From positions 5,454 to 69,453 of the IMG/VR virus record IMGVR_UViG_3300034093_000288: a DNA stretch of 64,000 bases. One strand, written 5' to 3'. A program made the position numbers and the translations under genes. This DNA is from a virus. A model generated the notes under the pieces. The model was not told the origin of the DNA and did no database searches. It saw only the letters and a list, made by a program, of their open reading frames with translations. Below, piece after piece: positions 1 through 64,000 of the stretch. Positions within the stretch are counted from its first letter, which is position 1. Each line of letters starts with the position of its first letter.

Positions 1-84
1 TCTATTAAAACAAAAAAATTGAAATTAAATATCCAACAGAGATTCCTGCTAAGAAGTGTAGTAGGTAGTCGTAGTAGTTCTTTT

Positions 85-345
85 TCATAGGTCGCTAAAT
101 TTTAATCCGTAGTTCAATGCAAACCAAGACATCTGTTTCTTGGATGCTTCTTTTCTTGTCCTAAGCTCTTTGCGTAGGTATGCAGCTCCCCACTCCATCC
201 ACTGCTCGTGCTGTGCCACGGTCATCGTCCAATCGGTGTACCACGCATCCTCACGGGCCTTTATGTCGTCATACGTCACCTCGTGACCTGCAAGCTCAAA
301 CATTTTGTTGATGAGGTCTTCAAGTATCTGTTCTTCTTTTGTCAT
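85..345 (-). CDS. hypothetical phage protein (86 aa)
   Basis: Clean ATG ORF with AT-rich leader; no recognisable motif. Confidence 0.7.
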   Translation of the reverse strand: MTKEEQILEDLINKMFELAGHEVTYDDIKAREDAWYTDWTMTVAQHEQWMEWGAAYLRKELRTRKEASKKQMSWFALNYGLKFSDL

Positions 346-772
346 TTCTATTTAATTTATGTGGCAAAAATCACCCTCTATACTTTTTAGTTTTGTAAAG
401 CAATTTGTACCACTTTTTGGTATATTTTGCAAAGTTTTTATCAGCTTATAACCTTATACATGATAGGGTACTAATGTATAGATTGTTGGGTTTTTTATAC
501 ATAAGTGGTCATATAAGGCACAAATGTCCAGTTTTTTGAGCTATAAACGGGACATTATCATTATCTATATTTCACCAAATGTGCCTAATATTAAGCGTTT
601 TTTGCCGTGTTTAAGTAAATAACCCCGACAACAGTATCACAGTAGGTGCATAAATGCGAGTTTAAAAAGAGGGGAGGCTCCTGACTTACTTTAAAATCCG
701 CCTCTTGTTAAAGGTTAATATTAAACTAAACTCCCCTCAATAATTTATATCAGTAGATTGATGTATGCGAAG

Positions 773-780
773 CAAAGATA
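773..780 (-). promoter_or_regulatory. Bacteroidetes-type -7 promoter element TATCTTTG, leftward
   Basis: CAAAGATA on + strand; matches TAnnTTTG; intergenic. Confidence 0.45.
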
Positions 781-804
781 TAACCCTTTGACGAAAAAAA
801 CAAG

Positions 805-1010
805 AGATGTCGAAAAAAATAAGTTCTGTCGACTTAAAGCTTCCCTATATATATATATATTTCTTTTATTATTATTATTTTTTTTCCCACTAGAAAGTAA
901 AGTAAAAATTGACAGAATCGACAGAAGTATTAATAATCAATAAGTTAGCTTTTTAAAAACGACAGAAAAACGACATATTCTATATAGTAAAATGTCGATT
1001 ATCGACAGGA
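805..1010. other. putative replication-origin-like locus 1 (CGACA iterons, AT tract, IHF-like box)
   Basis: TGTCG copies on the left, (TA)n and T-rich tract, then several CGACA(G) copies; AATCAATAAGTTA at 935-947 fits WATCARnnnnTTR; homologous to 10400-10570. Confidence 0.55.
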
Positions 1011-1101
1011 TTGAATAAAAATCAAAAGAAACTATAAAATCAAAAACATAAAAAAAGGGGCCCCGATAGAAACCCCCTCTCAAAAAAATATGACAGAACT
1101 A

Positions 1102-1296
1102 TTAATCTAAACCCATCATATTCTCACGCATGGATGCACGGACGTCGGCCTCTACCATCATCTCAATCTTCTGCTCACGCTTCATCATCTTCTTGGTTTC
1201 ACAAATCTTCTGAATGCCAGTAATGCCATCAGGACGATTGTTGATTAACCTACCGTTGCGGATATCTAACCCGGCTTGAATACTCATTTTTTTCAT
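1102..1296 (-). CDS. small hypothetical protein (64 aa, MKKMSIQAGL...)
   Basis: Start moved from 1419 to ATG 1296 because a TACCTTTG promoter element lies at 1314-1321. Confidence 0.65.
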   Translation of the reverse strand: MKKMSIQAGLDIRNGRLINNRPDGITGIQKICETKKMMKREQKIEMMVEADVRASMRENMMGLD

Positions 1297-1313
1297 AACT
1301 AATTGGTTTTCTA

Positions 1314-1321
1314 CAAAGGTA
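1314..1321 (-). promoter_or_regulatory. -7 promoter element TACCTTTG
   Basis: Consensus TAnnTTTG 17 nt upstream of ATG 1296. Confidence 0.6.
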
Positions 1322-1569
1322 AACATTTGGTTTAGATGTATGGAGGTGTTATATACCCACCCCATTCTACGCTGCGACGGCCGATTGCGAAACCGAGAAA
1401 AACGTCGATAGGGGGGCACACAAAGCGAGCGCGCGCCCCAACTTTTTGACCTTTTCCTAGGGCTGTGCTGTAGGCCTTGCCTAGCCTAGGCTGTAGCGCT
1501 GCCCTCACTCCTTGCAGCTGCCACACGTATAACCCCGCGCCCCCATGCCCGCGCCACCGCTCCGCTGTT

Positions 1570-1585
1570 GTGTCTTCAAAGACAC
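1570..1585 (-). repeat. 16-bp near-palindrome copy 1 (inverted orientation)
   Basis: GTGTCTTCAAAGACAC on +, exact reverse complement of the other eight copies. Confidence 0.95.
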
Positions 1586-1711
1586 CTTCAATAAGGGGCT
1601 TGCGCCCGCTCTCCTATCTCCTCATCTAAGAATCCCCAAAATTTCACCCGTTCCTGTATCCCTTATGCAGTAAGGCTTGTGGAGCAACACAAAACTTTTT
1701 TCACATTTCTC

Positions 1712-1748
1712 TTGGATATGTCAAAAGAATTGTAGTAAATTTGTAATC
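1712..1748 (+). promoter_or_regulatory. early promoter P1 (TTG -33, TAAATTTG -7)
   Basis: AATTGTAGTAAATTTGTAATC; shares the 21-mer AATTGTAnTAnnTTTGTAATC with P2 and P3. Confidence 0.8.
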
Positions 1749-1939
1749 GAAATCAACGGGATAGGCAACCCGCTAACAGGTCACTCCCACCTCGAGGGTA
1801 TTAATATCGGGACTGCGAGCCAAAGCAGGTGAGGGACGGCTAACGAGTTTAAAGACTCTGAGCTTACGAAATCGAAAAGATGGCTTACACTACGAGTGGA
1901 ATAGGGTCGACCAATGACAGCGACCTAGAGTATACGACA

Positions 1940-1984
1940 GCGCGACGGGCAGACCCCGATGTTCGAGTCATCGGCGCGCACTAA
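1940..1984 (+). ncRNA. mini tRNA-like element A
   Basis: GCGCG-11 nt-CCGATG-TTCGAGT-CATCGG-CGCGC-ACTAA. Confidence 0.7.
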
Positions 1985-2009
1985 CCAATAACCCCTTAAA
2001 TTTTATCTT

Positions 2010-2657
2010 ATGTCTAATTTACTTTCAATCGAGCAAGCATTCTTGAGCAATGCAGAAATTCAACAAGCCCTCAACATGACTGAGGTAACCCGCTTACAGC
2101 GCTCTATCGATACAGCGCAAAAGAAGAAGTTCAACACCACCTTAGAGTTGAGCAAGGTCGTAAGCAAATCATACGAATGGTTCAAATCAGACGAGGCACA
2201 AGCCAAGTTCACAGCCGAGGGTATCTCATGGACCTCGGAAGACTTTGCGCTCAAGGTCTTCGGATGGCAAAAATCGTTCTTTCACAAGGTCATCAAGGTG
2301 AGCAAGGTCGATACCGAGGTAGTCGAGCGCTTTGATGCTGAGTGCAAGCGCCTAGAGCGCGAGGGTGAGAAGCCTAAGCGCTCAATCGAGGCCCTACTCA
2401 AGTTCGCAAAGGCTGTGGAAGCTAGCGCCAAGAGCGGTGGAGACGGCGAGGGAGACGGCGAGGGCGATGAGCCACAGGTTGAGACACGTCCACAAACGGC
2501 GTTCACCTTGACGTTCAAGGACGGCCACAATCCAAACGTTAGCATCCGCATCGATGAGAACGGGGTGATGACCACAACTAACGCGGCCATTGACATCAAG
2601 CGAGCGCTTGCGTTCTTGGTGTGCAATGAGCAGTACATCGAGTTACTAAATGCATAG
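2010..2657 (+). CDS. first early protein, hypothetical (215 aa)
   Basis: Long ORF after AT-rich leader; GDGEGDGEG linker; no family recognised. Confidence 0.85.
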   Translation: MSNLLSIEQAFLSNAEIQQALNMTEVTRLQRSIDTAQKKKFNTTLELSKVVSKSYEWFKSDEAQAKFTAEGISWTSEDFALKVFGWQKSFFHKVIKVSKVDTEVVERFDAECKRLEREGEKPKRSIEALLKFAKAVEASAKSGGDGEGDGEGDEPQVETRPQTAFTLTFKDGHNPNVSIRIDENGVMTTTNAAIDIKRALAFLVCNEQYIELLNA

Positions 2658-2672
2658 TGTCTTTGAAGACAC
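2657..2672 (+). repeat. 16-bp near-palindrome copy 2
   Basis: GTGTCTTTGAAGACAC overlapping the TAG stop of 2010..2657. Confidence 0.95.
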
Positions 2673-2677
2673 CGCAA

Positions 2678-2723
2678 GCGGGAATGGTTCAAGCGGGGGT
2701 TCGACTCCCCCGCCCGCAACTAA
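2678..2723 (+). ncRNA. mini tRNA-like element B
   Basis: GCGGG-11 nt-CGGGGG-TTCGACT-CCCCCG-CCCGC-AACTAA. Confidence 0.7.
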
Positions 2724-2760
2724 TCAATAACTTTAATTCAAACCCTTTAATTTTTACACC

Positions 2761-3651
2761 ATGAGTAATTTAACTTTCAATCAGAACGGCGTTAACTTTG
2801 GATTAACTAACGACCAAGAGCGCGGAGAAATCCACAGCTACCACTACAAGCCTAGCCCGCTATTCTTGAACAAGACCAAGGGACGCGCTGATGTGGCGGG
2901 CCTAAGCCCTAAGCGCTTGAGTCAAAACGTCCGCGTCTTTATGGGCGACGTTGAGAGCCGCTTCACCATTGGCTTTGAGGTTGAGAAGAACAGCCTACAC
3001 CGCAACTCAGTACGTGAGTACGAATTGTTTTGTGGATTCGAGCGCGACGGGTCATGTGGATACGAGGCCGTAACACACGTGTTGCCGCTAGTGCCCGCAT
3101 CTAAGTGGCGCACTAAGGTGTACGACATGATGCACAAGGCCGAGAAGATTATCGATGACCAATACAGCCCATCAGACCGCCGCTGTGGTGGACACATCAC
3201 GATAGCTGTTAATGGCATGGAAGGCGACCAAGTTCGCGAGGCCGTTCGCAAGTTCAGCGGGTTGATGTACGCAATGTTCCGCCACCGCTTGACTAATCAG
3301 TACTGCGAGTACAACAAGCGCATGGAGCAGTTTGATGACTGCCGCCACCACCGCAAGTACCAAGTTGCCTTGGTCAAGGGCAACACCTTGGAGTTCCGCT
3401 TGCCGTCACGTGTGGAGTCGGTCAAGCAGTTGATGCGCCGCTATGAGTTGATGTACGAAATGGTAGATGTGGCAGTCAATCGCCCCAACACTAGCTTCAA
3501 GGCATGGGTCAACAAGATGACCCCGCTATTGGTAACGATGTACGACGGCGATGCCGACAGGGTCGAGGCTATCAAGGCTTTGGCTGTTCACTTCCAAACG
3601 TACATCAATACGGGTGTGAAAAACCAAGCTATTGTAAGCTTTGTAGGATAG
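2761..3651 (+). CDS. putative amidoligase (COOH-NH2 ligase, glutamine-synthetase-like fold)
   Basis: Motifs GFEVE, DGS..GYE, CGGHI and TLEFR, typical of phage amidoligases. Confidence 0.8.
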   Translation: MSNLTFNQNGVNFGLTNDQERGEIHSYHYKPSPLFLNKTKGRADVAGLSPKRLSQNVRVFMGDVESRFTIGFEVEKNSLHRNSVREYELFCGFERDGSCGYEAVTHVLPLVPASKWRTKVYDMMHKAEKIIDDQYSPSDRRCGGHITIAVNGMEGDQVREAVRKFSGLMYAMFRHRLTNQYCEYNKRMEQFDDCRHHRKYQVALVKGNTLEFRLPSRVESVKQLMRRYELMYEMVDVAVNRPNTSFKAWVNKMTPLLVTMYDGDADRVEAIKALAVHFQTYINTGVKNQAIVSFVG

Positions 3652-3696
3652 GGTACATGGTGACACGAGGGGGTTCGACTCCCCCTCTACCCACAA
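3651..3696 (+). ncRNA. mini tRNA-like element C
   Basis: GGGTA-11 nt-GAGGGGG-TTCGACT-CCCCCTC-TACCC-ACAA. Confidence 0.7.
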
Positions 3697-3698
3697 TG

Positions 3699-3714
3699 GT
3701 GTCTTTGAAGACAC
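3699..3714 (+). repeat. 16-bp near-palindrome copy 3
   Basis: Exact copy, intergenic, just after element C. Confidence 0.95.
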
Positions 3715-3741
3715 TATATTGTTTAACTTAAATTTAATAAC

Positions 3742-3984
3742 ATGACAAGAGCAGATGTAATTGTAAAGATGTTCCAAGCGCCCGTTCGTAATTGGATAAT
3801 TGATAACGTGCTAAAACTAAAGCATCCAAAGTGGCTTGAACATGAGCAAGATGACTTTGGTACACGTAACGGGGTCGTGAAGGCTTATCAAGTATTGGAC
3901 GAGTCCTTTTGTTGGGCAGACACTAAGGAGGGCCATGACTTTTGGAGGGATATATGTCACAAACTAGAAAGAAAAAACATATGA
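3742..3984 (+). CDS. hypothetical protein with W..TKEGH.FW motif
   Basis: ORF; C-terminus paralogous to the next gene. Confidence 0.75.
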   Translation: MTRADVIVKMFQAPVRNWIIDNVLKLKHPKWLEHEQDDFGTRNGVVKAYQVLDESFCWADTKEGHDFWRDICHKLERKNI

Positions 3985-4247
3985 TAAGCAGAGCAACACT
4001 ATTCGACATGAAGCTACCCTACCCGCTAGGCGAGATAGCTAAGTGTGCGTTCGTACATTCACACTACGAGATGGGCTACAGCCCCGAGCGCATATACGAG
4101 ATGCTACATGAAGATGACTTCGAGGCACACCTTTCAATCCCAATGTGGTACATTATAATCGCTCATATTGAGTGGGCATCCACCAAGGAGGGTCACGCAT
4201 TTTGGCAAAACATACACGATAAACTAAAACAAATAGAAGAACAATGA
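3981..4247 (+). CDS. hypothetical protein with W..TKEGH.FW motif
   Basis: ATGA overlap with the upstream stop (start moved from 3942); shared C-terminal motif. Confidence 0.75.
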   Translation: MISRATLFDMKLPYPLGEIAKCAFVHSHYEMGYSPERIYEMLHEDDFEAHLSIPMWYIIIAHIEWASTKEGHAFWQNIHDKLKQIEEQ

Positions 4248-4699
4248 GAAACACACAGCTAATGGCATTTGAAGCTTGGATAAGCGATGGAAATGCAATG
4301 ATAATCGACAACGCATGGAGCACACAAGATGCGTGTTGGGCAAACCGAATTGAGACCAAGGGGGAGTTATTCAAGTACTACCTCAAGGAGTTCTTCGGCA
4401 TCAACCCCGCTCAGTACCTCTTCACCGAGGTACTCAAGTACATGGACGTCAAGAGTGAGCGCGAGTACGTGCTTAAGTACGACCATGCATCCGAGTGGAT
4501 TGTTGACTTGTTCATGACCATTCGCTCGGCTACCTTCGGGCGCTTTGCCAACTACGAGGGCCTTGAGTTCTCGGCTAACGGCATGGTGTTTAGACTTGAG
4601 AAGGAGTTCGGTCGCTTCGGCAAGTACGGGCGCTTACACATGACCCTCGAGGATGGTGTAGAACTTGATGACTTCCTCTACATGGTAGGAGGATGTTGA
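4244..4699 (+). CDS. hypothetical protein (151 aa)
   Basis: ATGA-coupled ORF in the early operon. Confidence 0.75.
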   Translation: MRNTQLMAFEAWISDGNAMIIDNAWSTQDACWANRIETKGELFKYYLKEFFGINPAQYLFTEVLKYMDVKSEREYVLKYDHASEWIVDLFMTIRSATFGRFANYEGLEFSANGMVFRLEKEFGRFGKYGRLHMTLEDGVELDDFLYMVGGC

Positions 4700-4727
4700 T
4701 AGTGAGCGAAAATAATCCCATAAACAT

Positions 4728-4763
4728 TTTGCATTGTAAATAAATTGTAATACCTTTGTAATC
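4728..4763 (+). promoter_or_regulatory. early promoter P2 (TTTG -33, TACCTTTG -7)
   Basis: AATTGTAATACCTTTGTAATC, 19-nt spacer. Confidence 0.8.
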
Positions 4764-4778
4764 CAATAACACAAGAAC

Positions 4779-4961
4779 ATGAGAACAGCAGTTAAATTAT
4801 CAGTAATCTACGGCGCTATATGCGCTTCAGTCGCATTGGCAATGACGTCATGCGCTAGTCAAAAACAATACGTTAGATGCGATGCGTACAAGACGCACTA
4901 TAAGCCCCTCAAGGCTGAGAAGCACCATGGTCACCACATCAAATGCGACGCTTATAACTAG
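4779..4961 (+). CDS. small putative lipoprotein
   Basis: Hydrophobic N-terminus with lipobox-like MTSC; CDAY occurs twice. Confidence 0.6.
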   Translation: MRTAVKLSVIYGAICASVALAMTSCASQKQYVRCDAYKTHYKPLKAEKHHGHHIKCDAYN

Positions 4962-4964
4962 GCC

Positions 4965-5282
4965 ATGAGAGTAGACTTCGCAGTACTAGACAGCTTGGTT
5001 CAAAGGGAGTTTGAGCCACAGCAGACGATGGATGTCTTAGCGAATGAGCCCATGGTAGTGATGTCATGGGGCGCTCGAAAGTTCGCTCAGTACAAGAACA
5101 AGGCGCTCTTCTTTAGAGTGAGTGGCCGCTTGCACAGGGGCATTGTGTGCATCACCCTAGCTTGGGATGACACCTACACAATCACATTGCTCAACTTAAA
5201 GTTCGAGGTAAATCAAACGCGAACGGACGTATACTTCGACGAGTTGGTCAACAACATCGACCACATGGTCGAGACAAGGTAG
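4965..5282 (+). CDS. hypothetical phage protein (105 aa)
   Basis: ORF with SWG...F.VSG..H.G.V.I.L...DTY...DVYFDEL pattern. Confidence 0.8.
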   Translation: MRVDFAVLDSLVQREFEPQQTMDVLANEPMVVMSWGARKFAQYKNKALFFRVSGRLHRGIVCITLAWDDTYTITLLNLKFEVNQTRTDVYFDELVNNIDHMVETR

Positions 5283-5297
5283 TGTCTTTGAAGACAC
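5282..5297 (+). repeat. 16-bp near-palindrome copy 4
   Basis: Exact copy overlapping the TAG stop of 4965..5282. Confidence 0.95.
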
Positions 5298-5300
5298 CAA

Positions 5301-5345
5301 GGTACGATGGTCTTAAGGGAGGTTCGATTCCTCCCGTACCACTAA
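5301..5345 (+). ncRNA. mini tRNA-like element D
   Basis: GGTAC-11 nt-GGGAGG-TTCGATT-CCTCCC-GTACC-ACTAA. Confidence 0.7.
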
Positions 5346-5363
5346 ACAATTAAAACAAATCAA

Positions 5364-5681
5364 ATGACAACAACACAAAACAAAGAAATGAGAGAGTTCA
5401 TCTTCAACGAGATGAATGCCTACGTAGCTATGTGTAGCGCAGACCGATACGGGCAACTTAGCACAATGGACGTGTACTCAGTATTCAAGAGCAGAACTGA
5501 TGAGGTTCTTGAGTACCTTAAGCAAGACCCGATGATTAGGGTATCTACATACGGCGGGCGCTTTGGTTCATACAAGGGCATCGGTGGTTTGCACGACATA
5601 CAAGACGAAGAGATGCGTGAGGCTTGCAAGTGGACATGGGCAAGAAACAAGAGTAGAATACAAAACCAAAACCAATGGTAA
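5364..5681 (+). CDS. hypothetical protein
   Basis: ORF with A-rich leader. Confidence 0.75.
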   Translation: MTTTQNKEMREFIFNEMNAYVAMCSADRYGQLSTMDVYSVFKSRTDEVLEYLKQDPMIRVSTYGGRFGSYKGIGGLHDIQDEEMREACKWTWARNKSRIQNQNQW

Positions 5682-5683
5682 AT

Positions 5684-5923
5684 ATGAAAGCAAGAGTTAA
5701 CCCATTCACCCGCGAGGTGATATTAGACAACGGACGTGAGGAGTTGTCAGTTCAGTTTACTGATTTAGATGAGTGGAGTTCGCTAAAGTTTAGCGACGGG
5801 TCATCATACGACATTCACTTCTACTATGATGAGACATTTCAACTGAGTGTATATCTAATTGAAAATGATGGCGAGGTAGCCTATGATGAAAGTGTATTAA
5901 CCAAAATAAATATAGAGTACTAA
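5684..5923 (+). CDS. hypothetical acidic protein
   Basis: ORF tightly packed in the operon. Confidence 0.65.
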   Translation: MKARVNPFTREVILDNGREELSVQFTDLDEWSSLKFSDGSSYDIHFYYDETFQLSVYLIENDGEVAYDESVLTKINIEY

Positions 5924-6114
5924 TGGACACACTAAACGAAGAACAAAGAAAAAAACTGATGCAAGAGATTCTTGATAGACTCATGTACTTGCCAAGCTTA
6001 AAGAGACGTGACTTCCTTGACACGTTACTAGACTCATTTGATGAGTACCCCCTAGACTATACCATCAACGATAGAGGTATGCGAGTCTACACTAACCCTA
6101 ATTTTAAAAAATAA
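5923..6114 (+). CDS. hypothetical protein
   Basis: TAATG-coupled ORF. Confidence 0.7.
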   Translation: MDTLNEEQRKKLMQEILDRLMYLPSLKRRDFLDTLLDSFDEYPLDYTINDRGMRVYTNPNFKK

Positions 6115-6119
6115 TAACT

Positions 6120-7169
6120 ATGTGCGTAATAATTGTAAAGAACAACAACAAGAAAATCAACACCAATGTGCTCAGCACAGCAAGTAAAATCAACCCCGAC
6201 GGGCTTGGCATCGTATGGCTTGACACCTACGAGGTAAGCCATCACAAATCAACTGAGTGGCTTAAGCTTAACACCGAGCGCCCATTCATTGCTCACTTCC
6301 GCTATGCTACCGTCGGTAAGGTCGGCCTAAGCAATACGCATCCATTCCAATGCGGCGCTCAGTCGGATGAGTGGCTGATGATGAACGGAACTATTGCGGG
6401 TCTAGGTACGTATCGTGACTGCGACAGCAAGGTCCTTGCTCGTCAGCTAGGTAACGTTAGCAGAGAGACGTGGAAGGCTGAGTTATCTAAGCACGACTCA
6501 CGCTTTGTGACGTTCAACACCCGCACTAGGTCTTATCAAATCTACAATCGTGAGGCTTGGGTACAGCAAGACGGGGTGTGGTACTCCAAGGGTAACGTAC
6601 TACAGCAGACACCCGTCGCTGTGTACGGCACGCTCAAGAAGAACAACTCTAACTATTGGCATTACCTCTCCGACTCTCAGTACGTAGGGTCGGGAGAGAC
6701 TGCCGACAAGTACCCGCTATTGGTCAAGGGCTTACCCTATTTGATTGACCACAAGGGTGTGGGCTACAACGTGGACGTAGATGTGTTCAACGTAAGTGAC
6801 GACACGCTACGTGCATTGGATAGACTCGAGGGTCACCCAAGGTGGTATCAGCGCAAGCTACGCGACATACGCGTCGGTAAGCAGATGATTAAGTGTTGGG
6901 TGTACTTCATGGAGGGCATGGAGGTAGAGTCTACTGATAAGATACATAAGTCTTATAAGCAGAACTACCGCTACGAGCCTATGGAGCCTACACGTGTGGA
7001 GGACGAAGAAGACCTACATTGCATTAACTGCCTAAATGTGGTGGAGTACGACAACCTAGACGTGTTCTACTGCAAGAGCTGTGGCGCGTGGTGGGAAGAG
7101 AAGGACCTTATGGACTTTAATGGTGTCTTTGAAGACACTAAGATTGATAACGATAATTTACCATTCTAA
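6120..7169 (+). CDS. class II glutamine amidotransferase fused to gamma-glutamylcyclotransferase (AIG2-like) and Zn ribbon
   Basis: N-terminal MC, NPDG.G, HFRYATVG, NTHPF, NGTI; then VYGTLK and LDRLEG; CxxC..CxxC near the C-terminus. Confidence 0.88.
   Translation: MCVIIVKNNNKKINTNVLSTASKINPDGLGIVWLDTYEVSHHKSTEWLKLNTERPFIAHFRYATVGKVGLSNTHPFQCGAQSDEWLMMNGTIAGLGTYRDCDSKVLARQLGNVSRETWKAELSKHDSRFVTFNTRTRSYQIYNREAWVQQDGVWYSKGNVLQQTPVAVYGTLKKNNSNYWHYLSDSQYVGSGETADKYPLLVKGLPYLIDHKGVGYNVDVDVFNVSDDTLRALDRLEGHPRWYQRKLRDIRVGKQMIKCWVYFMEGMEVESTDKIHKSYKQNYRYEPMEPTRVEDEEDLHCINCLNVVEYDNLDVFYCKSCGAWWEEKDLMDFNGVFEDTKIDNDNLPF
7123..7138 (+). repeat. 16-bp near-palindrome copy 5 (in CDS, reads VFEDT)
   Basis: Exact copy. 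Confidence 0.95.
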
Positions 7170-7360
7170 TGAGACGATTTGAAAATTTAACCTATATGTT
7201 TGTTGGTGTGGCGATTGGCTTCTTGCTTGTCGCCACTACACACAAAGAGAAAGTAAAGACTGAGTACTGCGTCATAGAGATTCCAAAGACCTCCGACATT
7301 ACCGACAAGATTGTTGATAGTGAGAGAGGGTATTATGAACATTTAGCACGCACAAAATAA
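7169..7360 (+). CDS. small membrane protein
   Basis: N-terminal hydrophobic helix; TAATG coupling. Confidence 0.65.
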   Translation: MRRFENLTYMFVGVAIGFLLVATTHKEKVKTEYCVIEIPKTSDITDKIVDSERGYYEHLARTK

Positions 7361-7361
7361 A

Positions 7362-7398
7362 TTTGTTTATATGAAACAATTGTATTATATTTGTAATC
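7362..7398 (+). promoter_or_regulatory. early/middle promoter P3 (TTTG -33, TATATTTG -7)
   Basis: AATTGTATTATATTTGTAATC, 20-nt spacer. Confidence 0.8.
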
Positions 7399-7413
7399 TA
7401 AAATCTAATTAAG

Positions 7414-7794
7414 ATGAGAAAAACACAACTAACAGACGTCATTCACTACGAGAAGATGTCGCAGAAGCCTAACGCACTACTAATACAAACGCTACAGCAA
7501 ACCCTTGACGGGCTACGTGAGTTTGACTTCAAGGACTTTATTGGAACGGGTAGGTTTATACCTATCGACACACTACCTAACGAGTACAAGATATTTATCA
7601 GTAAGGACACAGCATCCATTGTTGTCTACGTTGGAAATTACTTCATTCCATGCGACGCAGACGGATACTTCTTTATCACCATAGATAACCGAAGTGAGGC
7701 TGATGAGCACCTTGAAGTATTCAAGAGTAAGAAACTAATTGACGTTGAACATAAGCTATGGGACACATACGCACATGAATCATTTAAGCGATGA
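7414..7794 (+). CDS. hypothetical protein
   Basis: ORF directly after P3. Confidence 0.75.
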   Translation: MRKTQLTDVIHYEKMSQKPNALLIQTLQQTLDGLREFDFKDFIGTGRFIPIDTLPNEYKIFISKDTASIVVYVGNYFIPCDADGYFFITIDNRSEADEHLEVFKSKKLIDVEHKLWDTYAHESFKR

Positions 7795-8093
7795 AGAAGA
7801 GCGTATTCACTCAGTATGTAGACATCGTATCAAGGATGTTTGCAATGACACCTGGGCAGATGTTCGAGAACACCAAGCGCCGTTCGGTAACCGAGGCGCG
7901 TCAGTTGTTCATCTTCCTATGCATCAGACGTCAAATCCCCATGTGTAACATTATGGATTGGTCGCTAGTATACGGACGTAAGTTCACGTACTCATCAATC
8001 ATCAATGCTGTTCGCTACATGGAGCGTAAGATGGCAGACGATAGGGACTACATCCAAATAATAAAGAACATCGAATCCAAAGTAATCAATTAA
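7791..8093 (+). CDS. DnaA domain IV (C-terminal HTH)-like protein
   Basis: TKRRSVTEARQLFIFLC...YSSII resembles the DnaA-C pattern R.R.IV.ARQIAMYL...HSTVI. Confidence 0.6.
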   Translation: MKKSVFTQYVDIVSRMFAMTPGQMFENTKRRSVTEARQLFIFLCIRRQIPMCNIMDWSLVYGRKFTYSSIINAVRYMERKMADDRDYIQIIKNIESKVIN

Positions 8094-8103
8094 ATCAATA
8101 CAT

Positions 8104-8715
8104 ATGAAAGAACAACAATCAGTTTTTAAGACACTCTCGTCAGTAGACATCAGAGAGAAAATCGAGACCAAGGGTAACGTCAAGTATTTGTCTTGGTCAT
8201 TCGCTTGGGAAATCCTCAAGGAGCACTACCCATCAGCAGAGAGAGTTGTGTATGAGAATCCATCTACGGGACTCAACTACTTTACGGATGGCAACACAGC
8301 CTACGTTAAGGTTGGTGTAAGGGTAGACGGTATTGAGAACATCGACTACCTACCAATCATGGACTTCCGCAATCAATCTATCCGCTTAGATAAGCTTACG
8401 TCAATGGACGTTAACAAGGCTATTCAGCGTTCGACTGCTAAGGCTATCGCCATGCATGGCTTAGGACTTCAGTTGTGGACGGGTGAGGATATGCCTGAGA
8501 TGACTACAGCTAAGCCTACGAAGCCCGCTAAAGCTACTGAGGAGGAGCCTAAGCTAACAACTCTCATCGTTAATAGTGATGACTACCACAAGGTACTTAA
8601 GTACGTTCAGGACAACGCATCGCTTGGCGAGGAGAAAATCTTCAAGCAGATTGAGCGTAAGTATGTGCTCACACCATTAGTAAAGAAAGTATTAATCAAA
8701 GAGATAACAAAGTAA
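8104..8715 (+). CDS. Sak/Rad52-like single-strand annealing protein (DUF1071-like)
   Basis: YLSWSFAW, LPIMDFRN, NKAIQRS.AKAIAMHGLGL; adjacent to an exonuclease. Confidence 0.8.
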   Translation: MKEQQSVFKTLSSVDIREKIETKGNVKYLSWSFAWEILKEHYPSAERVVYENPSTGLNYFTDGNTAYVKVGVRVDGIENIDYLPIMDFRNQSIRLDKLTSMDVNKAIQRSTAKAIAMHGLGLQLWTGEDMPEMTTAKPTKPAKATEEEPKLTTLIVNSDDYHKVLKYVQDNASLGEEKIFKQIERKYVLTPLVKKVLIKEITK

Positions 8716-8716
8716 C

Positions 8717-9451
8717 ATGAACAACGTAACAGAACTATTAAAGAATGACGCTGAGTATTACGGAGGGGTAGGAAAGAACTACCTCTCTAACTCCGACATT
8801 GGCGCGCTATTAACTAACCCAAAGACGTTCAAGCAAGACCGACCTGATAACAAGTCGTTTGCTGAGGGTCGCTACTTCCATCAGCTACTCATTGAGCCCG
8901 ACAAGGCACAGGTAGCGAACATGGTCGAGGCATCTACGCGTAACACCAAAATCTACAAGGACTACTGCGATGCCAACGAGTTGGACTTCTGCTTACTCAA
9001 GCACGAGGTTGATGAGGTTGAGTCATTAGCTAAGTTGATGCGCTCTAACATCTACTTCTACGACGAAATCTACAAAGACGGCAACGTGTATGAGCAGCCG
9101 GCCATCGGAGAGATTAAGGGATTGATGTGGAAGGGTAAGGCGGACATCATCACCGATGAGGTCATCATCGACCTGAAGACTACGTCCGACATTCAAAAGT
9201 TCAAGTGGTCAGCTAAGGCCTACAACTACGACAGCCAAGCTTACATCTACCAAAAGCTATTCGGTAAGCCGCTTATCTTCTTTGTAATTGACAAGACCAC
9301 TCAGCAGTTGGGTATCTTCCGTCCTACCGAGAACTTTATCCTAGGTGGTGAGCGCAAGGTCGAGAGAGCCATTGAGGTATACAACACGTACTTCGGTGAC
9401 AACGCAAGTGATGACATCGACAACTACTACATCGACGAGCAATTAGACTAA
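8717..9451 (+). CDS. RecE/ExoVIII-like PD-(D/E)XK exonuclease (DUF3799-like)
   Basis: LSNS, G..FH, KGKAD, IIDLKTT, Y..QAYIY. Confidence 0.85.
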   Translation: MNNVTELLKNDAEYYGGVGKNYLSNSDIGALLTNPKTFKQDRPDNKSFAEGRYFHQLLIEPDKAQVANMVEASTRNTKIYKDYCDANELDFCLLKHEVDEVESLAKLMRSNIYFYDEIYKDGNVYEQPAIGEIKGLMWKGKADIITDEVIIDLKTTSDIQKFKWSAKAYNYDSQAYIYQKLFGKPLIFFVIDKTTQQLGIFRPTENFILGGERKVERAIEVYNTYFGDNASDDIDNYYIDEQLD

Positions 9452-9833
9452 CCTTTAAATCAGAATAAGATGACAGCAGTAGAAAAAGCACAAGAGTTAT
9501 TTATGAGAAATTTTGAAATAACTGTTGATGATTATTGTGCCAAACAATGCGCTTTGATTGCAGTTGATATAGCAATCAAGTGCTGTAAAGATTACGATGA
9601 AGTACATGAAAACTATACCACTCAGGTAAATTATTGGCAAGAAGTAAAAAACGAACTAAATAAATTATAATAAAATGAAACAGACAGCAGTAGAATGGTT
9701 AGAGCAAGAGCTCTATAAGACAGGATGGGAGCAATTAACTCATGAGGAAAAAATGAATATTTGTTGCACTGCAAAAATGATGGAGAGAAAGCAGATAGAT
9801 ACTACAACGAAACCTTTAAATCAGAATAAGATG
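9450..9833 (+). repeat. 23-bp direct repeat AACCTTTAAATCAGAATAAGATG at 9450-9472 and 9811-9833
   Basis: Exact duplication flanking two AT-richer small genes; each copy ends in a start codon. Confidence 0.85.
9470..9670 (+). CDS. small hypothetical protein (AKQCALIAVD...YWQEVK type)
   Basis: ORF; pattern I recall from aquatic Bacteroidetes phages. Confidence 0.75.
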   Translation: MTAVEKAQELFMRNFEITVDDYCAKQCALIAVDIAIKCCKDYDEVHENYTTQVNYWQEVKNELNKL

Positions 9834-9947
9834 GAAAACAAAAGAGAACGTAGAGAAAGGTCAGGTGCGATAGGCACCATGATACTAATAGGAACAATAA
9901 TTTTGTTAACAATAATCAACTTTATTTATGAAATATCAACAAAATAG
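9675..9947 (+). CDS. MKQTAVEWL-type protein, apparently frameshift-fused to a downstream small membrane ORF (9831..9947)
   Basis: YYNETFKSE-stop lies out of frame at about 9800-9829; internal ATG at 9831. Confidence 0.55.
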   Translation: MKQTAVEWLEQELYKTGWEQLTHEEKMNICCTAKMMERKQIDTTTKPLNQNKMENKRERRERSGAIGTMILIGTIILLTIINFIYEISTK

Positions 9948-10038
9948 TTTGGTATATGGGTACATATTCTTAATTTTGATGGGTGCTATGACAGCACTAT
10001 GTATCCTAAATTCTTAGTAACTAATTAAATCAATAACA

Positions 10039-10341
10039 ATGGAACAAAAAGAAAGAACATTCGCAGACGGCTTTATCTTCAAGAGAAAAGAAAACGCACC
10101 CGAATTTGTAGTAGGTCGCTTATCAGTTAAGGTTGACGAGGCAATCGCATTCATGCGTGCAAACGCAAGTGATGGATGGGTAAATCTTGACATCAAGTAC
10201 GGACGTACCGGTAACGCATACGTCGAGTTGGATACGTTCAAGCCAAAAAACGCTGACGGTTTTCAAAAGCCTCAGGCTGCTAAGCCAAAGGCACAACCTC
10301 AAGTAGAAGAGGACGACGAGGACGGGGACCTACCCTTTTAA
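10039..10341 (+). CDS. probable single-stranded DNA-binding protein
   Basis: Small beta-rich protein with acidic tail EEDDEDGDLPF, in the recombination/replication block. Confidence 0.7.
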   Translation: MEQKERTFADGFIFKRKENAPEFVVGRLSVKVDEAIAFMRANASDGWVNLDIKYGRTGNAYVELDTFKPKNADGFQKPQAAKPKAQPQVEEDDEDGDLPF

Positions 10342-10361
10342 TCGTTGATAGTGAGAGAGTT

Positions 10362-10388
10362 AAGGGGAGTTTTCCGCTCCCCTTTTTT
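10362..10388 (+). terminator. rho-independent terminator
   Basis: AAGGGGAG-ttttccg-CTCCCCTT followed by a T run. Confidence 0.8.
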
Positions 10389-10399
10389 GACCCCTAAAG

Positions 10400-10570
10400 T
10401 CTGTCGGAATGTTAAAATCTTCTCTCTCTATACTCTCTATATATATTTTACTATTCTTTCTTTTTTTATTTATTCTATTTTAGATTTAAAATCGACAGAA
10501 TCGACAGTAAATTGAATATCAGATAGTTAGCCGACAGTAAAACGACACTAATGAAATAAAATCGACATAA
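10400..10570. other. putative replication origin locus 2
   Basis: CTGTCG, TATATA/T-rich tract, five CGACA iterons, IHF-like TATCAGATAGTTA at 10517-10529; directly upstream of primase-helicase. Confidence 0.65.
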
Positions 10571-10571
10571 C

Positions 10572-13004
10572 ATGACATTACAAGTAACAATCTTCCAAAA
10601 CATCAAGGAAACAGCTGCCCCATTCTTTAAGGAGGTTGACGTTATCCTTGAGCGTATCAAGGAGGGTAAGTCTAAGGATTTGGTTAAGCGCATACGTGCT
10701 GAGAAGCGCAAGCCTGAGCGTAATGAACTAAAGAAGGGTCTACCCGCAATATGCTTTAGCGGTACGTTCAATAAGCGTGCTGACTCATCGCTCATTCAGC
10801 ACAGCGGATTGATATGCCTAGACTTCGATGGATACGAAAAGCAGAAATCATTACTTCAGGATAAGGAGAACCTATCAAAGAACAAGTACGTGTACTCGGT
10901 CTTTATCTCTCCATCTGGCAACGGCCTCAAGGTATTGGTTAAGATACCCGCTGACCCCGAGAACCACACAAACTACTTCAACAGCTTAGAGAAGTACTTC
11001 AACAGCCCGTACTTCGATAAGACGTCTAAGAACATCAGCCGCGTGTGCTACGAGTCATACGACCCGCAGATACACGTTAACCCTAACTCAAGTATTTGGG
11101 ATATCATCGAGGAGCCTGAGTACACCGAGATGAGTAAGTTTAGAGATGCGCCGACCATTCCAATCACCGATGAGAACAAGATAGTTGACATCCTCATTAA
11201 GTGGTGGACTAAAAAGTACCCGATGGTTGAGGGTCAACGAAACCACAACGCGTACATCTTGGCGCGTTCGCTAAATGACTTTGGCATCAACAAGAGCCTA
11301 GCTACCTACGTGCTTGGTCAATTCCAAACCCAAGACTTTACGCTTACCGAGATAGCAAGAACGATTGATTCGGCTTACGCCAACACTTCTGACTTCGGTA
11401 CTAAGTACTACGAGGACGAGGAGTACATCAATCAGCTACGTGCAAAGCTTCGTCGCGGTGTACCAAAAAAGGATGTGCGCTCTCAAATGCAAGATTCCAA
11501 TTTGAGCAGCGAGGTAATCGATTCGGTACTCAACAAGGTTGAGGAGGAAAACGCTAAGCAGACGTTTTGGACCAAGAACGATAAGGGAGTCGTAAAGATT
11601 GTACACATTCAGTTCAAGCAGTTTCTAGAGGATAACGGATTCTACAAGTACTGCCCCGAGGGTGGTAAGAACTACGTGTTCGTCAAGGTGACCAATAACC
11701 TCATCGACCACACATCAGAGAAGGAGTTAAAGGACTTCGTGTTAAACCATCTACTTGAGTTAGATGACATCATGGTGTACAACTACTTCGCTGACAACAC
11801 TCGCTTCTTTAAGGAGGAGTTCCTATCGCTGTTGTCTACCATCGACATCTACTTCATTGCAGATACCAAGGACACAGCGTACCTTTACTATCGCAATTGT
11901 GCGGTAAAGATTACAAAGAGAGAGGTCATACCAATTGACTACTTGGACTTAGGTGGATACGTTTGGAAGGACCACGTGATTGATAGAAACTTTACCATAT
12001 GCCCCGTAACAGAGGCCTGTGACTATAGGTACTTCATCAGAAACATATGTGGCCACGACGACTACCGAGTCGCTTCCATGGAGTCTACCATTGGCTTCTT
12101 GATGCATGGGTACAAGAACCTATCGTTCTGCCCAGCTGTGATTCTAAATGATGAGGTCATCAGCGACAACCCTGAGGGTGGTACGGGTAAGGGATTGTTC
12201 ATGAACGCGCTAAGCCAAATGAAGAAGGTCGTCACCATTGACGGTAAGTCTTTTACGTTTGAGCGTAGCTTCGCCTATCAGTTGGTGTCAGCAGATACGC
12301 AGATACTTGTGTTCGATGACGTCAAGAAATACTTCGACTTCGAGCGTTTGTTCAGCGTTGTTACTGAGGGATTGACCCTTGAGAAGAAGAACAAGGACGC
12401 TATCAAGATACCATTCAGTAAGTCTCCAAAGATTGCCATTACCACCAACTACGCTATCAGGGGTGCGGGTAACTCATTTGCTCGCCGTAAGTGGGAGCTA
12501 GAGTTACATCAGTACTATCGCAAATCATTTACCCCGCTCGATGAGTTTGGTAAGTTGATGTTCGGTGACTGGAACGATGTTGATTGGTGTGAGTTTGACA
12601 ACTACATGATTGGGTGCCTACAGGGATTCTTAAACACAGGTCTTGTTAAGTCTAAGTTTGTCAACCTTAAGATTCGTCAGCTATCAGCTGAGACGTGCCA
12701 CGACTTTATCGAGTGGTGTGGATTGGTTGAGAACATGGGCGATGAGCAGAGACTATACCCTGAGATTCGATACTACAAGAACGACCTATACTTCGACTTC
12801 ATTAATGAGTACCCGGACTACGGACCTAAGGCTAAGATGACCATCAGTAGAACGCGATTCTACAAGTGGCTTACGTCATACGCACTATTTAAGGAGGGTA
12901 TTGAGCCTACCGAGGGTAGAGATGACAAGGGCCGTTGGATTATCATTAACAAGAAGAAGCAAGAGCCCGAGGCTGAATACGAGGAACCTGAGTTATTTGA
13001 TTAG
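10572..13004 (+). CDS. primase-helicase (BT4734/VirE-N-like N-terminal domain, PriCT-like region, C-terminal P-loop ATPase)
   Basis: K..LP.I.FSG.F, SGLICLDFD, FISPSGNGLK, SR.CYES.DP; GQRN; Walker A GGTGKG, Walker B LVFDD, ITTN. Confidence 0.85.
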   Translation: MTLQVTIFQNIKETAAPFFKEVDVILERIKEGKSKDLVKRIRAEKRKPERNELKKGLPAICFSGTFNKRADSSLIQHSGLICLDFDGYEKQKSLLQDKENLSKNKYVYSVFISPSGNGLKVLVKIPADPENHTNYFNSLEKYFNSPYFDKTSKNISRVCYESYDPQIHVNPNSSIWDIIEEPEYTEMSKFRDAPTIPITDENKIVDILIKWWTKKYPMVEGQRNHNAYILARSLNDFGINKSLATYVLGQFQTQDFTLTEIARTIDSAYANTSDFGTKYYEDEEYINQLRAKLRRGVPKKDVRSQMQDSNLSSEVIDSVLNKVEEENAKQTFWTKNDKGVVKIVHIQFKQFLEDNGFYKYCPEGGKNYVFVKVTNNLIDHTSEKELKDFVLNHLLELDDIMVYNYFADNTRFFKEEFLSLLSTIDIYFIADTKDTAYLYYRNCAVKITKREVIPIDYLDLGGYVWKDHVIDRNFTICPVTEACDYRYFIRNICGHDDYRVASMESTIGFLMHGYKNLSFCPAVILNDEVISDNPEGGTGKGLFMNALSQMKKVVTIDGKSFTFERSFAYQLVSADTQILVFDDVKKYFDFERLFSVVTEGLTLEKKNKDAIKIPFSKSPKIAITTNYAIRGAGNSFARRKWELELHQYYRKSFTPLDEFGKLMFGDWNDVDWCEFDNYMIGCLQGFLNTGLVKSKFVNLKIRQLSAETCHDFIEWCGLVENMGDEQRLYPEIRYYKNDLYFDFINEYPDYGPKAKMTISRTRFYKWLTSYALFKEGIEPTEGRDDKGRWIIINKKKQEPEAEYEEPELFD

Positions 13005-13005
13005 T

Positions 13006-13194
13006 ATGATTAGGTTTATCAAGTTTACCACCGTTTGGATTAGTCAGAACTTGGCTATACCATTTTGGACGATTGGACACGTGCACCTTATGACGTCTGT
13101 ATACGATGACATTCATGAGGTGCTGATGTCATTGGGCATGAACATCATAGTATTCGTAGGATTTATTATAAACTTTATTGAGGACAAAAAATGA
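13006..13194 (+). CDS. small membrane protein
   Basis: Start moved to ATG 13006; hydrophobic segments. Confidence 0.6.
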   Translation: MIRFIKFTTVWISQNLAIPFWTIGHVHLMTSVYDDIHEVLMSLGMNIIVFVGFIINFIEDKK

Positions 13195-13532
13195 AAACAA
13201 AACAATTGATTCACCTAGCTATGATTAACTCATACAACGTGATTACGGGTAAGATAGATGAGCACATGGTAATGGAGACATCTATTCCTATGTTCGCTCA
13301 CGTACCTAATGAGGAGATAACTGAAAATAATTTCTCATCGATAATTAAGTACTTCGAGAACTTAGAGATGTATGAGGAGTGCGATCAACTCAAGAAGGAG
13401 TACGACCTACGCTTTGATTCTATGAAGAGAGCAAAGGATAGGATATGTGATTGCGAGTACCCAACGGTGCTCAGGTATAATTGGGAACAAACACGATGCG
13501 GGATATGCAAGAACTTATTGGAGAGGGTGTAG
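13191..13532 (+). CDS. hypothetical protein with C-terminal Cys cluster
   Basis: YFE..E.YEEC..L motif, CxC...CxxC. Confidence 0.7.
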   Translation: MKTKQLIHLAMINSYNVITGKIDEHMVMETSIPMFAHVPNEEITENNFSSIIKYFENLEMYEECDQLKKEYDLRFDSMKRAKDRICDCEYPTVLRYNWEQTRCGICKNLLERV

Positions 13533-14956
13533 TAGTCGAGAGGATACCCGGCTACTCAGACCAAATGATGTACGACAGATGCGAGAGAATGTATGCTGTC
13601 TGCAGCAAGGAGAAGGAGGTAGTTGTTGGCAGAGGTAAGGCGGCAGTAAGAAAGAAAGTGCTGCATTACCGAAACATCGAGCCCATCCTTGAGGCACTAG
13701 AAAGGAGTATGGAATTTTACAAGGACAAAATGAAATTTGAATTTAGAGATTACCAAGTAGAGATAATGAAAAAGGCAGAATCGATTTTAAGCGCTTCTCG
13801 CTTCGTTTATTTAGCAATGGAGGTAAGGACAGGCAAAACACTCACAAGTCTCGGCATATGCGAGCTATTGAAGCCTGTGAGGGTTCTATTCGTAACTAAG
13901 AAGAAGGCAATAACAACAATCCAAAGAGATTATGATTTGTTAAACCCTAACTACGCACTAGACGTTATCAATTACGAGAGCCTTCACACCATAGAGAGAT
14001 ATGGTTACGACGTCATTATATTAGACGAGGCACATGGAATGGGAGCCTTTCCTAAACCAAGTAACCGAGCTAAGATTGTAGCCGAGTTTATTGCCGCCAA
14101 TAGACCATACGTCATCTTACTTTCAGGTACACCAACACCCGAGTCGTACTCGCAGATGTACCATCAGGTGTACTCAATTCCAAAGAACCCATTCAACAAG
14201 TACGCGAACTTCTACAAGTTTGCAGGTGACCACGTTGATGTAAAGGAGAGAACAATCAACAGCCTACGCATCCGCGACTACTCGCATGGTAAGGACTCCA
14301 TCTTAGAAGCCATGTCGCCGTACATGATTAGCTACACGCAGAAGGCAGCAGGCTTTGAGTCATCGGTTGAGGAAGAGGTACTGTATGTGGAGATGGAAGC
14401 AAAGACATACGACCTCATCAAGAGACTTAAGAAGGACTTGGTCATCGAGGGGAAGAGCGAGCTCATCCTTGGAGACACACCCGTCAAGCTTATGCAGAAG
14501 ATACATCAGTTGTGTAGCGGAACGATTAAGTTCGAGAGCGGAAGCAGTATGATAGTGGACCTATCTAAGGCTAAGTTTATCAAGGAGAAGTTTTCCGGTA
14601 AAAAAATTGGAATCTTCTACAAGTTCAAGGAGGAACTCAATGCGCTCAAGGAGGTGTTCGGTGATGAGCTGACCACGGAGCTGAGTGTCTTTGAAGACAC
14701 CGACAAGAACATAGCCTTGCAGATTGTATCAGGACGTGAGGGAATCAGCCTACGCCACGCAGACTACTTGGTCTACTACAACATAGACTTTAGCGCCACT
14801 AGCTATTGGCAGTCTCGTGATAGGATGACCACTAAGGATAGAGCCTTCAATAAAATATATTGGGTGTTTGCCAAGGGTGGTATCGAGAAGGAGATATATA
14901 AGGCGGTAAGTAACAAAAAAGATTTTACAGTTAGTCACTTTAAGAAGTTGTTATGA
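13481..14956 (+). CDS. SF2 (SNF2-like) helicase
   Basis: RDYQ, RTGKT, ILDEAH, LSGTP, GREGISL, QSRDR; true start may be 13506 or 13730. Confidence 0.88.
   Translation: MGTNTMRDMQELIGEGVVVERIPGYSDQMMYDRCERMYAVCSKEKEVVVGRGKAAVRKKVLHYRNIEPILEALERSMEFYKDKMKFEFRDYQVEIMKKAESILSASRFVYLAMEVRTGKTLTSLGICELLKPVRVLFVTKKKAITTIQRDYDLLNPNYALDVINYESLHTIERYGYDVIILDEAHGMGAFPKPSNRAKIVAEFIAANRPYVILLSGTPTPESYSQMYHQVYSIPKNPFNKYANFYKFAGDHVDVKERTINSLRIRDYSHGKDSILEAMSPYMISYTQKAAGFESSVEEEVLYVEMEAKTYDLIKRLKKDLVIEGKSELILGDTPVKLMQKIHQLCSGTIKFESGSSMIVDLSKAKFIKEKFSGKKIGIFYKFKEELNALKEVFGDELTTELSVFEDTDKNIALQIVSGREGISLRHADYLVYYNIDFSATSYWQSRDRMTTKDRAFNKIYWVFAKGGIEKEIYKAVSNKKDFTVSHFKKLL
14685..14700 (+). repeat. 16-bp near-palindrome copy 6 (inside helicase)
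   Basis: Exact copy, reads VFEDT. Confidence 0.95.
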
Positions 14957-15201
14957 CCGAGCAGCAGATACAGGCCAAGAAGATTAAGGAGCTTGAGGAG
15001 AACGGGTACTACGTCATCAAGTTGGTAAAGACCAATAAGAACGGAATACCAGACCTCATCGCTATACCTAAGGACTCTGACGTGCTGTTCGTAGAGGTTA
15101 AGACTGACGTCGGAAGACTCAGCAAGCTGCAAGAGTACAGGATAAAAGAATTAAGTAATCACGGAATTAAAACAGAAATACAAAAGGGATGGAAAAAGTA
15201 G
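14953..15201 (+). CDS. VRR-NUC domain nuclease
   Basis: E..IQ, GIPDL, FVEVK, GRLSKLQ. Confidence 0.88.
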   Translation: MTEQQIQAKKIKELEENGYYVIKLVKTNKNGIPDLIAIPKDSDVLFVEVKTDVGRLSKLQEYRIKELSNHGIKTEIQKGWKK

Positions 15202-15716
15202 AGACAACATTTGAAATTACAAAGACAGTAGAGTTTGTTAATGACTTCTTTGGAGTTGACATATCATCTAGGTCTCGCAAGAGAGAGATTGTAGAAGCAC
15301 GAATGATGTACGCTAAGCTAATGAAGCGCTACACCAAGCACTCACTAAGCGCGATTGGTGCGCCAATTGGCAGAGACCACTCTATGATTATTCATTACAC
15401 CAAGAACTTTGCTTGGCTTAAGAAGAGCGAACCTGAGTTCGCGCGTAAGTTCGATACGCTTAACGATATGTACGAAGAGTTTAGAGCGGTGTGGTTTAGC
15501 GAGGAAAGGTTTGATGATAAGAGTAAAATTGTATTCTTACAAAATGCATTGAATGCTGAACAGGAAAAGGTAGAGAGATACGAGAAGTACTTAAGTAAAA
15601 TCCAGCGCCTTGACTCAATCATCCAACTCATAGAGCAGAGGACGCCTAAGGGTGAGGAGGATTACGCAGAACAAAAAATAAATAGAATGTTTAACTCAAT
15701 AATTTTTAACACATGA
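15189..15716 (+). CDS. DnaA domain IV-like HTH protein with coiled-coil tail
   Basis: SRKREIVEARMMY...SLSAIG..IGRDHSMIIH. Confidence 0.75.
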   Translation: MEKVETTFEITKTVEFVNDFFGVDISSRSRKREIVEARMMYAKLMKRYTKHSLSAIGAPIGRDHSMIIHYTKNFAWLKKSEPEFARKFDTLNDMYEEFRAVWFSEERFDDKSKIVFLQNALNAEQEKVERYEKYLSKIQRLDSIIQLIEQRTPKGEEDYAEQKINRMFNSIIFNT

Positions 15717-16075
15717 CAAGTAATAAAGCAACCGAGATTATTTATGAGCTAAAGAAGAACTCTCAGGTACCCATCATAGACCAAGTGATTTGGAGAGAGT
15801 ACTCTGATGATGGTAATCATAAGGAGTGGACGTACCAACAGCTTGTTGAGCTATCCGAGTTTAGGGATAAGCACGTAGATGAGGTAGTTGATATGTACCG
15901 TGAGCGCTCAGCAGCAGGCTTTAAAAAGTATGGAACTACGCTCGAAAGAAATGACCTGACGATAGACCAATGGTTAAATCACTTAATGGAGGAGCTCATG
16001 GATGCAACGCTCTACATCTCAAAAATTAGGGAGGAGTTAAATAAAATTCCTAACTTTGGGCATGAGTCAAAGTAA
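15713..16075 (+). CDS. conserved phage protein, possibly all-alpha NTP pyrophosphohydrolase-like
   Basis: RS..G.KKYGTTLER.DL...W..HL.EELMDA.LY. Confidence 0.6.
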   Translation: MTSNKATEIIYELKKNSQVPIIDQVIWREYSDDGNHKEWTYQQLVELSEFRDKHVDEVVDMYRERSAAGFKKYGTTLERNDLTIDQWLNHLMEELMDATLYISKIREELNKIPNFGHESK

Positions 16076-16253
16076 TTTAGACCACCAAAGAGCTCAGCGC
16101 ATACTGTTCACAGCGAACATATGTCACGAGTCTTTGGACAATATCTACGAATCCTTAGTAGATAGGGACTTTGATTTTGCAGCGGAGGAAATCCGCAACG
16201 TGATAGTTGAACTAAGACTAATCCTAAAATCTATTCCTGACGATGACTTTTGA
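16062..16253 (+). CDS. hypothetical protein, possibly leaderless
   Basis: TAACTTTG at 16051-16058, 3 nt before the ATG. Confidence 0.6.
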   Translation: MSQSNLDHQRAQRILFTANICHESLDNIYESLVDRDFDFAAEEIRNVIVELRLILKSIPDDDF

Positions 16254-16641
16254 GAGCGAAGAGAATCTGCGCAGAGAAACAAAGGCCATTCAAACATTCG
16301 TGAAACTTTTTGACGGTAGGTTTGAAAAGCTATCTCCAAATGACATCGACTACAAGGTGTTCGATAAGAGCAATAAGCTCATAGCGTATGTGGAAGTAGT
16401 GGGTAGGTTTAAGACCCTAAGGGATGCCTACCCTCTTCCAATAAGCGCAAAAAAATTAATCAAGCTGTCGGATAAAATACTCAACCCCGTGATTATATGG
16501 TCTTGTGAAGACGGAATAATCTACGGAAAAATTAAAGACCTTACAGGTGAACTAAAGTACGGCTCCCACCCATTACCTGAGCAGGAGCTATATTGTTTCT
16601 TTGATAGGAAGAAGAACTTCAAGTACGTTCGCTATACCTAG
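16243..16641 (+). CDS. hypothetical protein, possible degenerate PD-(D/E)XK fold
   Basis: IDY...IAYVEV pattern; last + strand gene, converges with the late operon. Confidence 0.6.
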   Translation: MTFESEENLRRETKAIQTFVKLFDGRFEKLSPNDIDYKVFDKSNKLIAYVEVVGRFKTLRDAYPLPISAKKLIKLSDKILNPVIIWSCEDGIIYGKIKDLTGELKYGSHPLPEQELYCFFDRKKNFKYVRYT

Positions 16642-16645
16642 TTAC

Positions 16646-19600
16646 TTATTTTCTTAAGGACTCTCTTAGCTTTTGCTTTACCTCTCTGATTCTTTCTTTG
16701 TAATCTTCCTTAGCTTCTCTTCTCATTTCTGTAGCTTCTTGTGAAGATATCTCTCTACCCTTTCTCATTTCACCTATTTGCTTTATGCTAGACTTGAAGC
16801 TTCTTCCCGCACCTTCTATTAAGCCTGCTGCGCTTTTCGATGTTACCTTTTCAGACCTATCTAAGTCTCCGTAGATTGCATCCATTGTAATCTTTCTAAC
16901 GTCTTTGTATAAAGGTATGTATCCAAGTGAACCGGCAATCTCTAGTGGAACTCTAAGCGTTCGCTCTTTCTTTTGACGAGCAATTGCCTCAGCAGTTTTC
17001 TTATCATCCTCGGTAGCTTTCTTACCCAAGAACCTTAAAGTCTTAACAGCAGGAGACGCGGAGCCTAGTGTATTGATGTAGATGTCCATGATGTCTACTC
17101 CTTTACCCGTATCTCCCTTAGGCTTCTCAGTAGGTACAATTGAGAATTGAAGTGCATCTTCATACATATCGTACTCTCCATCTCTTAATGACTCTAGATA
17201 TTCTTCATTCATCTTCTCTATACCATAGTTTAATGGGACACGTGCAGCATTACCTAAGTTTCTTCCAAACATAAGAGTTGTCATTGTGGAAGCTACAGCC
17301 TGACCAACTCTCTGCATTACAGTCTTGTCAGTTTCTTCCTCTTCCTCCTCATCATCTCTGTACCCGAGTAGGCCTGCAACCATGTCAATGAATCCATTAG
17401 TCAACGTCCTTGTTGCTAATTGGTATACCATCATACGAGTTGTTACTGCTGCAATCAAAGCAATACCTTCTTTCTTTTCAATCATGTTACCCTTCATCAA
17501 CATATTGATTCCGGAACGCGCTGTCATGTACTCAAACAATAAGAACTTAGCCATATAAGAGTTAAACTTCTTATACCAAGCTGCCAACTCATTATCGTCA
17601 GGCTTGACCGTATTTCTTAATATGCCTAATGCATTATTATCAGATGAGCCTGCCTTTACAGTTACATCATCCGCTTGGGTTTTAGCTGCATCGATGGCGT
17701 CCTTGTTATCTGCCATGTACTGCTCGTCATTGTTAGCAATCTTCTCAAAGTCTACATCCTTACCTGATGCTTTCTTGAATGCTCTTGAGAACTCTCCGAA
17801 CCAAAGTGGACGAATCATTACCATATCGGGAGTGGACATCAACAAGTCAGCAGTAGCCTCGGTTGTGTTCTTAACTCTCTTTAATGTTTGATTGTAAACT
17901 GTCTGTGCTGCATTTGCAACGACACCCTTAGCCTGACTACCTCTAATACCCGCAGTTTGATTAAATATCTCAGACGCTGCCAATTGGCTAGAAACAGTGC
18001 TTGAAGAGTAGATACGATTTGTTTGTACACTACCCACGTTCTTAAGTACATTGAATGCGTCAGGTGACATTAATAACTTTCCGTATGACGCACCAACAGC
18101 CCAACTCCTAGAGCCCTTCATGACTATATAAATCATATTCGATATAGCCTCAGATCCCATGCGAGGTAATCCTGCAAGCACAGCTCTGTACCCCTGCCTT
18201 GATATTTCATTAAATATACTTCTTGCTTTTCCCTCACTCATAAATTCGTTACCTACCGCTGTATCTACAATCTGTGTAAATGCAGCGTCAAGTGCGGTTA
18301 CTAATGGTAACTTATCTTCAGCAATTTCTTTATTTTCAACAGCCTTTTCAAGTTCTCTCATTGTAAATCGTCCTTGACGAACAGCAGGAGTTAAGTGGTA
18401 GTCCATCAACACTGAGCTCGCACTTCTTTTTACTGAAGAGAATGGGTCAAAGTTAATAGCACTCACCTTTCCTGTACGCTCAATCAATGTCTTAGCACGG
18501 GTAGATGTGGTACGGCTGTTACCAAATACATTTCTCAATTCGTTGATAGAATCCAATTGGTCTGCTCTTGTGTCACCATTGATTACACCCAATGAAATAT
18601 AATTTGCAATAGGAGTAATTCTACTTCCACGAATAATAGCTGCCGTATACTCAGCCTTCTCGGACATCATGTCGTTGATGGTTCGTATCTCACCCAATAT
18701 CTTTTTCTCAGTAGGATTGAATGAATCGAATAGCTTATCCATGTCAATACCCATAACCTCGTTACCGTCTTTGTCAAGGATTGGGTCACCATTCTCATCC
18801 TTCATTACGTCCTGATACTCGTTGATGATTTCCTCAAACATCTTAACATCATCCTTAGTATAGTACGTTCTTTCCGCATTGGTCTCCTTAATTGTCTTCT
18901 TTAAGAACTCAATGGCAGGATTTACCTGACGACTATCAGGGTTTGACTCAAACTCGTTTTGAATCAGCCACGTCATCATCTTAAACTTAGACATGGTTAT
19001 TTTGTTTGGCTTTCTACCAAATGCCTCAGCAAGAGACTTCTCCATCTTTGTAATTCTATCAGAAATAACTCTTGTATCTGCTGAGAAAGAAGCCAATGCC
19101 GTAGCTAATGGCTTGAAGATATTCTCATAGAATGGACGCTCTCTAAAGTTTCCAAATACCTCATCGATAAATGCTGATGAGTTTCCTTCAAGGATGTACT
19201 TGTAGAAGTTACCATTCTTACGGAACAATGCCTTCTTAGCACCTGACTTCAATCGCTCACCAAGCATAACCTTGACACGTTGAATTGGGCTAATCAAGTT
19301 GTTTCTCTTCACGATACCATCCATCTTCTCAACTAAAATCTGAGCTCGGTTGGTAATGAATCCGTTATTGATGTTGTCTACAATCTTTTGTAGGTCTTTA
19401 AGTTCTTGAGGAGTTAAGAAGTTTAATACGTCTGTCTTAATAAACCCTGCCAACTTGTTAGCTAGGTTTCTTTCGTCTCTTGAAGGTAGCGTAGATGCAT
19501 CAATGGTTTCGTTCTTAAGACTGTCAATCATGTCGTTGCGCTCATCCTGTAGCTCTTGCTCACTCTTCTTAGTTCTTTCAGTAGGAGCAATCATACTGCG

Positions 19601-22600
19601 GTACTTCTTCATTACGGACATCTCGTACTCGTTAATGACTCCGTCCTCAAGCATTTTGTTAATTGTCTCGGTGTACTGAAGCTTACCGTTCTCCTCAACC
19701 TTGTCCGGGTAGCTCTCTAGTCGCTCCATTAGGTCAGCTGCCAATCCTGATTCTACATCAATAGCCTCGTTAACTTCCTGTACCTGTTGAATCAATTCAG
19801 AAATCTCAGGTAGCGTAAGCTCTGTTTGTCTCTGTCCAATAGTATCAATAATTGATTTGTATGTATCAAAAACTGAGATAGGCACAAACGTAGGCTTAAC
19901 AGCCAACATACTTTGTAGTAATGGAACTAGGTCGTTAGCAATACCAAGCTTGCTCTTGATGTTTCTCTTTGCTGCAGGAAGAAGCTTGTTGATAGTGGAG
20001 ATAGAGTCCACGTACTCTGCGTTCTTAAACACGTTCTCAGCAAACTGAAGGAATCGGTCTACTGCAACCGAGTTGCTTAGGTTTAGTTTGTTTACCTTTT
20101 CTAATAAAGCCTGAGCTTGCTTAGCCGTGATGCTACCTTTATCTTGCATAGCCTTTAGCTTAGCAGTAAGTACAGCTCTCTTTGTCTTCATGTCAGCTCT
20201 AACCTTCTTTCTTGCAGCAGCAGCGTACTCCTTAACGACTGTATTGATGCTGTCAAGGAACTCGTTAAGTGCATCTACAGGAGCCTGTGTTGTCTCAGGT
20301 TCTACCGTAAGCGCTTCATTTATCTGTGCGGCTGTGTAGCCACGTTTCTTTAACGCCTCTTTAATTGCGGCGTCAGATATTCCCTTAGCTCTACCAATCT
20401 CAACGATGTTATTAACAATGGTTTGTTTACTCTTACGAGCCTTGGCTGCTGTCTCTGCGAGACGCGCATCAAACTTACCACTAACTCTTTCTCCGGAGAA
20501 TAGGTCTGCAAGACCAATGTTAATGAACTCATCAAGTGTGAGGTCTTTAATCTTGTCTTTAGCTATCTTTTTTGAACGTACTAAGTTTTCTTTAATGTAC
20601 TTAAACATTGCATTCATCCAAGACTTGAACTTGGCGCGCTGAGCAGCGTTTATGATTGTATCACCCTTAACGGCTAACAATTCTACCAATGCCTCCTCTA
20701 AAGCTATATCTCTATCTCCATACTCCTTAAGAGCTTTTTTATATTCCTTAGTTCCATCAACTAACTCAAGCCCTTTAGCGAGTAGCATTTTTCCTTTCGA
20801 TCCTGCTGCTGCTGAGCGTAGGTAGTCTATCCAAATGTGACCAAATTCGTGAATAGGTGTACGTAGTGAATCAAACTGTGGATTTAAAAAAATACGACCT
20901 TCTTTAGTAACACCGTAGATAATCTCTCCGTTCTTTTCACGAGTTCTTATACCCTCTTGGTTTGTAAATGAAAGCCACTCCTCAGGTGTATTTGATACCG
21001 ATACCTCAGGAAATGCAAATCGAAGTTTACCAATGAGCATATCCATATCAGTAATTGCACCAAACTTAGCCTTAGCTCCTCTGAACGCTGAGTCCATGAA
21101 GAATGCGCCGCCTGTCTGGCCTGCTACTGCATCAGCATTAGGATAGTTACCCTTCTTATCTTTTTTAAATACACGTGCAGCCTTAGACCTAAATTCAGGG
21201 AATACGTCAACACCCTGCTTAGGGTTTGATATAAACGATATAAGGCGCCCCTTAGGCCCGTACCCATAGTTATTATGTGTTGACTTAGCGACTCCACCAT
21301 TTAGTACGTCTATACCCATTACCCCAACTACGTCACCCATCTTAGTATTCATCATTGATGGGTCGCCAATCTGTTGGTATAGGTAGTCTGATGTGAATAG
21401 TTCGTTTCTCGCATTCTCAACTCCATTGAGTAATGCTTGAATAGGCTTAAGTGTATTTTTTTCTATTCCTTCATTTGAGAAAAATGCTTTATATAAATAA
21501 GCGCGAATTGGCAAAGAGAATATATTAGTTTCTCCCTCTGCTCTTTTTTTAGACTGTTCTACAATTACCTCAAATAGACCATCTAAAGTTTCGATGTTAT
21601 TTTCCTTAATGTAATTTGAAAGCATAAAAGGTACAATCTTTTCTACCTTTTCATTTACTTGTTCAACTACATCTTCTATTGTTCTATCTCTTCCCTCTTT
21701 CTTTTTACTTATAGAATTAAGAAAAGTTGTCGCTGCTTTTCTTTTACCTTCTCCTGTAGATTCGTTGTTTATTATATCTTCAAGATATTTCTTAACACCT
21801 TCTATTGTATCAATCTCTCCATTATCAAGTTGCTCAGATAACTCTGTATACCAAATTGATGCAGCGTTACCCTCAGCTTTTTTATTTAAACTTTCTAATA
21901 AAGAATTAAGCGCAGCCTTTCTATTTTCTAATGGGAGACTTTTAATGTATGGAAGTACGTATCTAAATACGGCCTCGTTAGAGTTAACAGCTGTATTACC
22001 CATACGCATCACGGCCATAGGAATATGACCATTAGGTATTTTACCATCAGCCCAAAGTCTGTCAAATAGTTCCTTGTTGGCTTTATATAATTTTACAGCT
22101 TCATCATACTGCTTCTGAGCACCATCCTTGGTTACACCTGCCCAAGCAAGTTCCATGTTTCGGCCAAACGTATTGAATCCAAGACCACCGTCTACAACCA
22201 TTACGTTGCCCATCGCGTCCTTAATCTCTCCGGATGATAGTATGTCAGACATAGCCATAATCATTGGTATGCCATCGAAGTCTTCAATCTTACGTAGAAG
22301 TTGGTCCTTACTCTTAAGACCTAAGAACTTAAGCACTTTGCTAATAACGCCCTCAGGTTGCTTAGAGTCCTCAGCAGGGTTAATCTCTACCTCACCACTT
22401 ACAGTCGGCTCCTCAAACTCTTGCTCTTCAGCAGCCATTTGATTCATCTTCTTCTCAATAGCAGATACCTCTTTTTCTTTTAATGGAGCTTCTTCTTCCT
22501 CTGTTCTTTTTCTAAAACGATTAAGTGCTCTCGGGTTCGCTTTCTTAGCTTCAAGTTGAGAAACCTTTCTTTTTAATGCTATTCTCTCATCTTCAATTTT

Positions 22601-25600
22601 ATCAGCAAGCTGTATCCCAAGAGGTCTGTTTCCATTTCTATATGCGCGAGTTCTTTCATTCTCAAGCTCAGCCATTCTTCTATTCGCAAGATTTTTCTCA
22701 CGTTTAATCTCTGCATCAACCTCAGCAATAAACTCTTCTTTAACTTGCTTTGCAGTTTTCTTTTTCTTTGCAGGTGCAGGTTGTGCAGCAGGTGCTGCAG
22801 CCGTTTGAGTAGGTGTAGTAGCGGCTTGTGTCGGTGTCTTTGAAGACACTCCTCTACCTCTTCTTGATGGTGGCGGAGGCACAACTACCTCTTCTACCTC
22901 AGCCTCAACTTCAGGAGCTACCTCCTCTTCAAATGCAAATCCTTCCTCAGCTAAGATGGTCTCGAACTCATCAAGCTCTTGTTGAACCTCAGGCGCAATC
23001 TCCTCTACCTCTTCAACTACAGGGGCTTGTTGTACATCAGTTTGTACAGTTTCTTTTGTTTGTTTAGTAGGAGTTGGTTTTTGTTTTATTATTGATTTAT
23101 CAAGTACTACATAGCTAATATCATTATCGCCAAAGAAAGAATCAATTAATTTAATTCCACTATATCCTTTCTCTTTTGCTTTCTTTAAAAGAAAATCTTG
23201 TTCTTTTCCGCTAGTAAATGTAGAGCTCTCAGCTCTTTGTCTATATTTTTCAATTAGTTTTTCTTCGGTTAATCTACCTAAAGCATCTCTACTTAATTCA
23301 GAATTTATTTCCTTTTTATATAACTGTTTTATGTCTTCATCTGAAAAATTATTTTTTGCAAACTCACTTTTATTTTCTTGAGTTGTTAAATCTAAAAATT
23401 TAGAAGTGTCAAAATTTGCTTCAGTTACATTAGATTTTTCTCCGCCATATTGTTCTGCAATATTAGGGTTCTTAGAAAAAAATATAAACTCTCCTTTTGT
23501 GGCTGTTAAATCATCAAATTTTTTACCTCTACCTGTATAAAATTTTTCTTCCTCAACTATTTCTTCTTGCTCGACTGCTTGGCCACCTTCTTCGGTAACT
23601 TGCTCAGTTGTTGTTTCGGGTGTTCTTTCCGCCATTTCTCCGCTAACTCCGGTTTCTGGCTGTACAGGAACTTCACTTGTTGTTTGCTCTTGAACGGCAT
23701 TTTCTTCTCCTATTTGTTCTAAACGACTATTAATCTCGGCAATGCGCGCTTTCTGAGGCTTGACGAGGCTCGGGTCTTTCCCTTCTACTTCTCTCTCTAT
23801 TCCATCTCGCTCAATCATTAACTCTAACGATTCTGCTTTTGCTTCAGATGTTAGGTTGTTAGGCATTGAGCGAACTTTACCTTGAATTTTATTGAATGAC
23901 TCAACAATAGAATTAGCCTCTTCCTTTGACATTTTACCTGTAAGCAAATCTGCTTTTAGGCTATTTACTAAAGCTGAGTTAATTCCCTCTATCTTGGTAG
24001 CATTAATTAATGCTTCTAACTCTTCTTGTTTGTATACGGCATTTAAACCTACTTTAAGCGCTTGTGGTGACGATTGAGCAATTGACATTACTCCACCACC
24101 GATAGCTCCTAAGTAACCTTCGTATGCGGCATTTGATAGCGCTTCCTGAAGTCCTTTATTTTTTGAGAAGTCTTTCTCTCTATACGTATCATAAACCTCT
24201 TCGATACCAACTTGAGAAAGTGATTGAGTAGCCTCTGTTAATGCTTCAGCTGCGGCGCCAATTCCTGCCTTAACGCCAATCTCTGAAAACACACTTCCAA
24301 CGCTTGCATTTATAGCAGTTCTAATCTCAGCTTCTGTTGCCTCCTTAGATAATCCAAGGAAAGCTCTCTTCATTATATTGTTTGTTAGGTTTCTACCAAA
24401 TGCTGTTTTTGTTAGTGCCATGTCGACACCAAAGTTCTCAAGTACAGATGATAGGATACCATATCCTGCAGATAGCAATACCTTATCAGTTTCAGGTATC
24501 TTTTCTATTTCACCTGTTTCTTTATTTTTAAACTGAGCGTTATCTAATTGGTCCTTCATCTCGTAATAAGACATACCATAGAAACCTGCATATCTTGCTG
24601 CAGTGCCTAATCCTACAAGAGCTCCTGAAGATGCCATTACACCTAATGATTCTGCCAAGCTAAACATAGCCTTTGAAAAGTCTCCTCGTTTTTCTGACTC
24701 AACGTATTGAGTTGATGTGTCACCACCTGTAATAGCCTTAACCAATTCGTCTTGGTCTTCCTTGGACATATCTCCAAAGCTAAGTAGTCTAGGAATAGAT
24801 GTAGCACCCTCAACAAACTTATATGCCATACCGCCACCAAATGAACCTCTTGATTCCTCAATGATGTAGTTCATGCCAATTGACTTATCAATTGCTCTTG
24901 ATGCAGTGGATACGGATTTTAAATCAGCGGCTACTTTTTTGGCGTCTGCAGCCAATGATGCGTTAGACTCTTCAACAATGGCATCGTACTCCTCCATTGT
25001 CATTTCACCTGTTTTAACTTTTTCAGCTAAGGTGTTTATTCTAGCCTGCTCTTCTTTTTGTTTTTTATCTAAATCAGCAGCTGACTTTTGTACATTGTTA
25101 TAGAAGTCACCAACTATCTTGATGTCTCTATCGTCTCTACGAATAGATGCGTATGCTTGCTTAGGGTCAATTGACTTATCAATACGAACCATCTCGTACA
25201 CATCCTTAAACTGCTCAGCTTTTGCTTTAACATACTCACCCTCTGCCTTTTTAAGCGGGGCCTGGTATTTTTGTGATATTGCCTGTTCTTCTTTTTTAGC
25301 AACAGGCGTTTGCTTTACCAATGCCATTGGGTCTTGAGGGGCTAATGGATTCTCTAAGAACTTTTGAGTTCTATCCATCAATCCTTCAGCAGCTAGTTTA
25401 TTTGTAGCCACATCAATCTCCTTATCGCGTTGAGACTTAATAGAATCAATTTTTTGAGACGCCTGAGCTACTTCTTTTTTTGAATTGGCTCGTATGAATG
25501 TTTTAAGACCTTCAGCTTCCTTCTTGTCATCATCCCAATTCCAATTGTCCAATTGAATTTCCATGGTAGCACCTGTTGGAGCTACTACACTTATTCGGTC

Positions 25601-26332
25601 AGACATACCACCTTTAGCAGTAAACTCGAATCCCGGGAATGTATTGCCTAATCTTTCAGCAACAGCATCATCGCTAGAAAGTCGAAGAGATAACTCATCC
25701 TGACTCACAAGGCTTCCTGTAACAACTTGATTTAATCTTTGCTCTAAATCAGAATCGCGTTTAGCCTGATTTGCAACCTGTGTTTTTTGGGCTTCAGCCA
25801 TAGGCTTAACAGTCTTGTTAAACTGTCTATTCAACGCACCAATTGAACCCTCGTTAGTAACGGTAGTCCATTGAGTCTTTCCGGGCTGACGTCGTTGCCA
25901 AGTACCATTATCTACACGGTACTCATTCTTTTCCTTTCCGGGATATCCTACAAATACGTCAGATGGTCTTGCTATTTCTTTTTTAGGCTTTGTTCTATCC
26001 TCGCCTAAGCCACCTGTATAGAAGTCATCCTTTTTGGTAGAAGAAGCCGAAGTAGGTTGACCCAATTTGGAAGCCGATACGGTAGGTTCTTTTTTTTTTA
26101 CAGGCTCTTGTTGCTCAACGGTTTCTACTTTAGGCTGTTGTCTAGTAGAGCCACCTGAATACTTTGTGTAAAAATCATCTTCAGACTTTGTGTAAAGACC
26201 ATCTCTAGAAACTACATCGTAAACTTTTTTACGGTAAGCTCCATCATTCCATTTAGTCTTAAATTCATCAAATGATTTGGTATAATACCCTTCTCTTGAG
26301 AGTACGTCATAAAGTTTTTGCAATTCATTCAT
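16646..26332 (-). CDS. giant polyvalent virion/ejection protein (3228 aa) with ART-like and zincin-like domains
   Basis: Size and position after the internal virion genes; IHEFGH at about 20835-20853; ART-PolyVal-like motifs at 23080-23550. Confidence 0.85.
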   Translation of the reverse strand: MNELQKLYDVLSREGYYTKSFDEFKTKWNDGAYRKKVYDVVSRDGLYTKSEDDFYTKYSGGSTRQQPKVETVEQQEPVKKKEPTVSASKLGQPTSASSTKKDDFYTGGLGEDRTKPKKEIARPSDVFVGYPGKEKNEYRVDNGTWQRRQPGKTQWTTVTNEGSIGALNRQFNKTVKPMAEAQKTQVANQAKRDSDLEQRLNQVVTGSLVSQDELSLRLSSDDAVAERLGNTFPGFEFTAKGGMSDRISVVAPTGATMEIQLDNWNWDDDKKEAEGLKTFIRANSKKEVAQASQKIDSIKSQRDKEIDVATNKLAAEGLMDRTQKFLENPLAPQDPMALVKQTPVAKKEEQAISQKYQAPLKKAEGEYVKAKAEQFKDVYEMVRIDKSIDPKQAYASIRRDDRDIKIVGDFYNNVQKSAADLDKKQKEEQARINTLAEKVKTGEMTMEEYDAIVEESNASLAADAKKVAADLKSVSTASRAIDKSIGMNYIIEESRGSFGGGMAYKFVEGATSIPRLLSFGDMSKEDQDELVKAITGGDTSTQYVESEKRGDFSKAMFSLAESLGVMASSGALVGLGTAARYAGFYGMSYYEMKDQLDNAQFKNKETGEIEKIPETDKVLLSAGYGILSSVLENFGVDMALTKTAFGRNLTNNIMKRAFLGLSKEATEAEIRTAINASVGSVFSEIGVKAGIGAAAEALTEATQSLSQVGIEEVYDTYREKDFSKNKGLQEALSNAAYEGYLGAIGGGVMSIAQSSPQALKVGLNAVYKQEELEALINATKIEGINSALVNSLKADLLTGKMSKEEANSIVESFNKIQGKVRSMPNNLTSEAKAESLELMIERDGIEREVEGKDPSLVKPQKARIAEINSRLEQIGEENAVQEQTTSEVPVQPETGVSGEMAERTPETTTEQVTEEGGQAVEQEEIVEEEKFYTGRGKKFDDLTATKGEFIFFSKNPNIAEQYGGEKSNVTEANFDTSKFLDLTTQENKSEFAKNNFSDEDIKQLYKKEINSELSRDALGRLTEEKLIEKYRQRAESSTFTSGKEQDFLLKKAKEKGYSGIKLIDSFFGDNDISYVVLDKSIIKQKPTPTKQTKETVQTDVQQAPVVEEVEEIAPEVQQELDEFETILAEEGFAFEEEVAPEVEAEVEEVVVPPPPSRRGRGVSSKTPTQAATTPTQTAAAPAAQPAPAKKKKTAKQVKEEFIAEVDAEIKREKNLANRRMAELENERTRAYRNGNRPLGIQLADKIEDERIALKRKVSQLEAKKANPRALNRFRKRTEEEEAPLKEKEVSAIEKKMNQMAAEEQEFEEPTVSGEVEINPAEDSKQPEGVISKVLKFLGLKSKDQLLRKIEDFDGIPMIMAMSDILSSGEIKDAMGNVMVVDGGLGFNTFGRNMELAWAGVTKDGAQKQYDEAVKLYKANKELFDRLWADGKIPNGHIPMAVMRMGNTAVNSNEAVFRYVLPYIKSLPLENRKAALNSLLESLNKKAEGNAASIWYTELSEQLDNGEIDTIEGVKKYLEDIINNESTGEGKRKAATTFLNSISKKKEGRDRTIEDVVEQVNEKVEKIVPFMLSNYIKENNIETLDGLFEVIVEQSKKRAEGETNIFSLPIRAYLYKAFFSNEGIEKNTLKPIQALLNGVENARNELFTSDYLYQQIGDPSMMNTKMGDVVGVMGIDVLNGGVAKSTHNNYGYGPKGRLISFISNPKQGVDVFPEFRSKAARVFKKDKKGNYPNADAVAGQTGGAFFMDSAFRGAKAKFGAITDMDMLIGKLRFAFPEVSVSNTPEEWLSFTNQEGIRTREKNGEIIYGVTKEGRIFLNPQFDSLRTPIHEFGHIWIDYLRSAAAGSKGKMLLAKGLELVDGTKEYKKALKEYGDRDIALEEALVELLAVKGDTIINAAQRAKFKSWMNAMFKYIKENLVRSKKIAKDKIKDLTLDEFINIGLADLFSGERVSGKFDARLAETAAKARKSKQTIVNNIVEIGRAKGISDAAIKEALKKRGYTAAQINEALTVEPETTQAPVDALNEFLDSINTVVKEYAAAARKKVRADMKTKRAVLTAKLKAMQDKGSITAKQAQALLEKVNKLNLSNSVAVDRFLQFAENVFKNAEYVDSISTINKLLPAAKRNIKSKLGIANDLVPLLQSMLAVKPTFVPISVFDTYKSIIDTIGQRQTELTLPEISELIQQVQEVNEAIDVESGLAADLMERLESYPDKVEENGKLQYTETINKMLEDGVINEYEMSVMKKYRSMIAPTERTKKSEQELQDERNDMIDSLKNETIDASTLPSRDERNLANKLAGFIKTDVLNFLTPQELKDLQKIVDNINNGFITNRAQILVEKMDGIVKRNNLISPIQRVKVMLGERLKSGAKKALFRKNGNFYKYILEGNSSAFIDEVFGNFRERPFYENIFKPLATALASFSADTRVISDRITKMEKSLAEAFGRKPNKITMSKFKMMTWLIQNEFESNPDSRQVNPAIEFLKKTIKETNAERTYYTKDDVKMFEEIINEYQDVMKDENGDPILDKDGNEVMGIDMDKLFDSFNPTEKKILGEIRTINDMMSEKAEYTAAIIRGSRITPIANYISLGVINGDTRADQLDSINELRNVFGNSRTTSTRAKTLIERTGKVSAINFDPFSSVKRSASSVLMDYHLTPAVRQGRFTMRELEKAVENKEIAEDKLPLVTALDAAFTQIVDTAVGNEFMSEGKARSIFNEISRQGYRAVLAGLPRMGSEAISNMIYIVMKGSRSWAVGASYGKLLMSPDAFNVLKNVGSVQTNRIYSSSTVSSQLAASEIFNQTAGIRGSQAKGVVANAAQTVYNQTLKRVKNTTEATADLLMSTPDMVMIRPLWFGEFSRAFKKASGKDVDFEKIANNDEQYMADNKDAIDAAKTQADDVTVKAGSSDNNALGILRNTVKPDDNELAAWYKKFNSYMAKFLLFEYMTARSGINMLMKGNMIEKKEGIALIAAVTTRMMVYQLATRTLTNGFIDMVAGLLGYRDDEEEEEETDKTVMQRVGQAVASTMTTLMFGRNLGNAARVPLNYGIEKMNEEYLESLRDGEYDMYEDALQFSIVPTEKPKGDTGKGVDIMDIYINTLGSASPAVKTLRFLGKKATEDDKKTAEAIARQKKERTLRVPLEIAGSLGYIPLYKDVRKITMDAIYGDLDRSEKVTSKSAAGLIEGAGRSFKSSIKQIGEMRKGREISSQEATEMRREAKEDYKERIREVKQKLRESLRK
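22834..22849 (+). repeat. 16-bp near-palindrome copy 7 (inside giant gene, reads VSSKT on -)
   Basis: Exact copy in a low-complexity linker. Confidence 0.95.
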
Positions 26333-26336
26333 ACCC

Positions 26337-26344
26337 CAAAGATA
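26337..26344 (-). promoter_or_regulatory. -7 element TATCTTTG, 4 nt before the giant gene ATG
   Basis: Consensus match in a 28-bp intergenic gap. Confidence 0.65.
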
Positions 26345-26360
26345 CAGATTTTATAGCATA

Positions 26361-27899
26361 TTAGTCTAATTCACCACCTTTTGAATACACGCTTCTTGTT
26401 TTATCTTTAGCTGTATATCCTGCTCCTTTGAGATATCTACCCTGATTTAGTTTGCTCCAATCATCTTTACCTTCGTTGTATAGTTTTGTTGGAACTACTT
26501 CAGATTCGTCTACTCCTTTTACATAAGCAGCAAGTTGGTCAGCAGAATAAATCCTCTTGGCTTTTCTTTTTCCATCTGAGCCAAGAACGTAATCTCCAAG
26601 CTCATCTAGTTCATAAACCAAGATGCTATTTTGCTTTCCGTTTTTACCTTCTTGGAACACATACTTAGCCTTCTTGGTGTTTAAGTTTTTAAGGTTACCT
26701 GTTCTTAACGCGTTGTTAGAGTTCTCATATATGGTGATACCCAATTGATTTTTAGGCTTTGGCTTATATCCATCGCCGCCGCCGCCGCCGCCGTAATTAG
26801 GCTCAGGCTCATTGTACGTGTCAAGTTCCTCCTTAGTGTCAAGTTTCATAATGACCTTATCGCGCATCTGCTCCTTGTATACCTGAAACTGTTTTTTACC
26901 CATCTCTGTAGATAGGTCAGGATAGCTACGTCCCATCTCATCAACCTTTAGTAATATCACATCACTTGATGTCTGAGCTTTAGGATCACGAGTAAATGTA
27001 TACGCCTTTCCCGTAAGCGGGTCTACCCTTACGTCATTTGTAAGGAATGATGATACGTTAAGTGGGTTTGATGCAGCAGCTTCAATCTGTTGATTTACTA
27101 CGCTCTCAAACAAATCAGCCACCTTAGCATCTGCATCGTTTAAGTCCTTTCTATATCTTGGGTCAGTAATACTTCTGATGATGCCTGCCGATGATGGTCC
27201 ACCTTTTTCTCTAATCTCAGTTATGTTCGTGCCTAACGCAGCAGCAATATCAGTAGTAGTCTTTTCTGAATCAAAGTAGTTGTACTCATTTTTGAGTCTA
27301 CTTCTTGCATCGTTGATAGTGATGAACTCATCACCCATGGTGACAACTTCCTTTCCATCTACCGTTTCTCTTTTAATCTTAGCAAGATTAATAAGACCTG
27401 ACGTAGGGTCAATGTAATACTGAGTATTATTAAGATTTCCAAACTCACCCATCTCAGCCTTTTCAAACTGCTCAAGCATCTGAGATTTTGTTGCAGGGTC
27501 AGCTGACTCAGCTCTTTCTTTCATTCTTTTGAACTCAGCGTGGTATTCTTTATTAAGTTCTAACGCACCATCAATACCTGTATTGGCATTGTTAATTCCT
27601 TCAGTAAGCTGCTGTGTGCTTAACTGCCCTGATTTCCAAAGTCTCTGAATTGTTTGTAGATACTGAGTTACGTTGTCAGACAACTCAGCTGCTCTTTTAT
27701 TTGCTAATGAACTGTCTCCCTTTTCATAGTTAGACATTTTCTTAGTGGCCTCCTGAATAGAGGTCTCCAAGGCAATCTGTTTTGTCTTTCTTATAGCGGC
27801 CTCATCAGTTAAGGCCTTGGATAAGTCTTTGCCAATGGTAGCCCAATCAATCTGATTCTCAGCCGTTCTCTCAGCGTATCCGTAGTAAGTATCTGCCAT
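26361..27899 (-). CDS. probable internal virion/ejection protein (512 aa)
   Basis: Helical, charged ORF between the pilot-like and giant proteins; assignment by synteny. Confidence 0.7.
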   Translation of the reverse strand: MADTYYGYAERTAENQIDWATIGKDLSKALTDEAAIRKTKQIALETSIQEATKKMSNYEKGDSSLANKRAAELSDNVTQYLQTIQRLWKSGQLSTQQLTEGINNANTGIDGALELNKEYHAEFKRMKERAESADPATKSQMLEQFEKAEMGEFGNLNNTQYYIDPTSGLINLAKIKRETVDGKEVVTMGDEFITINDARSRLKNEYNYFDSEKTTTDIAAALGTNITEIREKGGPSSAGIIRSITDPRYRKDLNDADAKVADLFESVVNQQIEAAASNPLNVSSFLTNDVRVDPLTGKAYTFTRDPKAQTSSDVILLKVDEMGRSYPDLSTEMGKKQFQVYKEQMRDKVIMKLDTKEELDTYNEPEPNYGGGGGGDGYKPKPKNQLGITIYENSNNALRTGNLKNLNTKKAKYVFQEGKNGKQNSILVYELDELGDYVLGSDGKRKAKRIYSADQLAAYVKGVDESEVVPTKLYNEGKDDWSKLNQGRYLKGAGYTAKDKTRSVYSKGGELD

Positions 27900-27904
27900 C
27901 GATA

Positions 27905-28810
27905 TTAATTAAATGGTGTTAAATCAATGCCCTTATTAGTTGACTGCATACCAAATGAGTTAAATCCTAGCTTTTTGATATCTCTTAAGTCAGCCTCATC
28001 TAATCCCTCCATCCAAGTTTGAAACATAAGCGGAGAGAGTACTTTCATCTCCTTACCCGTGCCCGGGTCTGTTGTTGTTTGGTAGATAGGTAAGCCTTGA
28101 ATATCCGCATCTGACATACCCATATTCTTTAGAACAGCGCTTTCAAACCCTAATGGTTTACCTTCTGCATCGAGTAGGTCACTTCTTAAACCACCTTGCT
28201 GCAATGCATTTGCATAAGACTCTTGTAGATTCCCTACTCTTCTTGCATTAACGTTTTTAATTACGTCAGGACCCATTTTAGATGCCTGACCTAGCATACC
28301 TGCTGCTGACTCAACAGCTCCTCCAAATGACTTCATCATTGCTGTCTCAGCATCAGCAGCTGCCTTAGCAGCGCCCTCAGCCTCCTGTAAGTTAAGTGAT
28401 GCCATGTACTGCATATTCTCCTGCTCCTGTGCAGCTGACTTAAGGTCTAATGCGTACTGCTCCTCACTCATAGCAGCTCTGTTCTGAGCCTCTTGATTCA
28501 TAACAGCCATCTGAATACCACCTGCTGCAGCGGCTGCTCCACGAGGAGAACCTTCTCTTGCAGCTTGAAGAGCTAATGCTCCCTGCTGAAGAGTTAAATC
28601 ACGTGCCAACTTGAATGGTTCTTTTGCAATTCCCATCTTGTCGTACACGTTTACTTGAAGAAAGTTCTTAGCTTCCTTTAATGCTTGCGATGCCTTGGCC
28701 TCAGCCTCAAGCATTCTGCTTCTATTTTTTAAGCCCTGCATGGTTCCCGCAACGACTGATACGCCCTGCGAAACTAACCCTGCTGCTGCTAATGCTGTTG
28801 AAAATAACAT
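27905..28810 (-). CDS. probable DNA pilot/ejection protein
   Basis: Ala/Gly/Gln-rich with hydrophobic N-terminus; TATCTTTG element at 28827-28834. Confidence 0.7.
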   Translation of the reverse strand: MLFSTALAAAGLVSQGVSVVAGTMQGLKNRSRMLEAEAKASQALKEAKNFLQVNVYDKMGIAKEPFKLARDLTLQQGALALQAAREGSPRGAAAAAGGIQMAVMNQEAQNRAAMSEEQYALDLKSAAQEQENMQYMASLNLQEAEGAAKAAADAETAMMKSFGGAVESAAGMLGQASKMGPDVIKNVNARRVGNLQESYANALQQGGLRSDLLDAEGKPLGFESAVLKNMGMSDADIQGLPIYQTTTDPGTGKEMKVLSPLMFQTWMEGLDEADLRDIKKLGFNSFGMQSTNKGIDLTPFN

Positions 28811-28841
28811 AGTATATGTTTAACTACAAAGATATTAAAAA

Positions 28842-29678
28842 TTAGGGAAAACTCTTCATTACCTCAGATTCTACTGCAAATAGCTCAACCTTCGATGTCC
28901 TATCGTTCTCTAAGGTAAATACGCAGTAGTGCCCAAGTACGCCGTGTGACTCAGCAACTGAGTTCTTGACGTACAAGAAGTAAGCGTTTTGAATAGGGGG
29001 AACTGAACCACCCGTAATAGTTGTATTCACAACAAAGTAGTTGTCGCCTGCAGGGTAGTTCTGAACAATGTCAGTTATCACACCACATAGCACAGGCGTG
29101 CCGTAACTTGGAGGAAGTGCGTAGTATAGGTAGTCGCCAATGCTTGCAATAGACCCAATCTGAATCAGTGGGTTTATAGAGAAATTAACCTCAGTTGCAG
29201 CGGCAACGCCCGTAACGGTTTGGCTTCTACCAACTCCGTTAAGTGAACGTAGAGCGTACTCATCAGTTCCCGCAGGAACATCTCCTGAGTTACGAATAAA
29301 CGCAAAGTAAACCTGCTCCTTCTTTTGAAACCAATCCTTTTCAATGTAACCACTATTCTGAATGTCCGTCTCAATTGGAAAAGCCTCCCAAGCGTCGTCA
29401 CCCTGAAGAGCTAATGTCTTGAATAGCTTATTCTCAAGAGGGGCATCATTAAACACACTTGTCACTCTAGATGGCGTAAACGATCCGTTAGGATTACCCA
29501 ACTGAAGCCACCAATCGTAGTAGAACGTATTTCTATTGGCATTCACATTGTGGCGGTAAAGATTACCGCCCTTGAATGTGTAGAAGTAGTTATTCATCCC
29601 AATCATCCAATCGGGTAGGTACGAGTAAAAGGATGGCCATCCCTTTGCGTCGTCGCTATATGTTAGTGTATATTCCAT
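28842..29678 (-). CDS. tail-associated structural protein
   Basis: TLTYS....GWPSFYSY.P pattern resembling the C-terminal part of stabilisation proteins; start moved to 29678. Confidence 0.7.
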   Translation of the reverse strand: MEYTLTYSDDAKGWPSFYSYLPDWMIGMNNYFYTFKGGNLYRHNVNANRNTFYYDWWLQLGNPNGSFTPSRVTSVFNDAPLENKLFKTLALQGDDAWEAFPIETDIQNSGYIEKDWFQKKEQVYFAFIRNSGDVPAGTDEYALRSLNGVGRSQTVTGVAAATEVNFSINPLIQIGSIASIGDYLYYALPPSYGTPVLCGVITDIVQNYPAGDNYFVVNTTITGGSVPPIQNAYFLYVKNSVAESHGVLGHYCVFTLENDRTSKVELFAVESEVMKSFP

Positions 29679-29679
29679 A

Positions 29680-30993
29680 TTATGAATTGCAGTTACAATC
29701 AAAAAGCTCAACTAGTACTCCTCCTGGATTTCCATTAACTGTAATACTTTCTGAGCGAGCGCATATATACTCAGTAGTATTTGCGACTATTGTAAAGGTA
29801 GTAAATACACCCTCACAATTTATGTAAGCACCTTGTTGAGGTGATGAAGTCATGTTGTTTACCAAGTAGAACACGCAAATATCTGAGCAAGATTCTGATG
29901 CAGATATTGCATCAACTGTTAGAACAGGTGTATCATTGGTTTGGCCTACAACAGTAAACGTACATCCCGTATAAGATAGATCAGAAACAGTAACTAAATC
30001 GCCTATGGCCAATGCTATAGATGATTCTGCAACAAAGTCATCTTGTGCACCACATCTTCTAATGATATAGTTTTGCCAATTACAGTTGCCCATCTGAACA
30101 ATGACTCCGTTTGACACTAAAAACCATTCATACCCTGATGGTAAAGATGATGGTGAATAGTAGTATCCGTCACCTACAATTGCCTCTCCGTTAGCGTCTA
30201 AGAAAATCCAATCGAATAATCCAAGTGTAGTCCCATTTCCATTAACAGGTGCGTTATAGTAGATAAGGTTATCCTCGTAATTACAAACAAGTTCATTTGT
30301 AGGAGCAACCTGACTTGTGTATATTGGGAATAGCGTTGTAGGGCAAATCACCTGTAACCCAAAATTAGCACCGCATGGCCCTTCAACAGTTATATCCAAT
30401 GACGATGGATTAAGTGATACCTTTGGTATAACCATTACGCAATTACCAGGTGGGTTAACTGTTAAGTTTAATTGAGATGGAATAGCGCTAACACCTGATG
30501 TAGTTCCGTTATACACGTATTCATTTGATACATTATTCCAAACATAATTACTAACAATAACACCTGTGGTTGTGATTCCACAGTCATTGTTTTGGTCACC
30601 CATGTACACAGGAAGACCAGCTGGCGCTGTCATGTGACCATAAATAGGTGAGCTAAAGGTATTATATGTAATACCATCATACACAGCCTTAAATCCATTA
30701 GGGTAGAAGGCTGCGTTGAACTTTATAATTACAGCACCCGTATCTCCCGGGTCATTTCCCAAATCAATTGTTGATAGGTAAACTCCCGGTGTGTTTTTAC
30801 TCTCACTTAAATTAGTTCCGCAATCTTCACCACACGATGGACAGAATTTTGCAGGACCAAGAACGCATCCCGTTTGAATGCGCGTAATGTTACCATCTGA
30901 GTAAACGCCATTAGCAGCACATATAGTTAGTGCTGCGTTAGTGTATACCCCTGTGGCTAATGCTAATGATGGTGCATCTAAGTAGTATGGCAT
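29680..30993 (-). CDS. Cys-rich structural (tail/fibre) protein
   Basis: Beta-rich, Thr/Gly/Cys-rich ORF in the tail block. Confidence 0.7.
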   Translation of the reverse strand: MPYYLDAPSLALATGVYTNAALTICAANGVYSDGNITRIQTGCVLGPAKFCPSCGEDCGTNLSESKNTPGVYLSTIDLGNDPGDTGAVIIKFNAAFYPNGFKAVYDGITYNTFSSPIYGHMTAPAGLPVYMGDQNNDCGITTTGVIVSNYVWNNVSNEYVYNGTTSGVSAIPSQLNLTVNPPGNCVMVIPKVSLNPSSLDITVEGPCGANFGLQVICPTTLFPIYTSQVAPTNELVCNYEDNLIYYNAPVNGNGTTLGLFDWIFLDANGEAIVGDGYYYSPSSLPSGYEWFLVSNGVIVQMGNCNWQNYIIRRCGAQDDFVAESSIALAIGDLVTVSDLSYTGCTFTVVGQTNDTPVLTVDAISASESCSDICVFYLVNNMTSSPQQGAYINCEGVFTTFTIVANTTEYICARSESITVNGNPGGVLVELFDCNCNS

Positions 30994-31004
30994 ATTAATT
31001 AATT

Positions 31005-34000
31005 TTAGTCTCTACATCCGCATTCCTGCGATACTGTTATGATTACTCCTCCTGATATTACTAATGGGGCTACTGATGAAAGTCCACATATTAATCTAGT
31101 CGTCCCCTGAGCTATTACTACTGTTTGAACTACTCCATTACAATCAGTGTATCTAACTGATGATGAACCAACTCCGACATTTTGTAATGACCACTCACGA
31201 CATGGGTCTGTACATGGGTCGCATTCGCAGCATACATAGTCAACATCAAGTGGGTCAGCTGACCAACATAAGTTAGTTTCCTGAGTATCTCTTAAGTCCC
31301 AAACAAGATACAAGTAGTTTCCTAATGTTCCTGCAGGTACATCTGAATAGTAGTAAGTACCACTTCCTAACGTAGTTCCAACAGATGCAGCTGTTATCAA
31401 AGCATTGATTCCAACTGTATTATTATTGTACACGGTGTTAGTGCGTAGGTATCTAAATTTATTTTGAGCAACGTTAAAATCAAAGTTAGCTAGTGCAAAC
31501 TTATTTGATGCCATTCTAACAGTGCTACCGTTAGTTGGTATATTTGCAGCTCCTTGTAATCCTGATACACTGCTAAATCTTGATGCAATTGGATTTGTAC
31601 CTGAAGCAAACGAAACTAATGAGCTCTGTAGTGAACCCGTGTACATACCTGCTGTGTATCTCCACTGAGAGTAAATAGTCTGGCCAGCATCAGCATTTGA
31701 TGTAAGCACAACCTCAACGATAGTAAGTCTATTGGCGATAGGACAATTTACTGTAATCTCAATTACCACAGCTCCCGTAGTCTCAACAACTACATCTATT
31801 ACATCAAATAAGTTGCTGTCTTTGTCAACATTTAAGGTTCCACTAAATGTAGTTAATCCTGTAGTATACGGAGTTCCGTTGTAGTTAGCTATAATTTCAA
31901 ACTCTACACCCGGCTCAATTGAAGTAACGTTGTACTCAATCTCTACATCACCTAACAAGTCTCCTACGTTTACGCAGTACTCAAATCCTGTCTTGCTCTC
32001 TGTAAACACAAACTCTTGAGTGATGCCACAAGACAAGCACTCTGTTACAGTTGGTATTGAGATATCGTTTGAGCTTAGCACGTATTCTTTTGAGTAAGGG
32101 TCGTAAGCACCAAGTTTTTGAGTGGTAAAGTTATTATTGAATAGGTCACGAAACCAAGTCCCCATACCCGTGTCAGAGATAACCTGTAGCTGACTCATTC
32201 CTGTCTCGCTATCCTTTAAGTTAAGCACAGCACCACGCTTTACATCTGTAAAGTATCTATCCTCACCCCACTGAATGTAGCTCTCAGGGTTAAATGAAAT
32301 ACCGTACTTCTCTACACGCGCTATCTGTGTTCCCAATACCTCAGGGACTGATGTAAGTGCGCCACCTGCACCTGCATCTGATAATAAGTTCTTTTCGGTT
32401 AGCACGTATGAAATCTTATCCTCTTGTAGAACAAGTATATCAGTCTGACGTGGGTCCATAATAAAGATAGGACCAAATGAGCGCTCTAACGGCTTATAGT
32501 TGAATAGGCCTAGGTTGAACTCATTGAGTTTATTTACGTTGCTCTCGTTGTTGTACACACCGCTGTACGTGATGTCAGCGTAACGTCTAATAGACTTATA
32601 GTCTTCAGCAAGCATAGTTGTCACACGGTTACCCAATGTGATGTATGATCCTGTAATTGAGTCACGAATCTTATAGCTCTCAACACCATTGCCAAATGCG
32701 TAGCAATTGAAGAATCCTGTATTGACCACCGCAGGTGAACCTAACGTAAAGTTTTGGTTCATGATATTACCTTGATGCTCTCCCAATGTATTGATATCAA
32801 AAGATAGGTTGTTCTCAAAGAAAACATCAGGTAGTGAATTTGCAGGTTCTGTTTCAAAAACAAATAGTGAGTCTGCGCGGTATACTTCTATATTTGCCTC
32901 TACCCAAGATGGCTTATTACCACATTCATTTGTTCCGGCAACTAATAGAGATAATTTATTATTTGATAAGTTTCTGTAAAATCTATAATAATTTTCACAA
33001 GTAGATGGATAAACAAGGCAGTCTGTATTTGTAATACTAGATAAAAACACATTCTGAATAGGACAGTTTGTGCTTGGATTATTATCAGGACCTACCCAAG
33101 AATCTCCATCATTTAATATATTAGCTACATCATCTCCAATCCACCAATCATACATATTATTATAATTGCTTTGGGATACTAATGTTTTTTCTAATTTATA
33201 AAGTCTTGCCTCGCAGTTTGTAGCAGTTTGACCTTGTACTCCTCTAAAAAAATTAAAATATAACTTTATGACTGTGCCCTGAGGAACATCGTAATCTATA
33301 TATAAACCTGGGTTTGAAGGGTCTTCAATATTCATCCCATAAGATATCACAGGATATCCTAATAAACATCCCGGCAATTGAGTTGATGCAGATTTTAACC
33401 CCTCAGTTATAAAATTATTTTCAGAAAAAACAGCGCTAAAGTCATTAGGCTTAATCTTCATGTAAACACCTCCAGGTACAGGAATATCTGCAGATGGAGT
33501 AGATGGACTTGGAATTATTAAAAAGTTATCAGGCTCAGATTGCTTATCCAATACAGTTGCGTATACACAATTATTTACAGGACCTGATGAATCACTTTTT
33601 ACAATAAGTCTGTCACCAACCTCTACCTTTCTTGAGTTCTCACCCTCTAGCAAGAAGTATGCATTTTTAGTCTCAGGGTCAACAAAGAAAATATTGCTAT
33701 AAATGGTCTCATAGTTTTCTCTGTTCGGTTTTATTACGAACTTATACTTTGTAGCCCAATACGGTGCAACCTGTGATGAAGGTATAGTTACAATGATGCT
33801 ATTCTTAGTGTCAGAGTTTGAACATGGTATATGCTCTGTATTATTTTGACTAACCAATGCAGTTGTAGAACGACCAAACTCATCCATGTAAACAATGCCA
33901 ATCTCGTAATCACGGTTGCTATGTAAGCTTTGATTTTGAGAGATTTTCTGAAATGAGCAATCAGCAGATACAACCTTCATGTACTCATATGCTGAGTACG

Positions 34001-35666
34001 TAGGAGATATGGTGCTGTCAACGTAAACCACTGCTGGGAACTGAAATGATATTACATTTCCGACAGATGTAGCAGATACCAATAAGTTGGCAGTATTAAT
34101 ACCACTCGTGTACTTTGTGTATGTATCTAAGTTCTGATTCATTGCGCAGTTATACGCATCTGACAACGTAGTACCTAAACAAGCGTTAGGCAGTGTCTGA
34201 ATGTTAGAAGCATTACCTACAGCCTCAATAAATGACGGGTCTGATACCATATCAAATACAGAAACAAATGTGCTAGGTAGATAGTATGTAAAAGATATGT
34301 CTACATTGCTATTTGTTTGAACAGGATAAGGTGTGCTTCCTGTAAATGCTGAGTGCGTTAAGTTAAAGTCTATGTTTATAACAGAGCCCTCTGTTAGGGC
34401 AACGCCTGCTAGGTCAACATTAAGTACCGCATCAGTTATTGAAACAGCTCCATTTATGCTGTAGCTACCTGATGACTTTGTATTATCTAGGTCTGAAACA
34501 CCAATATCTTCACTTAATAAGTTAGTATAGTATTCAAATTTTACAGGCTGTCCGAACTTATCAAGTAAGTTGTAACCCTCCAAATAGTTACCGTACATTA
34601 GACGGTTTCCCATAATTGTCTGAGCCTTTGCCAATAGTGGCACGTTGTCGTACAATCTTAGTATCTCGTAGTCAGGAAGAACAGTAAATATCTTGCTGTT
34701 TGTAAAGTTATAGGTGTAGTCTGTGTTGTCTGAAAGACCAAGTTGGTTCTTATCCAATTTCTCAATAACCTTAATGATGTTATTGTCCATATCCTTAAAT
34801 ATAAGGTCAATGCCAACAACCAACGGCCCACCTGCATTATAGGTAACATCAACAGAGTTAAACTCGTTAATCATACCATTATTAAGATAGCTGTCGTTAC
34901 TAAAGCTGAAGTCCTGCGGAATAAACGCAGGCTCACTAAATTGAGATATAGCAGAATACTGATTGTTTGCGTACCTGTATCGATATGCAAAACAAATAAA
35001 GTTTTCAGTTAAAAAGTTTTCTTCTCCCGGAACATTTGTAAGCTGAATCTCAGGAGAGCTCATAGGCGGCTTCTTAATGACCTGAAGACGTTCCTTTAAA
35101 ATTTCAGGGAAAGATGCCGCTAAAGATGGTATATAATAGTCAATGTTACCTGATGATGGATTAGGTAAGTTCTCTTTGACATTAATCATTCTTGGAGGAT
35201 TATAATCATCCGTCCAACTTAACAAGTCATCAATTTTGTTTACTCCTGTAATTACGTACTCAGGATTAAAGTTTAGGGTAGTGTTTACACCACCTCCGTC
35301 GTCAATACTGATAACGTGATACGTTAGTATGCCTGTTAGTATATTAAATGAAACGATGAGGTCAAGCTTACCTGTAGCTCCTACAGTAAAACTTGGATCA
35401 TGCACAAACCAATAAAGAGTCTCAACTGATCCATCCTCAAATGCGCCAATAGTTCTCGCATCGGTACTAAGTGGAGTTCCGTCTATATAGATTAATGAGG
35501 TAAACTTTAAGTTACCCTTAGTGTTCTCAATAGCACCGATACTCTTCTCCTCAGTAGAACCCATGCGCACATTAAGTGCGTCAATATACTGACCATCGGG
35601 AACAAGTCGCTCATCGACGACCTTGTTCATTTTACCTGCATTAAAGTTTCTTGTAAGATTCGCCAT
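31005..35666 (-). CDS. tail stabilisation/nozzle protein (1553 aa)
   Basis: F..GKMNK..DERL.P.G.Y.DALN, WTD..NPPR.IN, FAYRYRY, GNRLMYGNY. Confidence 0.78.
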   Translation of the reverse strand: MANLTRNFNAGKMNKVVDERLVPDGQYIDALNVRMGSTEEKSIGAIENTKGNLKFTSLIYIDGTPLSTDARTIGAFEDGSVETLYWFVHDPSFTVGATGKLDLIVSFNILTGILTYHVISIDDGGGVNTTLNFNPEYVITGVNKIDDLLSWTDDYNPPRMINVKENLPNPSSGNIDYYIPSLAASFPEILKERLQVIKKPPMSSPEIQLTNVPGEENFLTENFICFAYRYRYANNQYSAISQFSEPAFIPQDFSFSNDSYLNNGMINEFNSVDVTYNAGGPLVVGIDLIFKDMDNNIIKVIEKLDKNQLGLSDNTDYTYNFTNSKIFTVLPDYEILRLYDNVPLLAKAQTIMGNRLMYGNYLEGYNLLDKFGQPVKFEYYTNLLSEDIGVSDLDNTKSSGSYSINGAVSITDAVLNVDLAGVALTEGSVINIDFNLTHSAFTGSTPYPVQTNSNVDISFTYYLPSTFVSVFDMVSDPSFIEAVGNASNIQTLPNACLGTTLSDAYNCAMNQNLDTYTKYTSGINTANLLVSATSVGNVISFQFPAVVYVDSTISPTYSAYEYMKVVSADCSFQKISQNQSLHSNRDYEIGIVYMDEFGRSTTALVSQNNTEHIPCSNSDTKNSIIVTIPSSQVAPYWATKYKFVIKPNRENYETIYSNIFFVDPETKNAYFLLEGENSRKVEVGDRLIVKSDSSGPVNNCVYATVLDKQSEPDNFLIIPSPSTPSADIPVPGGVYMKIKPNDFSAVFSENNFITEGLKSASTQLPGCLLGYPVISYGMNIEDPSNPGLYIDYDVPQGTVIKLYFNFFRGVQGQTATNCEARLYKLEKTLVSQSNYNNMYDWWIGDDVANILNDGDSWVGPDNNPSTNCPIQNVFLSSITNTDCLVYPSTCENYYRFYRNLSNNKLSLLVAGTNECGNKPSWVEANIEVYRADSLFVFETEPANSLPDVFFENNLSFDINTLGEHQGNIMNQNFTLGSPAVVNTGFFNCYAFGNGVESYKIRDSITGSYITLGNRVTTMLAEDYKSIRRYADITYSGVYNNESNVNKLNEFNLGLFNYKPLERSFGPIFIMDPRQTDILVLQEDKISYVLTEKNLLSDAGAGGALTSVPEVLGTQIARVEKYGISFNPESYIQWGEDRYFTDVKRGAVLNLKDSETGMSQLQVISDTGMGTWFRDLFNNNFTTQKLGAYDPYSKEYVLSSNDISIPTVTECLSCGITQEFVFTESKTGFEYCVNVGDLLGDVEIEYNVTSIEPGVEFEIIANYNGTPYTTGLTTFSGTLNVDKDSNLFDVIDVVVETTGAVVIEITVNCPIANRLTIVEVVLTSNADAGQTIYSQWRYTAGMYTGSLQSSLVSFASGTNPIASRFSSVSGLQGAANIPTNGSTVRMASNKFALANFDFNVAQNKFRYLRTNTVYNNNTVGINALITAASVGTTLGSGTYYYSDVPAGTLGNYLYLVWDLRDTQETNLCWSADPLDVDYVCCECDPCTDPCREWSLQNVGVGSSSVRYTDCNGVVQTVVIAQGTTRLICGLSSVAPLVISGGVIITVSQECGCRD

Positions 35667-35667
35667 A

Positions 35668-36591
35668 TTATTTTAAAATCTTATCCATTCCACGAAGGTT
35701 CATAAGAAGTCTCCCCGGGTGTATGTTACTTATTCTAATTTTAGCATTACGCAACAATGAAGTCTTTTCTTTTCGCGCTCTCATGATGATGTACTCCTGT
35801 ACACCAAGCTTAGCGTTAAGTATTTCATACATGATGTACGCGTACACGTACTTCTCGAATAACTTATTTACGGTTACTATGCTATCGTCACCGTTCTCCA
35901 TTCCATCAGACACATACTCAAGGATACATAACTCACCTGCCATTTCAGAGGAGAAGTTAATTACACCTGATTTTTTGTCGATGTTGAATGTAGGGTTAAA
36001 GTTTGCGGTCTCTGTATTTAAACCAAAGCGAGTACCTACTCCGTAATCAAAGTACCAATTGCCCTCGAACTCCCATCCTTCTTGCCCACTAAATTGGCTG
36101 CCCGGATTTAGGTAAATACTCTTTTTCTTTCCTGTAATTCTATCAAAGTCAATTTCAGAGTACTCAGGCTCAAGAACATTACCGTCTTGGTCAAATAAAA
36201 TCTTACAGTTGTTGTCCTGTAGATATGCCTTTGATGATAGAGTCTGAATGTTCTCGCTTAGTGGTCGTAACCATCCATCTTTATAAAGTGAGATACGTAC
36301 CCAATTGACGTAGTCAGATGGTAGTACAAAGCGAAGTTGCTCACATACGTTAAGCTCAAGCACCTTAATCTCTTTGAACGCATCGTAATTCAATTCCTGA
36401 ATCGCGCGCTTTGCATGGAACATAATCTTGTAACGCTCCTCATTGTTAACCAATGAGTGATTACCGGTGTACATCAAGATAAAGTTGTTTACGATATCCT
36501 TTAGACTTACAAATTGATACGAGCCCCAATTGGCGTCCTCGGGTTGGTTACCACCATTCTCGTAGTACTGATACTGTGAAATATATGCCAT
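35668..36591 (-). CDS. tail ring/adaptor structural protein
   Basis: LPSDYVNWVRIS, LEYVSDG; synteny. Confidence 0.7.
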   Translation of the reverse strand: MAYISQYQYYENGGNQPEDANWGSYQFVSLKDIVNNFILMYTGNHSLVNNEERYKIMFHAKRAIQELNYDAFKEIKVLELNVCEQLRFVLPSDYVNWVRISLYKDGWLRPLSENIQTLSSKAYLQDNNCKILFDQDGNVLEPEYSEIDFDRITGKKKSIYLNPGSQFSGQEGWEFEGNWYFDYGVGTRFGLNTETANFNPTFNIDKKSGVINFSSEMAGELCILEYVSDGMENGDDSIVTVNKLFEKYVYAYIMYEILNAKLGVQEYIIMRARKEKTSLLRNAKIRISNIHPGRLLMNLRGMDKILK

Positions 36592-36597
36592 GGTCTA

Positions 36598-37344
36598 TTA
36601 TTGTTGTGTACTAAATGAAGGATTCTCTGCCTGCTCTTGCTGAATTGCATACTGCGCAACTTGAATCTCTCTGATTGACATACCACAGTACTGAAGAATC
36701 TTCATTACTACTTTATACTCATCTTCTCCTGGAAGCTCAAAATCTTGGTAGTCGGGCTGTGATTGGTCAAATGCAGGCTCACCGTTAGGTAAGCTGATGT
36801 ATGTCCACTTAGGGTCTAAAGGCAATCTAAAGTAGGAGCACTTTAACGATGATACACCATTGATTGTATCAGGGTAAACAGATATTACGTCACCCTCAAT
36901 AATATACGCAGGATACTGAGTTGTTGGTGCGGTTAGCATTGAATCCAATAGCATATAGATTCTTGCATTAGCAACCTTCTCAGCATCACCTAGTCTTGTA
37001 GTTCCATTAAAACAGGTCAGTCTACTAATCATGTAGAAGTTATAACCTGTTGTGACTAAAGATGGTACGTAGTATTGATTTGTTGCAGGTGTAACCTGTA
37101 CTAATGTATCATTACGTAAAAAGCCCTCTAAGACTTCTGCGATGGGATTCTCGATGTCAGCGTACTCAGTACCTGATATACGTGCATTCTCCGCATTGAT
37201 TGCTTTATTATAGCTACTGTAGTACTCTTCATAAATCTCCATCTGAGCTTGTTTTGCAAACAAGTTGAAGTCAGAAGGTGAGATATAGCCGTAATTATTT
37301 TTATTTAAAACGGAGAGTACAGTATTTCTTACTGAGTTAATCAT
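36598..37344 (-). CDS. tail ring/connector structural protein
   Basis: NK.N.GYI.P..FN.FA..AQ.EI, Y.R.P.DP.W.Y; TATCTTTG at 37359-37366. Confidence 0.7.
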   Translation of the reverse strand: MINSVRNTVLSVLNKNNYGYISPSDFNLFAKQAQMEIYEEYYSSYNKAINAENARISGTEYADIENPIAEVLEGFLRNDTLVQVTPATNQYYVPSLVTTGYNFYMISRLTCFNGTTRLGDAEKVANARIYMLLDSMLTAPTTQYPAYIIEGDVISVYPDTINGVSSLKCSYFRLPLDPKWTYISLPNGEPAFDQSQPDYQDFELPGEDEYKVVMKILQYCGMSIREIQVAQYAIQQEQAENPSFSTQQ

Positions 37345-37370
37345 TCTAATCCTTTTTACAAAGATACATA

Positions 37371-37404
37371 AAAAACAAAAGGCGCCCGATTAAGACGCCT
37401 TTGC
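37371..37404 (-). terminator. rho-independent terminator
   Basis: AAAGGCG...CGCCTTT then TGTTTTT on -. Confidence 0.7.
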
Positions 37405-37461
37405 TTAGGTAAGAATCCTTTGTAGTGAAACACTAAAGTAGATTGCAAATATATGAAGTAA

Positions 37462-38220
37462 TTACATTAACTCCAAATTACTCTCTAACATTTTTAATGC
37501 ATCTAATCCTTCTTTAGATGTAAAGTACTCAACGAGCTCCACATATGGGTCAGCTCCGAACGGTACGTTCATCATCTTTTTCTTGTTAGATGGTGTGTTA
37601 AACCATATCTCTTTATTTTGATTCTTGAATACAAGAAGCTTTTTCTCAAAGAATGTCTGTACAGTTGACTGAGTGCTGAGCATTGGGTCATCCAATAGAT
37701 TGATAAAGTTGTGTGGCTCATTCTTAGCGAAGACCAAGATGTCACGTTTCATCTCTGCTGTTGTGATTTTATCAGGACTAACATTGAATAGGATTCTGTA
37801 AACAGTTTCCATTTGATCAATAGTAAGTTCCTTAGCACGAATCAATGCATCAACCTCATGGTTAATGAACTCAAGCTCCTTAGCTGCATCCTTCTCATAG
37901 TTTACCTCCTCGAAAGAGATATTGTTTAGTGGATGTAAGTTCAAGAATTGCTGTAGTACAGGATTGGTTTTTGAAACAGATAAGAAACCATCTTCAAAGA
38001 TAATTGGCTCTACGATTGCGTTGCCATCTTGCTCATCTTGAAATGGTGATCTTTGATTTACCGCATATCGAATTTCTCGATTGACTCCATTCTCTTCATC
38101 CCACCAAAGTAATGGGTAACGTGGTGTACCTCTAGATGGAAGAATAAATGATAAAGGTGCGGCATCATTTTTAAGTTTGTAGATTTTATCTACGTTAATT
38201 GCTTTTGTTGTTGTTTTCAT
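37462..38220 (-). CDS. hypothetical protein downstream of the capsid gene
   Basis: 252-aa ORF; IRYA.NQ.SPF.DEQ, I.FEDG.L.V. Confidence 0.8.
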   Translation of the reverse strand: MKTTTKAINVDKIYKLKNDAAPLSFILPSRGTPRYPLLWWDEENGVNREIRYAVNQRSPFQDEQDGNAIVEPIIFEDGFLSVSKTNPVLQQFLNLHPLNNISFEEVNYEKDAAKELEFINHEVDALIRAKELTIDQMETVYRILFNVSPDKITTAEMKRDILVFAKNEPHNFINLLDDPMLSTQSTVQTFFEKKLLVFKNQNKEIWFNTPSNKKKMMNVPFGADPYVELVEYFTSKEGLDALKMLESNLELM

Positions 38221-38242
38221 TTTATTTGATATAATTAAACTT

Positions 38243-38276
38243 TAAAAATAGGGGAGTGTCTTTGAAGACACCCCCC
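38243..38276 (-). terminator. capsid-gene terminator whose stem-loop contains palindrome copy 8 (38256-38271)
   Basis: GGGGGGTGTCT-TCAA-AGACACTCCCC-TATTTTT on -. Confidence 0.8.
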
Positions 38277-38297
38277 GTTATTTTAATAATCCTAAGA

Positions 38298-39719
38298 TTA
38301 TGCTCCGTAGCGGAAGATGAAGAAGTTGTTCGCACCAAGTGTACATACAGCACGCTCAGATAAGAAGTTAACTTCCATTGCATCGAGGTCGCTAGTAGCA
38401 GCACCACCGGCAGAACCTGTAATCCAAGTCTTGTAACGACGATTTTCAGCTTCAGTAGCACGGTAACGAACGTGTAAGAACGGACGCTTAGCGTTTTTAC
38501 CAAGAACTTGGTCGTATACAGTTGTTGAACCTGCAGGAACAAGCATACCTGTAACAGTACCTGTAGCAGTAGCACCTGTAGGAAGACCACCACGCATTGT
38601 TGGATCGTTAAGGTATTTCCAATCTGACTTGTAGAAATCGTAAGAACCACGACGGAAACCTGTGAAACCAAGGTTCAAAGCCATATCCTTATCGTTATCA
38701 AACAAACCGTAAGATGTACCATTAGCACCATAGCTGTTTTGTGAAGCAAGGATATCATCGATGCTCAAGCTGAATGCACGGTTAACGAACAATACGTTTT
38801 CTTCGATAGCACCTTGCTTGTCTAAACGTTGAAGGATGTTATCAAAGTCAGTCATTGCGGTAGGGATACCACCACCAAAGACGTTACCACGAGTATTAAC
38901 TGCGTAGAATACACCTTCAGAACCTTTGTAACCAAGACCTACAGCACCTGAATTTGTTGCAGCAGGAACTGCTTCAATCATAGATGTTTCGAGGTAGTCA
39001 TCAAAACGGAGACGAGTTTCGTGCTCAGACTTCAAGTACCAAAGGTAACCTGATGCACCGTTCTCAGTAGTTACTTCTACCCAACCGATTTGAGCCATGT
39101 CAGAACCGTTAACAGCATACTTATCTTTAAGGATAATTGGGCTGTTAGAGAAGAATAAGTCATCAGCTTCCAAAGAACCAACCATTCCGTTACTACCTTT
39201 TTTAAACTCAGAACCGTAAATGAAGATAGTTACAGTTGAGTTAATTGCAAAAGCTTGACCTGCAGTTTCGTAGTAAGAAACATTGATAATACCTGTAGTA
39301 GTATCTACTGCAGTTACGATAGCTTTGTTAGAAGCACCTGTAGCATTGTCAGAAACGTTGATAGTTTGTCCGGCACGGATAGCGATTGGCTTACCTGTAG
39401 CAGTAGGAACTAATACGTCGTTAACTGTAATTGTAGCGTTGTCTTGACCTTGTGCAGTGTTAGCGTTACAGTTAGTGTACTTAGTGTGTAGACGACCTTG
39501 TTCAGTCCACTTAATCATATCTGAGTTAGACGGCATCTCAGCACCTACCATTCGCAAGAATGAAGATACAGTACGGTTTCCGTAACGCTCAAATTCCTTC
39601 TCGTAAGTATCAGGAAGATACTGATTCAAGAAGTCAAAGTTAGTAATGTAGTTTGTTTGCAAAGCGACTTGTTGCGCATTTGGTTGCAAATCAAAACCGG
39701 GAGTTGGTAAAACTGGCAT
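38298..39719 (-). CDS. major capsid protein
   Basis: 473 aa, follows portal and scaffold, highly biased codons, strong terminator after it. Confidence 0.85.
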   Translation of the reverse strand: MPVLPTPGFDLQPNAQQVALQTNYITNFDFLNQYLPDTYEKEFERYGNRTVSSFLRMVGAEMPSNSDMIKWTEQGRLHTKYTNCNANTAQGQDNATITVNDVLVPTATGKPIAIRAGQTINVSDNATGASNKAIVTAVDTTTGIINVSYYETAGQAFAINSTVTIFIYGSEFKKGSNGMVGSLEADDLFFSNSPIILKDKYAVNGSDMAQIGWVEVTTENGASGYLWYLKSEHETRLRFDDYLETSMIEAVPAATNSGAVGLGYKGSEGVFYAVNTRGNVFGGGIPTAMTDFDNILQRLDKQGAIEENVLFVNRAFSLSIDDILASQNSYGANGTSYGLFDNDKDMALNLGFTGFRRGSYDFYKSDWKYLNDPTMRGGLPTGATATGTVTGMLVPAGSTTVYDQVLGKNAKRPFLHVRYRATEAENRRYKTWITGSAGGAATSDLDAMEVNFLSERAVCTLGANNFFIFRYGA

Positions 39720-39741
39720 TTTTTTTAGTTTTTGTTAATTA

Positions 39742-40836
39742 TTAATTTTTTCTACTTACAATTTTGAGCTTGCTACCCGAATCAGGGTTTACAGCTCTAA
39801 TTTTCATTTCCCCACTTGCAATTGACTCAGGAGCTCTCCTCTCAGACATATTTACATTTTTAATCTTACGACTCAAGTCATCCGTTGCGTCAGCTTGGCC
39901 TTGCTCATAAAAGAACTTAGCGAATCGCTCGGGGTTCATTGCCATGGCTAAAGACCTGTGGTATCCTGCTGCGTCTTTCATTAGACCATTGTCATCCAAA
40001 TACTTCGTGATAAAGCTGTATGGATTACTCTGAGTCTTTTTTACTTCCTCGCGGTCTCCGGGTAAGAAGGTGAATTTCTTATCGTCTATAGCAAAATCAA
40101 AACCTTTGAAATCACTACTAAACAACTCTTCAGTCTTCTGCTGAAACCATTCGGCTTTACGCATATTTTCCTCCTCGAGGTTCTTAGCTGTTGACACATA
40201 TTGTTTATAAGTCTCATACTCTTCTAAATCGACGCTAGGAGAAGAGTTCGGTCTTGACTCAAGTGGAACTCTGTATTTCTCTTTCTGCTCGTTAAAGAAT
40301 TTCTTTGCCTCATTAACAGCCTTTTTCTTTTTGAGTTTTGTCTTCTTAACTACTGACTCATCATCGTAGTCTTCATCATAGAAAAACTCATCTAATAGTA
40401 CATCGACGTCATCTCCATCCAATCCCTCTTGTGTAGACAAGTAGAATTTACGAAGTAAGTCGTCTTCAGACATCGTATCATAATCTTTATTCAACTCCTT
40501 AAAGTCTTCAAAGCTACGACCCGTTTCCTTTTTGTACTTCATATAGGTCTTAATCTCCTCATCCATCTCCTCTTGCTCCTCACGTTGAGAAGTCAAGTCA
40601 TCAAAGGACTTAAGTTCGCGACCATATCTTTTACCCAAATATGAAAGAACTTTATCATCATCTAACTCCGGTTCTTCAAACGGAGCAGGTGGTGTATTGT
40701 TGTCATCAAAAACAGGAGGAGTCTCAATTTCTTGTTTCTCATCAAGCTGTTGTTGATGCTCATCTAATAATTGTTGTTCAATTTCTTGAACGCTTTTTGA
40801 TTCGGACATTCCCAAATCTCTTACTTTTATTTCCAT
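39742..40836 (-). CDS. probable scaffolding protein
   Basis: Very acidic, helical ORF between portal and capsid; TAATTTTG element at 40855-40862. Confidence 0.7.
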   Translation of the reverse strand: MEIKVRDLGMSESKSVQEIEQQLLDEHQQQLDEKQEIETPPVFDDNNTPPAPFEEPELDDDKVLSYLGKRYGRELKSFDDLTSQREEQEEMDEEIKTYMKYKKETGRSFEDFKELNKDYDTMSEDDLLRKFYLSTQEGLDGDDVDVLLDEFFYDEDYDDESVVKKTKLKKKKAVNEAKKFFNEQKEKYRVPLESRPNSSPSVDLEEYETYKQYVSTAKNLEEENMRKAEWFQQKTEELFSSDFKGFDFAIDDKKFTFLPGDREEVKKTQSNPYSFITKYLDDNGLMKDAAGYHRSLAMAMNPERFAKFFYEQGQADATDDLSRKIKNVNMSERRAPESIASGEMKIRAVNPDSGSKLKIVSRKN

Positions 40837-40890
40837 TTGATTAAATTTACATTACAAAATTATACATTTTTTTGATAATATTTTTCAATA

Positions 40891-43326
40891 CTATCTAGGC
40901 TCAAACTCAGCTAAGTCAAACCCATCCAAGCTATCCTCGTTTGACTCAAAGTCAACAGGAGGTAGATTGTTCTTTCTTTGCTCAATTAATTTAGACTGCT
41001 GAGTGTTTTGAATAGAGATACGCTTATCCTTAGCCTTCTCCTTTTCGTCCTCTCTCTGCTTCAATGACTGAGTCTCCATGCCTCTTAGTTGCATCTGCAT
41101 ATCAAACTCCGTCTGCATTAACTGCTGCTTGAGTACGGCCTCGTTCTTCATCTTCTCAATCTCGAACGCAACCTCAGCTTGTTTTATCTGCATCTTTGCT
41201 TGAGATTCTGCTTGAATCTTAGCCATAGCAGCTTCAGCTGCCATTTGCTGTGATTGTAGGTTTTGCTGAGCAACCATAGCTTGCTGCTGCATCTGTAGTC
41301 GCTCCTCTCTATCCTGCTTCTTAATTCGCTTAACCTTAAGAAGCTGATTAGCCAATTTAATGTTTTTAATCTCGCGGATATCAATCGCATCCTCAAGGTT
41401 AATATCGCCTTTAGATAACGCGATTTGAATGTTCTGCTCGAGTTGTGCCTTTTCTTCTTCATCAGGTGAGATTTCAATAAAAATTCCAAAGTCATATATG
41501 TATAGGTCCTTAATCTCGTTAAGGATTGATACGTTGTACTTTCCAATTCTATTTGCAAAATCATCTTTGAAGTCAGCGTACTCAAGTATGTCAGCAACAC
41601 GATATGTTAATGCCTCTGCTAGTGATCGGAACATAAACAAGCTTGCCTCTAAGATGTGGCGTGTAGCTGTATTTGAGTTAAGCGCTGCTAGCTTTTGTAC
41701 ACCAACCAATGCTCTTGGGTCAGGCATAGAGCCATCACGTGCCTCGTTAAGTCCTGTTACCGAACGTAGCATCTCCATATAGTGGTTGTAGTTTGCAATT
41801 AGCGTTTGTAGTTTTGATGCGCCTGAGTTACCTGCAATAGCCTGAATAGGAACGCGTCCATTATTAAACTCACCATCTTGGGTGTAACTACGTCCGATTA
41901 CACTACCCGTTTGGAAGTATAGTCGGAGTGCATCCTCAGGATTGTAAGCAGCACCCGTACCAAGGTCAACCTCATTAAGACCATCAGCGTCAATGAAGAC
42001 ACCATCCGGAACTGTACGAGCAATAACCTGCTGCATCTTTAGGTGCGTAATCTGAATCAAGTCAGCGAATGGAATCATTCGTCGAACCAATGACTCAATA
42101 ACACCCTTGTACATACGAGGAGCAATTGCCACGTAATTTGGTATAGCGTGCTGTGAAGATGACTTAGGTCGAACCATGTTTTCAGACATCTCCCACTTAA
42201 GTAGGATGTTTGTACCCATGACCATAACGCCCTCATACCAAACATCGATTACCTTTTCAATCTTCTCAAAACGACCTTCTTCCATCATGTCCGCAGGCGG
42301 GTTGAATGTGTCGTCCTTCTCTACAACGCGAACGCCTCCGTTGTCTAGGTACTTTTTCTTATAAACTACCTTTTTAGTGGTCTTGTAGTTAAAGTACAAT
42401 AGCGTACACGTATCACGTGCAAAGATGTCATCTTGGTAGTACTGAGCTACGTTGTAGTAGTCATACCAACTCTGACTGTATTTTGATATCTCTTCCAAAT
42501 CCTCACGAGTGAGTGATTGGTCAATCTTTAATAGCTCTGTAATAGGGAGTGTCTTAATTTCTCCCCAGTAGAAACAATCTCTAAAGTACGGGTCTTCAGT
42601 ATAGCTATAGACCACGTTAGCCGGATCTACGTATGAAACCTGTACGCCTGCTCCCGGTAAAAACTCGTGCTTAGTAACAGCGATACCTAATACGGTAAGG
42701 TCATAGTCAAGGCGCTTACGCAAGTCTAGGTATTTATTTTCTTCTAATATAGTATTTATAGCCTCCTCCTCTGCAATCTCAATTGCAGGTTTGTAGTTGA
42801 GCTGCATATACAATGATAGTTCCTCATCACTTTCAGGAAGTTCCTCAGAATCCATTACAAACGGGTCAAACCCTGACTTCTCCTTAATCTTCATTAATGG
42901 AGCTTTTGCAATCATCTGCCCCTCAAGGATATCTTGGAACTTACTTCTTTTTGCTTGAGACATTGCATCCTGTGCATATGCCTTAACCTTAAACATACGG
43001 TCAGACATACCGTTTACAACGATGTCAACAAACTTAGGCAGGATTGGAACGGGTGTCCAATCAAGGTTCAAGTATGATAGGTCGCCATCAATAGCAAGTT
43101 CATTCTTGTACTTGGCAACAGACTGCTCACCACGGGCGTATAACCTTAAACGATGAAAGTCTCTCCATTGACCATAATATCTACAACTATTTCCATCTTT
43201 ACGAAACCACTCGTATTGGATAGCTTGCCCTATTTGGATTCCAAATTCTGCAGTGTTCTTTTCTGCGTCAGTAACAAATTGACTCGGAAATGCAGCTGAG
43301 GGTACGTTTACTTTTACTTCTTTCAT
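40891..43326 (-). CDS. portal protein
   Basis: 811 aa next to terminase; PILPKFVDIVV, TG.NEARDG, Gln-rich coiled C-terminus. Confidence 0.85.
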   Translation of the reverse strand: MKEVKVNVPSAAFPSQFVTDAEKNTAEFGIQIGQAIQYEWFRKDGNSCRYYGQWRDFHRLRLYARGEQSVAKYKNELAIDGDLSYLNLDWTPVPILPKFVDIVVNGMSDRMFKVKAYAQDAMSQAKRSKFQDILEGQMIAKAPLMKIKEKSGFDPFVMDSEELPESDEELSLYMQLNYKPAIEIAEEEAINTILEENKYLDLRKRLDYDLTVLGIAVTKHEFLPGAGVQVSYVDPANVVYSYTEDPYFRDCFYWGEIKTLPITELLKIDQSLTREDLEEISKYSQSWYDYYNVAQYYQDDIFARDTCTLLYFNYKTTKKVVYKKKYLDNGGVRVVEKDDTFNPPADMMEEGRFEKIEKVIDVWYEGVMVMGTNILLKWEMSENMVRPKSSSQHAIPNYVAIAPRMYKGVIESLVRRMIPFADLIQITHLKMQQVIARTVPDGVFIDADGLNEVDLGTGAAYNPEDALRLYFQTGSVIGRSYTQDGEFNNGRVPIQAIAGNSGASKLQTLIANYNHYMEMLRSVTGLNEARDGSMPDPRALVGVQKLAALNSNTATRHILEASLFMFRSLAEALTYRVADILEYADFKDDFANRIGKYNVSILNEIKDLYIYDFGIFIEISPDEEEKAQLEQNIQIALSKGDINLEDAIDIREIKNIKLANQLLKVKRIKKQDREERLQMQQQAMVAQQNLQSQQMAAEAAMAKIQAESQAKMQIKQAEVAFEIEKMKNEAVLKQQLMQTEFDMQMQLRGMETQSLKQREDEKEKAKDKRISIQNTQQSKLIEQRKNNLPPVDFESNEDSLDGFDLAEFEPR

Positions 43327-45575
43327 TTAATAAGTTGACTTATATTCCCATCATTACTATATCTTGCAAATTTAAGAGATATTTTTGATTCTTTTTTCTC
43401 CGGTACATATAAGTGCTTCTGATTAGCCATAATAGCCAATCCTGAGCTGATAGAGGCATCGAATTTGGTTCGGTCACTAATATCAAACCTAGCCCAATCA
43501 CTAAGCGTTCTAGTGAACGGCATTGAGCCCATTTCATCCGGCTGACGATACACCCCTGCTGAATCTAATCCCACGTACTTTTCGATGTAGCTTTCGATAG
43601 CTGATGCGTGCGACTGCTTGACATCCTCAGAGGAGTTTGGTATACCACCTAGCTCGCGCTCTGTTGGCGTAAGCTTGCTGTAGTGTTTGTCAGGTCTGTT
43701 AATAGAGAACGGTCTGTACCCACGATTCTTAAAGTGGTATAGCAAACGTGGTTTGTTGTTCTCAATTAGAATTGGCATACCATAAAATATACAGGCCATT
43801 AGAACTTCCTCAAAGAATATCTCTGCCGTTTGTGGACGCGCGATGTACTCTAAAAAGAACTCGTTTGTAGGGCCCTCATCCATGTGGAACTTAGTCATTC
43901 CGTGCAAGGAGCCGTTAGAACCTCTACCACCGACTACTGCCGATATGTCATACGGGTCACATCCAAATACCCCCATGTGCTCATTGGCGGGGTACTTTAA
44001 TCCGTTTTTCTCTATTACCCTGTTCTGTAAGTGCGCAGGAGGAACCCACGACAACAAGAATCTACCATTTTTGTCAGGTGAGAATACAACCTTGCTATCC
44101 TTGATACCATCTCTCCAATGGAACGAGCCACGTGTTAGATAGTGCTCTGATATTAATGCGTCGTTGTAGTCAATCTGCTGATATATTTTTGTGAGGTTAA
44201 ATAGTGATGACTTGCTCTCATCACGGAACGCGTGCGACTCTGTTCTTGGGAACTGACGATAGAACTCGTTCAATGCGTCGGCATCATTTTTAAGTGAGTC
44301 AACCTCTGCCTCCCAATAGTCGATAGCGCCATTTGTAATCCACTGACCATCAACCCCTCTAATTTTTTCAATAGGCTTTCTAAATACAGGCATACCGTAG
44401 ATGTCAATGAACCCCTCCATGTTCCACTCCATAGGAATGAATAGGCCATATAGCCCCGACTTAGTCTGACCATTGGCGTTACGTGTATTTACACGTGAGT
44501 CCTCATAAAGTCTTTTGTAGTTCTCACCACCCTTACTAAGCGCGTTGGACGTAGAGCCCATCATACACTTACCAATAATCTTAGAACCCAAACGTAAACA
44601 CGTTTTAGTTACACGCCAATTGTTTAGGATGTTGTTCGGCTTAAGCCATTTGGCAGATTCGTCATGAGCCAAGAACAATAACTTCTCACCATCGTAAGAG
44701 TTCTCCTCTGTATTTTTCCAGTCAATGGTAGTGTCGAGACCTGTAATCTCGTTGTCATCCACATCGTGCATATTCTTCTTTGTAATCTTAGCCGCAGGAA
44801 CTCGGTAGGCAAGCTCAGTCTTCGGCTTATCCATACCATCCATTACAGGCTTGAAGAAGAAGGGTAGGTTACTGTTAATAGGCACAACCTTATCTGTAAA
44901 CATCTTCTTGGCATCCGCACCCGTCTTAGATAGCATACCAACCCTCGCATCTCTTGCAAGAGTTCCTATGTTGACGCACTCAGATGATGACATAAATGAG
45001 AACCCGGAACGGCGTATCTTTAGGTACACCATACCAAAGCATCTAGGGTCTGCCTTACAGGCCTCCCAAAATATAAAGAAGATTCGGTTAGCTTCACGAT
45101 AGTCGGGGTATCCGATGTCAATCTTAGACCACTGCAAATACATATAGTGTGATCCCGTTATGTAGGTAGGAGTACCTCCGTTCATAAACCAACACCCCTG
45201 CTCCCTTCGGTCAAACTCCTCCTCAATGTAATCTACCCATCGGTTCTTAAACTCAGCGGGCATATCATTCCATTGGAAGATAGATTGAATACGAGTTAAC
45301 TCCTTTGGGATATCCATTCTCTCCCAATACTGCTCAGATGACTTAGAGTGTCTTTGAAGACACTTTTGCGGCACAGCAGGTAGGGCAACCCTAAGACCCT
45401 GTATGTCTACTATGTCTCCAATCTGACCCGTCTTAGATATGACAATGATGTCATAGTCCTCGTTGTATCCATAAGTCCAAGACCTATCATTGTTCTTTCG
45501 AGTGTAAGCCGCCTTCGGCATTACATTCTTAACTACCTTATATAGACTACTTCCCTCCTGCACGACGTTCGGCAA
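43323..45575 (-). CDS. terminase large subunit
   Basis: LKIRRSGFS (Walker A variant), LAHDE, GST, nuclease-domain GCDPYD and IENNK. Confidence 0.88.
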   Translation of the reverse strand: MPNVVQEGSSLYKVVKNVMPKAAYTRKNNDRSWTYGYNEDYDIIVISKTGQIGDIVDIQGLRVALPAVPQKCLQRHSKSSEQYWERMDIPKELTRIQSIFQWNDMPAEFKNRWVDYIEEEFDRREQGCWFMNGGTPTYITGSHYMYLQWSKIDIGYPDYREANRIFFIFWEACKADPRCFGMVYLKIRRSGFSFMSSSECVNIGTLARDARVGMLSKTGADAKKMFTDKVVPINSNLPFFFKPVMDGMDKPKTELAYRVPAAKITKKNMHDVDDNEITGLDTTIDWKNTEENSYDGEKLLFLAHDESAKWLKPNNILNNWRVTKTCLRLGSKIIGKCMMGSTSNALSKGGENYKRLYEDSRVNTRNANGQTKSGLYGLFIPMEWNMEGFIDIYGMPVFRKPIEKIRGVDGQWITNGAIDYWEAEVDSLKNDADALNEFYRQFPRTESHAFRDESKSSLFNLTKIYQQIDYNDALISEHYLTRGSFHWRDGIKDSKVVFSPDKNGRFLLSWVPPAHLQNRVIEKNGLKYPANEHMGVFGCDPYDISAVVGGRGSNGSLHGMTKFHMDEGPTNEFFLEYIARPQTAEIFFEEVLMACIFYGMPILIENNKPRLLYHFKNRGYRPFSINRPDKHYSKLTPTERELGGIPNSSEDVKQSHASAIESYIEKYVGLDSAGVYRQPDEMGSMPFTRTLSDWARFDISDRTKFDASISSGLAIMANQKHLYVPEKKESKISLKFARYSNDGNISQLIK
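45348..45363 (+). repeat. 16-bp near-palindrome copy 9 (inside terminase, reads CLQRH on -)
   Basis: Exact copy in a third reading frame. Confidence 0.95.
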
Positions 45576-45837
45576 AGCCCTGTTTAGTATCTACTTTGCT
45601 AGGTCCTTTCTCTAATAAGACCAAGTTCTCTCTCTCAAGCTCGATTCGATTTAGAATCTCAAACGCATCAAATATAGCGAGCTTCTTGGTAGCAGCAGCG
45701 TTCTTTAAACGGTCTGCAGATAACTCATCCTCATCGTTTGGCTTAATGATATCTTCTTTCGCAACCTTGATTAGCTGCTCAACAGCTTGCTCACCCGCAG
45801 AAATGATTCTAAGCTTTATTTCTTTTACTTTGCTCAT
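45547..45837 (-). CDS. probable terminase small subunit
   Basis: Helical 96-aa ORF overlapping the TerL start; assignment by position. Confidence 0.6.
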   Translation of the reverse strand: MSKVKEIKLRIISAGEQAVEQLIKVAKEDIIKPNDEDELSADRLKNAAATKKLAIFDAFEILNRIELERENLVLLEKGPSKVDTKQGFAERRAGGK

Positions 45838-46397
45838 AATAGGATTTTTATATTATGCTCAAACATACGATACATCTTCTTATCGTTGATAGTGAACTCG
45901 TACTCAGAGTCAGGTTCAAATGAAATTAAAGCCCCTGCGTTTACGCCTTTAGACTTCAAGTATTCACTCGGATAACGCATAGTTCCCATAAGTGGTTCTT
46001 CACTAAATGGTTTGTATATAAATGAGTCAATCGTATCAACCGGCTCAACAAAGCAGAATCTTCCATGTGCAGTCCAATCCTCGTCCTTCTTATACATATA
46101 GAATTGGTCAAAGTCAACAAAGAACAGGTCATCCTTGAAAAAGCTCATTCCGCTTTTTCGATTACCCTTCACATCGTTGTAGAACTTAAATACGTTATGG
46201 TGTACGATTAATGTATCACCAGGCTCAATTGGACCTGTGTAACCTATAGGGGTTTCAATAACCTCAGCATACCTATTTGAGAACTTGAAGTCTTCTTCTG
46301 AAGTGCTAACTATTAACTCAACTCCTCCAAAGTCCCCGGTATTACTGTATCTCTTCCCCTCCATAGGTTTAACTATGAAGTAGAATGGGGATTTCAT
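45834..46397 (-). CDS. GroES/co-chaperonin-like protein
   Basis: F.VKP, A.V..TP, I.PGD...VHHN, duplicated GroES-like halves. Confidence 0.6.
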   Translation of the reverse strand: MKSPFYFIVKPMEGKRYSNTGDFGGVELIVSTSEEDFKFSNRYAEVIETPIGYTGPIEPGDTLIVHHNVFKFYNDVKGNRKSGMSFFKDDLFFVDFDQFYMYKKDEDWTAHGRFCFVEPVDTIDSFIYKPFSEEPLMGTMRYPSEYLKSKGVNAGALISFEPDSEYEFTINDKKMYRMFEHNIKILL

Positions 46398-46624
46398 TAG
46401 TAATTTATATTATATTCAATTGAAATGGGCATAGTCTGTGTGAACTCTTTCCACAGTACTACCTCCTCCTTTTTGTTGATGATGTAAATCTTGACGGAAG
46501 CCTTTGTCACATCGTAGCGGATTAAGTGAATCACATTAGACCCACCTAACACCTCTTGCCCACAGATGTAGTGCATAGCGCTTCCCTTGTAATCAGGGCC
46601 AATCGATATCTTTCTGATATCCAC
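46397..46624 (-). CDS. hypothetical protein
   Basis: IRKISIG.DYK..AMHY..GQ.V; GTG start. Confidence 0.75.
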   Translation of the reverse strand: MDIRKISIGPDYKGSAMHYICGQEVLGGSNVIHLIRYDVTKASVKIYIINKKEEVVLWKEFTQTMPISIEYNINY

Positions 46625-46687
46625 TACCCTACTCTATTTACTGTTAAAATAACTGATGGTGTTGCGTAAGTAACAATCTTTGCCATC

Positions 46688-46927
46688 TTATTTTTCTTTT
46701 TTAGTTACCTCACCCGTTTGCATATTGATAACGGCATCTTCTCCGTAAATAGCAACGAGCGCTTTTTCTTGTTCACCAAACTGAACTCGCAAGAAATCCA
46801 TTCGCTTAAGAAGCTCGTGCTTCTCTAACTCCATGTCTCCCAAAGCAAGTTTAGCCTTGTTATAATCCGATTGCATCTTCTGCAATGTCTCTAATTCTTC
46901 TGTCTTTAAAAATCTTTCAGCTTTCAT
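46688..46927 (-). CDS. coiled-coil hypothetical protein
   Basis: Ends YG....IN..TGE; TAAATTTG at 46946-46953. Confidence 0.75.
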   Translation of the reverse strand: MKAERFLKTEELETLQKMQSDYNKAKLALGDMELEKHELLKRMDFLRVQFGEQEKALVAIYGEDAVINMQTGEVTKKEK

Positions 46928-46974
46928 TTTATTAAATTTATTTTACAAATTTACAAACTATTCTGATACCAAAT

Positions 46975-46999
46975 AAAAAAGCCACCCCGAAGGATGGCT
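46975..46999 (-). terminator. rho-independent terminator
   Basis: AGCCATCC-TTCG-GGGTGGCT followed by a T run. Confidence 0.8.
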
Positions 47000-47024
47000 C
47001 TTTCCTAGAAATCTCTTAACAATA

Positions 47025-47315
47025 CTATGATATAGTAATACCTGATACCGCAAATGGTAGATTGGCAACTTGATACGCTACATTTGTCCAAGATGTTTGC
47101 AATGCAGCAATAAGCGCATCTTGAATCGCATCACGCATAGCCTCATTGCCCGCAGGAGCAGCAGCGTGTGTAATCACAACAACGTCAGTTGCTGTACTTG
47201 CTTTGTAATGAATGTGAAGAGTAGTTGTTGACTCTTGCTCAATTAAAACAATTCCTGTTGCAGATACCAATTGACGCTGCTCGTTTGTTACAGGGATACT
47301 TAAAAACTTTTCCAT
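47025..47315 (-). CDS. hypothetical (possibly virion) protein
   Basis: Own promoter element TATCTTTG (47348-47355) and own terminator. Confidence 0.75.
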   Translation of the reverse strand: MEKFLSIPVTNEQRQLVSATGIVLIEQESTTTLHIHYKASTATDVVVITHAAAPAGNEAMRDAIQDALIAALQTSWTNVAYQVANLPFAVSGITIS

Positions 47316-47362
47316 TTTCTAAAAAATTAATGGGTTAAACAATACCACAAAGATAAACAAAA

Positions 47363-48397
47363 TCAGAATAGGTGCGTAATTCTTGCAATTTGACCCTGAG
47401 TAGGATGATGCAGAAATCCTTCAACCGCAGCCGGGGAATGCTGATATCCTTTTATGTGATGCCATGAGTCACTGCCTGACGGAGAGCGTAAAGACTCAAC
47501 TGTAACTCCAATGTAGTCCTTACTAATCTTATGATGAACGTGGTGAGTATAAACGTATCTGTGCTTTGTGTCAGCCCATTCAAGTGGAAACTCTGTAGCC
47601 ATCAATAATGGTAGGTCTTGATTCTTAGCTCCATCACCATGCGTAGTCCCGATTAGGTTTAGTCCATATTTAAAAGCCTTCCTATGCGAAATTGAGCAGT
47701 CAAAAGTAATTTGTCTACAGTCTTTAAACCACGTTCTAATAACGTCAGCAAGAAAGAACCCATGAACATAATCATGGTTTGAGGGATTGAAAGTAAAATG
47801 AACGTCAGCAACAGTAAGCAGCTTTTCAAGTATCTCAACATATAATTGTTTTGCGATTAAAAAATTAGTGTACCACATCCCATCGGTATCCTGCGGAGTA
47901 CCAGCTGTTGTTGTACGTCTTGGAGTGTCTATGTGAAGGATGTCGTTACCACCGATAAAAAGAATCTTCTCGATGTTGAATCCGCTTGTTTTATCTAAAA
48001 TGCCTTGAACGCCTTCTAAGACACGTTGTACTGCTATCTGATTGTTATACGTCTCTCCTGTCTCAAAAGAGTCGCAGAGCTTACCTATGTGTACGTCAGC
48101 AGGGTCTATGACTAATAAGTGTCCGTCTGCTGAATCCTTGCGCTCGAATAGCCCGTACTTTGGAATGTGTGCATCAATATCCTTTAAGATTGACTGACGA
48201 ATAACCTCGTAATTTACCTCCTCGTTATTCTTGAAGTTTGGGTTCTTAAAGAACAATGATGCTGTCTTTGATTTAAGCCAACCATGCTTAACATCCCCAT
48301 CGTCTAGCCCTAGCTCGTTGGATTCCCTTTTGATTGCACGGTATTGAGAAACTATCTCAAATTCCTCACGTGTAATCCTTGGACGAAATTTACTCAT
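47363..48397 (-). CDS. calcineurin-like metallophosphoesterase
   Basis: ADVHIG, GNDILH, SNHD, THGD, H(V)HH. Confidence 0.85.
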   Translation of the reverse strand: MSKFRPRITREEFEIVSQYRAIKRESNELGLDDGDVKHGWLKSKTASLFFKNPNFKNNEEVNYEVIRQSILKDIDAHIPKYGLFERKDSADGHLLVIDPADVHIGKLCDSFETGETYNNQIAVQRVLEGVQGILDKTSGFNIEKILFIGGNDILHIDTPRRTTTAGTPQDTDGMWYTNFLIAKQLYVEILEKLLTVADVHFTFNPSNHDYVHGFFLADVIRTWFKDCRQITFDCSISHRKAFKYGLNLIGTTHGDGAKNQDLPLLMATEFPLEWADTKHRYVYTHHVHHKISKDYIGVTVESLRSPSGSDSWHHIKGYQHSPAAVEGFLHHPTQGQIARITHLF

Positions 48398-48819
48398 AAA
48401 TTATATTTAGAAAACTTCAACAGCCATCTAGTTAAAAAGCCTAATGAGAATCCTATGATAAACAACCAAAGATTGGCGTTACCCTTCTTCTGAGATTTAT
48501 ACTTAGCTACCTCTATCTTTTGAATTTGACGAATTGTATCTCGTTTTAATTTATATTCTATTCTAGTTTGGAATCTTGTTTTTGGAACGAATGACGTTTT
48601 ATATTGTATCACGGTGTCCTTAGTAACAAAGTACTTCTCCCAAACAATAGAGTCGTGAACTATTACAGGAACAGAATCAATTGATGTTATCTGAATGGTA
48701 TCGCTAACTGTATCACATCGATAGCCCTTTTTAGTAGCCTTAGTTAGGTGATAGTTCACGGAACATGATGTCGCAAAAAGCGAGAGCAACACAATAAATA
48801 CGAGTGCGATTCTTTTCAT
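48394..48819 (-). CDS. lipoprotein with C-terminal TM (spanin-like)
   Basis: Lipobox ATSC, DT-rich beta repeats, C-terminal hydrophobic helix. Confidence 0.6.
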   Translation of the reverse strand: MKRIALVFIVLLSLFATSCSVNYHLTKATKKGYRCDTVSDTIQITSIDSVPVIVHDSIVWEKYFVTKDTVIQYKTSFVPKTRFQTRIEYKLKRDTIRQIQKIEVAKYKSQKKGNANLWLFIIGFSLGFLTRWLLKFSKYNL

Positions 48820-49100
48820 TACTTAAAAAATGAGCGCTTCTTATCAGCGCGATTGTTAGACTGTGACTGCATACGGGTACGGGTACGAGATTTATGCGCT
48901 ACGTCCTTACCATCTCCGTTACCGTGAGTTCCCTTCTCTCTATTTATTTTTTGTAGCTCAGCCCGATACTCTTTGCGGCTCTCTGTTGAGCTGTATTTTT
49001 TATCGTAAGCTAACTTTTTCTTTCGAGCCTCAGGGTTATCTTGGTAGTACTTAGCACTCCTTGATGTACCTGTTTTAGTTCCTGCTAATTTGTTTCTCAT
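48819..49100 (-). CDS. small basic HNH-like protein
   Basis: GDGKDVAH.......QSNNRA; start moved to ATG 49100. Confidence 0.6.
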   Translation of the reverse strand: MRNKLAGTKTGTSRSAKYYQDNPEARKKKLAYDKKYSSTESRKEYRAELQKINREKGTHGNGDGKDVAHKSRTRTRMQSQSNNRADKKRSFFK

Positions 49101-49122
49101 CTTTGATAAGGTTATAAACAAA

Positions 49123-49155
49123 GACAGTAGCCACTAATGAGCTACTGTACTTTTT
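49123..49155. terminator. hairpin terminator, possibly bidirectional
   Basis: ACAGTAGC-cactaatga-GCTACTGT with T-rich flanks. Confidence 0.6.
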
Positions 49156-49178
49156 ATTTGGTATCCATTTTGCGATTA

Positions 49179-49772
49179 TCATCTATAGACAATGTATCGT
49201 GAGAATGGTACAGACATCGTTGATGTTGATGCAGCGTTTGAAACTGCAACCATAAAGTAATTATCAACTGTTATATCTATATTGTAAGATCCATCTGCAA
49301 AAGGGCTATTAGACTCATCTGTTAAAGCCTCAGACCCAAAATCATGTCCTCTTAATACAGAGTTTTTGATATAGAATGTTCTAGAAAAAGAGGCACTTCG
49401 TGTTGAAGTACTAGTTCCTAAAGCAAAGGCCAAGTTTGTAGAGCCTGTTAAGTTATTTGATGTATTTACAAATAATCTAACTGTAGAAGAAGTTACGTTA
49501 GCATCAGTCTTTAAAAATCTTGAGACAAAATCTAAAGTACAATCATCAGTCAATGTGTTAGCAGGAATCATAACGCTAGATAATATGACAAGAGTACCTA
49601 CACCTGTTAAGGTACCACCAAGCATATCATCAAATTTAAAGGAAGATGCATTTGTTAAAGATAAAATATCAGCAATCCTAAAGTTAGCTGTAGCATTATT
49701 CGTAGAAACATTTGTTCCTATCAATATATCATTTGTTGTAGGTGCCTCTACAGAATAGTTTTGTATTTTCAT
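49179..49772 (-). CDS. structural/fibre-like protein
   Basis: Ser/Thr-rich beta protein; N-terminal D.LIGT......T.NF.I anchor-like motif. Confidence 0.7.
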   Translation of the reverse strand: MKIQNYSVEAPTTNDILIGTNVSTNNATANFRIADILSLTNASSFKFDDMLGGTLTGVGTLVILSSVMIPANTLTDDCTLDFVSRFLKTDANVTSSTVRLFVNTSNNLTGSTNLAFALGTSTSTRSASFSRTFYIKNSVLRGHDFGSEALTDESNSPFADGSYNIDITVDNYFMVAVSNAASTSTMSVPFSRYIVYR

Positions 49773-49906
49773 CTTCCTTGTCCTTTATATGACTTTTTAT
49801 AATTCTTAGAAGACTTCAACTTAGATGTCTTGCACTTTGCATGAACACCGGGTCTGCTTACTTTAACCTTTACGATTGATGTAGACTCTGATTTATTCTT
49901 CTTCAT
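49769..49906 (-). CDS. small highly basic protein (45 aa, ...RPGVHAK.K.SKLKSSKNYKKSYKGQGR)
   Basis: Not in the ORF track; ATGA-coupled to the next gene; TAAATTTG 4 nt upstream. Confidence 0.7.
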   Translation of the reverse strand: MKKNKSESTSIVKVKVSRPGVHAKCKTSKLKSSKNYKKSYKGQGR

Positions 49907-49929
49907 GTCACAAATTTACTAAATATTTG

Positions 49930-50391
49930 TTACTTGTAAGGAACGTAAGTAGTCTTGCCACCTACACGCTTAGCTACAAGGATTTGCTTGCGTTGCTTGC
50001 CGGTAGACTCATAAGATACGTGAACCCAATCAGGATTAGTATCTGTTCCAAATTCCCAAATCATTTGGTCAAAGTTTAAGTTGTCCTTGATGAAGTTAAA
50101 GATTTGAGCGTTTGTGATAGATGTACCATCCATGTCGATATCAATCGCTTCACCAGTGCAATGTTGACTAGATGCGCTGCCCCCTACGGCCTTGTTCAAA
50201 GCAGCAGAGCGGTAGCCTGATGAGATGTGAATAGGAACACCAAAGTGCTCACGGATTGGTTGGAACACGTTCTCAGCTAACTTCTTGAAGTTCTCCAAGT
50301 GCTCAGGTGTAGGCATATTAGAAATGCCTTTACGTTTTGCAGTTTCGCTACGTGTTACTTCTGCTAGTGCTAAATTTTTACTCAGTTGCAT
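49930..50391 (-). CDS. endolysin, peptidase M15A family
   Basis: SSGYRS..LN.AVGG...SQH..GEA.D, WVHVS. Confidence 0.9.
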   Translation of the reverse strand: MQLSKNLALAEVTRSETAKRKGISNMPTPEHLENFKKLAENVFQPIREHFGVPIHISSGYRSAALNKAVGGSASSQHCTGEAIDIDMDGTSITNAQIFNFIKDNLNFDQMIWEFGTDTNPDWVHVSYESTGKQRKQILVAKRVGGKTTYVPYK

Positions 50392-50632
50392 CTTTATCTT
50401 TATTTTTAAGTTTCATAATACGTCCGGCAGTTGTGATGCCAAACGCTCCCAAAGTTAGTAACATAAATCCATCAAAGATAAATTCTTTAATGACAAGTTC
50501 GTTACCAATTACACCGGTGATTACATCTGTCAATAAGACAAACACCATTGCGAAAAACGAGATGACACCAACAAAGGCCTGCTCGTTAATTTGATTATCG
50601 TCTGAGATTAACTCTCTGAAAAACTTTTTCAT
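50378..50632 (-). CDS. holin-like membrane protein
   Basis: Two TM segments, basic C-terminus, adjacent to the endolysin. Confidence 0.6.
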   Translation of the reverse strand: MKKFFRELISDDNQINEQAFVGVISFFAMVFVLLTDVITGVIGNELVIKEFIFDGFMLLTLGAFGITTAGRIMKLKNKDKDATE

Positions 50633-51183
50633 AGTTTAAAAATATTTAGTTTAGGTCTTTTTGGTTTTACTACATCGTAGTGCCAACCAACAGGCGGTTC
50701 TTTTTGTTTATTATCATCAGGGCAGTCTTCTGTTCTCTTGTAGAACATTATATCACCCGTATAGTCATCCTTTCTTACAACGTAGTCAGATAAGTCCACA
50801 GCTACTATCTCATTGTTTATGTATGAGTAGTAGATCCAAGCTCCTTCAATGGCTCTCTTTTGAAGCCACTGACGTATGGTGTCAAGCTTATCTTCACGTA
50901 CAATCTGTAGGTCAATCACGTTCTTATACTGCACAACCTGTTGGCTGTAGAACATAAGCACTGTATCTCTAACTGATATAATAGAGTCCTTTGTCTTTAC
51001 ATCGGACTTAAATCTTGCAATCCTAGCTTTCTGATTTTCGAATATTGCGTTTATTGTATCAGCCTGTGCCTTTGTTAGTATGACAACAGAGTCACCATCA
51101 ATTACCGTCTGAAGTGGGTAACGTGATTGGCTGAAACTCAAACTGCTTACCAGTAGACTGACTACGAACAATATCTTTCTCAT
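50629..51183 (-). CDS. secreted/periplasmic protein
   Basis: Sec signal peptide, coiled coil. Confidence 0.65.
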   Translation of the reverse strand: MRKILFVVSLLVSSLSFSQSRYPLQTVIDGDSVVILTKAQADTINAIFENQKARIARFKSDVKTKDSIISVRDTVLMFYSQQVVQYKNVIDLQIVREDKLDTIRQWLQKRAIEGAWIYYSYINNEIVAVDLSDYVVRKDDYTGDIMFYKRTEDCPDDNKQKEPPVGWHYDVVKPKRPKLNIFKL

Positions 51184-51457
51184 TTGCTAGTTCTTTTTTA
51201 ATATCTTTTACGACCGACTTGGTGCTGTCTAGGTCTCCTATGACCTCAGATACCATGTCTTGTAAGTTCTCTTTATCAGCTTTTAATTCGTTTACACTAT
51301 TAGTAAGCTTCTTATTAGCTGTTGTAAGCTTCTTATTTTCCCCGGTTAGCTGTATGTTATCCTCAACCACGACAACGTGACCATGTCCGCTTGAGAATAC
51401 TTGCGTTACCACAAGTATAATAAATAGAGAGCCTACAATGATGAGCTTCTTTTTCAT
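51098..51457 (-). CDS. membrane-anchored coiled-coil protein (i-spanin-like)
   Basis: N-terminal TM plus heptad repeats. Confidence 0.6.
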   Translation of the reverse strand: MKKKLIIVGSLFIILVVTQVFSSGHGHVVVVEDNIQLTGENKKLTTANKKLTNSVNELKADKENLQDMVSEVIGDLDSTKSVVKDIKKELANEKDIVRSQSTGKQFEFQPITLPTSDGN

Positions 51458-51696
51458 TTCTTACTTAAGAACATCAGAACTATCTCCTTGAGACTTTTAG
51501 AACTCTCAGTGCTCTCTGTAAGCTTGCTGTCAAGCTTCTCACGATACTCTCCCTCAAGATCATTTACCTTTGCCTTAAGATCATCCTCGCTCTGCATTAG
51601 GCGATTAAGGAACATCCAACACAGGTAGCCAAGTGCTAATACTGCGAATCCTAGGACACCATACTGCGTTAATACTTCAAATGGACCGAATGACAT
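51454..51696 (-). CDS. single-TM holin-like protein
   Basis: L.QYGVLG..VLALGY then coiled coil. Confidence 0.65.
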   Translation of the reverse strand: MSFGPFEVLTQYGVLGFAVLALGYLCWMFLNRLMQSEDDLKAKVNDLEGEYREKLDSKLTESTESSKSLKEIVLMFLSKK

Positions 51697-51830
51697 TACT
51701 TATTATCTAAATGTCTTTTGATGAATAACCATGCCACATAGCCCAATGCCAATACAACGAGACCCAATGGCCCGTACTCAGATAGCTGTGAGAATACACC
51801 GAAGTCAGGTGTTGTTGATACTGTATCCAT
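51696..51830 (-). CDS. 44-aa single-TM paralogue of the previous gene
   Basis: Not in the ORF track; FGVFSQLSEYGPLGLVVLALGYVAWLF; TAATG coupling on both sides. Confidence 0.7.
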   Translation of the reverse strand: MDTVSTTPDFGVFSQLSEYGPLGLVVLALGYVAWLFIKRHLDNK

Positions 51831-52087
51831 TATCTATTAATTATTAGTTGCTTTACTGCGTCTGATAACTCAGCTACACTTCTAGCTAAGTTTTTTATCT
51901 CTAGTTGAGTTTGCTCCTGAATGGCTTGATATTTGAGACGAGACTCCTGCTCGACAAGCTCAATCTTTCCTTTGAGTTTGCCGGCATCTTCAGTGTTCTT
52001 ACGTACATCAGAGTGAACCATCTTTAAAAAATATCCTATAATTCCGATGGCCGTAACCATACCAAACTGCACCAATTCCTGCATCAT
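51830..52087 (-). CDS. TM plus coiled-coil protein
   Basis: N-terminal hydrophobic helix. Confidence 0.7.
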   Translation of the reverse strand: MMQELVQFGMVTAIGIIGYFLKMVHSDVRKNTEDAGKLKGKIELVEQESRLKYQAIQEQTQLEIKNLARSVAELSDAVKQLIINR

Positions 52088-52503
52088 CTCCTGAAAAATC
52101 TGTAAACGAAATAAACTATAGCAAAGATAATGAAAATCGGTAAGAAGTTATTTAGCAGCAACTTCCACTTAGACGTCTTCTCATAGTACCTAATAGGCAC
52201 CTTTCTTTCAATGATTTTGTCTACAAATACAGTGTCGCATTTACCCTCTATGAAGATATCATCGCCCTTCATCCAGACCTTTACTTTTAGTTGGTCTTGC
52301 TGTAAATAAACAGTATCTAAAAGGCTATTTAATTTAACGACTGTGTCTACTCTTACCTCAGGTACAACTACTCTAAAGGTATCGATCAAAACAACTGAAT
52401 CCTGAGTCAATAGCTCAGGGTGTTTAGTAATAAGGCGTGTAAACCTTGTTTTCGGTGAACACGCCATGAGTACTAATAGTATAGGTAATAGTAGTTTATA
52501 CAT
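52084..52503 (-). CDS. lipoprotein with C-terminal TM (spanin-like)
   Basis: Lipobox LMAC, DT repeats, C-terminal TM. Confidence 0.65.
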   Translation of the reverse strand: MYKLLLPILLVLMACSPKTRFTRLITKHPELLTQDSVVLIDTFRVVVPEVRVDTVVKLNSLLDTVYLQQDQLKVKVWMKGDDIFIEGKCDTVFVDKIIERKVPIRYYEKTSKWKLLLNNFLPIFIIFAIVYFVYRFFRR

Positions 52504-52840
52504 TCGGAGTTGGAGGTGTATTCCAGGCTGGTGGAAGTGTTACAACAACAGGGTTGATTTGTAAGTCAATATTCTCTTGAAGACTTGCAGTCATAGCAGG
52601 AACATCTAACTCCGCCTCTAACCATCCAACAACTTGCTCCTCTGTAAGTTGATCGTATGGAGTAAAGTTTTCCGGATCAGGCATACCTACTGAGGCAGCG
52701 CCATAAGTTTCCGCAAAATAATCTTTTTCATCGTGAATCTCATTCCCCTGGAATCTCCAGTGAACAATGATTACAACATCGTCCATGTTCTCTTCATGAA
52801 CTCTACACTCCATAGCGGAGATCACCCAATTAGTTACCAT
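52496..52840 (-). CDS. tail-fibre-associated small protein
   Basis: W.I..M, V..VHW, F.PYDQLTEEQV.GW. Confidence 0.7.
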   Translation of the reverse strand: MVTNWVISAMECRVHEENMDDVVIIVHWRFQGNEIHDEKDYFAETYGAASVGMPDPENFTPYDQLTEEQVVGWLEAELDVPAMTASLQENIDLQINPVVVTLPPAWNTPPTPNV

Positions 52841-52970
52841 CTTCTTCCTCTGGCTTCAGTGCCTGAAGCGCTGCTAAAATAGCAGACACATCCTGCAAGT
52901 TAAACGATCCTTTTGTAGTTGCTAAGTTGATTGCATCTACTAATACTTGATAAGCTTGTTCTTTTTTCAT
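52830..52970 (-). CDS. 46-aa hypothetical protein (MKKEQAYQVL...)
   Basis: Not in the ORF track; TATATTTG at 52987-52994 upstream. Confidence 0.65.
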   Translation of the reverse strand: MKKEQAYQVLVDAINLATTKGSFNLQDVSAILAALQALKPEEEDGN

Positions 52971-53000
52971 AATTAGATTTTTTTTACAAATATAATGAAT

Positions 53001-56000
53001 TTAGTGTAATGGTACCCAAGTACTTCCGTTGTATACTGTTACTTTATTGTTAGTTGTGTCATACACAATTAATCCTGTAGCAGGTGACCCTATACTGTTC
53101 ATTTCTGAATTTGTCATTCTCGGAGGTAAGAAACCTTGCCTTCTTGATGACAAGTCCATTATAGATGATGTATCAGGAGCAGTTGTTCCAACGCCTACAC
53201 TACCGTTAGCAGCTATACGCATCATTTCAGATCCACCAATATTTATGGCAAATGGATTAGCAAATGAAAGATCTAAAGATGATACTCCTGTAGAGTTTGA
53301 GCTTAATGATAATGTCTGAGGAGTTCCAAATGCTTGGCTATGTACAAGTTTCATCGTAGTAGGCACGAATGATGTACCTACAACATGAAGTTTAACATCA
53401 GGACTAGTTGTACCTATACCAACATCCCCAGACCCAGCTACAGCTACTCTAGTTGATCCAAAAGTAGCTAAGTGAACAGAACTAAATCCTGCAACAGTTA
53501 ATATATTAGAGCTATCTCTTCTTATAAAATTAGAAGTGTTACCGAAATACAAGTAATTGTTCTCAGGTAATCTAATATCTCCAACAACATCTAATTTATA
53601 AGTTGGAGTAGTAGTACCAATACCTACATTACCATTTGTAGCAATAAACATTGCATTGGCAGTGTTGTTAGGATGGAATGCAATTGAACCATTGCTGTTG
53701 TAGATATTCAAAGAGGCATTACCACCCCATGAATTACTACCTGTACCATTCTTAAATATCTGACCACTTCCGCTGTCAGAGTATAAAGCTAACCCTGAAT
53801 AGTTAGCATCACTTGTATCACCAACTCTAATGAAAGACTGAGATGCTGATGAATTAATAAAGCTAGCAACAAATGTATCTGAACCACCGTTTACCTCTAA
53901 TCTATATCCCGGTGTAGTTGTTCCAATACCTAGTCTACCTGCGTTTGTGATGCGCATCCATTCATTAAATGATGAATAATAAGCACCGCCAAATTTTATA
54001 GCTGCATTTGTATATGTAGCAACTAGACCTGTATTGTCAGAATCCCAACCGAAATAAGCACCACCATTAATATTTCCAGCTAAAAACGTAGTTGAAATAG
54101 CTGATGAATTATTAATATGTAATTTAGCTTGAGGAGTAGTAGTACCAATACCTACGTTGCCGCCACTTGTTATGCGCATACGTTCTGCTCCACCTGTTTC
54201 AAATGCCATAGGAACATAAGAAGATGAGCCGATATATGATGAGCTTAAATATGCTGCATTTCCGTCTATACTAAATATAAATTGTTGTGTATTTGCAGTT
54301 CCATTTGTAACACCTACTAACCCATTTACTGTTAATGTTCTATTTGGCGATGTAGTACCTATACCAACGTTGCCTGATGGTACATAAAAATTAGTATTAG
54401 CTGCTATAGATACGACATTTGTAGTATATCCAGCTATTGTATCAATAAATAAATTTCCAGATTCAATATAAGTATTTCCTACAACGTGTAATTTAGCTCC
54501 AGGACTAGTAGTGCCTATACCTACGTTACCTGTTGCATAAATATCACCTCCTGAAGAAATACTAATTGCTTCAGTCGCACTTATGTAAAAACCTTGACGA
54601 GTAGTATGGACTAGTGTAGTACCTGGTGTTACTGGACTTCCTCCAAATGTTACTGATTCACTGTTAAGTGGAAAAACTTCAATATTTAAATCAGTTGATG
54701 ATCCTGCTCCTGACAGCACTTGAGCCTCTATAGAGTACGTTTCATTATTATTGCTAATCACTCGAATATTAAGCTGGCTATAAAATCCAGATGTTGTTGT
54801 GATTGAAATATCTTGGTAGTGGTTTACAAGAATTTGAGCAGTTACGTTTACTACAACATTACCAGATGTACCCTGAAACGATATATTTACAGCAGATGCA
54901 AGCGATCCTCCAGTAATTGTACAAATTGTTGTATAAGATGTTTGGCTTACATTAATTATTTGCACATAACGCGGAGCCACATTACTTGTTGTACTTACGC
55001 TACCATCTGCCATTAAGTATTGAGAAGATGTACCTCCGCTCTTTATTAATGAATTAGCTAATACATTTCCATTAACTTCTAGTTTTTGAGATGGGCTAGT
55101 AGTACCTATACCTACGTTATTCTTAAAATATGCTGCTCCACCTGTTAATATAGCAGCGTCAATATCATTCCAGTTTCCAAATGTTACACCAGTGTTCCCA
55201 GTAATATTTATTGCGCCAGATGATGCATTAAAAATATTACTACCTTGCCATGCCGAACTAAATGAGTGTATTGTTGATAGATTACTTCCTGACTGATAAA
55301 ACCTTACCGCTCCATAGCCGCTTGAAAAATTTCCATATCTTATCTGAATATTTTGATTTCCATTACTTCCGTCACCAATGCTTAAATCTCCATTGACATC
55401 TAGTCTTGCTTGAGGAATAGTTGTATTAATACCTACATTGCCATTAGCCTTAAATGTTACTGATCTTGATGTACCAGGATATAAAGTTATATCTTGTGGT
55501 GTATACCAATAAACGTATCCACCTGAATCATGATAAAATGCACTTTGACCATTAGCATTATAAAATACTAAATCGTTTCCAGTATAAGAAGTAGAACCAC
55601 CACCATTTTTAATTTCAAGTTTATTTAATGGATTATCTGTGCCAATACCTAAACTTCCTGAAGAACTTATTTCAACTAGATTAGCAGTACCTCCATTTGG
55701 TCTAAAATTAAATCCTTGACCTGTAGCTGCCATAAAATACATTCCATCAGCTGTACTTGTTGAAGCTAAAATTCTATTATTTCCATCTCCTGTATTTCCA
55801 AAAGCTACAGTTCTATACGGGTCACCATAAGTTACATCAGTGCCAATAATTACTGAATTAGCTCTAGCATTTCCGCTAACATCTAGTTTGTATCCTGGGC
55901 TACCTGTACCAATACCTACGTTATATCCATTATTAAAGATAATATTGTCTGCCGACTGTAGATATATAACAGGATTATTACCTTCATACATATATATATC

Positions 56001-59000
56001 ACTACCTGTTGCAGTTGGTACTATGGATGTTCCAAAATATGCACCTCTAAAGTATGATGCACCTCTTACGTCAAGCTTACCTATAGGAGAACTTGTCCCG
56101 ATACCTACATCCCCCGAAGCAGTGATGCGCATACGTTCAGTAGCGCTTGTTGTGATAGTTAATGGTGGGTAAGCACCGGATCTCGCATCGGCTTGTAAAT
56201 TAACTACGCCGTTGGCAGTACCTGTATTAAATTGTAAGTAGGTACCAGAGTTATCACCATTAGATAAAATTAATGGAGTGCTTCCTCCTACAATAAACAG
56301 TTTAGGACTACCGCTATATCCGCCGGCTACACTAGTAGCTCCTACTAATACATTACCTGCGCTTGTTATGCGCATTCTTTCAGCATTAGCTGTTCCAAAT
56401 ATTAATGGGTTAGATTCATAATGATAAACATATGCTGTTTGATCACTTCCTAGACCCACAAATAAACCATCACTTGTAGTTGTTCCGGTAGTACTATCTT
56501 GATATAAATGATTAGCCCCTGCTGTACCTCTTACTCTTAATTGAGGTTGACCTGATTGATAAACATCAAGGATTGCTAATGGGGTAGTAGTACCAATACC
56601 AACGTTGCCTGTAGAAGTTATCCTAACTTTTTCAGTTCCACCTGTCTCAAGGACAATGTGTCCTAATGCTGATGGCCCATAAGAACCTACTATAAGTTTC
56701 CCTAAAGAATAATTATACTCTAAATATGCAGGCGTAGAACCCCCTGCTAAATTATCACTAAAAGAAAGTAGGTTTCCTGTTAATGCAACATTTCCCGCAA
56801 CCTGTAATTTTGCCCAACTACCTAAAGCAGTTGTTGCAATACCAACATTCGTCCCATTGTCATACAACACACCTGTGCTAATGTTTGATGATGATGTCCA
56901 TCTTGCCACATAGTTAGCCGTACCTGTACCTGTGACAGGGTTAGTAATGACTGACTGATATTGTGGGATATTGAGAACACCTGTTGAGCTATTATAAGTA
57001 GCCGCTCCACTTGTTCCGCTTGTTGTTAAGCTTATTGATCCTCTAGCTCTTGCGTCAGTGAAATATAAATTGCTACCCTCAGCAATGTCATCTGTAGTTA
57101 ATGTTTGCGAGCCAATACCTAAGATATGGCCGAATTCATCAAGCATTATGTTCTGAATGACAGTACCTCTATAGTTAAATGTACCTAAAGGCGTAGACAA
57201 ATCACCCAACTCACCTAGAGTTGTAGCCAAACATCTGAATGCCTCAAAGTCACCTCCATCATCTTCAGTTCTGTTCAATAGATCTTGAGCAGTCTGAACG
57301 TCAAGGCCTTGACCAATACCGTGAGAGATTGTAATGTTGCCTGATGATGTAATAGGGCCGTCCTCAGAGACGATTCTAGGGCCTGCAGTTACGCCAATGC
57401 TAGTAACAGTACCAACGCTCCATGATCTGTCAGCAGAGAGGTCGTATGACGTGCCATTTATTGTCAACTGACGGCTTGTCGGAACATAGCCACTTAATGC
57501 CGATGAGTAGTTTGGTATATTTAAAGTACTTCCAATAAGCGTAGCCGCTCCACTTGATCCTGTAGTGGTAAGTGTTATTGCGTTCTGCTTGCTATTGAAC
57601 GTATTCCAGTCAGTTGAGCTTAAGAACCCGTTTGTTGACGCTCCTGCTTGACTAATTGAGAAAGTTTTTGTAGCACCATTAAAGCTCAAAGGAGCTGTAG
57701 TGTTTAACTGAGTGTATGCTAGGTTGCTACCATTAAAGAACACAAAGTCATTTGTAGTAGCAGCGCCTGCAATCAATCCTGCTGTAATTGTGCCTGTGTT
57801 CTGCTGTGTGAGCACAAGGCTTGTTGAAGCAATGCCATAGTTTACAGCGGCAGAAACAATTGACCTGTTATAGGCAGTTGTCCAGTTTGACTGATTAGCT
57901 GTTGTTGGTATTGAATACCCTGATTGAAGACCTAATGCAAATGTGCCTGATGATGTTATTGGAGATCCCGTAACAGTTAATCCCGTAGGGACAGTCATCG
58001 CAATGTTAGTTACAGTACCAACGTTCCAAGATCTATCTGCACTTAAGTCATATGCAGTACCGTTAATAGTTAACTGCCTAGTAGTCGGAACGGGAGTATA
58101 TCCTAATGCTGTATCAATACTCTTATTCTTCCAAAGCTGTGTAGCTGTCTCGTAAAATAAGCCCTGATTGTTTAAAGGATTGTTGATGTAAACATTATGA
58201 AGCTCATCAAGCTCCCATCCGTTCATGATCTTCACATATATCTTACCGTGATTAGCATGAGCGTACTCAACGTAACCCATTACGACAATGTGCCCTGTAG
58301 ACCCATTTGGCTTAACATTTGTCAGACCACCCGGAATGGTAGGGCTTAAGTATAATACGTCACCATCTGCCCAAGTTTCACCTTGCAATGATCCGGTTGT
58401 ATTGATATCCTCAAGATGACCAACAGTAATAATAAAGCCTTCTTGATTTGTAGCAATAGTCTCTGTAACCAAACCAATGGTGTCAGCGCTATTAGCATCG
58501 CTGTCAGCCTGAGCGTATGCTACAGCTAATCGCTGACCTTGAGCACCACTTACCCTAACAGCAGCATACCCTGCCTTTGTTAGTGTTGTATTAGGTGTGA
58601 CCTTGTTGACCACTCTAGCCACCAAGTCAACACCGTTCTTTAGTATAACGCTGCCGCCTTTTAGTGTGGTCTCGCTAGATCCAATTGTGTTGTTCCACCT
58701 AGTTGTACCTACAACAGCAGTGCCCGTAGGTGATACGTCAAGTGTCAACTGATCTGCAGTCAACCCAAACTCACCTAAGTTTACATTTTGTGTAGCACCA
58801 ATATAAGGAACATAACCACCTAATGCTGTTGAGTAGTTAGGTATATTGAGCACACCTGTAGTATTGTCATATGTTGACAAACCACCGGTGCCTAATGTTG
58901 TTAAACTTAATGCCTGACGCGAACGCAAGCTAGTAAAGTAAAGATTGGTAGCGCCCTCAGGTATGTTATCAGTCGTCAAACTGACAGCACCGGTCTGCCC

Positions 59001-59813
59001 GTTGACAGATGTAACCGAGTCAGTGTTGTCAACCTGCTGCCATGCTGTGCCATCAAATATAGCCCAGTCACCTACGTTCCAGTCAGTGATGCCGTCAAGG
59101 TTAGTACTACCTGCCACGTTGACAATGTAGTAGTAACCGCGAGTACCAACACCGCTAGTTAAGGCAGGTGTATTTGTCAAAGCGTTCCACGTACCTTGAT
59201 AGATTGAACTACCGATTAGTCCATTGATTTGGTTCTGCAACTTACCAAATGCAGTAAGAATGCTGTCAGAGGCATTTATAGAGCCTCCAGTGACATTTAC
59301 ACCCGTCAACACCTTAGCGGTTACCGAAGCGTTATTCAGTGTCACAGAAGCCGTCCCCGGGCCTGATCCTGTAGCCTCACCACTTAGTGCAGTGATATAG
59401 TTACCTGCAGGCTGCTTGCTATTGAAGGTATTCCAATCAGTAGCGCTTAAGAAACCACTAGTGCTAATGTTAGCCTGTGGTATTGTGATATTAGGAGTAG
59501 TACCACCTGATGAGCTTAGAGGAGCTGATGCGGTGACTGCTGTCACAGTTCCAACATTCCAAGTCCTATTAGCGCTTAGATCATATGTTGTGCCATTGAT
59601 TGTTAGCGTCCTGCTATTTGGTACATAACCACTCAAAGCTGTTGAGTAGTTAGGAATGTTTAGGACATTATTTATAAAAGTAGAAGGCCCTGAAGAGCCT
59701 AATGTTGTAAGTGCGATTTTATTTTGAAATATGGACTTTACATTTCCATACTTATCAGTTACAACAAGCTCTCTATTATTAGAGCCAAGACCATACTTAT
59801 TTATTTTCTCCAT
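53001..59813 (-). CDS. long tail fibre protein (2270 aa)
   Basis: More than ten ERMRI.S.GNVGIGTT.P...L.V.G repeats, repeated LTINGT.YDLSA.R.W.VGTVT units, C-terminal GFLPPRMT motif. Confidence 0.88.
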   Translation of the reverse strand: MEKINKYGLGSNNRELVVTDKYGNVKSIFQNKIALTTLGSSGPSTFINNVLNIPNYSTALSGYVPNSRTLTINGTTYDLSANRTWNVGTVTAVTASAPLSSSGGTTPNITIPQANISTSGFLSATDWNTFNSKQPAGNYITALSGEATGSGPGTASVTLNNASVTAKVLTGVNVTGGSINASDSILTAFGKLQNQINGLIGSSIYQGTWNALTNTPALTSGVGTRGYYYIVNVAGSTNLDGITDWNVGDWAIFDGTAWQQVDNTDSVTSVNGQTGAVSLTTDNIPEGATNLYFTSLRSRQALSLTTLGTGGLSTYDNTTGVLNIPNYSTALGGYVPYIGATQNVNLGEFGLTADQLTLDVSPTGTAVVGTTRWNNTIGSSETTLKGGSVILKNGVDLVARVVNKVTPNTTLTKAGYAAVRVSGAQGQRLAVAYAQADSDANSADTIGLVTETIATNQEGFIITVGHLEDINTTGSLQGETWADGDVLYLSPTIPGGLTNVKPNGSTGHIVVMGYVEYAHANHGKIYVKIMNGWELDELHNVYINNPLNNQGLFYETATQLWKNKSIDTALGYTPVPTTRQLTINGTAYDLSADRSWNVGTVTNIAMTVPTGLTVTGSPITSSGTFALGLQSGYSIPTTANQSNWTTAYNRSIVSAAVNYGIASTSLVLTQQNTGTITAGLIAGAATTNDFVFFNGSNLAYTQLNTTAPLSFNGATKTFSISQAGASTNGFLSSTDWNTFNSKQNAITLTTTGSSGAATLIGSTLNIPNYSSALSGYVPTSRQLTINGTSYDLSADRSWSVGTVTSIGVTAGPRIVSEDGPITSSGNITISHGIGQGLDVQTAQDLLNRTEDDGGDFEAFRCLATTLGELGDLSTPLGTFNYRGTVIQNIMLDEFGHILGIGSQTLTTDDIAEGSNLYFTDARARGSISLTTSGTSGAATYNSSTGVLNIPQYQSVITNPVTGTGTANYVARWTSSSNISTGVLYDNGTNVGIATTALGSWAKLQVAGNVALTGNLLSFSDNLAGGSTPAYLEYNYSLGKLIVGSYGPSALGHIVLETGGTEKVRITSTGNVGIGTTTPLAILDVYQSGQPQLRVRGTAGANHLYQDSTTGTTTSDGLFVGLGSDQTAYVYHYESNPLIFGTANAERMRITSAGNVLVGATSVAGGYSGSPKLFIVGGSTPLILSNGDNSGTYLQFNTGTANGVVNLQADARSGAYPPLTITTSATERMRITASGDVGIGTSSPIGKLDVRGASYFRGAYFGTSIVPTATGSDIYMYEGNNPVIYLQSADNIIFNNGYNVGIGTGSPGYKLDVSGNARANSVIIGTDVTYGDPYRTVAFGNTGDGNNRILASTSTADGMYFMAATGQGFNFRPNGGTANLVEISSSGSLGIGTDNPLNKLEIKNGGGSTSYTGNDLVFYNANGQSAFYHDSGGYVYWYTPQDITLYPGTSRSVTFKANGNVGINTTIPQARLDVNGDLSIGDGSNGNQNIQIRYGNFSSGYGAVRFYQSGSNLSTIHSFSSAWQGSNIFNASSGAINITGNTGVTFGNWNDIDAAILTGGAAYFKNNVGIGTTSPSQKLEVNGNVLANSLIKSGGTSSQYLMADGSVSTTSNVAPRYVQIINVSQTSYTTICTITGGSLASAVNISFQGTSGNVVVNVTAQILVNHYQDISITTTSGFYSQLNIRVISNNNETYSIEAQVLSGAGSSTDLNIEVFPLNSESVTFGGSPVTPGTTLVHTTRQGFYISATEAISISSGGDIYATGNVGIGTTSPGAKLHVVGNTYIESGNLFIDTIAGYTTNVVSIAANTNFYVPSGNVGIGTTSPNRTLTVNGLVGVTNGTANTQQFIFSIDGNAAYLSSSYIGSSSYVPMAFETGGAERMRITSGGNVGIGTTTPQAKLHINNSSAISTTFLAGNINGGAYFGWDSDNTGLVATYTNAAIKFGGAYYSSFNEWMRITNAGRLGIGTTTPGYRLEVNGGSDTFVASFINSSASQSFIRVGDTSDANYSGLALYSDSGSGQIFKNGTGSNSWGGNASLNIYNSNGSIAFHPNNTANAMFIATNGNVGIGTTTPTYKLDVVGDIRLPENNYLYFGNTSNFIRRDSSNILTVAGFSSVHLATFGSTRVAVAGSGDVGIGTTSPDVKLHVVGTSFVPTTMKLVHSQAFGTPQTLSLSSNSTGVSSLDLSFANPFAINIGGSEMMRIAANGSVGVGTTAPDTSSIMDLSSRRQGFLPPRMTNSEMNSIGSPATGLIVYDTTNNKVTVYNGSTWVPLH

Positions 59814-60098
59814 TTACTCTATATTGAGAGTATAAAAAGTATTAGCTACAGATGATCTAGCCAATATTTTATCTCCTTGTGCTAGTTCGTATTTTAAATT
59901 ATCAGTTACAATATCTCCTGCATCAAGTATTAGCGTATACAAATCTACTGTTCTGTCTTCTTTTGCGACATACAAAAAAACTTCTAACGTGTAGCTAATG
60001 TCATTTGTAAATCGCATACTCAAGACATTATTGCCTAGTCTATCAACACAAGTAAAGATACTTGCTGTTACAGTAGTTAAGGTTCCGCTTTTAGCCAT
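59814..60098 (-). CDS. small structural protein
   Basis: L.AGD......Y.L..GD.I pattern; packed in the operon. Confidence 0.7.
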   Translation of the reverse strand: MAKSGTLTTVTASIFTCVDRLGNNVLSMRFTNDISYTLEVFLYVAKEDRTVDLYTLILDAGDIVTDNLKYELAQGDKILARSSVANTFYTLNIE

Positions 60099-60454
60099 TA
60101 CTCTTCAATTTGCACCATTGGCTCATAAGGAAACTCTTCAGTTATTGCGTGTCCAGCAAATGCGTGTTTTGGGTTCTTTGGTTCTACAAGGTTAGCACCG
60201 AAGTCGTAAAGCTCAGTTGACATAACGTCGTAGTGATAGCCGTCTGCGTAGATAGGTTCTTCGATTACTTCCATACCTTCCATTACTGGAGGGGTCAATA
60301 GGATGAGACCGATTTCTACAACAGCTTGAACACCTTCGCCATATGCTTCGTGTTTCTGTCCGTCAAGTCCTTCGACTTCAACGAGAATGTTTTTAGCTTT
60401 TAAGTCGGCAACTGCTGCCGCTTTGTCTGAGTAAGTAAGTTTAAAGATATTCAT
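60098..60454 (-). CDS. hypothetical tail-associated protein
   Basis: VVEIG, GYHYDVM, PKH.FAG. Confidence 0.75.
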   Translation of the reverse strand: MNIFKLTYSDKAAAVADLKAKNILVEVEGLDGQKHEAYGEGVQAVVEIGLILLTPPVMEGMEVIEEPIYADGYHYDVMSTELYDFGANLVEPKNPKHAFAGHAITEEFPYEPMVQIEE

Positions 60455-60455
60455 A

Positions 60456-62147
60456 TTAAATAGTTGTTAGGGTTTGACATTGTGCATCAGTCAAAGCGGT
60501 TTTCCAAAGTGCTACTGCATTAAATTCATTTTTTTGTAAATGATTATTTGAAGAACCTAAAGTTCCAATTTGATTGATATATATATCATTACAAGTTGGA
60601 ATAGCACTTATCGTACCTATGTATTTAGTTCCGTTTACAAAAATATTAAATTGAGATGAAGCATATTGAACTGCTATTTTTGCTCTTTGCCCATTAATTG
60701 CAGTAACGCTTGATGTTGCTTCTCCAATACCAGAGCCGTTTTTTACTGCAATAACAGAAATTAATCCATTTGATGCCCGTTCAATATAAAAACTATTTGT
60801 AATCCAATCAGTACCAATTAAACTGAAAAACCAGTTTGGTGAAAGTTGTTGTCCAAAAATAATATCCACAAAAAACGTTCCCTCTGTTTGCCCTATAAGC
60901 GAACTAATACCAGTCTTTGAAATAACATCTGCGTTGCGTGTTACACTTGCTGAGGTTGTAGGTATGTAGGAAGTAGCGTAGTTTCCTTGTTCTAATTGGA
61001 ATCCGTAAGCTAAAAAGTCAGCGGTAAGTGAAGTGGATGGTAATTGTTGCCACAATAGAAAGTTTGCAATTAAAGTTGTTCCACTTATTGTTGTAGTAAA
61101 TTCATATCGTTTCCATTCATTTGTAAGCGTTACATTATTAGTATATGAAGCCCCATCATAGGATAAAACAATTGATGGTGTACCACTCAATGATTTTAAC
61201 CAAACACTCCAAGTATATGTCTGACCAGCTGAAACACTAAATAATTGCCATACATAAGAAAACGAACCCGAAGTTGTAGTGCGTGTTAATTGAATGCGGT
61301 CTGCGTTTTGTGTTCCGTCTGGACTTATACCATAGTTAGCAGTAACGATAGGAAGTGAACCTCCATTTCCATCTTCTTTAGTCCAAGCAGCATTATCAAA
61401 AGACGAACTCTGAAGAACAAGGTTTGTCCTCTGCGGTTCTACAAGCAAAGCACCGCTTCCACTTGAATAGTCTATTCTTGCTACGTCTAATCTATCAGTA
61501 GTAGGTAGGTAGTCAAGAGCTGAAGAACCTTCGTTTGCTTGCGCTCCCCAAATGTAAATGTCACCAGCAGTAGTTGCAGCTCCAGTTGGGCTATTGCTAC
61601 TAAATATCTGAACTCCTCCAGTTGTACCATTTGCGCTATGACAAGTGCAGCGATACCACCCATTCCCAACATCTTCTATTTGAGTATTTGCACCACTTGT
61701 AATTACTCCATTTTCCAAATCAAAATTGCCATAGCTATTAGTGCCGCCATAAGCGCCAAATCTTAAGTATTGATGCGTTCCTCTTTTGGCATATATAGAA
61801 ACAGTTCTTAAATCAGTTAAAGAAACTGGTTTTTGAATTATTCCATTTGCTGCAGTAACTGAAAGTTTTGAAGCATTAGCATCTCCAGTTGGAGAAATAA
61901 ACCCTCCCACAATATTAGAATCGGTTTTAGTCCAAGACGCATCGCTAAACAACTCTGAATATTGTATATAGTTATAAGGCACAAGCTCTACTAATCCATC
62001 TTCATTAATCCGTGTTCCAGTAGTAGCTCTTACTACTGACATTTCTCTTGGGTAATACTTGCCGCCATTAATCTTATAGCCTAATAAGCTATCTGATTTG
62101 ACTGCCCAGTTACCCTCTCCTATTACTAAACTTGCTTGTTCTATCAT
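60456..62147 (-). CDS. spike/fibre protein with carbohydrate-binding and LamG-like domains
   Basis: R.TT.TR, LLVEPQRTNL, GWYR, SYIPT....VTRNAD; paralogue of the next gene. Confidence 0.78.
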   Translation of the reverse strand: MIEQASLVIGEGNWAVKSDSLLGYKINGGKYYPREMSVVRATTGTRINEDGLVELVPYNYIQYSELFSDASWTKTDSNIVGGFISPTGDANASKLSVTAANGIIQKPVSLTDLRTVSIYAKRGTHQYLRFGAYGGTNSYGNFDLENGVITSGANTQIEDVGNGWYRCTCHSANGTTGGVQIFSSNSPTGAATTAGDIYIWGAQANEGSSALDYLPTTDRLDVARIDYSSGSGALLVEPQRTNLVLQSSSFDNAAWTKEDGNGGSLPIVTANYGISPDGTQNADRIQLTRTTTSGSFSYVWQLFSVSAGQTYTWSVWLKSLSGTPSIVLSYDGASYTNNVTLTNEWKRYEFTTTISGTTLIANFLLWQQLPSTSLTADFLAYGFQLEQGNYATSYIPTTSASVTRNADVISKTGISSLIGQTEGTFFVDIIFGQQLSPNWFFSLIGTDWITNSFYIERASNGLISVIAVKNGSGIGEATSSVTAINGQRAKIAVQYASSQFNIFVNGTKYIGTISAIPTCNDIYINQIGTLGSSNNHLQKNEFNAVALWKTALTDAQCQTLTTI

Positions 62148-63955
62148 TGTGTAATATAATTATAGTAGTTAGCCATTTCTGCGTATGTGTTAAAGCCCGT
62201 TCCAGTTAGGCGTTCTAATTCGTCATTTGTTAGGCGTGTCTTCCAAAGGGCTGCTGCGTTGTAACTATTTTCAGCTTGCAAGTCGCCAATCAATGATTTG
62301 TTTAAAATGAAATCATTTAATCCAGACAAAGAAAAAGTAACTGCGCTTGATGCTACTTGCGCTCCATTAACAAATAAAGATGTTGCTCCGCTTTGATAGG
62401 CTAAAGCAACTCTAATTCTTTCATTGGGAACTATTGTATATGTTGATAATACTACGGTCGCAGATGGGCTATAAATAATAAAACCAAGAACACCATTGTT
62501 AGTGTAAATTTCAACTCTGTTTGTATTACCTACCGATGCCAATAAAGAAAAGCCTGGGTTTGAATCGCTATTTTGTCCAGTTGCATATAAATCCAAAAAC
62601 ACGGAACCCTCCGTTTGACCGATAAGCGAACTAATACCCGTCTTTGATATAACGTCAGCGTTGCGTGTTACACTTGCAGAGGTTGTAGGTATGAAACTTG
62701 TACTGTAATTTCCCGCTTCAATTTGTGCGCCCCAAGCGTAAACGCTTCCAGTTCCGTTGCCAGTATAGTTTGGTTCTCCAGTTACATTGTATGTAGGTGT
62801 TGCGCTATCGCTTAAACCCGAAACAAGAAAAACATTTCCAGAATTATGTTGAGCAGATACTGTTAATCTATACCAACCATTTCCAAAATCTTCGGTAGTG
62901 TATGAAGTGGAAGTAGGGCTACCAACCGTTGTTGTGTCGGTTACATTTCCATTATTTAAATCAATAACTGCGGTAAATCTATCAGCTGCGCCATTTACTG
63001 CAATTTGTAAAAACGCATATTGCCTTGTGTTTTTCTTAAAAAACATACTTGTTGTGTATATTCCCGAAGATGCAGCAATAGGCCCTTGATAAAAAATATG
63101 TATTCCAGTTGCAGTATTTTCAATAATAGAATCAGCGTCTTGTATTGCGCTTGGCGAAGCTATGGTATTAGCTGAAATGGTTGCGTTTGATTTAACCCAA
63201 TCAGAATTATCGAAAGACGAACTATAAGTCAAGAGGTTTGTCCTCTGCGGTTCTACTAACAAACTTGGACAAGTACCATTTGAGTAGTCAAGTCTTGGGA
63301 TGTTAAGTCTTGTTTCCGTTTTTTGGTAGTCTTTAGCGGTTGAGCCTTCGACAAGTTGTGCGCCCCAAGCGTAAATGGTTTGTGATGGTTTTGCACTTTG
63401 TTGTGAATCTCTTAAATCAATTCCAAATATGACACCTTGATTTGTTGCTGGTATATTTGCAGTATAATCATATCTTTCCCAACTTGTTGTTAAAGTTAGT
63501 TGTTTTCTCAAATAATTTACCCCATCATTTGTCCAACTAATCCAAATAATCTCACCACCTAATGCACCTTTTAAATATATGCTCGTGGTATAACTACCAA
63601 CAACACCTGGCTCGTTATATATAAAAGAAAATTGAGAACCGCTTACTGCTGGAAAAACTATGGTATCGGCAGTTGTTGTGCCATTAGGTGCTATTGTTGT
63701 GTTTTCGGTAATTGTTGGAAGCGACACCCCGCCGCTGGCAGCCTTTAGCCAATAAGCATTTGTAAATTGCTCTGAATAACTAAAGAGATTATAAGGCACT
63801 AACTCCACCAAGCCAGCTGAATTAACTCGTGTTGCGGTGGTCGCTCTTGTTACTGACAAGTCGCCAGAACCATCGGATGGAATAACGGAATATAATTTGC
63901 CCTCCTTATATCCGTTTGGCGTTACAATTAAAGAGGCAGTATCTAATAGGCTCAT
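62144..63955 (-). CDS. spike/fibre protein with carbohydrate-binding and LamG-like domains
   Basis: Same motif set as 60456..62147. Confidence 0.78.
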   Translation of the reverse strand: MSLLDTASLIVTPNGYKEGKLYSVIPSDGSGDLSVTRATTATRVNSAGLVELVPYNLFSYSEQFTNAYWLKAASGGVSLPTITENTTIAPNGTTTADTIVFPAVSGSQFSFIYNEPGVVGSYTTSIYLKGALGGEIIWISWTNDGVNYLRKQLTLTTSWERYDYTANIPATNQGVIFGIDLRDSQQSAKPSQTIYAWGAQLVEGSTAKDYQKTETRLNIPRLDYSNGTCPSLLVEPQRTNLLTYSSSFDNSDWVKSNATISANTIASPSAIQDADSIIENTATGIHIFYQGPIAASSGIYTTSMFFKKNTRQYAFLQIAVNGAADRFTAVIDLNNGNVTDTTTVGSPTSTSYTTEDFGNGWYRLTVSAQHNSGNVFLVSGLSDSATPTYNVTGEPNYTGNGTGSVYAWGAQIEAGNYSTSFIPTTSASVTRNADVISKTGISSLIGQTEGSVFLDLYATGQNSDSNPGFSLLASVGNTNRVEIYTNNGVLGFIIYSPSATVVLSTYTIVPNERIRVALAYQSGATSLFVNGAQVASSAVTFSLSGLNDFILNKSLIGDLQAENSYNAAALWKTRLTNDELERLTGTGFNTYAEMANYYNYITQ

Positions 63956-64000
63956 ATATCAAATGAATTTAAAGTAATTTCTAAACAAGTTTCGGCCTCA
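63952..64000 (-). CDS. C-terminal end of an upstream gene (…EAETCLEITLNSFDI), truncated by the window edge
   Basis: Open frame ending in an ATGA overlap; EA..CL..TL also occurs inside the tail fibre. Confidence 0.55.
   Translation of the reverse strand, partial: EAETCLEITLNSFDI

Follow-up and report, generated by a model that had tools for sequence, protein, structure and literature searches.

In Streptomyces phage phiC31, which has conserved inverted repeats, and in Cluster O mycobacteriophages, which have 17-bp palindromes, the repeated sites are essentially intergenic. T4-type phages carry PeSL (promoter-early stem-loop) cassettes, T5 and phiKMV-type phages have localised nicks, and N4 provides hairpin promoters for its injected virion RNA polymerase. 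The stoperators of Cluster A mycobacteriophages, which are temperate phages, are described in PMC6550527 and PMC9283540 as asymmetric 13-bp sites that are bound by a monomer and lie mostly in one orientation relative to transcription. KorB of the IncP plasmid RK2, a member of the ParB family, is presented in PMC11790492 as a dimeric helix-turn-helix (HTH) global regulator acting at OB operators. For the crAss-like phage phi14:2, a preprint describes early transcripts without a common motif.

The window analysed here, a stretch of 64,000 nucleotides corresponding to bases 5454-69453 of the 69,453-bp virus record IMGVR_UViG_3300034093_000288, contains exact copies of GTGTCTTTGAAGACAC on the + strand at 2657, 3699, 5282, 7123, 14685, 22834, 38256 and 45348 and on the - strand at 1570. 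A sequence-only reading of this DNA had claimed nine exact, oriented 16-bp copies; all nine were recovered at their positions against 0.03 expected, and the observed count was reached in 0 of 100 shuffles. No degenerate copy with up to 2 mismatches was found in the window, and the remaining 5,453 bases of the record hold no copy of GTGTCTTTGAAGACAC. Although 96% of the window is ORF, five of the nine copies are intergenic (P about 1e-5). The strand bias of 8:1 is real in this genome but weak alone (two-sided binomial about 0.04). A purine 5' and a pyrimidine 3' of the 16-mer were seen again at eight of the nine copies, as the same reading had noted, but this flank is no rule across the phage family. 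An assembly artefact was rejected as the source of the copies: the sites are present in independent lake metagenome assemblies, relatives hold 10-12 copies each, and the sites at 2657, 3699, 5282 and 7123 are covered by contigs of the independent run X9 with 0 differences. RNA-labelled runs gave small shares only, and the one that was compared is probably DNA of a relative.

Five of the sites lie at the left of the window. Site 1 (1570..1585, - strand) is located in a divergent non-coding region of 590 bp. About 440 nt separate it from the downstream start of p215 (2010..2657, + strand), a candidate site-binding protein of 215 aa encoded by the first gene of the rightward early operon; in relatives, a site is found 180-270 nt upstream of their own p215 gene. 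Site 2 (2657..2672, + strand) shares 1 nt with the p215 stop codon, and a tRNA-like minihelix comes next; in relatives G001, G002 and G003 the site or a 1-mismatch variant stands 3-4 nt past this stop codon. Site 3 (3699..3714, + strand) is intergenic, with the next ATG 27 nt downstream, and site 4 (5282..5297, + strand) likewise shares 1 nt with the stop codon of ORF 4965..5282, again ahead of a tRNA-like minihelix. Site 5 (7123..7138, + strand) falls within the 3' end of the GATase/GGACT ORF 6120..7169, where it reads VFEDT; its equivalent in G002 and G003 lies 11-12 nt downstream of that gene. An ORF start was found within 45 nt downstream of 155 of 410 unique sites, with a mode of 15-22 nt, and many sites between early genes stand 3 nt past a stop codon with the next ATG 15-22 nt away; in the motif-less relative G007, the intergenic gaps measure 3-24 nt instead. 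No conserved promoter element was found beside the sites, and the Bacteroidota -33/-7 consensus gave 6 matches versus 2.4 expected, 0 of them overlapping a site.

The other four sites lie further to the right. Site 6 (14685..14700, + strand) is within the SNF2-type helicase gene 13481..14956 and also reads VFEDT. Site 7 (22834..22849, + strand) is within the gene of a 3228-aa protein on the - strand, in a low-complexity linker, and reads VSSKT. Site 8 (38256..38271, + strand) is intergenic and sits at the centre of a terminator-like hairpin that follows the structural gene 38298..39719. Site 9 (45348..45363, + strand) is within the TerL gene 43323..45575 (- strand) and reads CLQRH about 70 residues from the N-terminus. 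The reading frames of the four in-CDS copies (GATase/GGACT, helicase, 3228-aa protein and TerL) agree with the peptides VFEDT, VSSKT and CLQRH given in the sequence-only reading, which had concluded that selection acts on DNA, not protein. This conclusion was borne out. In an unbiased TerL sample of 80 loci, with the anchor present in 72 (64 unique sequences), the exact site was found in 43 of the 72 anchored loci and 36 of the 64 unique sequences. The codons TGT CTT CAA AGA CAC are identical in 36/36 unique CLQRH sequences, while conserved residues next to CLQRH show synonymous variation, and the remaining 28 unique sequences have 18 different pentapeptides at this position. The helicase VFEDT site is written in codons that are identical among 6 motif-bearing genomes and replaced by other residues in 4 motif-less rows. 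In the giant protein, the site stands in frame 0 in 6/6 genomes (4 VSSKT, 2 VSLKT) within a diverged low-complexity linker whose flanks are unrelated, and its centre orientation varies among the 6 genomes. Since the codons are frozen at protein positions that are variable and tolerant in motif-less TerL and helicase homologues, the site is under strong selection at the DNA level, and there is little doubt in our minds that the 16-mer is a protein-recognition site under such selection. The phiC31 and Cluster O repeats are likewise conserved palindromes of 16-17 bp, present in 10-30 copies per phage genome and mostly near gene starts; here, unlike there, 4/9 copies lie within genes and the site dictates protein sequence.

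The motif is not confined to this genome. Of 120 motif-bearing IMG/VR stretches, 117 are homologous to this phage, and the search of related phage genomes that had been suggested from the sequence alone found 10-12 exact copies in each of 5/5 complete or nearly complete relatives (96-100%, CheckV). The site is restricted to one family of podophage-like freshwater Bacteroidota viruses with genomes of roughly 60-70 kb. In 6/6 genomes, the late-region sites recur at the helicase, the giant gene, the terminator after the capsid genes and TerL, with spacings of about 7-8 kb and 15-25 kb. A further relative, MW202828.1, carries 14 copies of a perfect palindrome, GTGTCGTTAACGACAC, all in the early region and none in late genes, and late-gene sites are therefore not essential to the system. 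The complete relative G007 has neither the palindrome nor a p215 homologue; thus, the palindrome is an accessory feature, found together with p215. A megablast of GenBank phages with 12 kb of this genome gave no match, and neither the 16-mer nor its 14-mer core was found in the literature on either strand. In bacterial genomes, the 18-mer matched 19 stretches versus about 17 by chance; the exceptions are a contig of 56 kb binned in a Cytophagales MAG, with 7 matches distributed over 5 stretches, and a Flavobacteriaceae MAG contig of 32 kb, with 2 matches; both look like phage contigs.

The family consensus of the 16-mer is GTGTCTT-YR-AAGACAC, with a Y-R centre of TG, CA, TA or CG. The sequence-only reading had stated that eight copies keep the same + strand orientation and that polarity follows the genome. 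The former is true of this genome, but the orientation is not conserved in relatives, and the latter could not be upheld: relatives mix orientations within their genomes, the centre flips at orthologous sites (the site 1 ortholog in L234 and L286 has the opposite centre), and one relative has a perfectly symmetric site. Early-region sites of relatives are mostly reversed in comparison with those here (CA 238, TG 40, TA 28, CG 6). This strong orientation bias within early regions (CA versus TG) is left unexplained by a symmetric dimer. On the evidence of these sequence comparisons, recognition of the site appears to be double-stranded and symmetric. In this respect the sites differ from stoperators, which they resemble in being numerous near-identical short sites throughout the genome, frequently within operons in short intergenic gaps, and in having a motif that drifts along with its cognate protein; here, however, the site is a 16-bp palindrome of non-conserved orientation, the candidate protein is a predicted dimer, and the scan of 47 ORFs revealed no integrase or partition gene. 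The phage is apparently lytic.

The sequence-only reading had also proposed a dedicated binding protein with three candidate ORFs. The proposal gains support from p215, which, by sequence comparison, co-occurs and co-varies with the site. This protein is present in 7/7 palindrome-bearing genomes and is absent from 5/5 motif-less records, 1 of these complete, and from motif-less G007 and elemoF, these two being the only complete motif-less relatives compared. Such palindromes accompany p215 in 78/78 loci, with GTGTC-N6-GACAC sites in 76 of the 78 and GTCTCTTYRAAGAGAC in the 2 most divergent. The helix FGWQKS..K, elsewhere nearly invariant, holds 5 of 22 invariant columns in a 48-sequence alignment. 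Its counterpart is YGLSKAQGHK in MW202828 and ICISKAHFYR in L310 and L311; in L287 and L294, it is FGW[K/G]KS and the half-site is mostly CCT, and in L253 and L307 the half-sites are mostly CCT with the helix unchanged. This co-variation of helix and site is drawn from about three lineages, and two of these are more divergent than any other homologue; the co-occurrence may reflect mere linkage, since p215 is always encoded in the early module, where most sites are located. Of the three candidates, 7791..8093 and 15189..15716 (DnaA_C-like HTH) fit less well because motif-less G007 has both of them too. The amidoligase-like ORF 2761..3651 and the GATase/GGACT ORF were rejected as binders; both co-occur with the motif, but each has a distant homologue in G007. 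Taking sequence and structure models together, we consider p215 a somewhat better than even candidate for the binder of the 16-mer.

The predicted structure of p215 comprises an N-terminal helical dimer interface (helices of residues 1-60 in the AF2 model), an HTH-like region with FGWQKSFFHK, an acidic Gly/Glu linker and a small C-terminal beta/alpha domain. A homodimer is predicted: the homodimer model scored 0.70 versus 0.00 for the best of 3 controls, a mark that solved homodimers reach in 20 of 30 cases and single chains in 1 of 23, and at least 91% of contacts agreed between runs, with pLDDT of at least 80. Fold comparison by VIA-align gave weak matches to KorB-operator 1r71 (Z 5.3, rmsd 3.4, 97 aligned), Spo0J 1vz0 (Z 5.1), KorB 8qa8 (Z 4.9 and 4.4), VirB-DNA 3vwb (Z 4.7) and P1 ParB-DNA 1zx4 (Z 4.3), to the ParB-family DNA-binding domains of SopB and Noc, and, at Z 4-5, to sigma region 4 and to DeoR, Fis and AraC HTH domains; all these values (Z <6) are within chance for helical models, and unrelated helical proteins score alike. 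Foldseek with p215 gave nothing at E up to 0.001, the p215 profile had no match among PDB sequences, and nothing was found by a PHROGs search or by Pfam scans of 48 family members and 10 distant representatives. A ParB/Srx-type N-terminal CTP-binding domain was absent in the Pfam scans of the 48 members at E up to 1. Among ESM-feature neighbours, DUF3102 clusters accounted for 24/30 (score 0.93, 149 shared features), to be taken as no more than a lead, and a Borrelia partition protein cluster matched at 0.90. Two peptide patterns of p215 gave 135 matches in 185,579 species genomes, 0 of them confirmed. The p215 family comprises 319 representative clusters, with no Pfam model in any scanned member, and in this the candidate binder sets the system apart from the phiC31 and Cluster O repeats. 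KorB and OB are similar in that a short palindromic site is repeated around a replicon of about 60 kb and in that structures of the KorB DNA-binding domain rank among the top fold matches of p215, weak as these are. In contrast to KorB, no ParB/Srx CTP-binding domain was detected in p215, no sequence similarity was found, no ParA-type ATPase or KorA-type co-repressor was found among the window's 47 Pfam-scanned ORFs, the replicon is that of an apparently lytic phage, and the palindromes are written into coding sequence.

We propose that a homodimeric DNA-binding protein encoded by the phage recognises the 16-mer in double-stranded form; most likely this protein is p215, which would bind each site as a symmetric dimer with one HTH per 7-bp arm. 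Since sites lie between early genes, upstream of p215 and at its stop codon, p215 would be a global, autoregulated regulator of the early operon, acting by roadblock or operator binding; the sites in late genes would be a continuation of this control, or belong to an additional role that the bound protein plays across the genome. We regard this account as a whole as evenly poised. Its last step, that binding results in transcriptional control, which would resemble that by KorB at its plasmid operators or by the stoperator repressors, is put forward tentatively, at a little below an even chance; it is a guess, because no promoter element is conserved beside the sites.

The roles in DNA entry, packaging or shielding that the sequence-only reading had suggested are no more than guesses. 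The same protein and sites might also act outside transcription. In such a case, p215 would be a ParB-like organiser lacking the CTPase domain that marks, bridges or condenses phage DNA, or shields it against host defence or competing phages, with sites retained each 7-16 kb across the late region for that purpose. The recurrence of the late sites at four places in 6/6 genomes, including a giant-gene site kept in all six despite diverged flanks and varying centre orientation, would fit this, as would the repeated appearance of ParB-family domains among the fold matches and the ESM-feature match to the Borrelia partition cluster. The fold matches are weak, however, p215 lacks the ParB N-terminal domain, no ParA was detected in the 47 scanned ORFs, MW202828 keeps all of its sites in the early region, and G007 of the same family dispenses with the whole system; we consider an organiser unlikely. 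A further elaboration, which we judge just as doubtful if not slightly more so, is that p215 and the palindromes serve the phage chromosome as a self-marking system instead of a gene switch: a ParB-like dimer without CTPase would load on spaced genome-wide sites, which TerL, the helicase and the giant virion protein would be forced to encode, and would organise, protect or discriminate the phage's own DNA during infection. At least 3 site/protein specificity classes are seen (TTYRAA, GTTAAC and GTCTC-type arms), and on this reading co-infecting lake phages would fall into incompatibility or exclusion groups along these lines. A quite improbable reading is that the element works as a hairpin in RNA or single-stranded DNA, as a stabiliser, processing site or terminator core, perhaps with an RNA-binding protein. 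Site 8 is the core of a strong hairpin of terminator-like form, with the order A-run, GGGG, site, CCCC, T-run (-22.6 kcal/mol, z -4.4, equalled in 0/200 shuffles), and its counterpart in relatives is likewise the core of a terminator-like hairpin. The places of many sites just past stop codons and shortly before the next ATG are compatible with a hairpin; tRNA-like minihelices 27-41 nt from three sites suggest RNA processing, with 0 tRNA genes found by ARAGORN and no Rfam match at gathering scores (a chance miRNA match had E 0.84 in 1400-7500). Flanks at offsets 2-6 are complementary in 0.35-0.42 versus 0.26-0.29 of the control, and this, together with site 8, leads to the conclusion that some copies also act as hairpins. 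The position adjoining the 16-mer is, however, complementary less often than the control (0.26 versus 0.35), both orientations relative to transcription occur at equivalent places, and in half-changed sites on the early mRNA strand C/A mismatches (14) are nearly as frequent as U.G wobbles (22); moreover, all 16 bases are frozen, which is not expected from pairing alone. An intrinsic (Rho-independent) terminator was rejected as the general identity of the element, since extended G/C pairing with a T-run is present in 1/9 copies only (38256).

Two other explanations were weighed. The sites might be recombination linkers at gene boundaries between co-infecting relatives, used by the Sak annealing protein and a PDDEXK nuclease and maintained by selection for evolvability or by hitch-hiking, much as PeSL cassettes, which are also repeated short elements flanking variable early genes and coinciding with mosaic junctions. 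The phage does encode SSAP_Sak and a PDDEXK protein, most of the genes between 3699, 5282 and 7123 occur in this genome only, nucleotide similarity to L234 and L286 stops precisely at 3714, the end of site 3, and contigs of other strains break at 2656 and 2723, while one diverges at 8516 into sequence with a site. Yet this is one clear junction only, common to two related contigs, and 16 bases are a very short homology; frozen sites within TerL, the helicase and the giant gene, the Y-R centre rule, the symmetric variants and the co-variation with p215 would all be left unexplained. Unlike PeSL, the sites here have no attached promoter, are also present in conserved late genes and co-vary with a protein. 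Linkers are thus very improbable in our view. Least credible, to a degree that we would hardly entertain it, is that the sites are strand-specific nick or cleavage sites of a phage endonuclease, or N4-like hairpin promoters for an injected RNA polymerase. The placement of 8/9 sites on one strand here and the giant protein, which is probably injected, would suit such a role, but orientation is mixed and evolves freely in relatives, perfectly symmetric variants exist, and the scan of 47 ORFs gave no RNA polymerase. The 3228-aa protein itself was rejected, on sequence only, as a virion RNA polymerase, having no D-x-D-x-D motif, no PDB sequence match and no Pfam family.

If the proposed recognition of the 16-mer by p215 is true, p215 would represent a new family of phage DNA-binding proteins with 319 representative clusters, and its recognition code would be readable from the natural co-variation of the p215 helix and the 16-bp site. 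The site-protein pairs may find use as orthogonal operator-repressor parts for Bacteroidota genetics. Such recognition would also mean that a regulatory or organising site overrides protein sequence in essential genes such as those of the terminase and the helicase, in abundant, uncultured freshwater Bacteroidota viruses whose gene control is almost undescribed.

The 16-mer GTGTCTTTGAAGACAC occurs in nine perfect copies in the window, starting at 1570, 2657, 3699, 5282, 7123, 14685, 22834, 38256 and 45348; eight lie on the + strand and the 1570 copy is inverted. The sequence-only reading had listed these nine mismatch-free copies, and the count was upheld, with shuffles giving an expectation of 0.03 copies. 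No extra site was found in the window at up to two mismatches, and the other 5.4 kb of the 69,453-bp record (rated complete) contains none. Five of the nine sites are intergenic, though 96% of the window is ORF (P about 1e-5); the reading frames earlier assigned to the in-gene sites were found to be correct on re-examination. Since the stretch was found in many lake-water metagenome runs of differing studies, and contigs from an independent run cover four sites with 0 differences, the assembly artefact that had been considered can be dismissed. The 16-mer is a real feature on which strong selection acts. A literature search by motif found no mention of it.

The phage is a podophage-like virus of Bacteroidota that encodes TerL, portal and structural proteins. 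Its TerL is related to those of the uncultured phage MW202828.1 (81%), Flavobacterium elemo phages (46%) and Cellulophaga phages (38%). Genes for a Sak annealing protein, a PDDEXK nuclease, a BT4734/DUF5906 primase-helicase, an SNF2 helicase and two small HTH proteins of DnaA_C-like type make up part of the rightward early/replication module. A Pfam scan of 47 ORFs turned up no integrase, ParA or RNA polymerase. A 3228-aa protein (16646-26332, - strand) has long Thr/Pro/Glu/Gln/Ala-rich linkers, an HEFGH zinc-protease-like motif (HExxH) near residue 1840 and a C-terminal third matching phrog_32588 (unknown function); neither a D-x-D-x-D nor an RNA-polymerase motif was found in it. In the ORF at 28842-29711 (- strand), the C-terminal domain of a crassvirus muzzle protein was recognised (PF25729, 7e-14), which points to a tail module that this phage shares with crAss-like phages. 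An amidoligase-like ORF (2761-3651, + strand; phrog_2443, E 9e-4) and a fused class-II glutamine amidotransferase/gamma-glutamyl cyclotransferase ORF (6120-7169, + strand; Pfam GGACT, 8e-23) make up an early module that is kept in all palindrome-bearing relatives; the versions in the related phage G007 are distant. An 18-mer form of the site is present in at least 7 copies on a phage-sized, 56,458-bp Cytophagales MAG contig (L314, L315, L324, L327, L330) and in 2 copies on a 32-kb Flavobacteriaceae MAG contig, a weak hint of a Bacteroidota host.

Scanning IMG/VR with the exact 16-mer returned at least 120 stretches, and 117 of the 120 motif-bearing stretches listed have proteins in common with this phage. 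Five relatives (96-100% complete by CheckV) each carry 10-12 exact copies and a few one-mismatch variants. It had also been claimed that selection acts on DNA rather than protein, and comparisons of TerL, helicase and the giant protein agree with this. In a TerL sample of 80 loci drawn blind to the motif, 72 had the QYWER anchor, and the exact site was present in 43 of these 72 (36 of 64 unique sequences). CLQRH is encoded by the same five codons in all 36, and conserved Pro, Glu, Gln and Arg codons beside the site vary synonymously. The remaining 28 unique sequences hold 18 different pentapeptides at this position, such as CYKRS, VFKRS and CHQRH. The frozen codons and the alternative pentapeptides therefore indicate a tolerant protein position whose residues are set by the DNA. 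The site in the helicase likewise falls at a variable position, with identical codons in six motif-bearing genomes and other residues in four motif-less rows. In the giant protein, a frame-0 site lies within a low-complexity linker with diverged flanks in 6/6 genomes, reading VSSKT in four and VSLKT in two. It is unusual for such a site to intrude into essential genes.

G007, a complete genome whose TerL is 79% identical to that of this phage, contains neither GTGTC-N6-GACAC nor any other repeated palindrome, and its early genes are separated by gaps of only 3-24 nt. Flavobacterium phage elemoF is also without the site. Alone among the ORFs of this genome, 2010..2657 (+ strand), encoding the 215-aa p215, is present in 7/7 palindrome-bearing genomes and missing from G007 and elemoF; it is absent from 5/5 motif-less records, one of them complete. 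Among the binders suggested by the sequence-only reading, p215 thus stood, and the two DnaA_C-like proteins fit less well, both being encoded by motif-less G007 as well. By this distribution the palindrome system is accessory, with p215 as its candidate protein.

Searching IMG/VR with a p215 alignment yielded 78 loci, 76 of which have GTGTC-N6-GACAC sites; 313 sites belong to the TTYRAA type (TG or CA centre), and others are centre or CCT variants. MW202828.1 has no copy of the 16-mer; its 14 sites are instead a perfect palindrome, GTGTCGTTAACGACAC, and are confined to the early region (43745-55169; L148, L149), with none at late genes; seven lie 3 nt past a stop codon and 16-39 nt ahead of the next ATG. 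A third class, GTCTCTTYRAAGAGAC, is found in 5-6 copies around each of the two p215 homologues that diverge most (31% identity; L310 8915-14964 and L311 8885-17994). The p215 segment FGWQKS..K, which accounts for 5 of the 22 invariant columns in a 48-sequence alignment, is replaced in MW202828 (GTGTCGT arms) and in L310 and L311 (GTCTCTT arms), and its Gln is replaced in L287 and L294 (mostly GTGTCCT arms). This helix-site co-variation has exceptions in L253 and L307, where most arms are of the CCT type and the helix is unchanged.

Homologues of p215 numbered 482 by word-indexed search and formed 319 representative clusters by exhaustive search; Pfam, PHROGs and PDB searches yielded no sequence-level family. 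In the AF2 model (pLDDT 84.8; domain model, 93.2), helices at the N terminus are followed by an HTH-like region, a disordered acidic linker and a small C-terminal beta/alpha domain. Foldseek gave no significant match. VIA-align reached only Z 4-5.6, with DNA-bound ParB-family domains recurring (KorB, Spo0J, VirB, P1 ParB), and residues 1-60 of the domain model match many HTH domains (sigma region 4, DeoR, Fis, AraC); these model-based matches hint at a likeness, not at membership. A homodimer was predicted with a score of 0.70, a level reached by 20/30 solved homodimers and 1/23 single chains, vs 0.00 for the best of three controls; the runs share at least 91% of contacts (pLDDT at least 80).

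The view that polarity follows the genome failed, given that relatives mix orientations and orthologous sites differ in centre. Contigs L234 and L286 have the opposite centre at the orthologue of site 1570 and a TA centre at that of 3699, and in the relative G009 three sites are CG-centred, one is TA-centred and three are TG/CA-centred, with a further variant mismatched in an arm. Downstream of p215, centres on the early coding strand are CA 238, TG 40, TA 28 and CG 6, counted over phylogenetically non-independent sites; from the CA excess, most relatives point opposite to this genome. All that is kept at the centre is a pyrimidine-purine step, and the site is functionally symmetric. Uniform orientation within one early region might, at a guess, reflect shared descent and drift via symmetric TA and CG intermediates.

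Whether the palindrome acts as a duplex site or as a hairpin was then weighed. Site 38256 is clearly a terminator-like hairpin core, and flank complementarity at offsets 2-6 is somewhat above controls. However, the base adjoining the 16-mer is complementary less often than in the control, a T-run accompanies only 1/9 copies in this genome, sites at equivalent places point either way with respect to transcription, and half-changed sites on the early mRNA strand show C/A mismatches (14) almost as commonly as wobbles (22). Because these flank, T-run, orientation and half-site data oppose a hairpin, we conclude that duplex recognition is probably the main constraint, with a minority of copies doubling as hairpins.

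Between divergent genes lies a 590-bp non-coding region (1420-2009) with a G+C-rich block (1420-1620) around site 1570; the region could hold an origin or non-coding RNA. Positions 1736-1743 are a candidate host-type -7 element, assigned by a promoter consensus, and p215 is the first gene after this candidate promoter, separated from it by a leader of ~260 nt. Sites flank p215, one about 440 nt upstream and one at its stop codon; five relatives also have upstream sites, and G001-G003 repeat the stop-codon arrangement at a distance of 3-4 nt. More sites punctuate the early operon. Family-wide, an ORF start lies within 45 nt of 155 of the 410 unique sites (mode 15-22 nt), around which no other conserved flank was found.

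Three tRNA-like minihelices (2675-2716, 3651-3697 and 5300-5346, + strand) lie 27-41 nt from palindrome sites, each made of a GGTTCGAYTCC T-arm on which an acceptor-like stem of 4-5 bp is stacked, with an 11-13-nt bulge. ARAGORN and Rfam called nothing on the three; they may be RNase P/Z-type processing signals of the early transcript. Comparable T-loops occur 31-40 nt from sites in G004, and a 247-nt non-coding stretch of G007 (16132-16378; L223), ending in a T-arm and acceptor-like sequence, is possibly a tRNA- or tmRNA-like element. At the nucleotide level, similarity to L234 and L286, the closest contigs, ends exactly at 3714, where site 3699-3714 also ends; co-occurring strains have contigs that break at 2656 and 2723, and one diverges at 8516 into site-containing sequence. 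Sites may coincide with mosaic junctions.

Analogies are offered by phiC31 inverted repeats, Cluster O palindromes, T4 PeSL cassettes, T5 and phiKMV nicks and N4 hairpin promoters. Closest in way of working is KorB, described as acting with palindromic operators (PMC11790492); the stoperator repressors described for Cluster A mycobacteriophages (PMC6550527; PMC9283540) also resemble the p215-palindrome system. However, neither the ParB CTPase domain in p215 nor a ParA among the 47 ORFs scanned, defining features of KorB/ParB, was detected, and stoperators are asymmetric and of fixed orientation, whereas the palindrome here is neither. The protein family of p215 has no name as yet; we regard the palindromes and p215 as a candidate genome-wide operator set with its cognate regulator. 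p215 would be a putative autoregulated global regulator that acts via palindromes around its own gene and through the early operon, where its binding may block or tune early transcription.

What the first reader, a model, noticed from the sequence alone, without database searches (positions are those of the whole stretch)
1940..5345. Four covarying mini-tRNA elements punctuate the early transcript
Seen: elements at 1940, 2678, 3651 and 5301 share one architecture. Each has a 5-bp outer stem, an 11-nt linker with GG at positions 4-5, a 6-7-bp stem closed by G-C around TTCGAnT, the outer-stem 3' strand directly adjoining, and then ACTAA/AACTAA/ACAA. Stem sequences differ (GCGCG, GCGGG, GGGTA, GGTAC; CCGATG, CGGGGG, GAGGGGG, GGGAGG) yet all pair perfectly. 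Each lies 20-50 nt upstream of a start codon. Established: TTCGAnT is the tRNA T-loop, GG is its D-loop partner, and an 11-12-bp acceptor/T stack is what RNase P and RNase Z measure. Inference: these are anticodon-less tRNA mimics acting as processing or stabilising signals (analogous to T7 RNase III sites), as antitermination elements, or as decoys for tRNA-targeting defences.
Basis: partly seen in the sequence, partly recalled or inferred. Interest (0 to 1): 0.88.

Follow-up and report, generated by a model that had tools for sequence, protein, structure and literature searches.

The report
Mini-tRNA cut marks in phage operon
Four 40-nt anticodon-less tRNA mimics sit between early genes of a freshwater phage, exactly where related phages carry self-cleaving hammerhead ribozymes, so they are most likely cut sites that host tRNA-processing enzymes use to split the phage's long early RNA.

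Summary
Four + strand elements (1940-1979, 2678-2717, 3651-3692, 5301-5340) share a 5-bp outer stem, an 11-nt GG linker and a 6-7-bp stem with a G-C-closed TTCGAnT loop. Shuffled windows give 0.01 such elements. ARAGORN and Rfam find nothing.

The family is real. Twenty-six copies occur in 15 of 73 related sources, all on the sense strand, with compensatory changes at 10 of 11 pairs.

New here: relatives hold hammerhead ribozymes in the same intergenic slots. RF00008 matches 40 of 50 records; this phage and its two closest kin have four mini-tRNAs and no hammerhead. After the amidoligase-like gene, 47 of 67 loci have a hammerhead-type element, 9 a tRNA-type and 11 neither, with at least 5 switches on the gene tree. 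Both types follow the same conserved hairpin and precede a start codon.

Best reading (0.65): cis cleavage signals for host RNase P and/or RNase Z, bacteriophage counterparts of organellar and archaeal t-elements. No RNA-end data were obtainable. I rate it a new variant of a known kind, interest 0.85.

The parts
1940..1979 (+). Mini-tRNA e1 (5+6 bp stack, 11-nt GG linker, TTCGAGT loop). It lies in the leader 30 nt upstream of the first early ORF (2010-2657).
   Evidence: R2: 45.8 bits, E 3.2e-8
2657..2672 (+). Conserved hairpin 'h' (GTGTCTTTGAAGACAC). Its first base is the last base of the stop codon of ORF 2010-2657, and it ends 5 nt upstream of e2.
2678..2717 (+). Mini-tRNA e2, between ORF 2010-2657 and the amidoligase-like ORF 2761-3651.
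   Evidence: 58.4 bits, E 1.5e-11
3651..3692 (+). Mini-tRNA e3 (5+7 bp). Its first base is the last base of the TAG stop of ORF 2761-3651. The orthologous slot holds a type III hammerhead in most relatives.
   Evidence: (found by model R1, which was built without it: 29.6 bits, E 3.1e-4)
3699..3714 (+). Hairpin 'h', 6 nt downstream of e3 and 27 nt upstream of the ATG at 3742.
5282..5297 (+). Hairpin 'h', overlapping the stop of ORF 4965-5282 and ending 3 nt upstream of e4.
5301..5340 (+). Mini-tRNA e4, 23 nt upstream of ORF 5364-5681.
   Evidence: 56.6 bits, E 4.5e-11

Best explanation
The four elements are transcribed as part of the polycistronic early mRNA. Each folds into a 'top-half' tRNA made of:
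- an acceptor-like stem stacked on a T-arm (11-13 bp in all);
- a canonical T-loop;
- a short linker whose N-A-UGG-U-N' mini-hairpin supplies the D-loop GG that docks on the T-loop to make a tRNA elbow.

The phage has no tRNA gene and no CCA-adding enzyme. Host tRNA-maturation enzymes would therefore recognise the mimic. RNase P would cut at its 5' edge, and/or RNase Z would cut after the discriminator position, since no CCA is encoded. Either cut divides the early transcript into separate gene segments. The adjacent conserved hairpin 'h' would be left 1-9 nt from the new 3' end of the upstream segment, or at the 5' end of the downstream one.

On this reading the mini-tRNA does in trans what hammerhead ribozymes do in cis at the same junctions in related phages.

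Shown: the structure, its covariation, its strand and intergenic placement, and the positional exchange with hammerheads.
Inferred: that it is cleaved, which enzyme cleaves it, and what cleavage achieves (segment-specific stability or translation).
For: 1. Structure under selection.
- 26 copies in 15 of 73 related sources, all on the + (sense) strand.
- 98.1% of cells paired. 10 of 11 pairs have changes on both sides. Covariation score 1.08 against 0.21 in shuffles (0 of 500 reach it) and 0.11-0.25 when partners are slid.
- MAFFT plus RNAalifold, run independently of my model, recovers the same 11 pairs.

2. The invariant positions are the tRNA ones that the processing enzymes read.
- G-TTCGAnT-C in 26 of 26 and the linker GG.
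- Passages of PMC11143913 state that RNase P cleaves acceptor/T-stem/T-loop hairpins, that replacing the T-loop lowers efficiency, that G19, G53 and A58 show interference, and that a 12-bp stack acts as a measuring device. The stacks here are 11-13 bp.

3. Exchange with ribozymes.
- RF00008 matches 40 of 50 related records at E <= 0.01 (3 of 50 over the curated cut-off).
- It matches none of the three records that carry four mini-tRNAs each.
- My structural scan finds 125 hammerhead-like motifs on the + strand and 0 on the - strand, in 51 of 73 sources; 113 have GUC or GUA at the cut.
- Slot after gene B, 67 loci: 41 strict hammerheads, 6 core-only, 6 strict mini-tRNAs, 3 T-loop variants, 11 none.
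- The exchange is also seen in the A|B slot and after gene K.
- At least 5 hammerhead/mini-tRNA switches on the gene-B tree of 61 rows; well-supported branches force at least 2.

4. Same grammar.
- Hairpin h lies within 12 nt upstream of 12 of 26 mini-tRNAs and 65 of 103 type III hammerheads.
- The next ORF start is a median of 34 nt away for mini-tRNAs and 22 nt for type III hammerheads.

5. Dependence on a universal host machine fits the spread. 31 further copies lie in 28 loci of other viral contigs with locus G+C 32-73%. None is an ARAGORN tRNA.

6. Graded series. The same operons hold cloverleaf-like forms, forms with a D-arm, and minimal forms. True tRNAs in relatives also lack an encoded CCA.

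7. Precedent. t-elements carrying the GGTTCRANYCC motif direct RNase P and RNase Z cuts at plant mitochondrial mRNA ends (PMC1920247, passages) and in Haloferax (PMC4326828, passages).
Against: - No RNA ends were seen. The only public runs holding the stretch are contigs of roughly 90%-identical relatives, and they cannot show ends. One contig from an RNA library spans h plus e2 uncut, although that could be DNA or precursor.
- The outer stems are only 5 bp in the window copies. [quoted passage not shown]
- No 3' CCA is encoded to pair with RNase P RNA.
- At e3, and at its orthologues in L004 and L005, the element's 5' edge overlaps the upstream stop codon. A 5' cut there would leave a truncated stop.
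- Cleavage cannot be essential. 11 of 67 loci have nothing in the slot, and GenBank relative MW202828.1 has only h hairpins.
- Outside this clade, mini-tRNAs occur almost without hammerheads: 1 in 213,786 bases. The exchange is therefore shown for one lineage only.
- Folding energies are unremarkable.
Confidence: 0.65

Rival explanations
1. The elements are genes for small trans-acting RNAs. After excision and CCA addition, the ~41-nt mini-tRNAs would act as decoys or sponges for host factors that read the acceptor/T-arm/elbow, such as tRNA-directed defence toxins, RNase P, the CCA-adding enzyme, TruB/TrmA or EF-Tu. Intergenic placement would then be only a convenient way to express them.
For: - Multiple copies per genome with different stems but an invariant elbow.
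- Spread across unrelated phages.
- t-elements can accumulate as stable RNAs with added C/CA (PMC1920247, passages).
Against: - It does not explain why hammerheads, which release no tRNA-like RNA, repeatedly take the same slots with the same h hairpin and ATG spacing.
- Acceptor sequences and the discriminator base are not conserved, so no particular tRNA is mimicked.
- There is no anticodon arm, so anticodon nucleases cannot be the target.
Confidence: 0.15
2. The elements are uncleaved structural modules in the mRNA. They would act as a 3'- or 5'-protective tRNA-like cap, or as a platform that recruits ribosomes or a protein to help translate the next ORF, which has no Shine-Dalgarno sequence.
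For: - Always 20-142 nt (median 34) upstream of an ORF start.
- 0 of 20 early genes have a Shine-Dalgarno-like core.
- Passages of PMC4201824 propose that a tRNA fold may protect RNAs from nucleases.
Against: - A plain stable hairpin would do for protection. The strict T-loop and GG conservation points to tRNA-specific recognition.
- The functional counterpart in relatives is a self-cleaving RNA.
- Several copies abut or overlap the upstream stop codon rather than keeping a fixed distance to the ATG.
Confidence: 0.12
3. The elements are decaying remnants of phage tRNA genes, or DNA-level sites such as attP-like tRNA fragments, with no RNA function.
For: - True tRNA genes lie in the same early region in some relatives (L045, L053, L057).
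- Intermediate forms exist.
Against: - Compensatory changes at 10 of 11 pairs, plus a covarying linker pair.
- The same reduced architecture appears in contigs with locus G+C of 32-73%.
- In the related early regions, 38 of 41 T-loop/outer-stem candidates of the model-free scan, and all 28 R1 matches at E <= 1, lie on the sense strand; the window itself has 4 on + and 0 on -.
- Four copies per genome with unrelated stem sequences.
Confidence: 0.03

Closest known systems
t-elements of plant mitochondria and Haloferax volcanii (PMC1920247 and PMC4326828; passages read)
   Same: - tRNA-like structures embedded in longer transcripts.
- They carry the GGTTCRANYCC T-arm motif.
- Their borders coincide with mRNA or rRNA ends.
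- They are processed by RNase P and RNase Z, and C/CA is sometimes added.
   Different: - The described t-elements are about 74 nt or 'non-canonical cloverleaves' found in organelles and archaea.
- These are ~40-nt forms with no anticodon arm and a 2-bp D-arm remnant.
- They lie in bacteriophage early operons, are multi-copy, are coupled to a conserved hairpin, and are interchangeable with hammerheads.
- Processing has not been shown here.
Hammerhead ribozymes in phage and prophage polycistronic transcripts (Rfam RF00008; PMC3088659 passages; PMC6765202 section 13)
   Same: - Same intergenic slots, same strand, same upstream hairpin and same short leader before the next ORF in related phages.
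- Tandem arrangements flanking genes were already reported, and a role in processing polycistronic RNA was suggested.
   Different: - Unrelated fold and chemistry.
- Hammerheads self-cleave, giving a 2',3'-cyclic phosphate and a 5'-OH.
- The mini-tRNA has no catalytic core and would need host enzymes, giving a 3'-OH and a 5'-phosphate.
RNase P minihelix model substrates (acceptor stem + T-stem + T-loop; PMC11143913 passages) and non-tRNA RNase P substrates such as the P1/P7 C4 RNA precursor and operon mRNAs (seen only as reference-list entries in that paper)
   Same: - A coaxial acceptor/T stack with an authentic T-loop is sufficient for correct RNase P cleavage.
- Phage use of RNase P on a non-tRNA has precedent.
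   Different: - The model substrates are synthetic and usually carry 3' CCA and a 7+5 bp stack.
- The natural elements add a GG linker, lack CCA, and have 5-8 bp outer stems.
Mitochondrial tRNA punctuation and MALAT1/mascRNA 3'-end formation (recalled, not checked in any call)
   Same: A tRNA or tRNA-like fold between or after coding segments marks where RNase P and RNase Z cut. Stop codons can abut the tRNA.
   Different: - Those use full tRNAs or a cloverleaf-like mascRNA in eukaryotic compartments.
- Here the elements are non-decoding 40-nt forms in a phage of a bacterium.
Bacterial Y RNA (YrlA) tRNA-like module (PMC4201824 passages)
   Same: A T-arm plus D-arm plus acceptor-like stem without a decoding anticodon. 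M. smegmatis YrlA is cut by RNase P and receives CCA.
   Different: - YrlA is a ~100-nt stand-alone ncRNA with a Ro60-binding helix, encoded next to rsr.
- No Rfam match was found here.
- The elements here sit within mRNA.

Membership tests
tRNA (Rfam RF00005 / ARAGORN) | Cloverleaf with an anticodon arm and a 7-nt anticodon loop | tested here: not met
   - ARAGORN finds 0 genes in the window and 0 in the whole record.
- Rfam gives no tRNA match even at E <= 10 over 1300-5600.
- The 10-13-nt linker leaves no room for an anticodon arm.
- True tRNAs score only 17.6-18.5 bits with model R2, against 37-58 bits for family members.
tRNA (Rfam RF00005 / ARAGORN) | T-arm with a G53-C61 closing pair and a T54-Psi55-C56-R57-A58 loop, stacked on the acceptor stem | tested here: met
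   - G-TTCGAnT-C is invariant in 26 of 26 copies.
- The 3' strand of the outer stem directly adjoins the inner stem in all copies.
t-elements (tRNA-like processing signals) | tRNA-like fold containing the GGTTCRANYCC T-arm motif, embedded in a longer transcript | tested here: met
   - e2, e3 and e4 match GGTTCGANTCC exactly.
- e1 has TGTTCGAGTCA, so the loop is kept while the stem differs.
- All copies are intergenic on the sense strand.
- Transcription itself was not shown.
t-elements (tRNA-like processing signals) | Borders coincide with RNA 5'/3' ends made by RNase P and/or RNase Z | not testable with these tools
   Only assembled contigs of ~90% relatives were available. Raw reads from an infection, or in vitro assays, are needed.
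Hammerhead ribozyme (RF00008 and related) | CUGANGA and GAAA core with three stems and an NUH cleavage triplet | tested here: not met
   - No hammerhead in the window by Rfam.
- None by my structural scan.
- The four elements contain no such core.
tmRNA tRNA-like domain | Acceptor stem ending in an encoded or added CCA, a G3:U70 alanine identity pair, and a linked tag reading frame | tested here: not met
   - ARAGORN tmRNA search is negative.
- Outer-stem position 3 pairs as GC, UA, CG or AU, never G:U, in 23 of 24 distinct copies.
- No CCA follows the stem.
Intrinsic (Rho-independent) terminator | G+C-rich hairpin followed directly by a U-tract | tested here: not met
   - The terminator scan flags none of the four elements. 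It finds 7 sites in 1300-7500 against 6.0 expected. One of them is the h hairpin at 3696-3717.
- The tails are ACTAA, AACTAA and ACAA.

The most novel reading that the evidence does not exclude
Phages may use a modular 'RNA punctuation' system in which self-cleaving ribozymes and minimal top-half tRNAs are interchangeable cassettes placed after a conserved hairpin. Beyond cutting the mRNA, the excised ~41-nt mini-tRNAs would receive CCA and act in trans. They could serve as elbow/acceptor decoys against tRNA-directed host defences, or as sponges for host tRNA enzymes. That would make them a previously unrecognised, widespread class of phage small RNA.
Probability: 0.15. Interest if true: 0.95.

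Novelty: new variant of a known kind. Interest (0 to 1): 0.85.

Why it matters
1. It defines a compact, covariation-supported RNA family that Rfam 15 does not detect. The family is present in many unrelated uncultured phages.

2. It bears on an open question. The 2019 review I read states that the roles of bacterial and phage hammerheads are 'largely elusive' (PMC6765202, section 13). At one orthologous junction a hammerhead and a substrate-like mimic for RNase P/Z have replaced each other at least five times. The simplest shared property is RNA scission at that point. This can be tested directly by swapping the two cassettes in a reporter.

3. It would extend tRNA punctuation and t-element processing from organelles and archaea to bacteriophages.

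4. It is a natural counterpart of the engineered practice, recalled and not checked here, of using either tRNAs or ribozymes to cut polycistronic RNAs. It could supply very short processing parts.

Tried and rejected
- **Rfam.** Nothing was found at gathering threshold on the window. At E <= 10 on 1300-5600 there were only four chance-level hits to unrelated families.
- **RNA evidence.** The look-up of sequencing runs returned three runs holding 6-9% of the sampled words. Laid on the stretch, all are Logan contigs of ~90% relatives. There are no read starts or ends and no usable joints at the elements. They say nothing on processing.
- **Named phage relatives.**
  - A DNA search gave only weak matches to the gene at 6120-7169. 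The strongest were to Sak-annotated genes of Lactococcus phages, and one was to MW202828.1.
  - A protein search with gene B gave MW202828.1 alone.
  - That record has neither mini-tRNAs (R2 with filters off; best E 0.24) nor Rfam hits. It has only h hairpins. No cultured host system was found.
- **Phage-encoded CCA-adding enzyme.** PF01743 is absent from the record. RNase P and RNase Z families were not searched.
- **Flank pairing of h.** I tested whether the flanks of h extend its stem as a general rule. Only 18 of 276 distinct sites extend by 3 bp or more. Whether h acts as RNA or as DNA therefore stays open.
- **First hammerhead scan.** The script had a register error (9 hits). It was corrected.
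- **Slot counts.** The counts come from mechanical ORF bounds, and a few loci are misplaced. For example, L031 reads 'none' in the A|B slot although one search shows a hammerhead there.
- **Literature.** Eight searches found no paper describing phage mini-tRNAs or their exchange with hammerheads. Subscription journals and supplementary tables were not searchable. The hammerhead lists of PMC3088659 are an example of what I could not see.

Full report
**1. Source and setting**

The window is bases 5454-69453 of a 69,453-base IMG/VR virus record that CheckV rates as complete. The runs that hold similar sequence are freshwater, freshwater-sediment and soil metagenomes.

The region 2010-13004 is a tight run of + strand ORFs. 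None of 20 early ORFs has a Shine-Dalgarno-like core; their leaders are 48-95% A+T, and 18 of the 20 are at least 67%. TAnnTTTG motifs lie at 1736-1743 and 4751-4758. I recall that motif as the Bacteroidota -7 promoter element, so a Bacteroidota-type host is an inference, not a result.

**2.

- a 5-bp outer stem;
- an 11-nt linker with GG at positions 4-5;
- a 6-7-bp inner stem closed by G-C around TTCGAnT;
- the 3' strand of the outer stem directly adjoining the inner stem;
- then ACTAA, AACTAA or ACAA.

A model-free scan finds 4 on the + strand and 0 on the - strand. Dinucleotide shuffles of the window give a mean of 0.01. The rest of the record has none.

ARAGORN calls no tRNA or tmRNA in the window or the whole record. 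Rfam 15 gives nothing at gathering score and only chance-level hits at E <= 10.

Folding energies alone are unremarkable, with z-scores of -0.4 to -1.4.

**3. It is a conserved RNA family**

I used the amidoligase-like protein of ORF 2761-3651 ('gene B'; weak match to phrog_2443) to fetch 72 related loci from IMG/VR.

- Model R1 was built from e1, e2 and e4 only. It recovered e3 (E 3.1e-4) and 22 copies in 14 relatives, all on the gene strand.
- Model R2, rebuilt from these 26, found the same 26 at E <= 5.6e-6. The next hit was at E 0.15. True tRNAs scored only 17.6-18.5 bits.
- Whole-record searches of 50 records (G000 plus 49 relatives) found no copies outside the early region.

On the 26-row alignment:
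- 98.1% of cells pair.
- 10 of 11 pairs show changes on both sides.
- The covariation score is 1.08, against 0.21 for shuffles (0 of 500 reach it) and 0.11-0.25 for slid partners.

That alignment was fitted to the model. An independent MAFFT plus RNAalifold run on 33 sequences gives the same 11 pairs, 10 of them with compensatory changes.

Invariant positions are the closing G-C, T, T, C, G, A, -, T of the loop, and the linker GG. These correspond to tRNA G53, T54, Psi55, C56, R57, A58, U60, C61 and G18/G19.

Linker positions 1 and 7 also covary. In the clade they read G-C 8, A-U 6, U-A 2 and unpaired 7. In the wider set, where these two positions were not fixed by the search pattern, 25 of 27 pair, as A-U 11, G-C 5, U-A 5, C-G 3 and G-U 1. 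The linker is therefore a 2-bp D-arm remnant closing a UGG loop.

**4. A wider family**

Two lie on the contig already known as L005. The other 31 lie in 28 loci with locus G+C of 32-73%.

- None overlaps an ARAGORN tRNA.
- Ten begin within 13 nt of, or overlap, the stop codon of an upstream sense ORF.
- Most lie 20-70 nt upstream of an ORF start.
- 21 of 31 have no sense ORF of 50 aa or more spanning them.

The T-loop and ATGGT were imposed by the search pattern in this set. The stems and the 1-7 linker pair were not.

**5. The key new result: exchange with hammerhead ribozymes**

I read the junctions flanking gene B in the relatives. Where the mini-tRNA is missing, the slot holds ...GUC|stem I hairpin-CUGAUGAG-stem II hairpin-CGAAAC..., a type III hammerhead.

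Rfam evidence:
- One copy passes the RF00008 gathering score.
- 14 more in six loci score E 1e-6 to 0.03.
- Over whole records, RF00008 matches 40 of 50 at E <= 0.01, with 1-4 matches each and 3 records over the cut-off. One of 14 control genomes gave a match, and it was below the cut-off.

My own structural scan finds 125 motifs (103 type III, 22 type I) on the + strand and none on the - strand, in 51 of 73 sources. Of these, 113 have GUC or GUA at the cut.

The distributions are complementary:
- The window's record and its two closest relatives (L004, L005) have four mini-tRNAs and no hammerhead.
- Records without mini-tRNAs mostly have 2-4 hammerheads.
- Several records have both.

A synteny map shows the two kinds in the same three slots:

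| Slot | Mini-tRNA | Hammerhead |
|---|---|---|
| Between genes A and B | window, L004 (with an extra small gene), L005, L024, L042, L045, L055 | L021, L031, L034, L041, L048, L049, L063 |
| After gene B | window, L004, L005, L027, L030, L033 | most other loci |
| After gene K (6120-7169 in the window) | L021, L048, L049 | 17 loci |

In the slot after gene B, 67 loci could be evaluated:
- 41 have a strict hammerhead.
- 6 have a hammerhead core only.
- 6 have a strict mini-tRNA.
- 3 have a T-loop variant.
- 11 have nothing.

On a maximum-likelihood tree of gene B, the hammerhead/mini-tRNA state changes at least 5 times, and well-supported branches alone force at least 2. The tree has 61 rows. 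Rows without a near-full-length (query residues 40 or earlier to within 20 of the end), stop-free gene-B match and a scored slot state were left out. Core-only cases were counted as hammerhead and T-loop variants as mini-tRNA.

**6. Shared grammar**

Both kinds sit between a stop codon and a short A-rich leader.
- The next ORF start is a median of 34 nt after a mini-tRNA (26 of 26 within 200 nt).
- It is 22 nt after a type III hammerhead (101 of 103 within 200 nt).
- It is 17 nt after a type I hammerhead (22 of 22).

Both are commonly preceded by the same hairpin 'h' (GTGTC-N6-GACAC). It lies within 12 nt upstream of 12 of 26 mini-tRNAs and 65 of 103 type III hammerheads, and within 12 nt downstream of 3 mini-tRNAs, e3 among them.

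In L021 the hairpin forms stem III of a type I hammerhead. In L037 it occupies the anticodon-arm position of a larger tRNA-like element.

**7. A graded series**

The same operons contain:
- true tRNAs (L030, L045, L053, L057);
- cloverleaf-sized tRNA-like elements that ARAGORN does not call, for example L034 11633-11702, which has a tetraloop where the anticodon loop should be;
- forms with acceptor, D-arm and T-arm only (L021 6469-6523, L048 9014-9068, L045 5916-5960);
- the minimal form.

This suggests reduction from tRNA genes down to what the processing enzymes read. The direction of change is an inference.

**8. Mechanism**

[quoted passage not shown] They also state that replacing the T-loop lowers efficiency and shifts the cut, that G19, G53 and A58 matter, and that the 12-bp acceptor/T stack acts as a ruler.

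The elements keep exactly these features. Their stacks are 11-13 bp.

I recall, without checking, that RNase Z needs only the acceptor/T-arm domain and is blocked by an encoded CCA. None is encoded here, nor in the relatives' true tRNAs. The record has no tRNA gene and no CCA-adding enzyme. Host enzymes must therefore act.

In the h-then-element arrangement, a cut at the element's 5' edge would leave the upstream mRNA ending in h plus 1-9 nt. That parallels the type III hammerhead cut a few nucleotides after h.

I put 0.65 on 'cis cleavage signal for RNase P and/or RNase Z'. I cannot say which enzyme acts, or whether the excised RNA persists.

**9. What argues against it**

- No RNA ends were seen.
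- The outer stems are 5 bp in the window copies. Passages of PMC4201824 stress a 7-bp acceptor stem for RNase P.
- At e3, and at its L004 and L005 orthologues, the 5' edge overlaps the stop codon. A 5' cut would leave UA. This resembles mitochondrial punctuation but is awkward in bacteria. A 3' cut by RNase Z would avoid the problem.
- 11 of 67 loci, and GenBank MW202828.1, have no cleavage element.
- Outside the clade, mini-tRNAs come almost without hammerheads.

**10. Comparison with what is known, and novelty**

The closest known things are:
- t-elements;
- tandem hammerheads in phage polycistronic RNAs, whose function is still called elusive.

I did not find in eight literature searches or in Rfam:
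- a ~40-nt anticodon-less top-half tRNA family in bacteriophage operons;
- its repeated positional exchange with hammerheads.

Supplementary tables and non-open journals could not be searched.

I rate this a new variant of a known kind, with interest 0.85.

Noticed in passing
window 1570-1585, 2657-2672, 3699-3714, 5282-5297, 7123-7138, 14685-14700, 22834-22849, 38256-38271, 45348-45363; relatives L004-L075; L183: A 16-nt near-palindrome, GTGTCTT(TG/CA)AAGACAC, occurs 9 times in this genome, some copies inside ORFs. As GTGTC-N6-GACAC it occurs at 276 distinct sites in the 73 sources. In MW202828.1 the variant GTGTCGTTAACGACAC follows the stop of many early genes (8 of the 17 intergenic gaps printed). 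It also forms stem III of a type I hammerhead (L021) and replaces the anticodon arm of a tRNA-like element (L037 5054-5117). Only 18 of 276 sites have flanks that extend the stem by 3 bp or more. Whether it is an RNA hairpin (an end protector or protein site) or a DNA operator is unresolved.
   Followed up: partly
L029 10033-10116; L031 6610-6697; L034 11494-11565 and 11633-11702; L039 11432-11534: Cloverleaf-sized tRNA-like elements with an authentic T-arm and a 6-9-bp acceptor stem (6-8 bp in four of the five) that ARAGORN does not call. In at least one (L034 11633-11702), a 5-bp stem with a 4-nt loop stands where the anticodon arm should be. They may be non-decoding intermediates between tRNAs and the mini form.
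   Followed up: partly
L183 (MW202828.1) 5706-5802: An intergenic 9-bp stem (GGTAGGGGA / TCCCCTACC) encloses two small hairpins and is followed by ACTAACC and then the h hairpin. The tail and context match those of the mini-tRNAs, but there is no T-loop. Rfam has no match. It may be a third kind of element for the same slot.
   Followed up: no
window 2761-3651 and 6120-7169: The early operon conserves an amidoligase-like protein (weak match to phrog_2443) and a protein matching gamma-glutamyl cyclotransferase (phrog_2520, E 2e-20) that also has a short glutamine-amidotransferase-like stretch. The two are syntenic across about 50 relatives. Their function in the phage is unknown.
   Followed up: no
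window 1380-1640: A ~260-bp G+C-rich island sits in a 40.6% G+C genome, in the divergent region upstream of the early operon. It ends in the one h copy with the inverted centre (1570). A loose end of a contig from run X3 shows a similar G+C-rich string in front of the h at 5282 in a relative.
   Followed up: no
window 1736-1743 and 4751-4758; starts of 20 ORFs in 2010-10572: TAnnTTTG motifs lie upstream of the early genes, and 0 of 20 ORFs have a Shine-Dalgarno-like core. Leaders are mostly A+T-rich (18 of 20 at 67% or more). This suggests a Bacteroidota-type host. The promoter consensus is recalled, not tested.
   Followed up: partly
L079 3209-3255: One member of the wider set ends in ...CCGTCCACCA, that is, with an encoded CCA after the stem, unlike all the others.
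   Followed up: no
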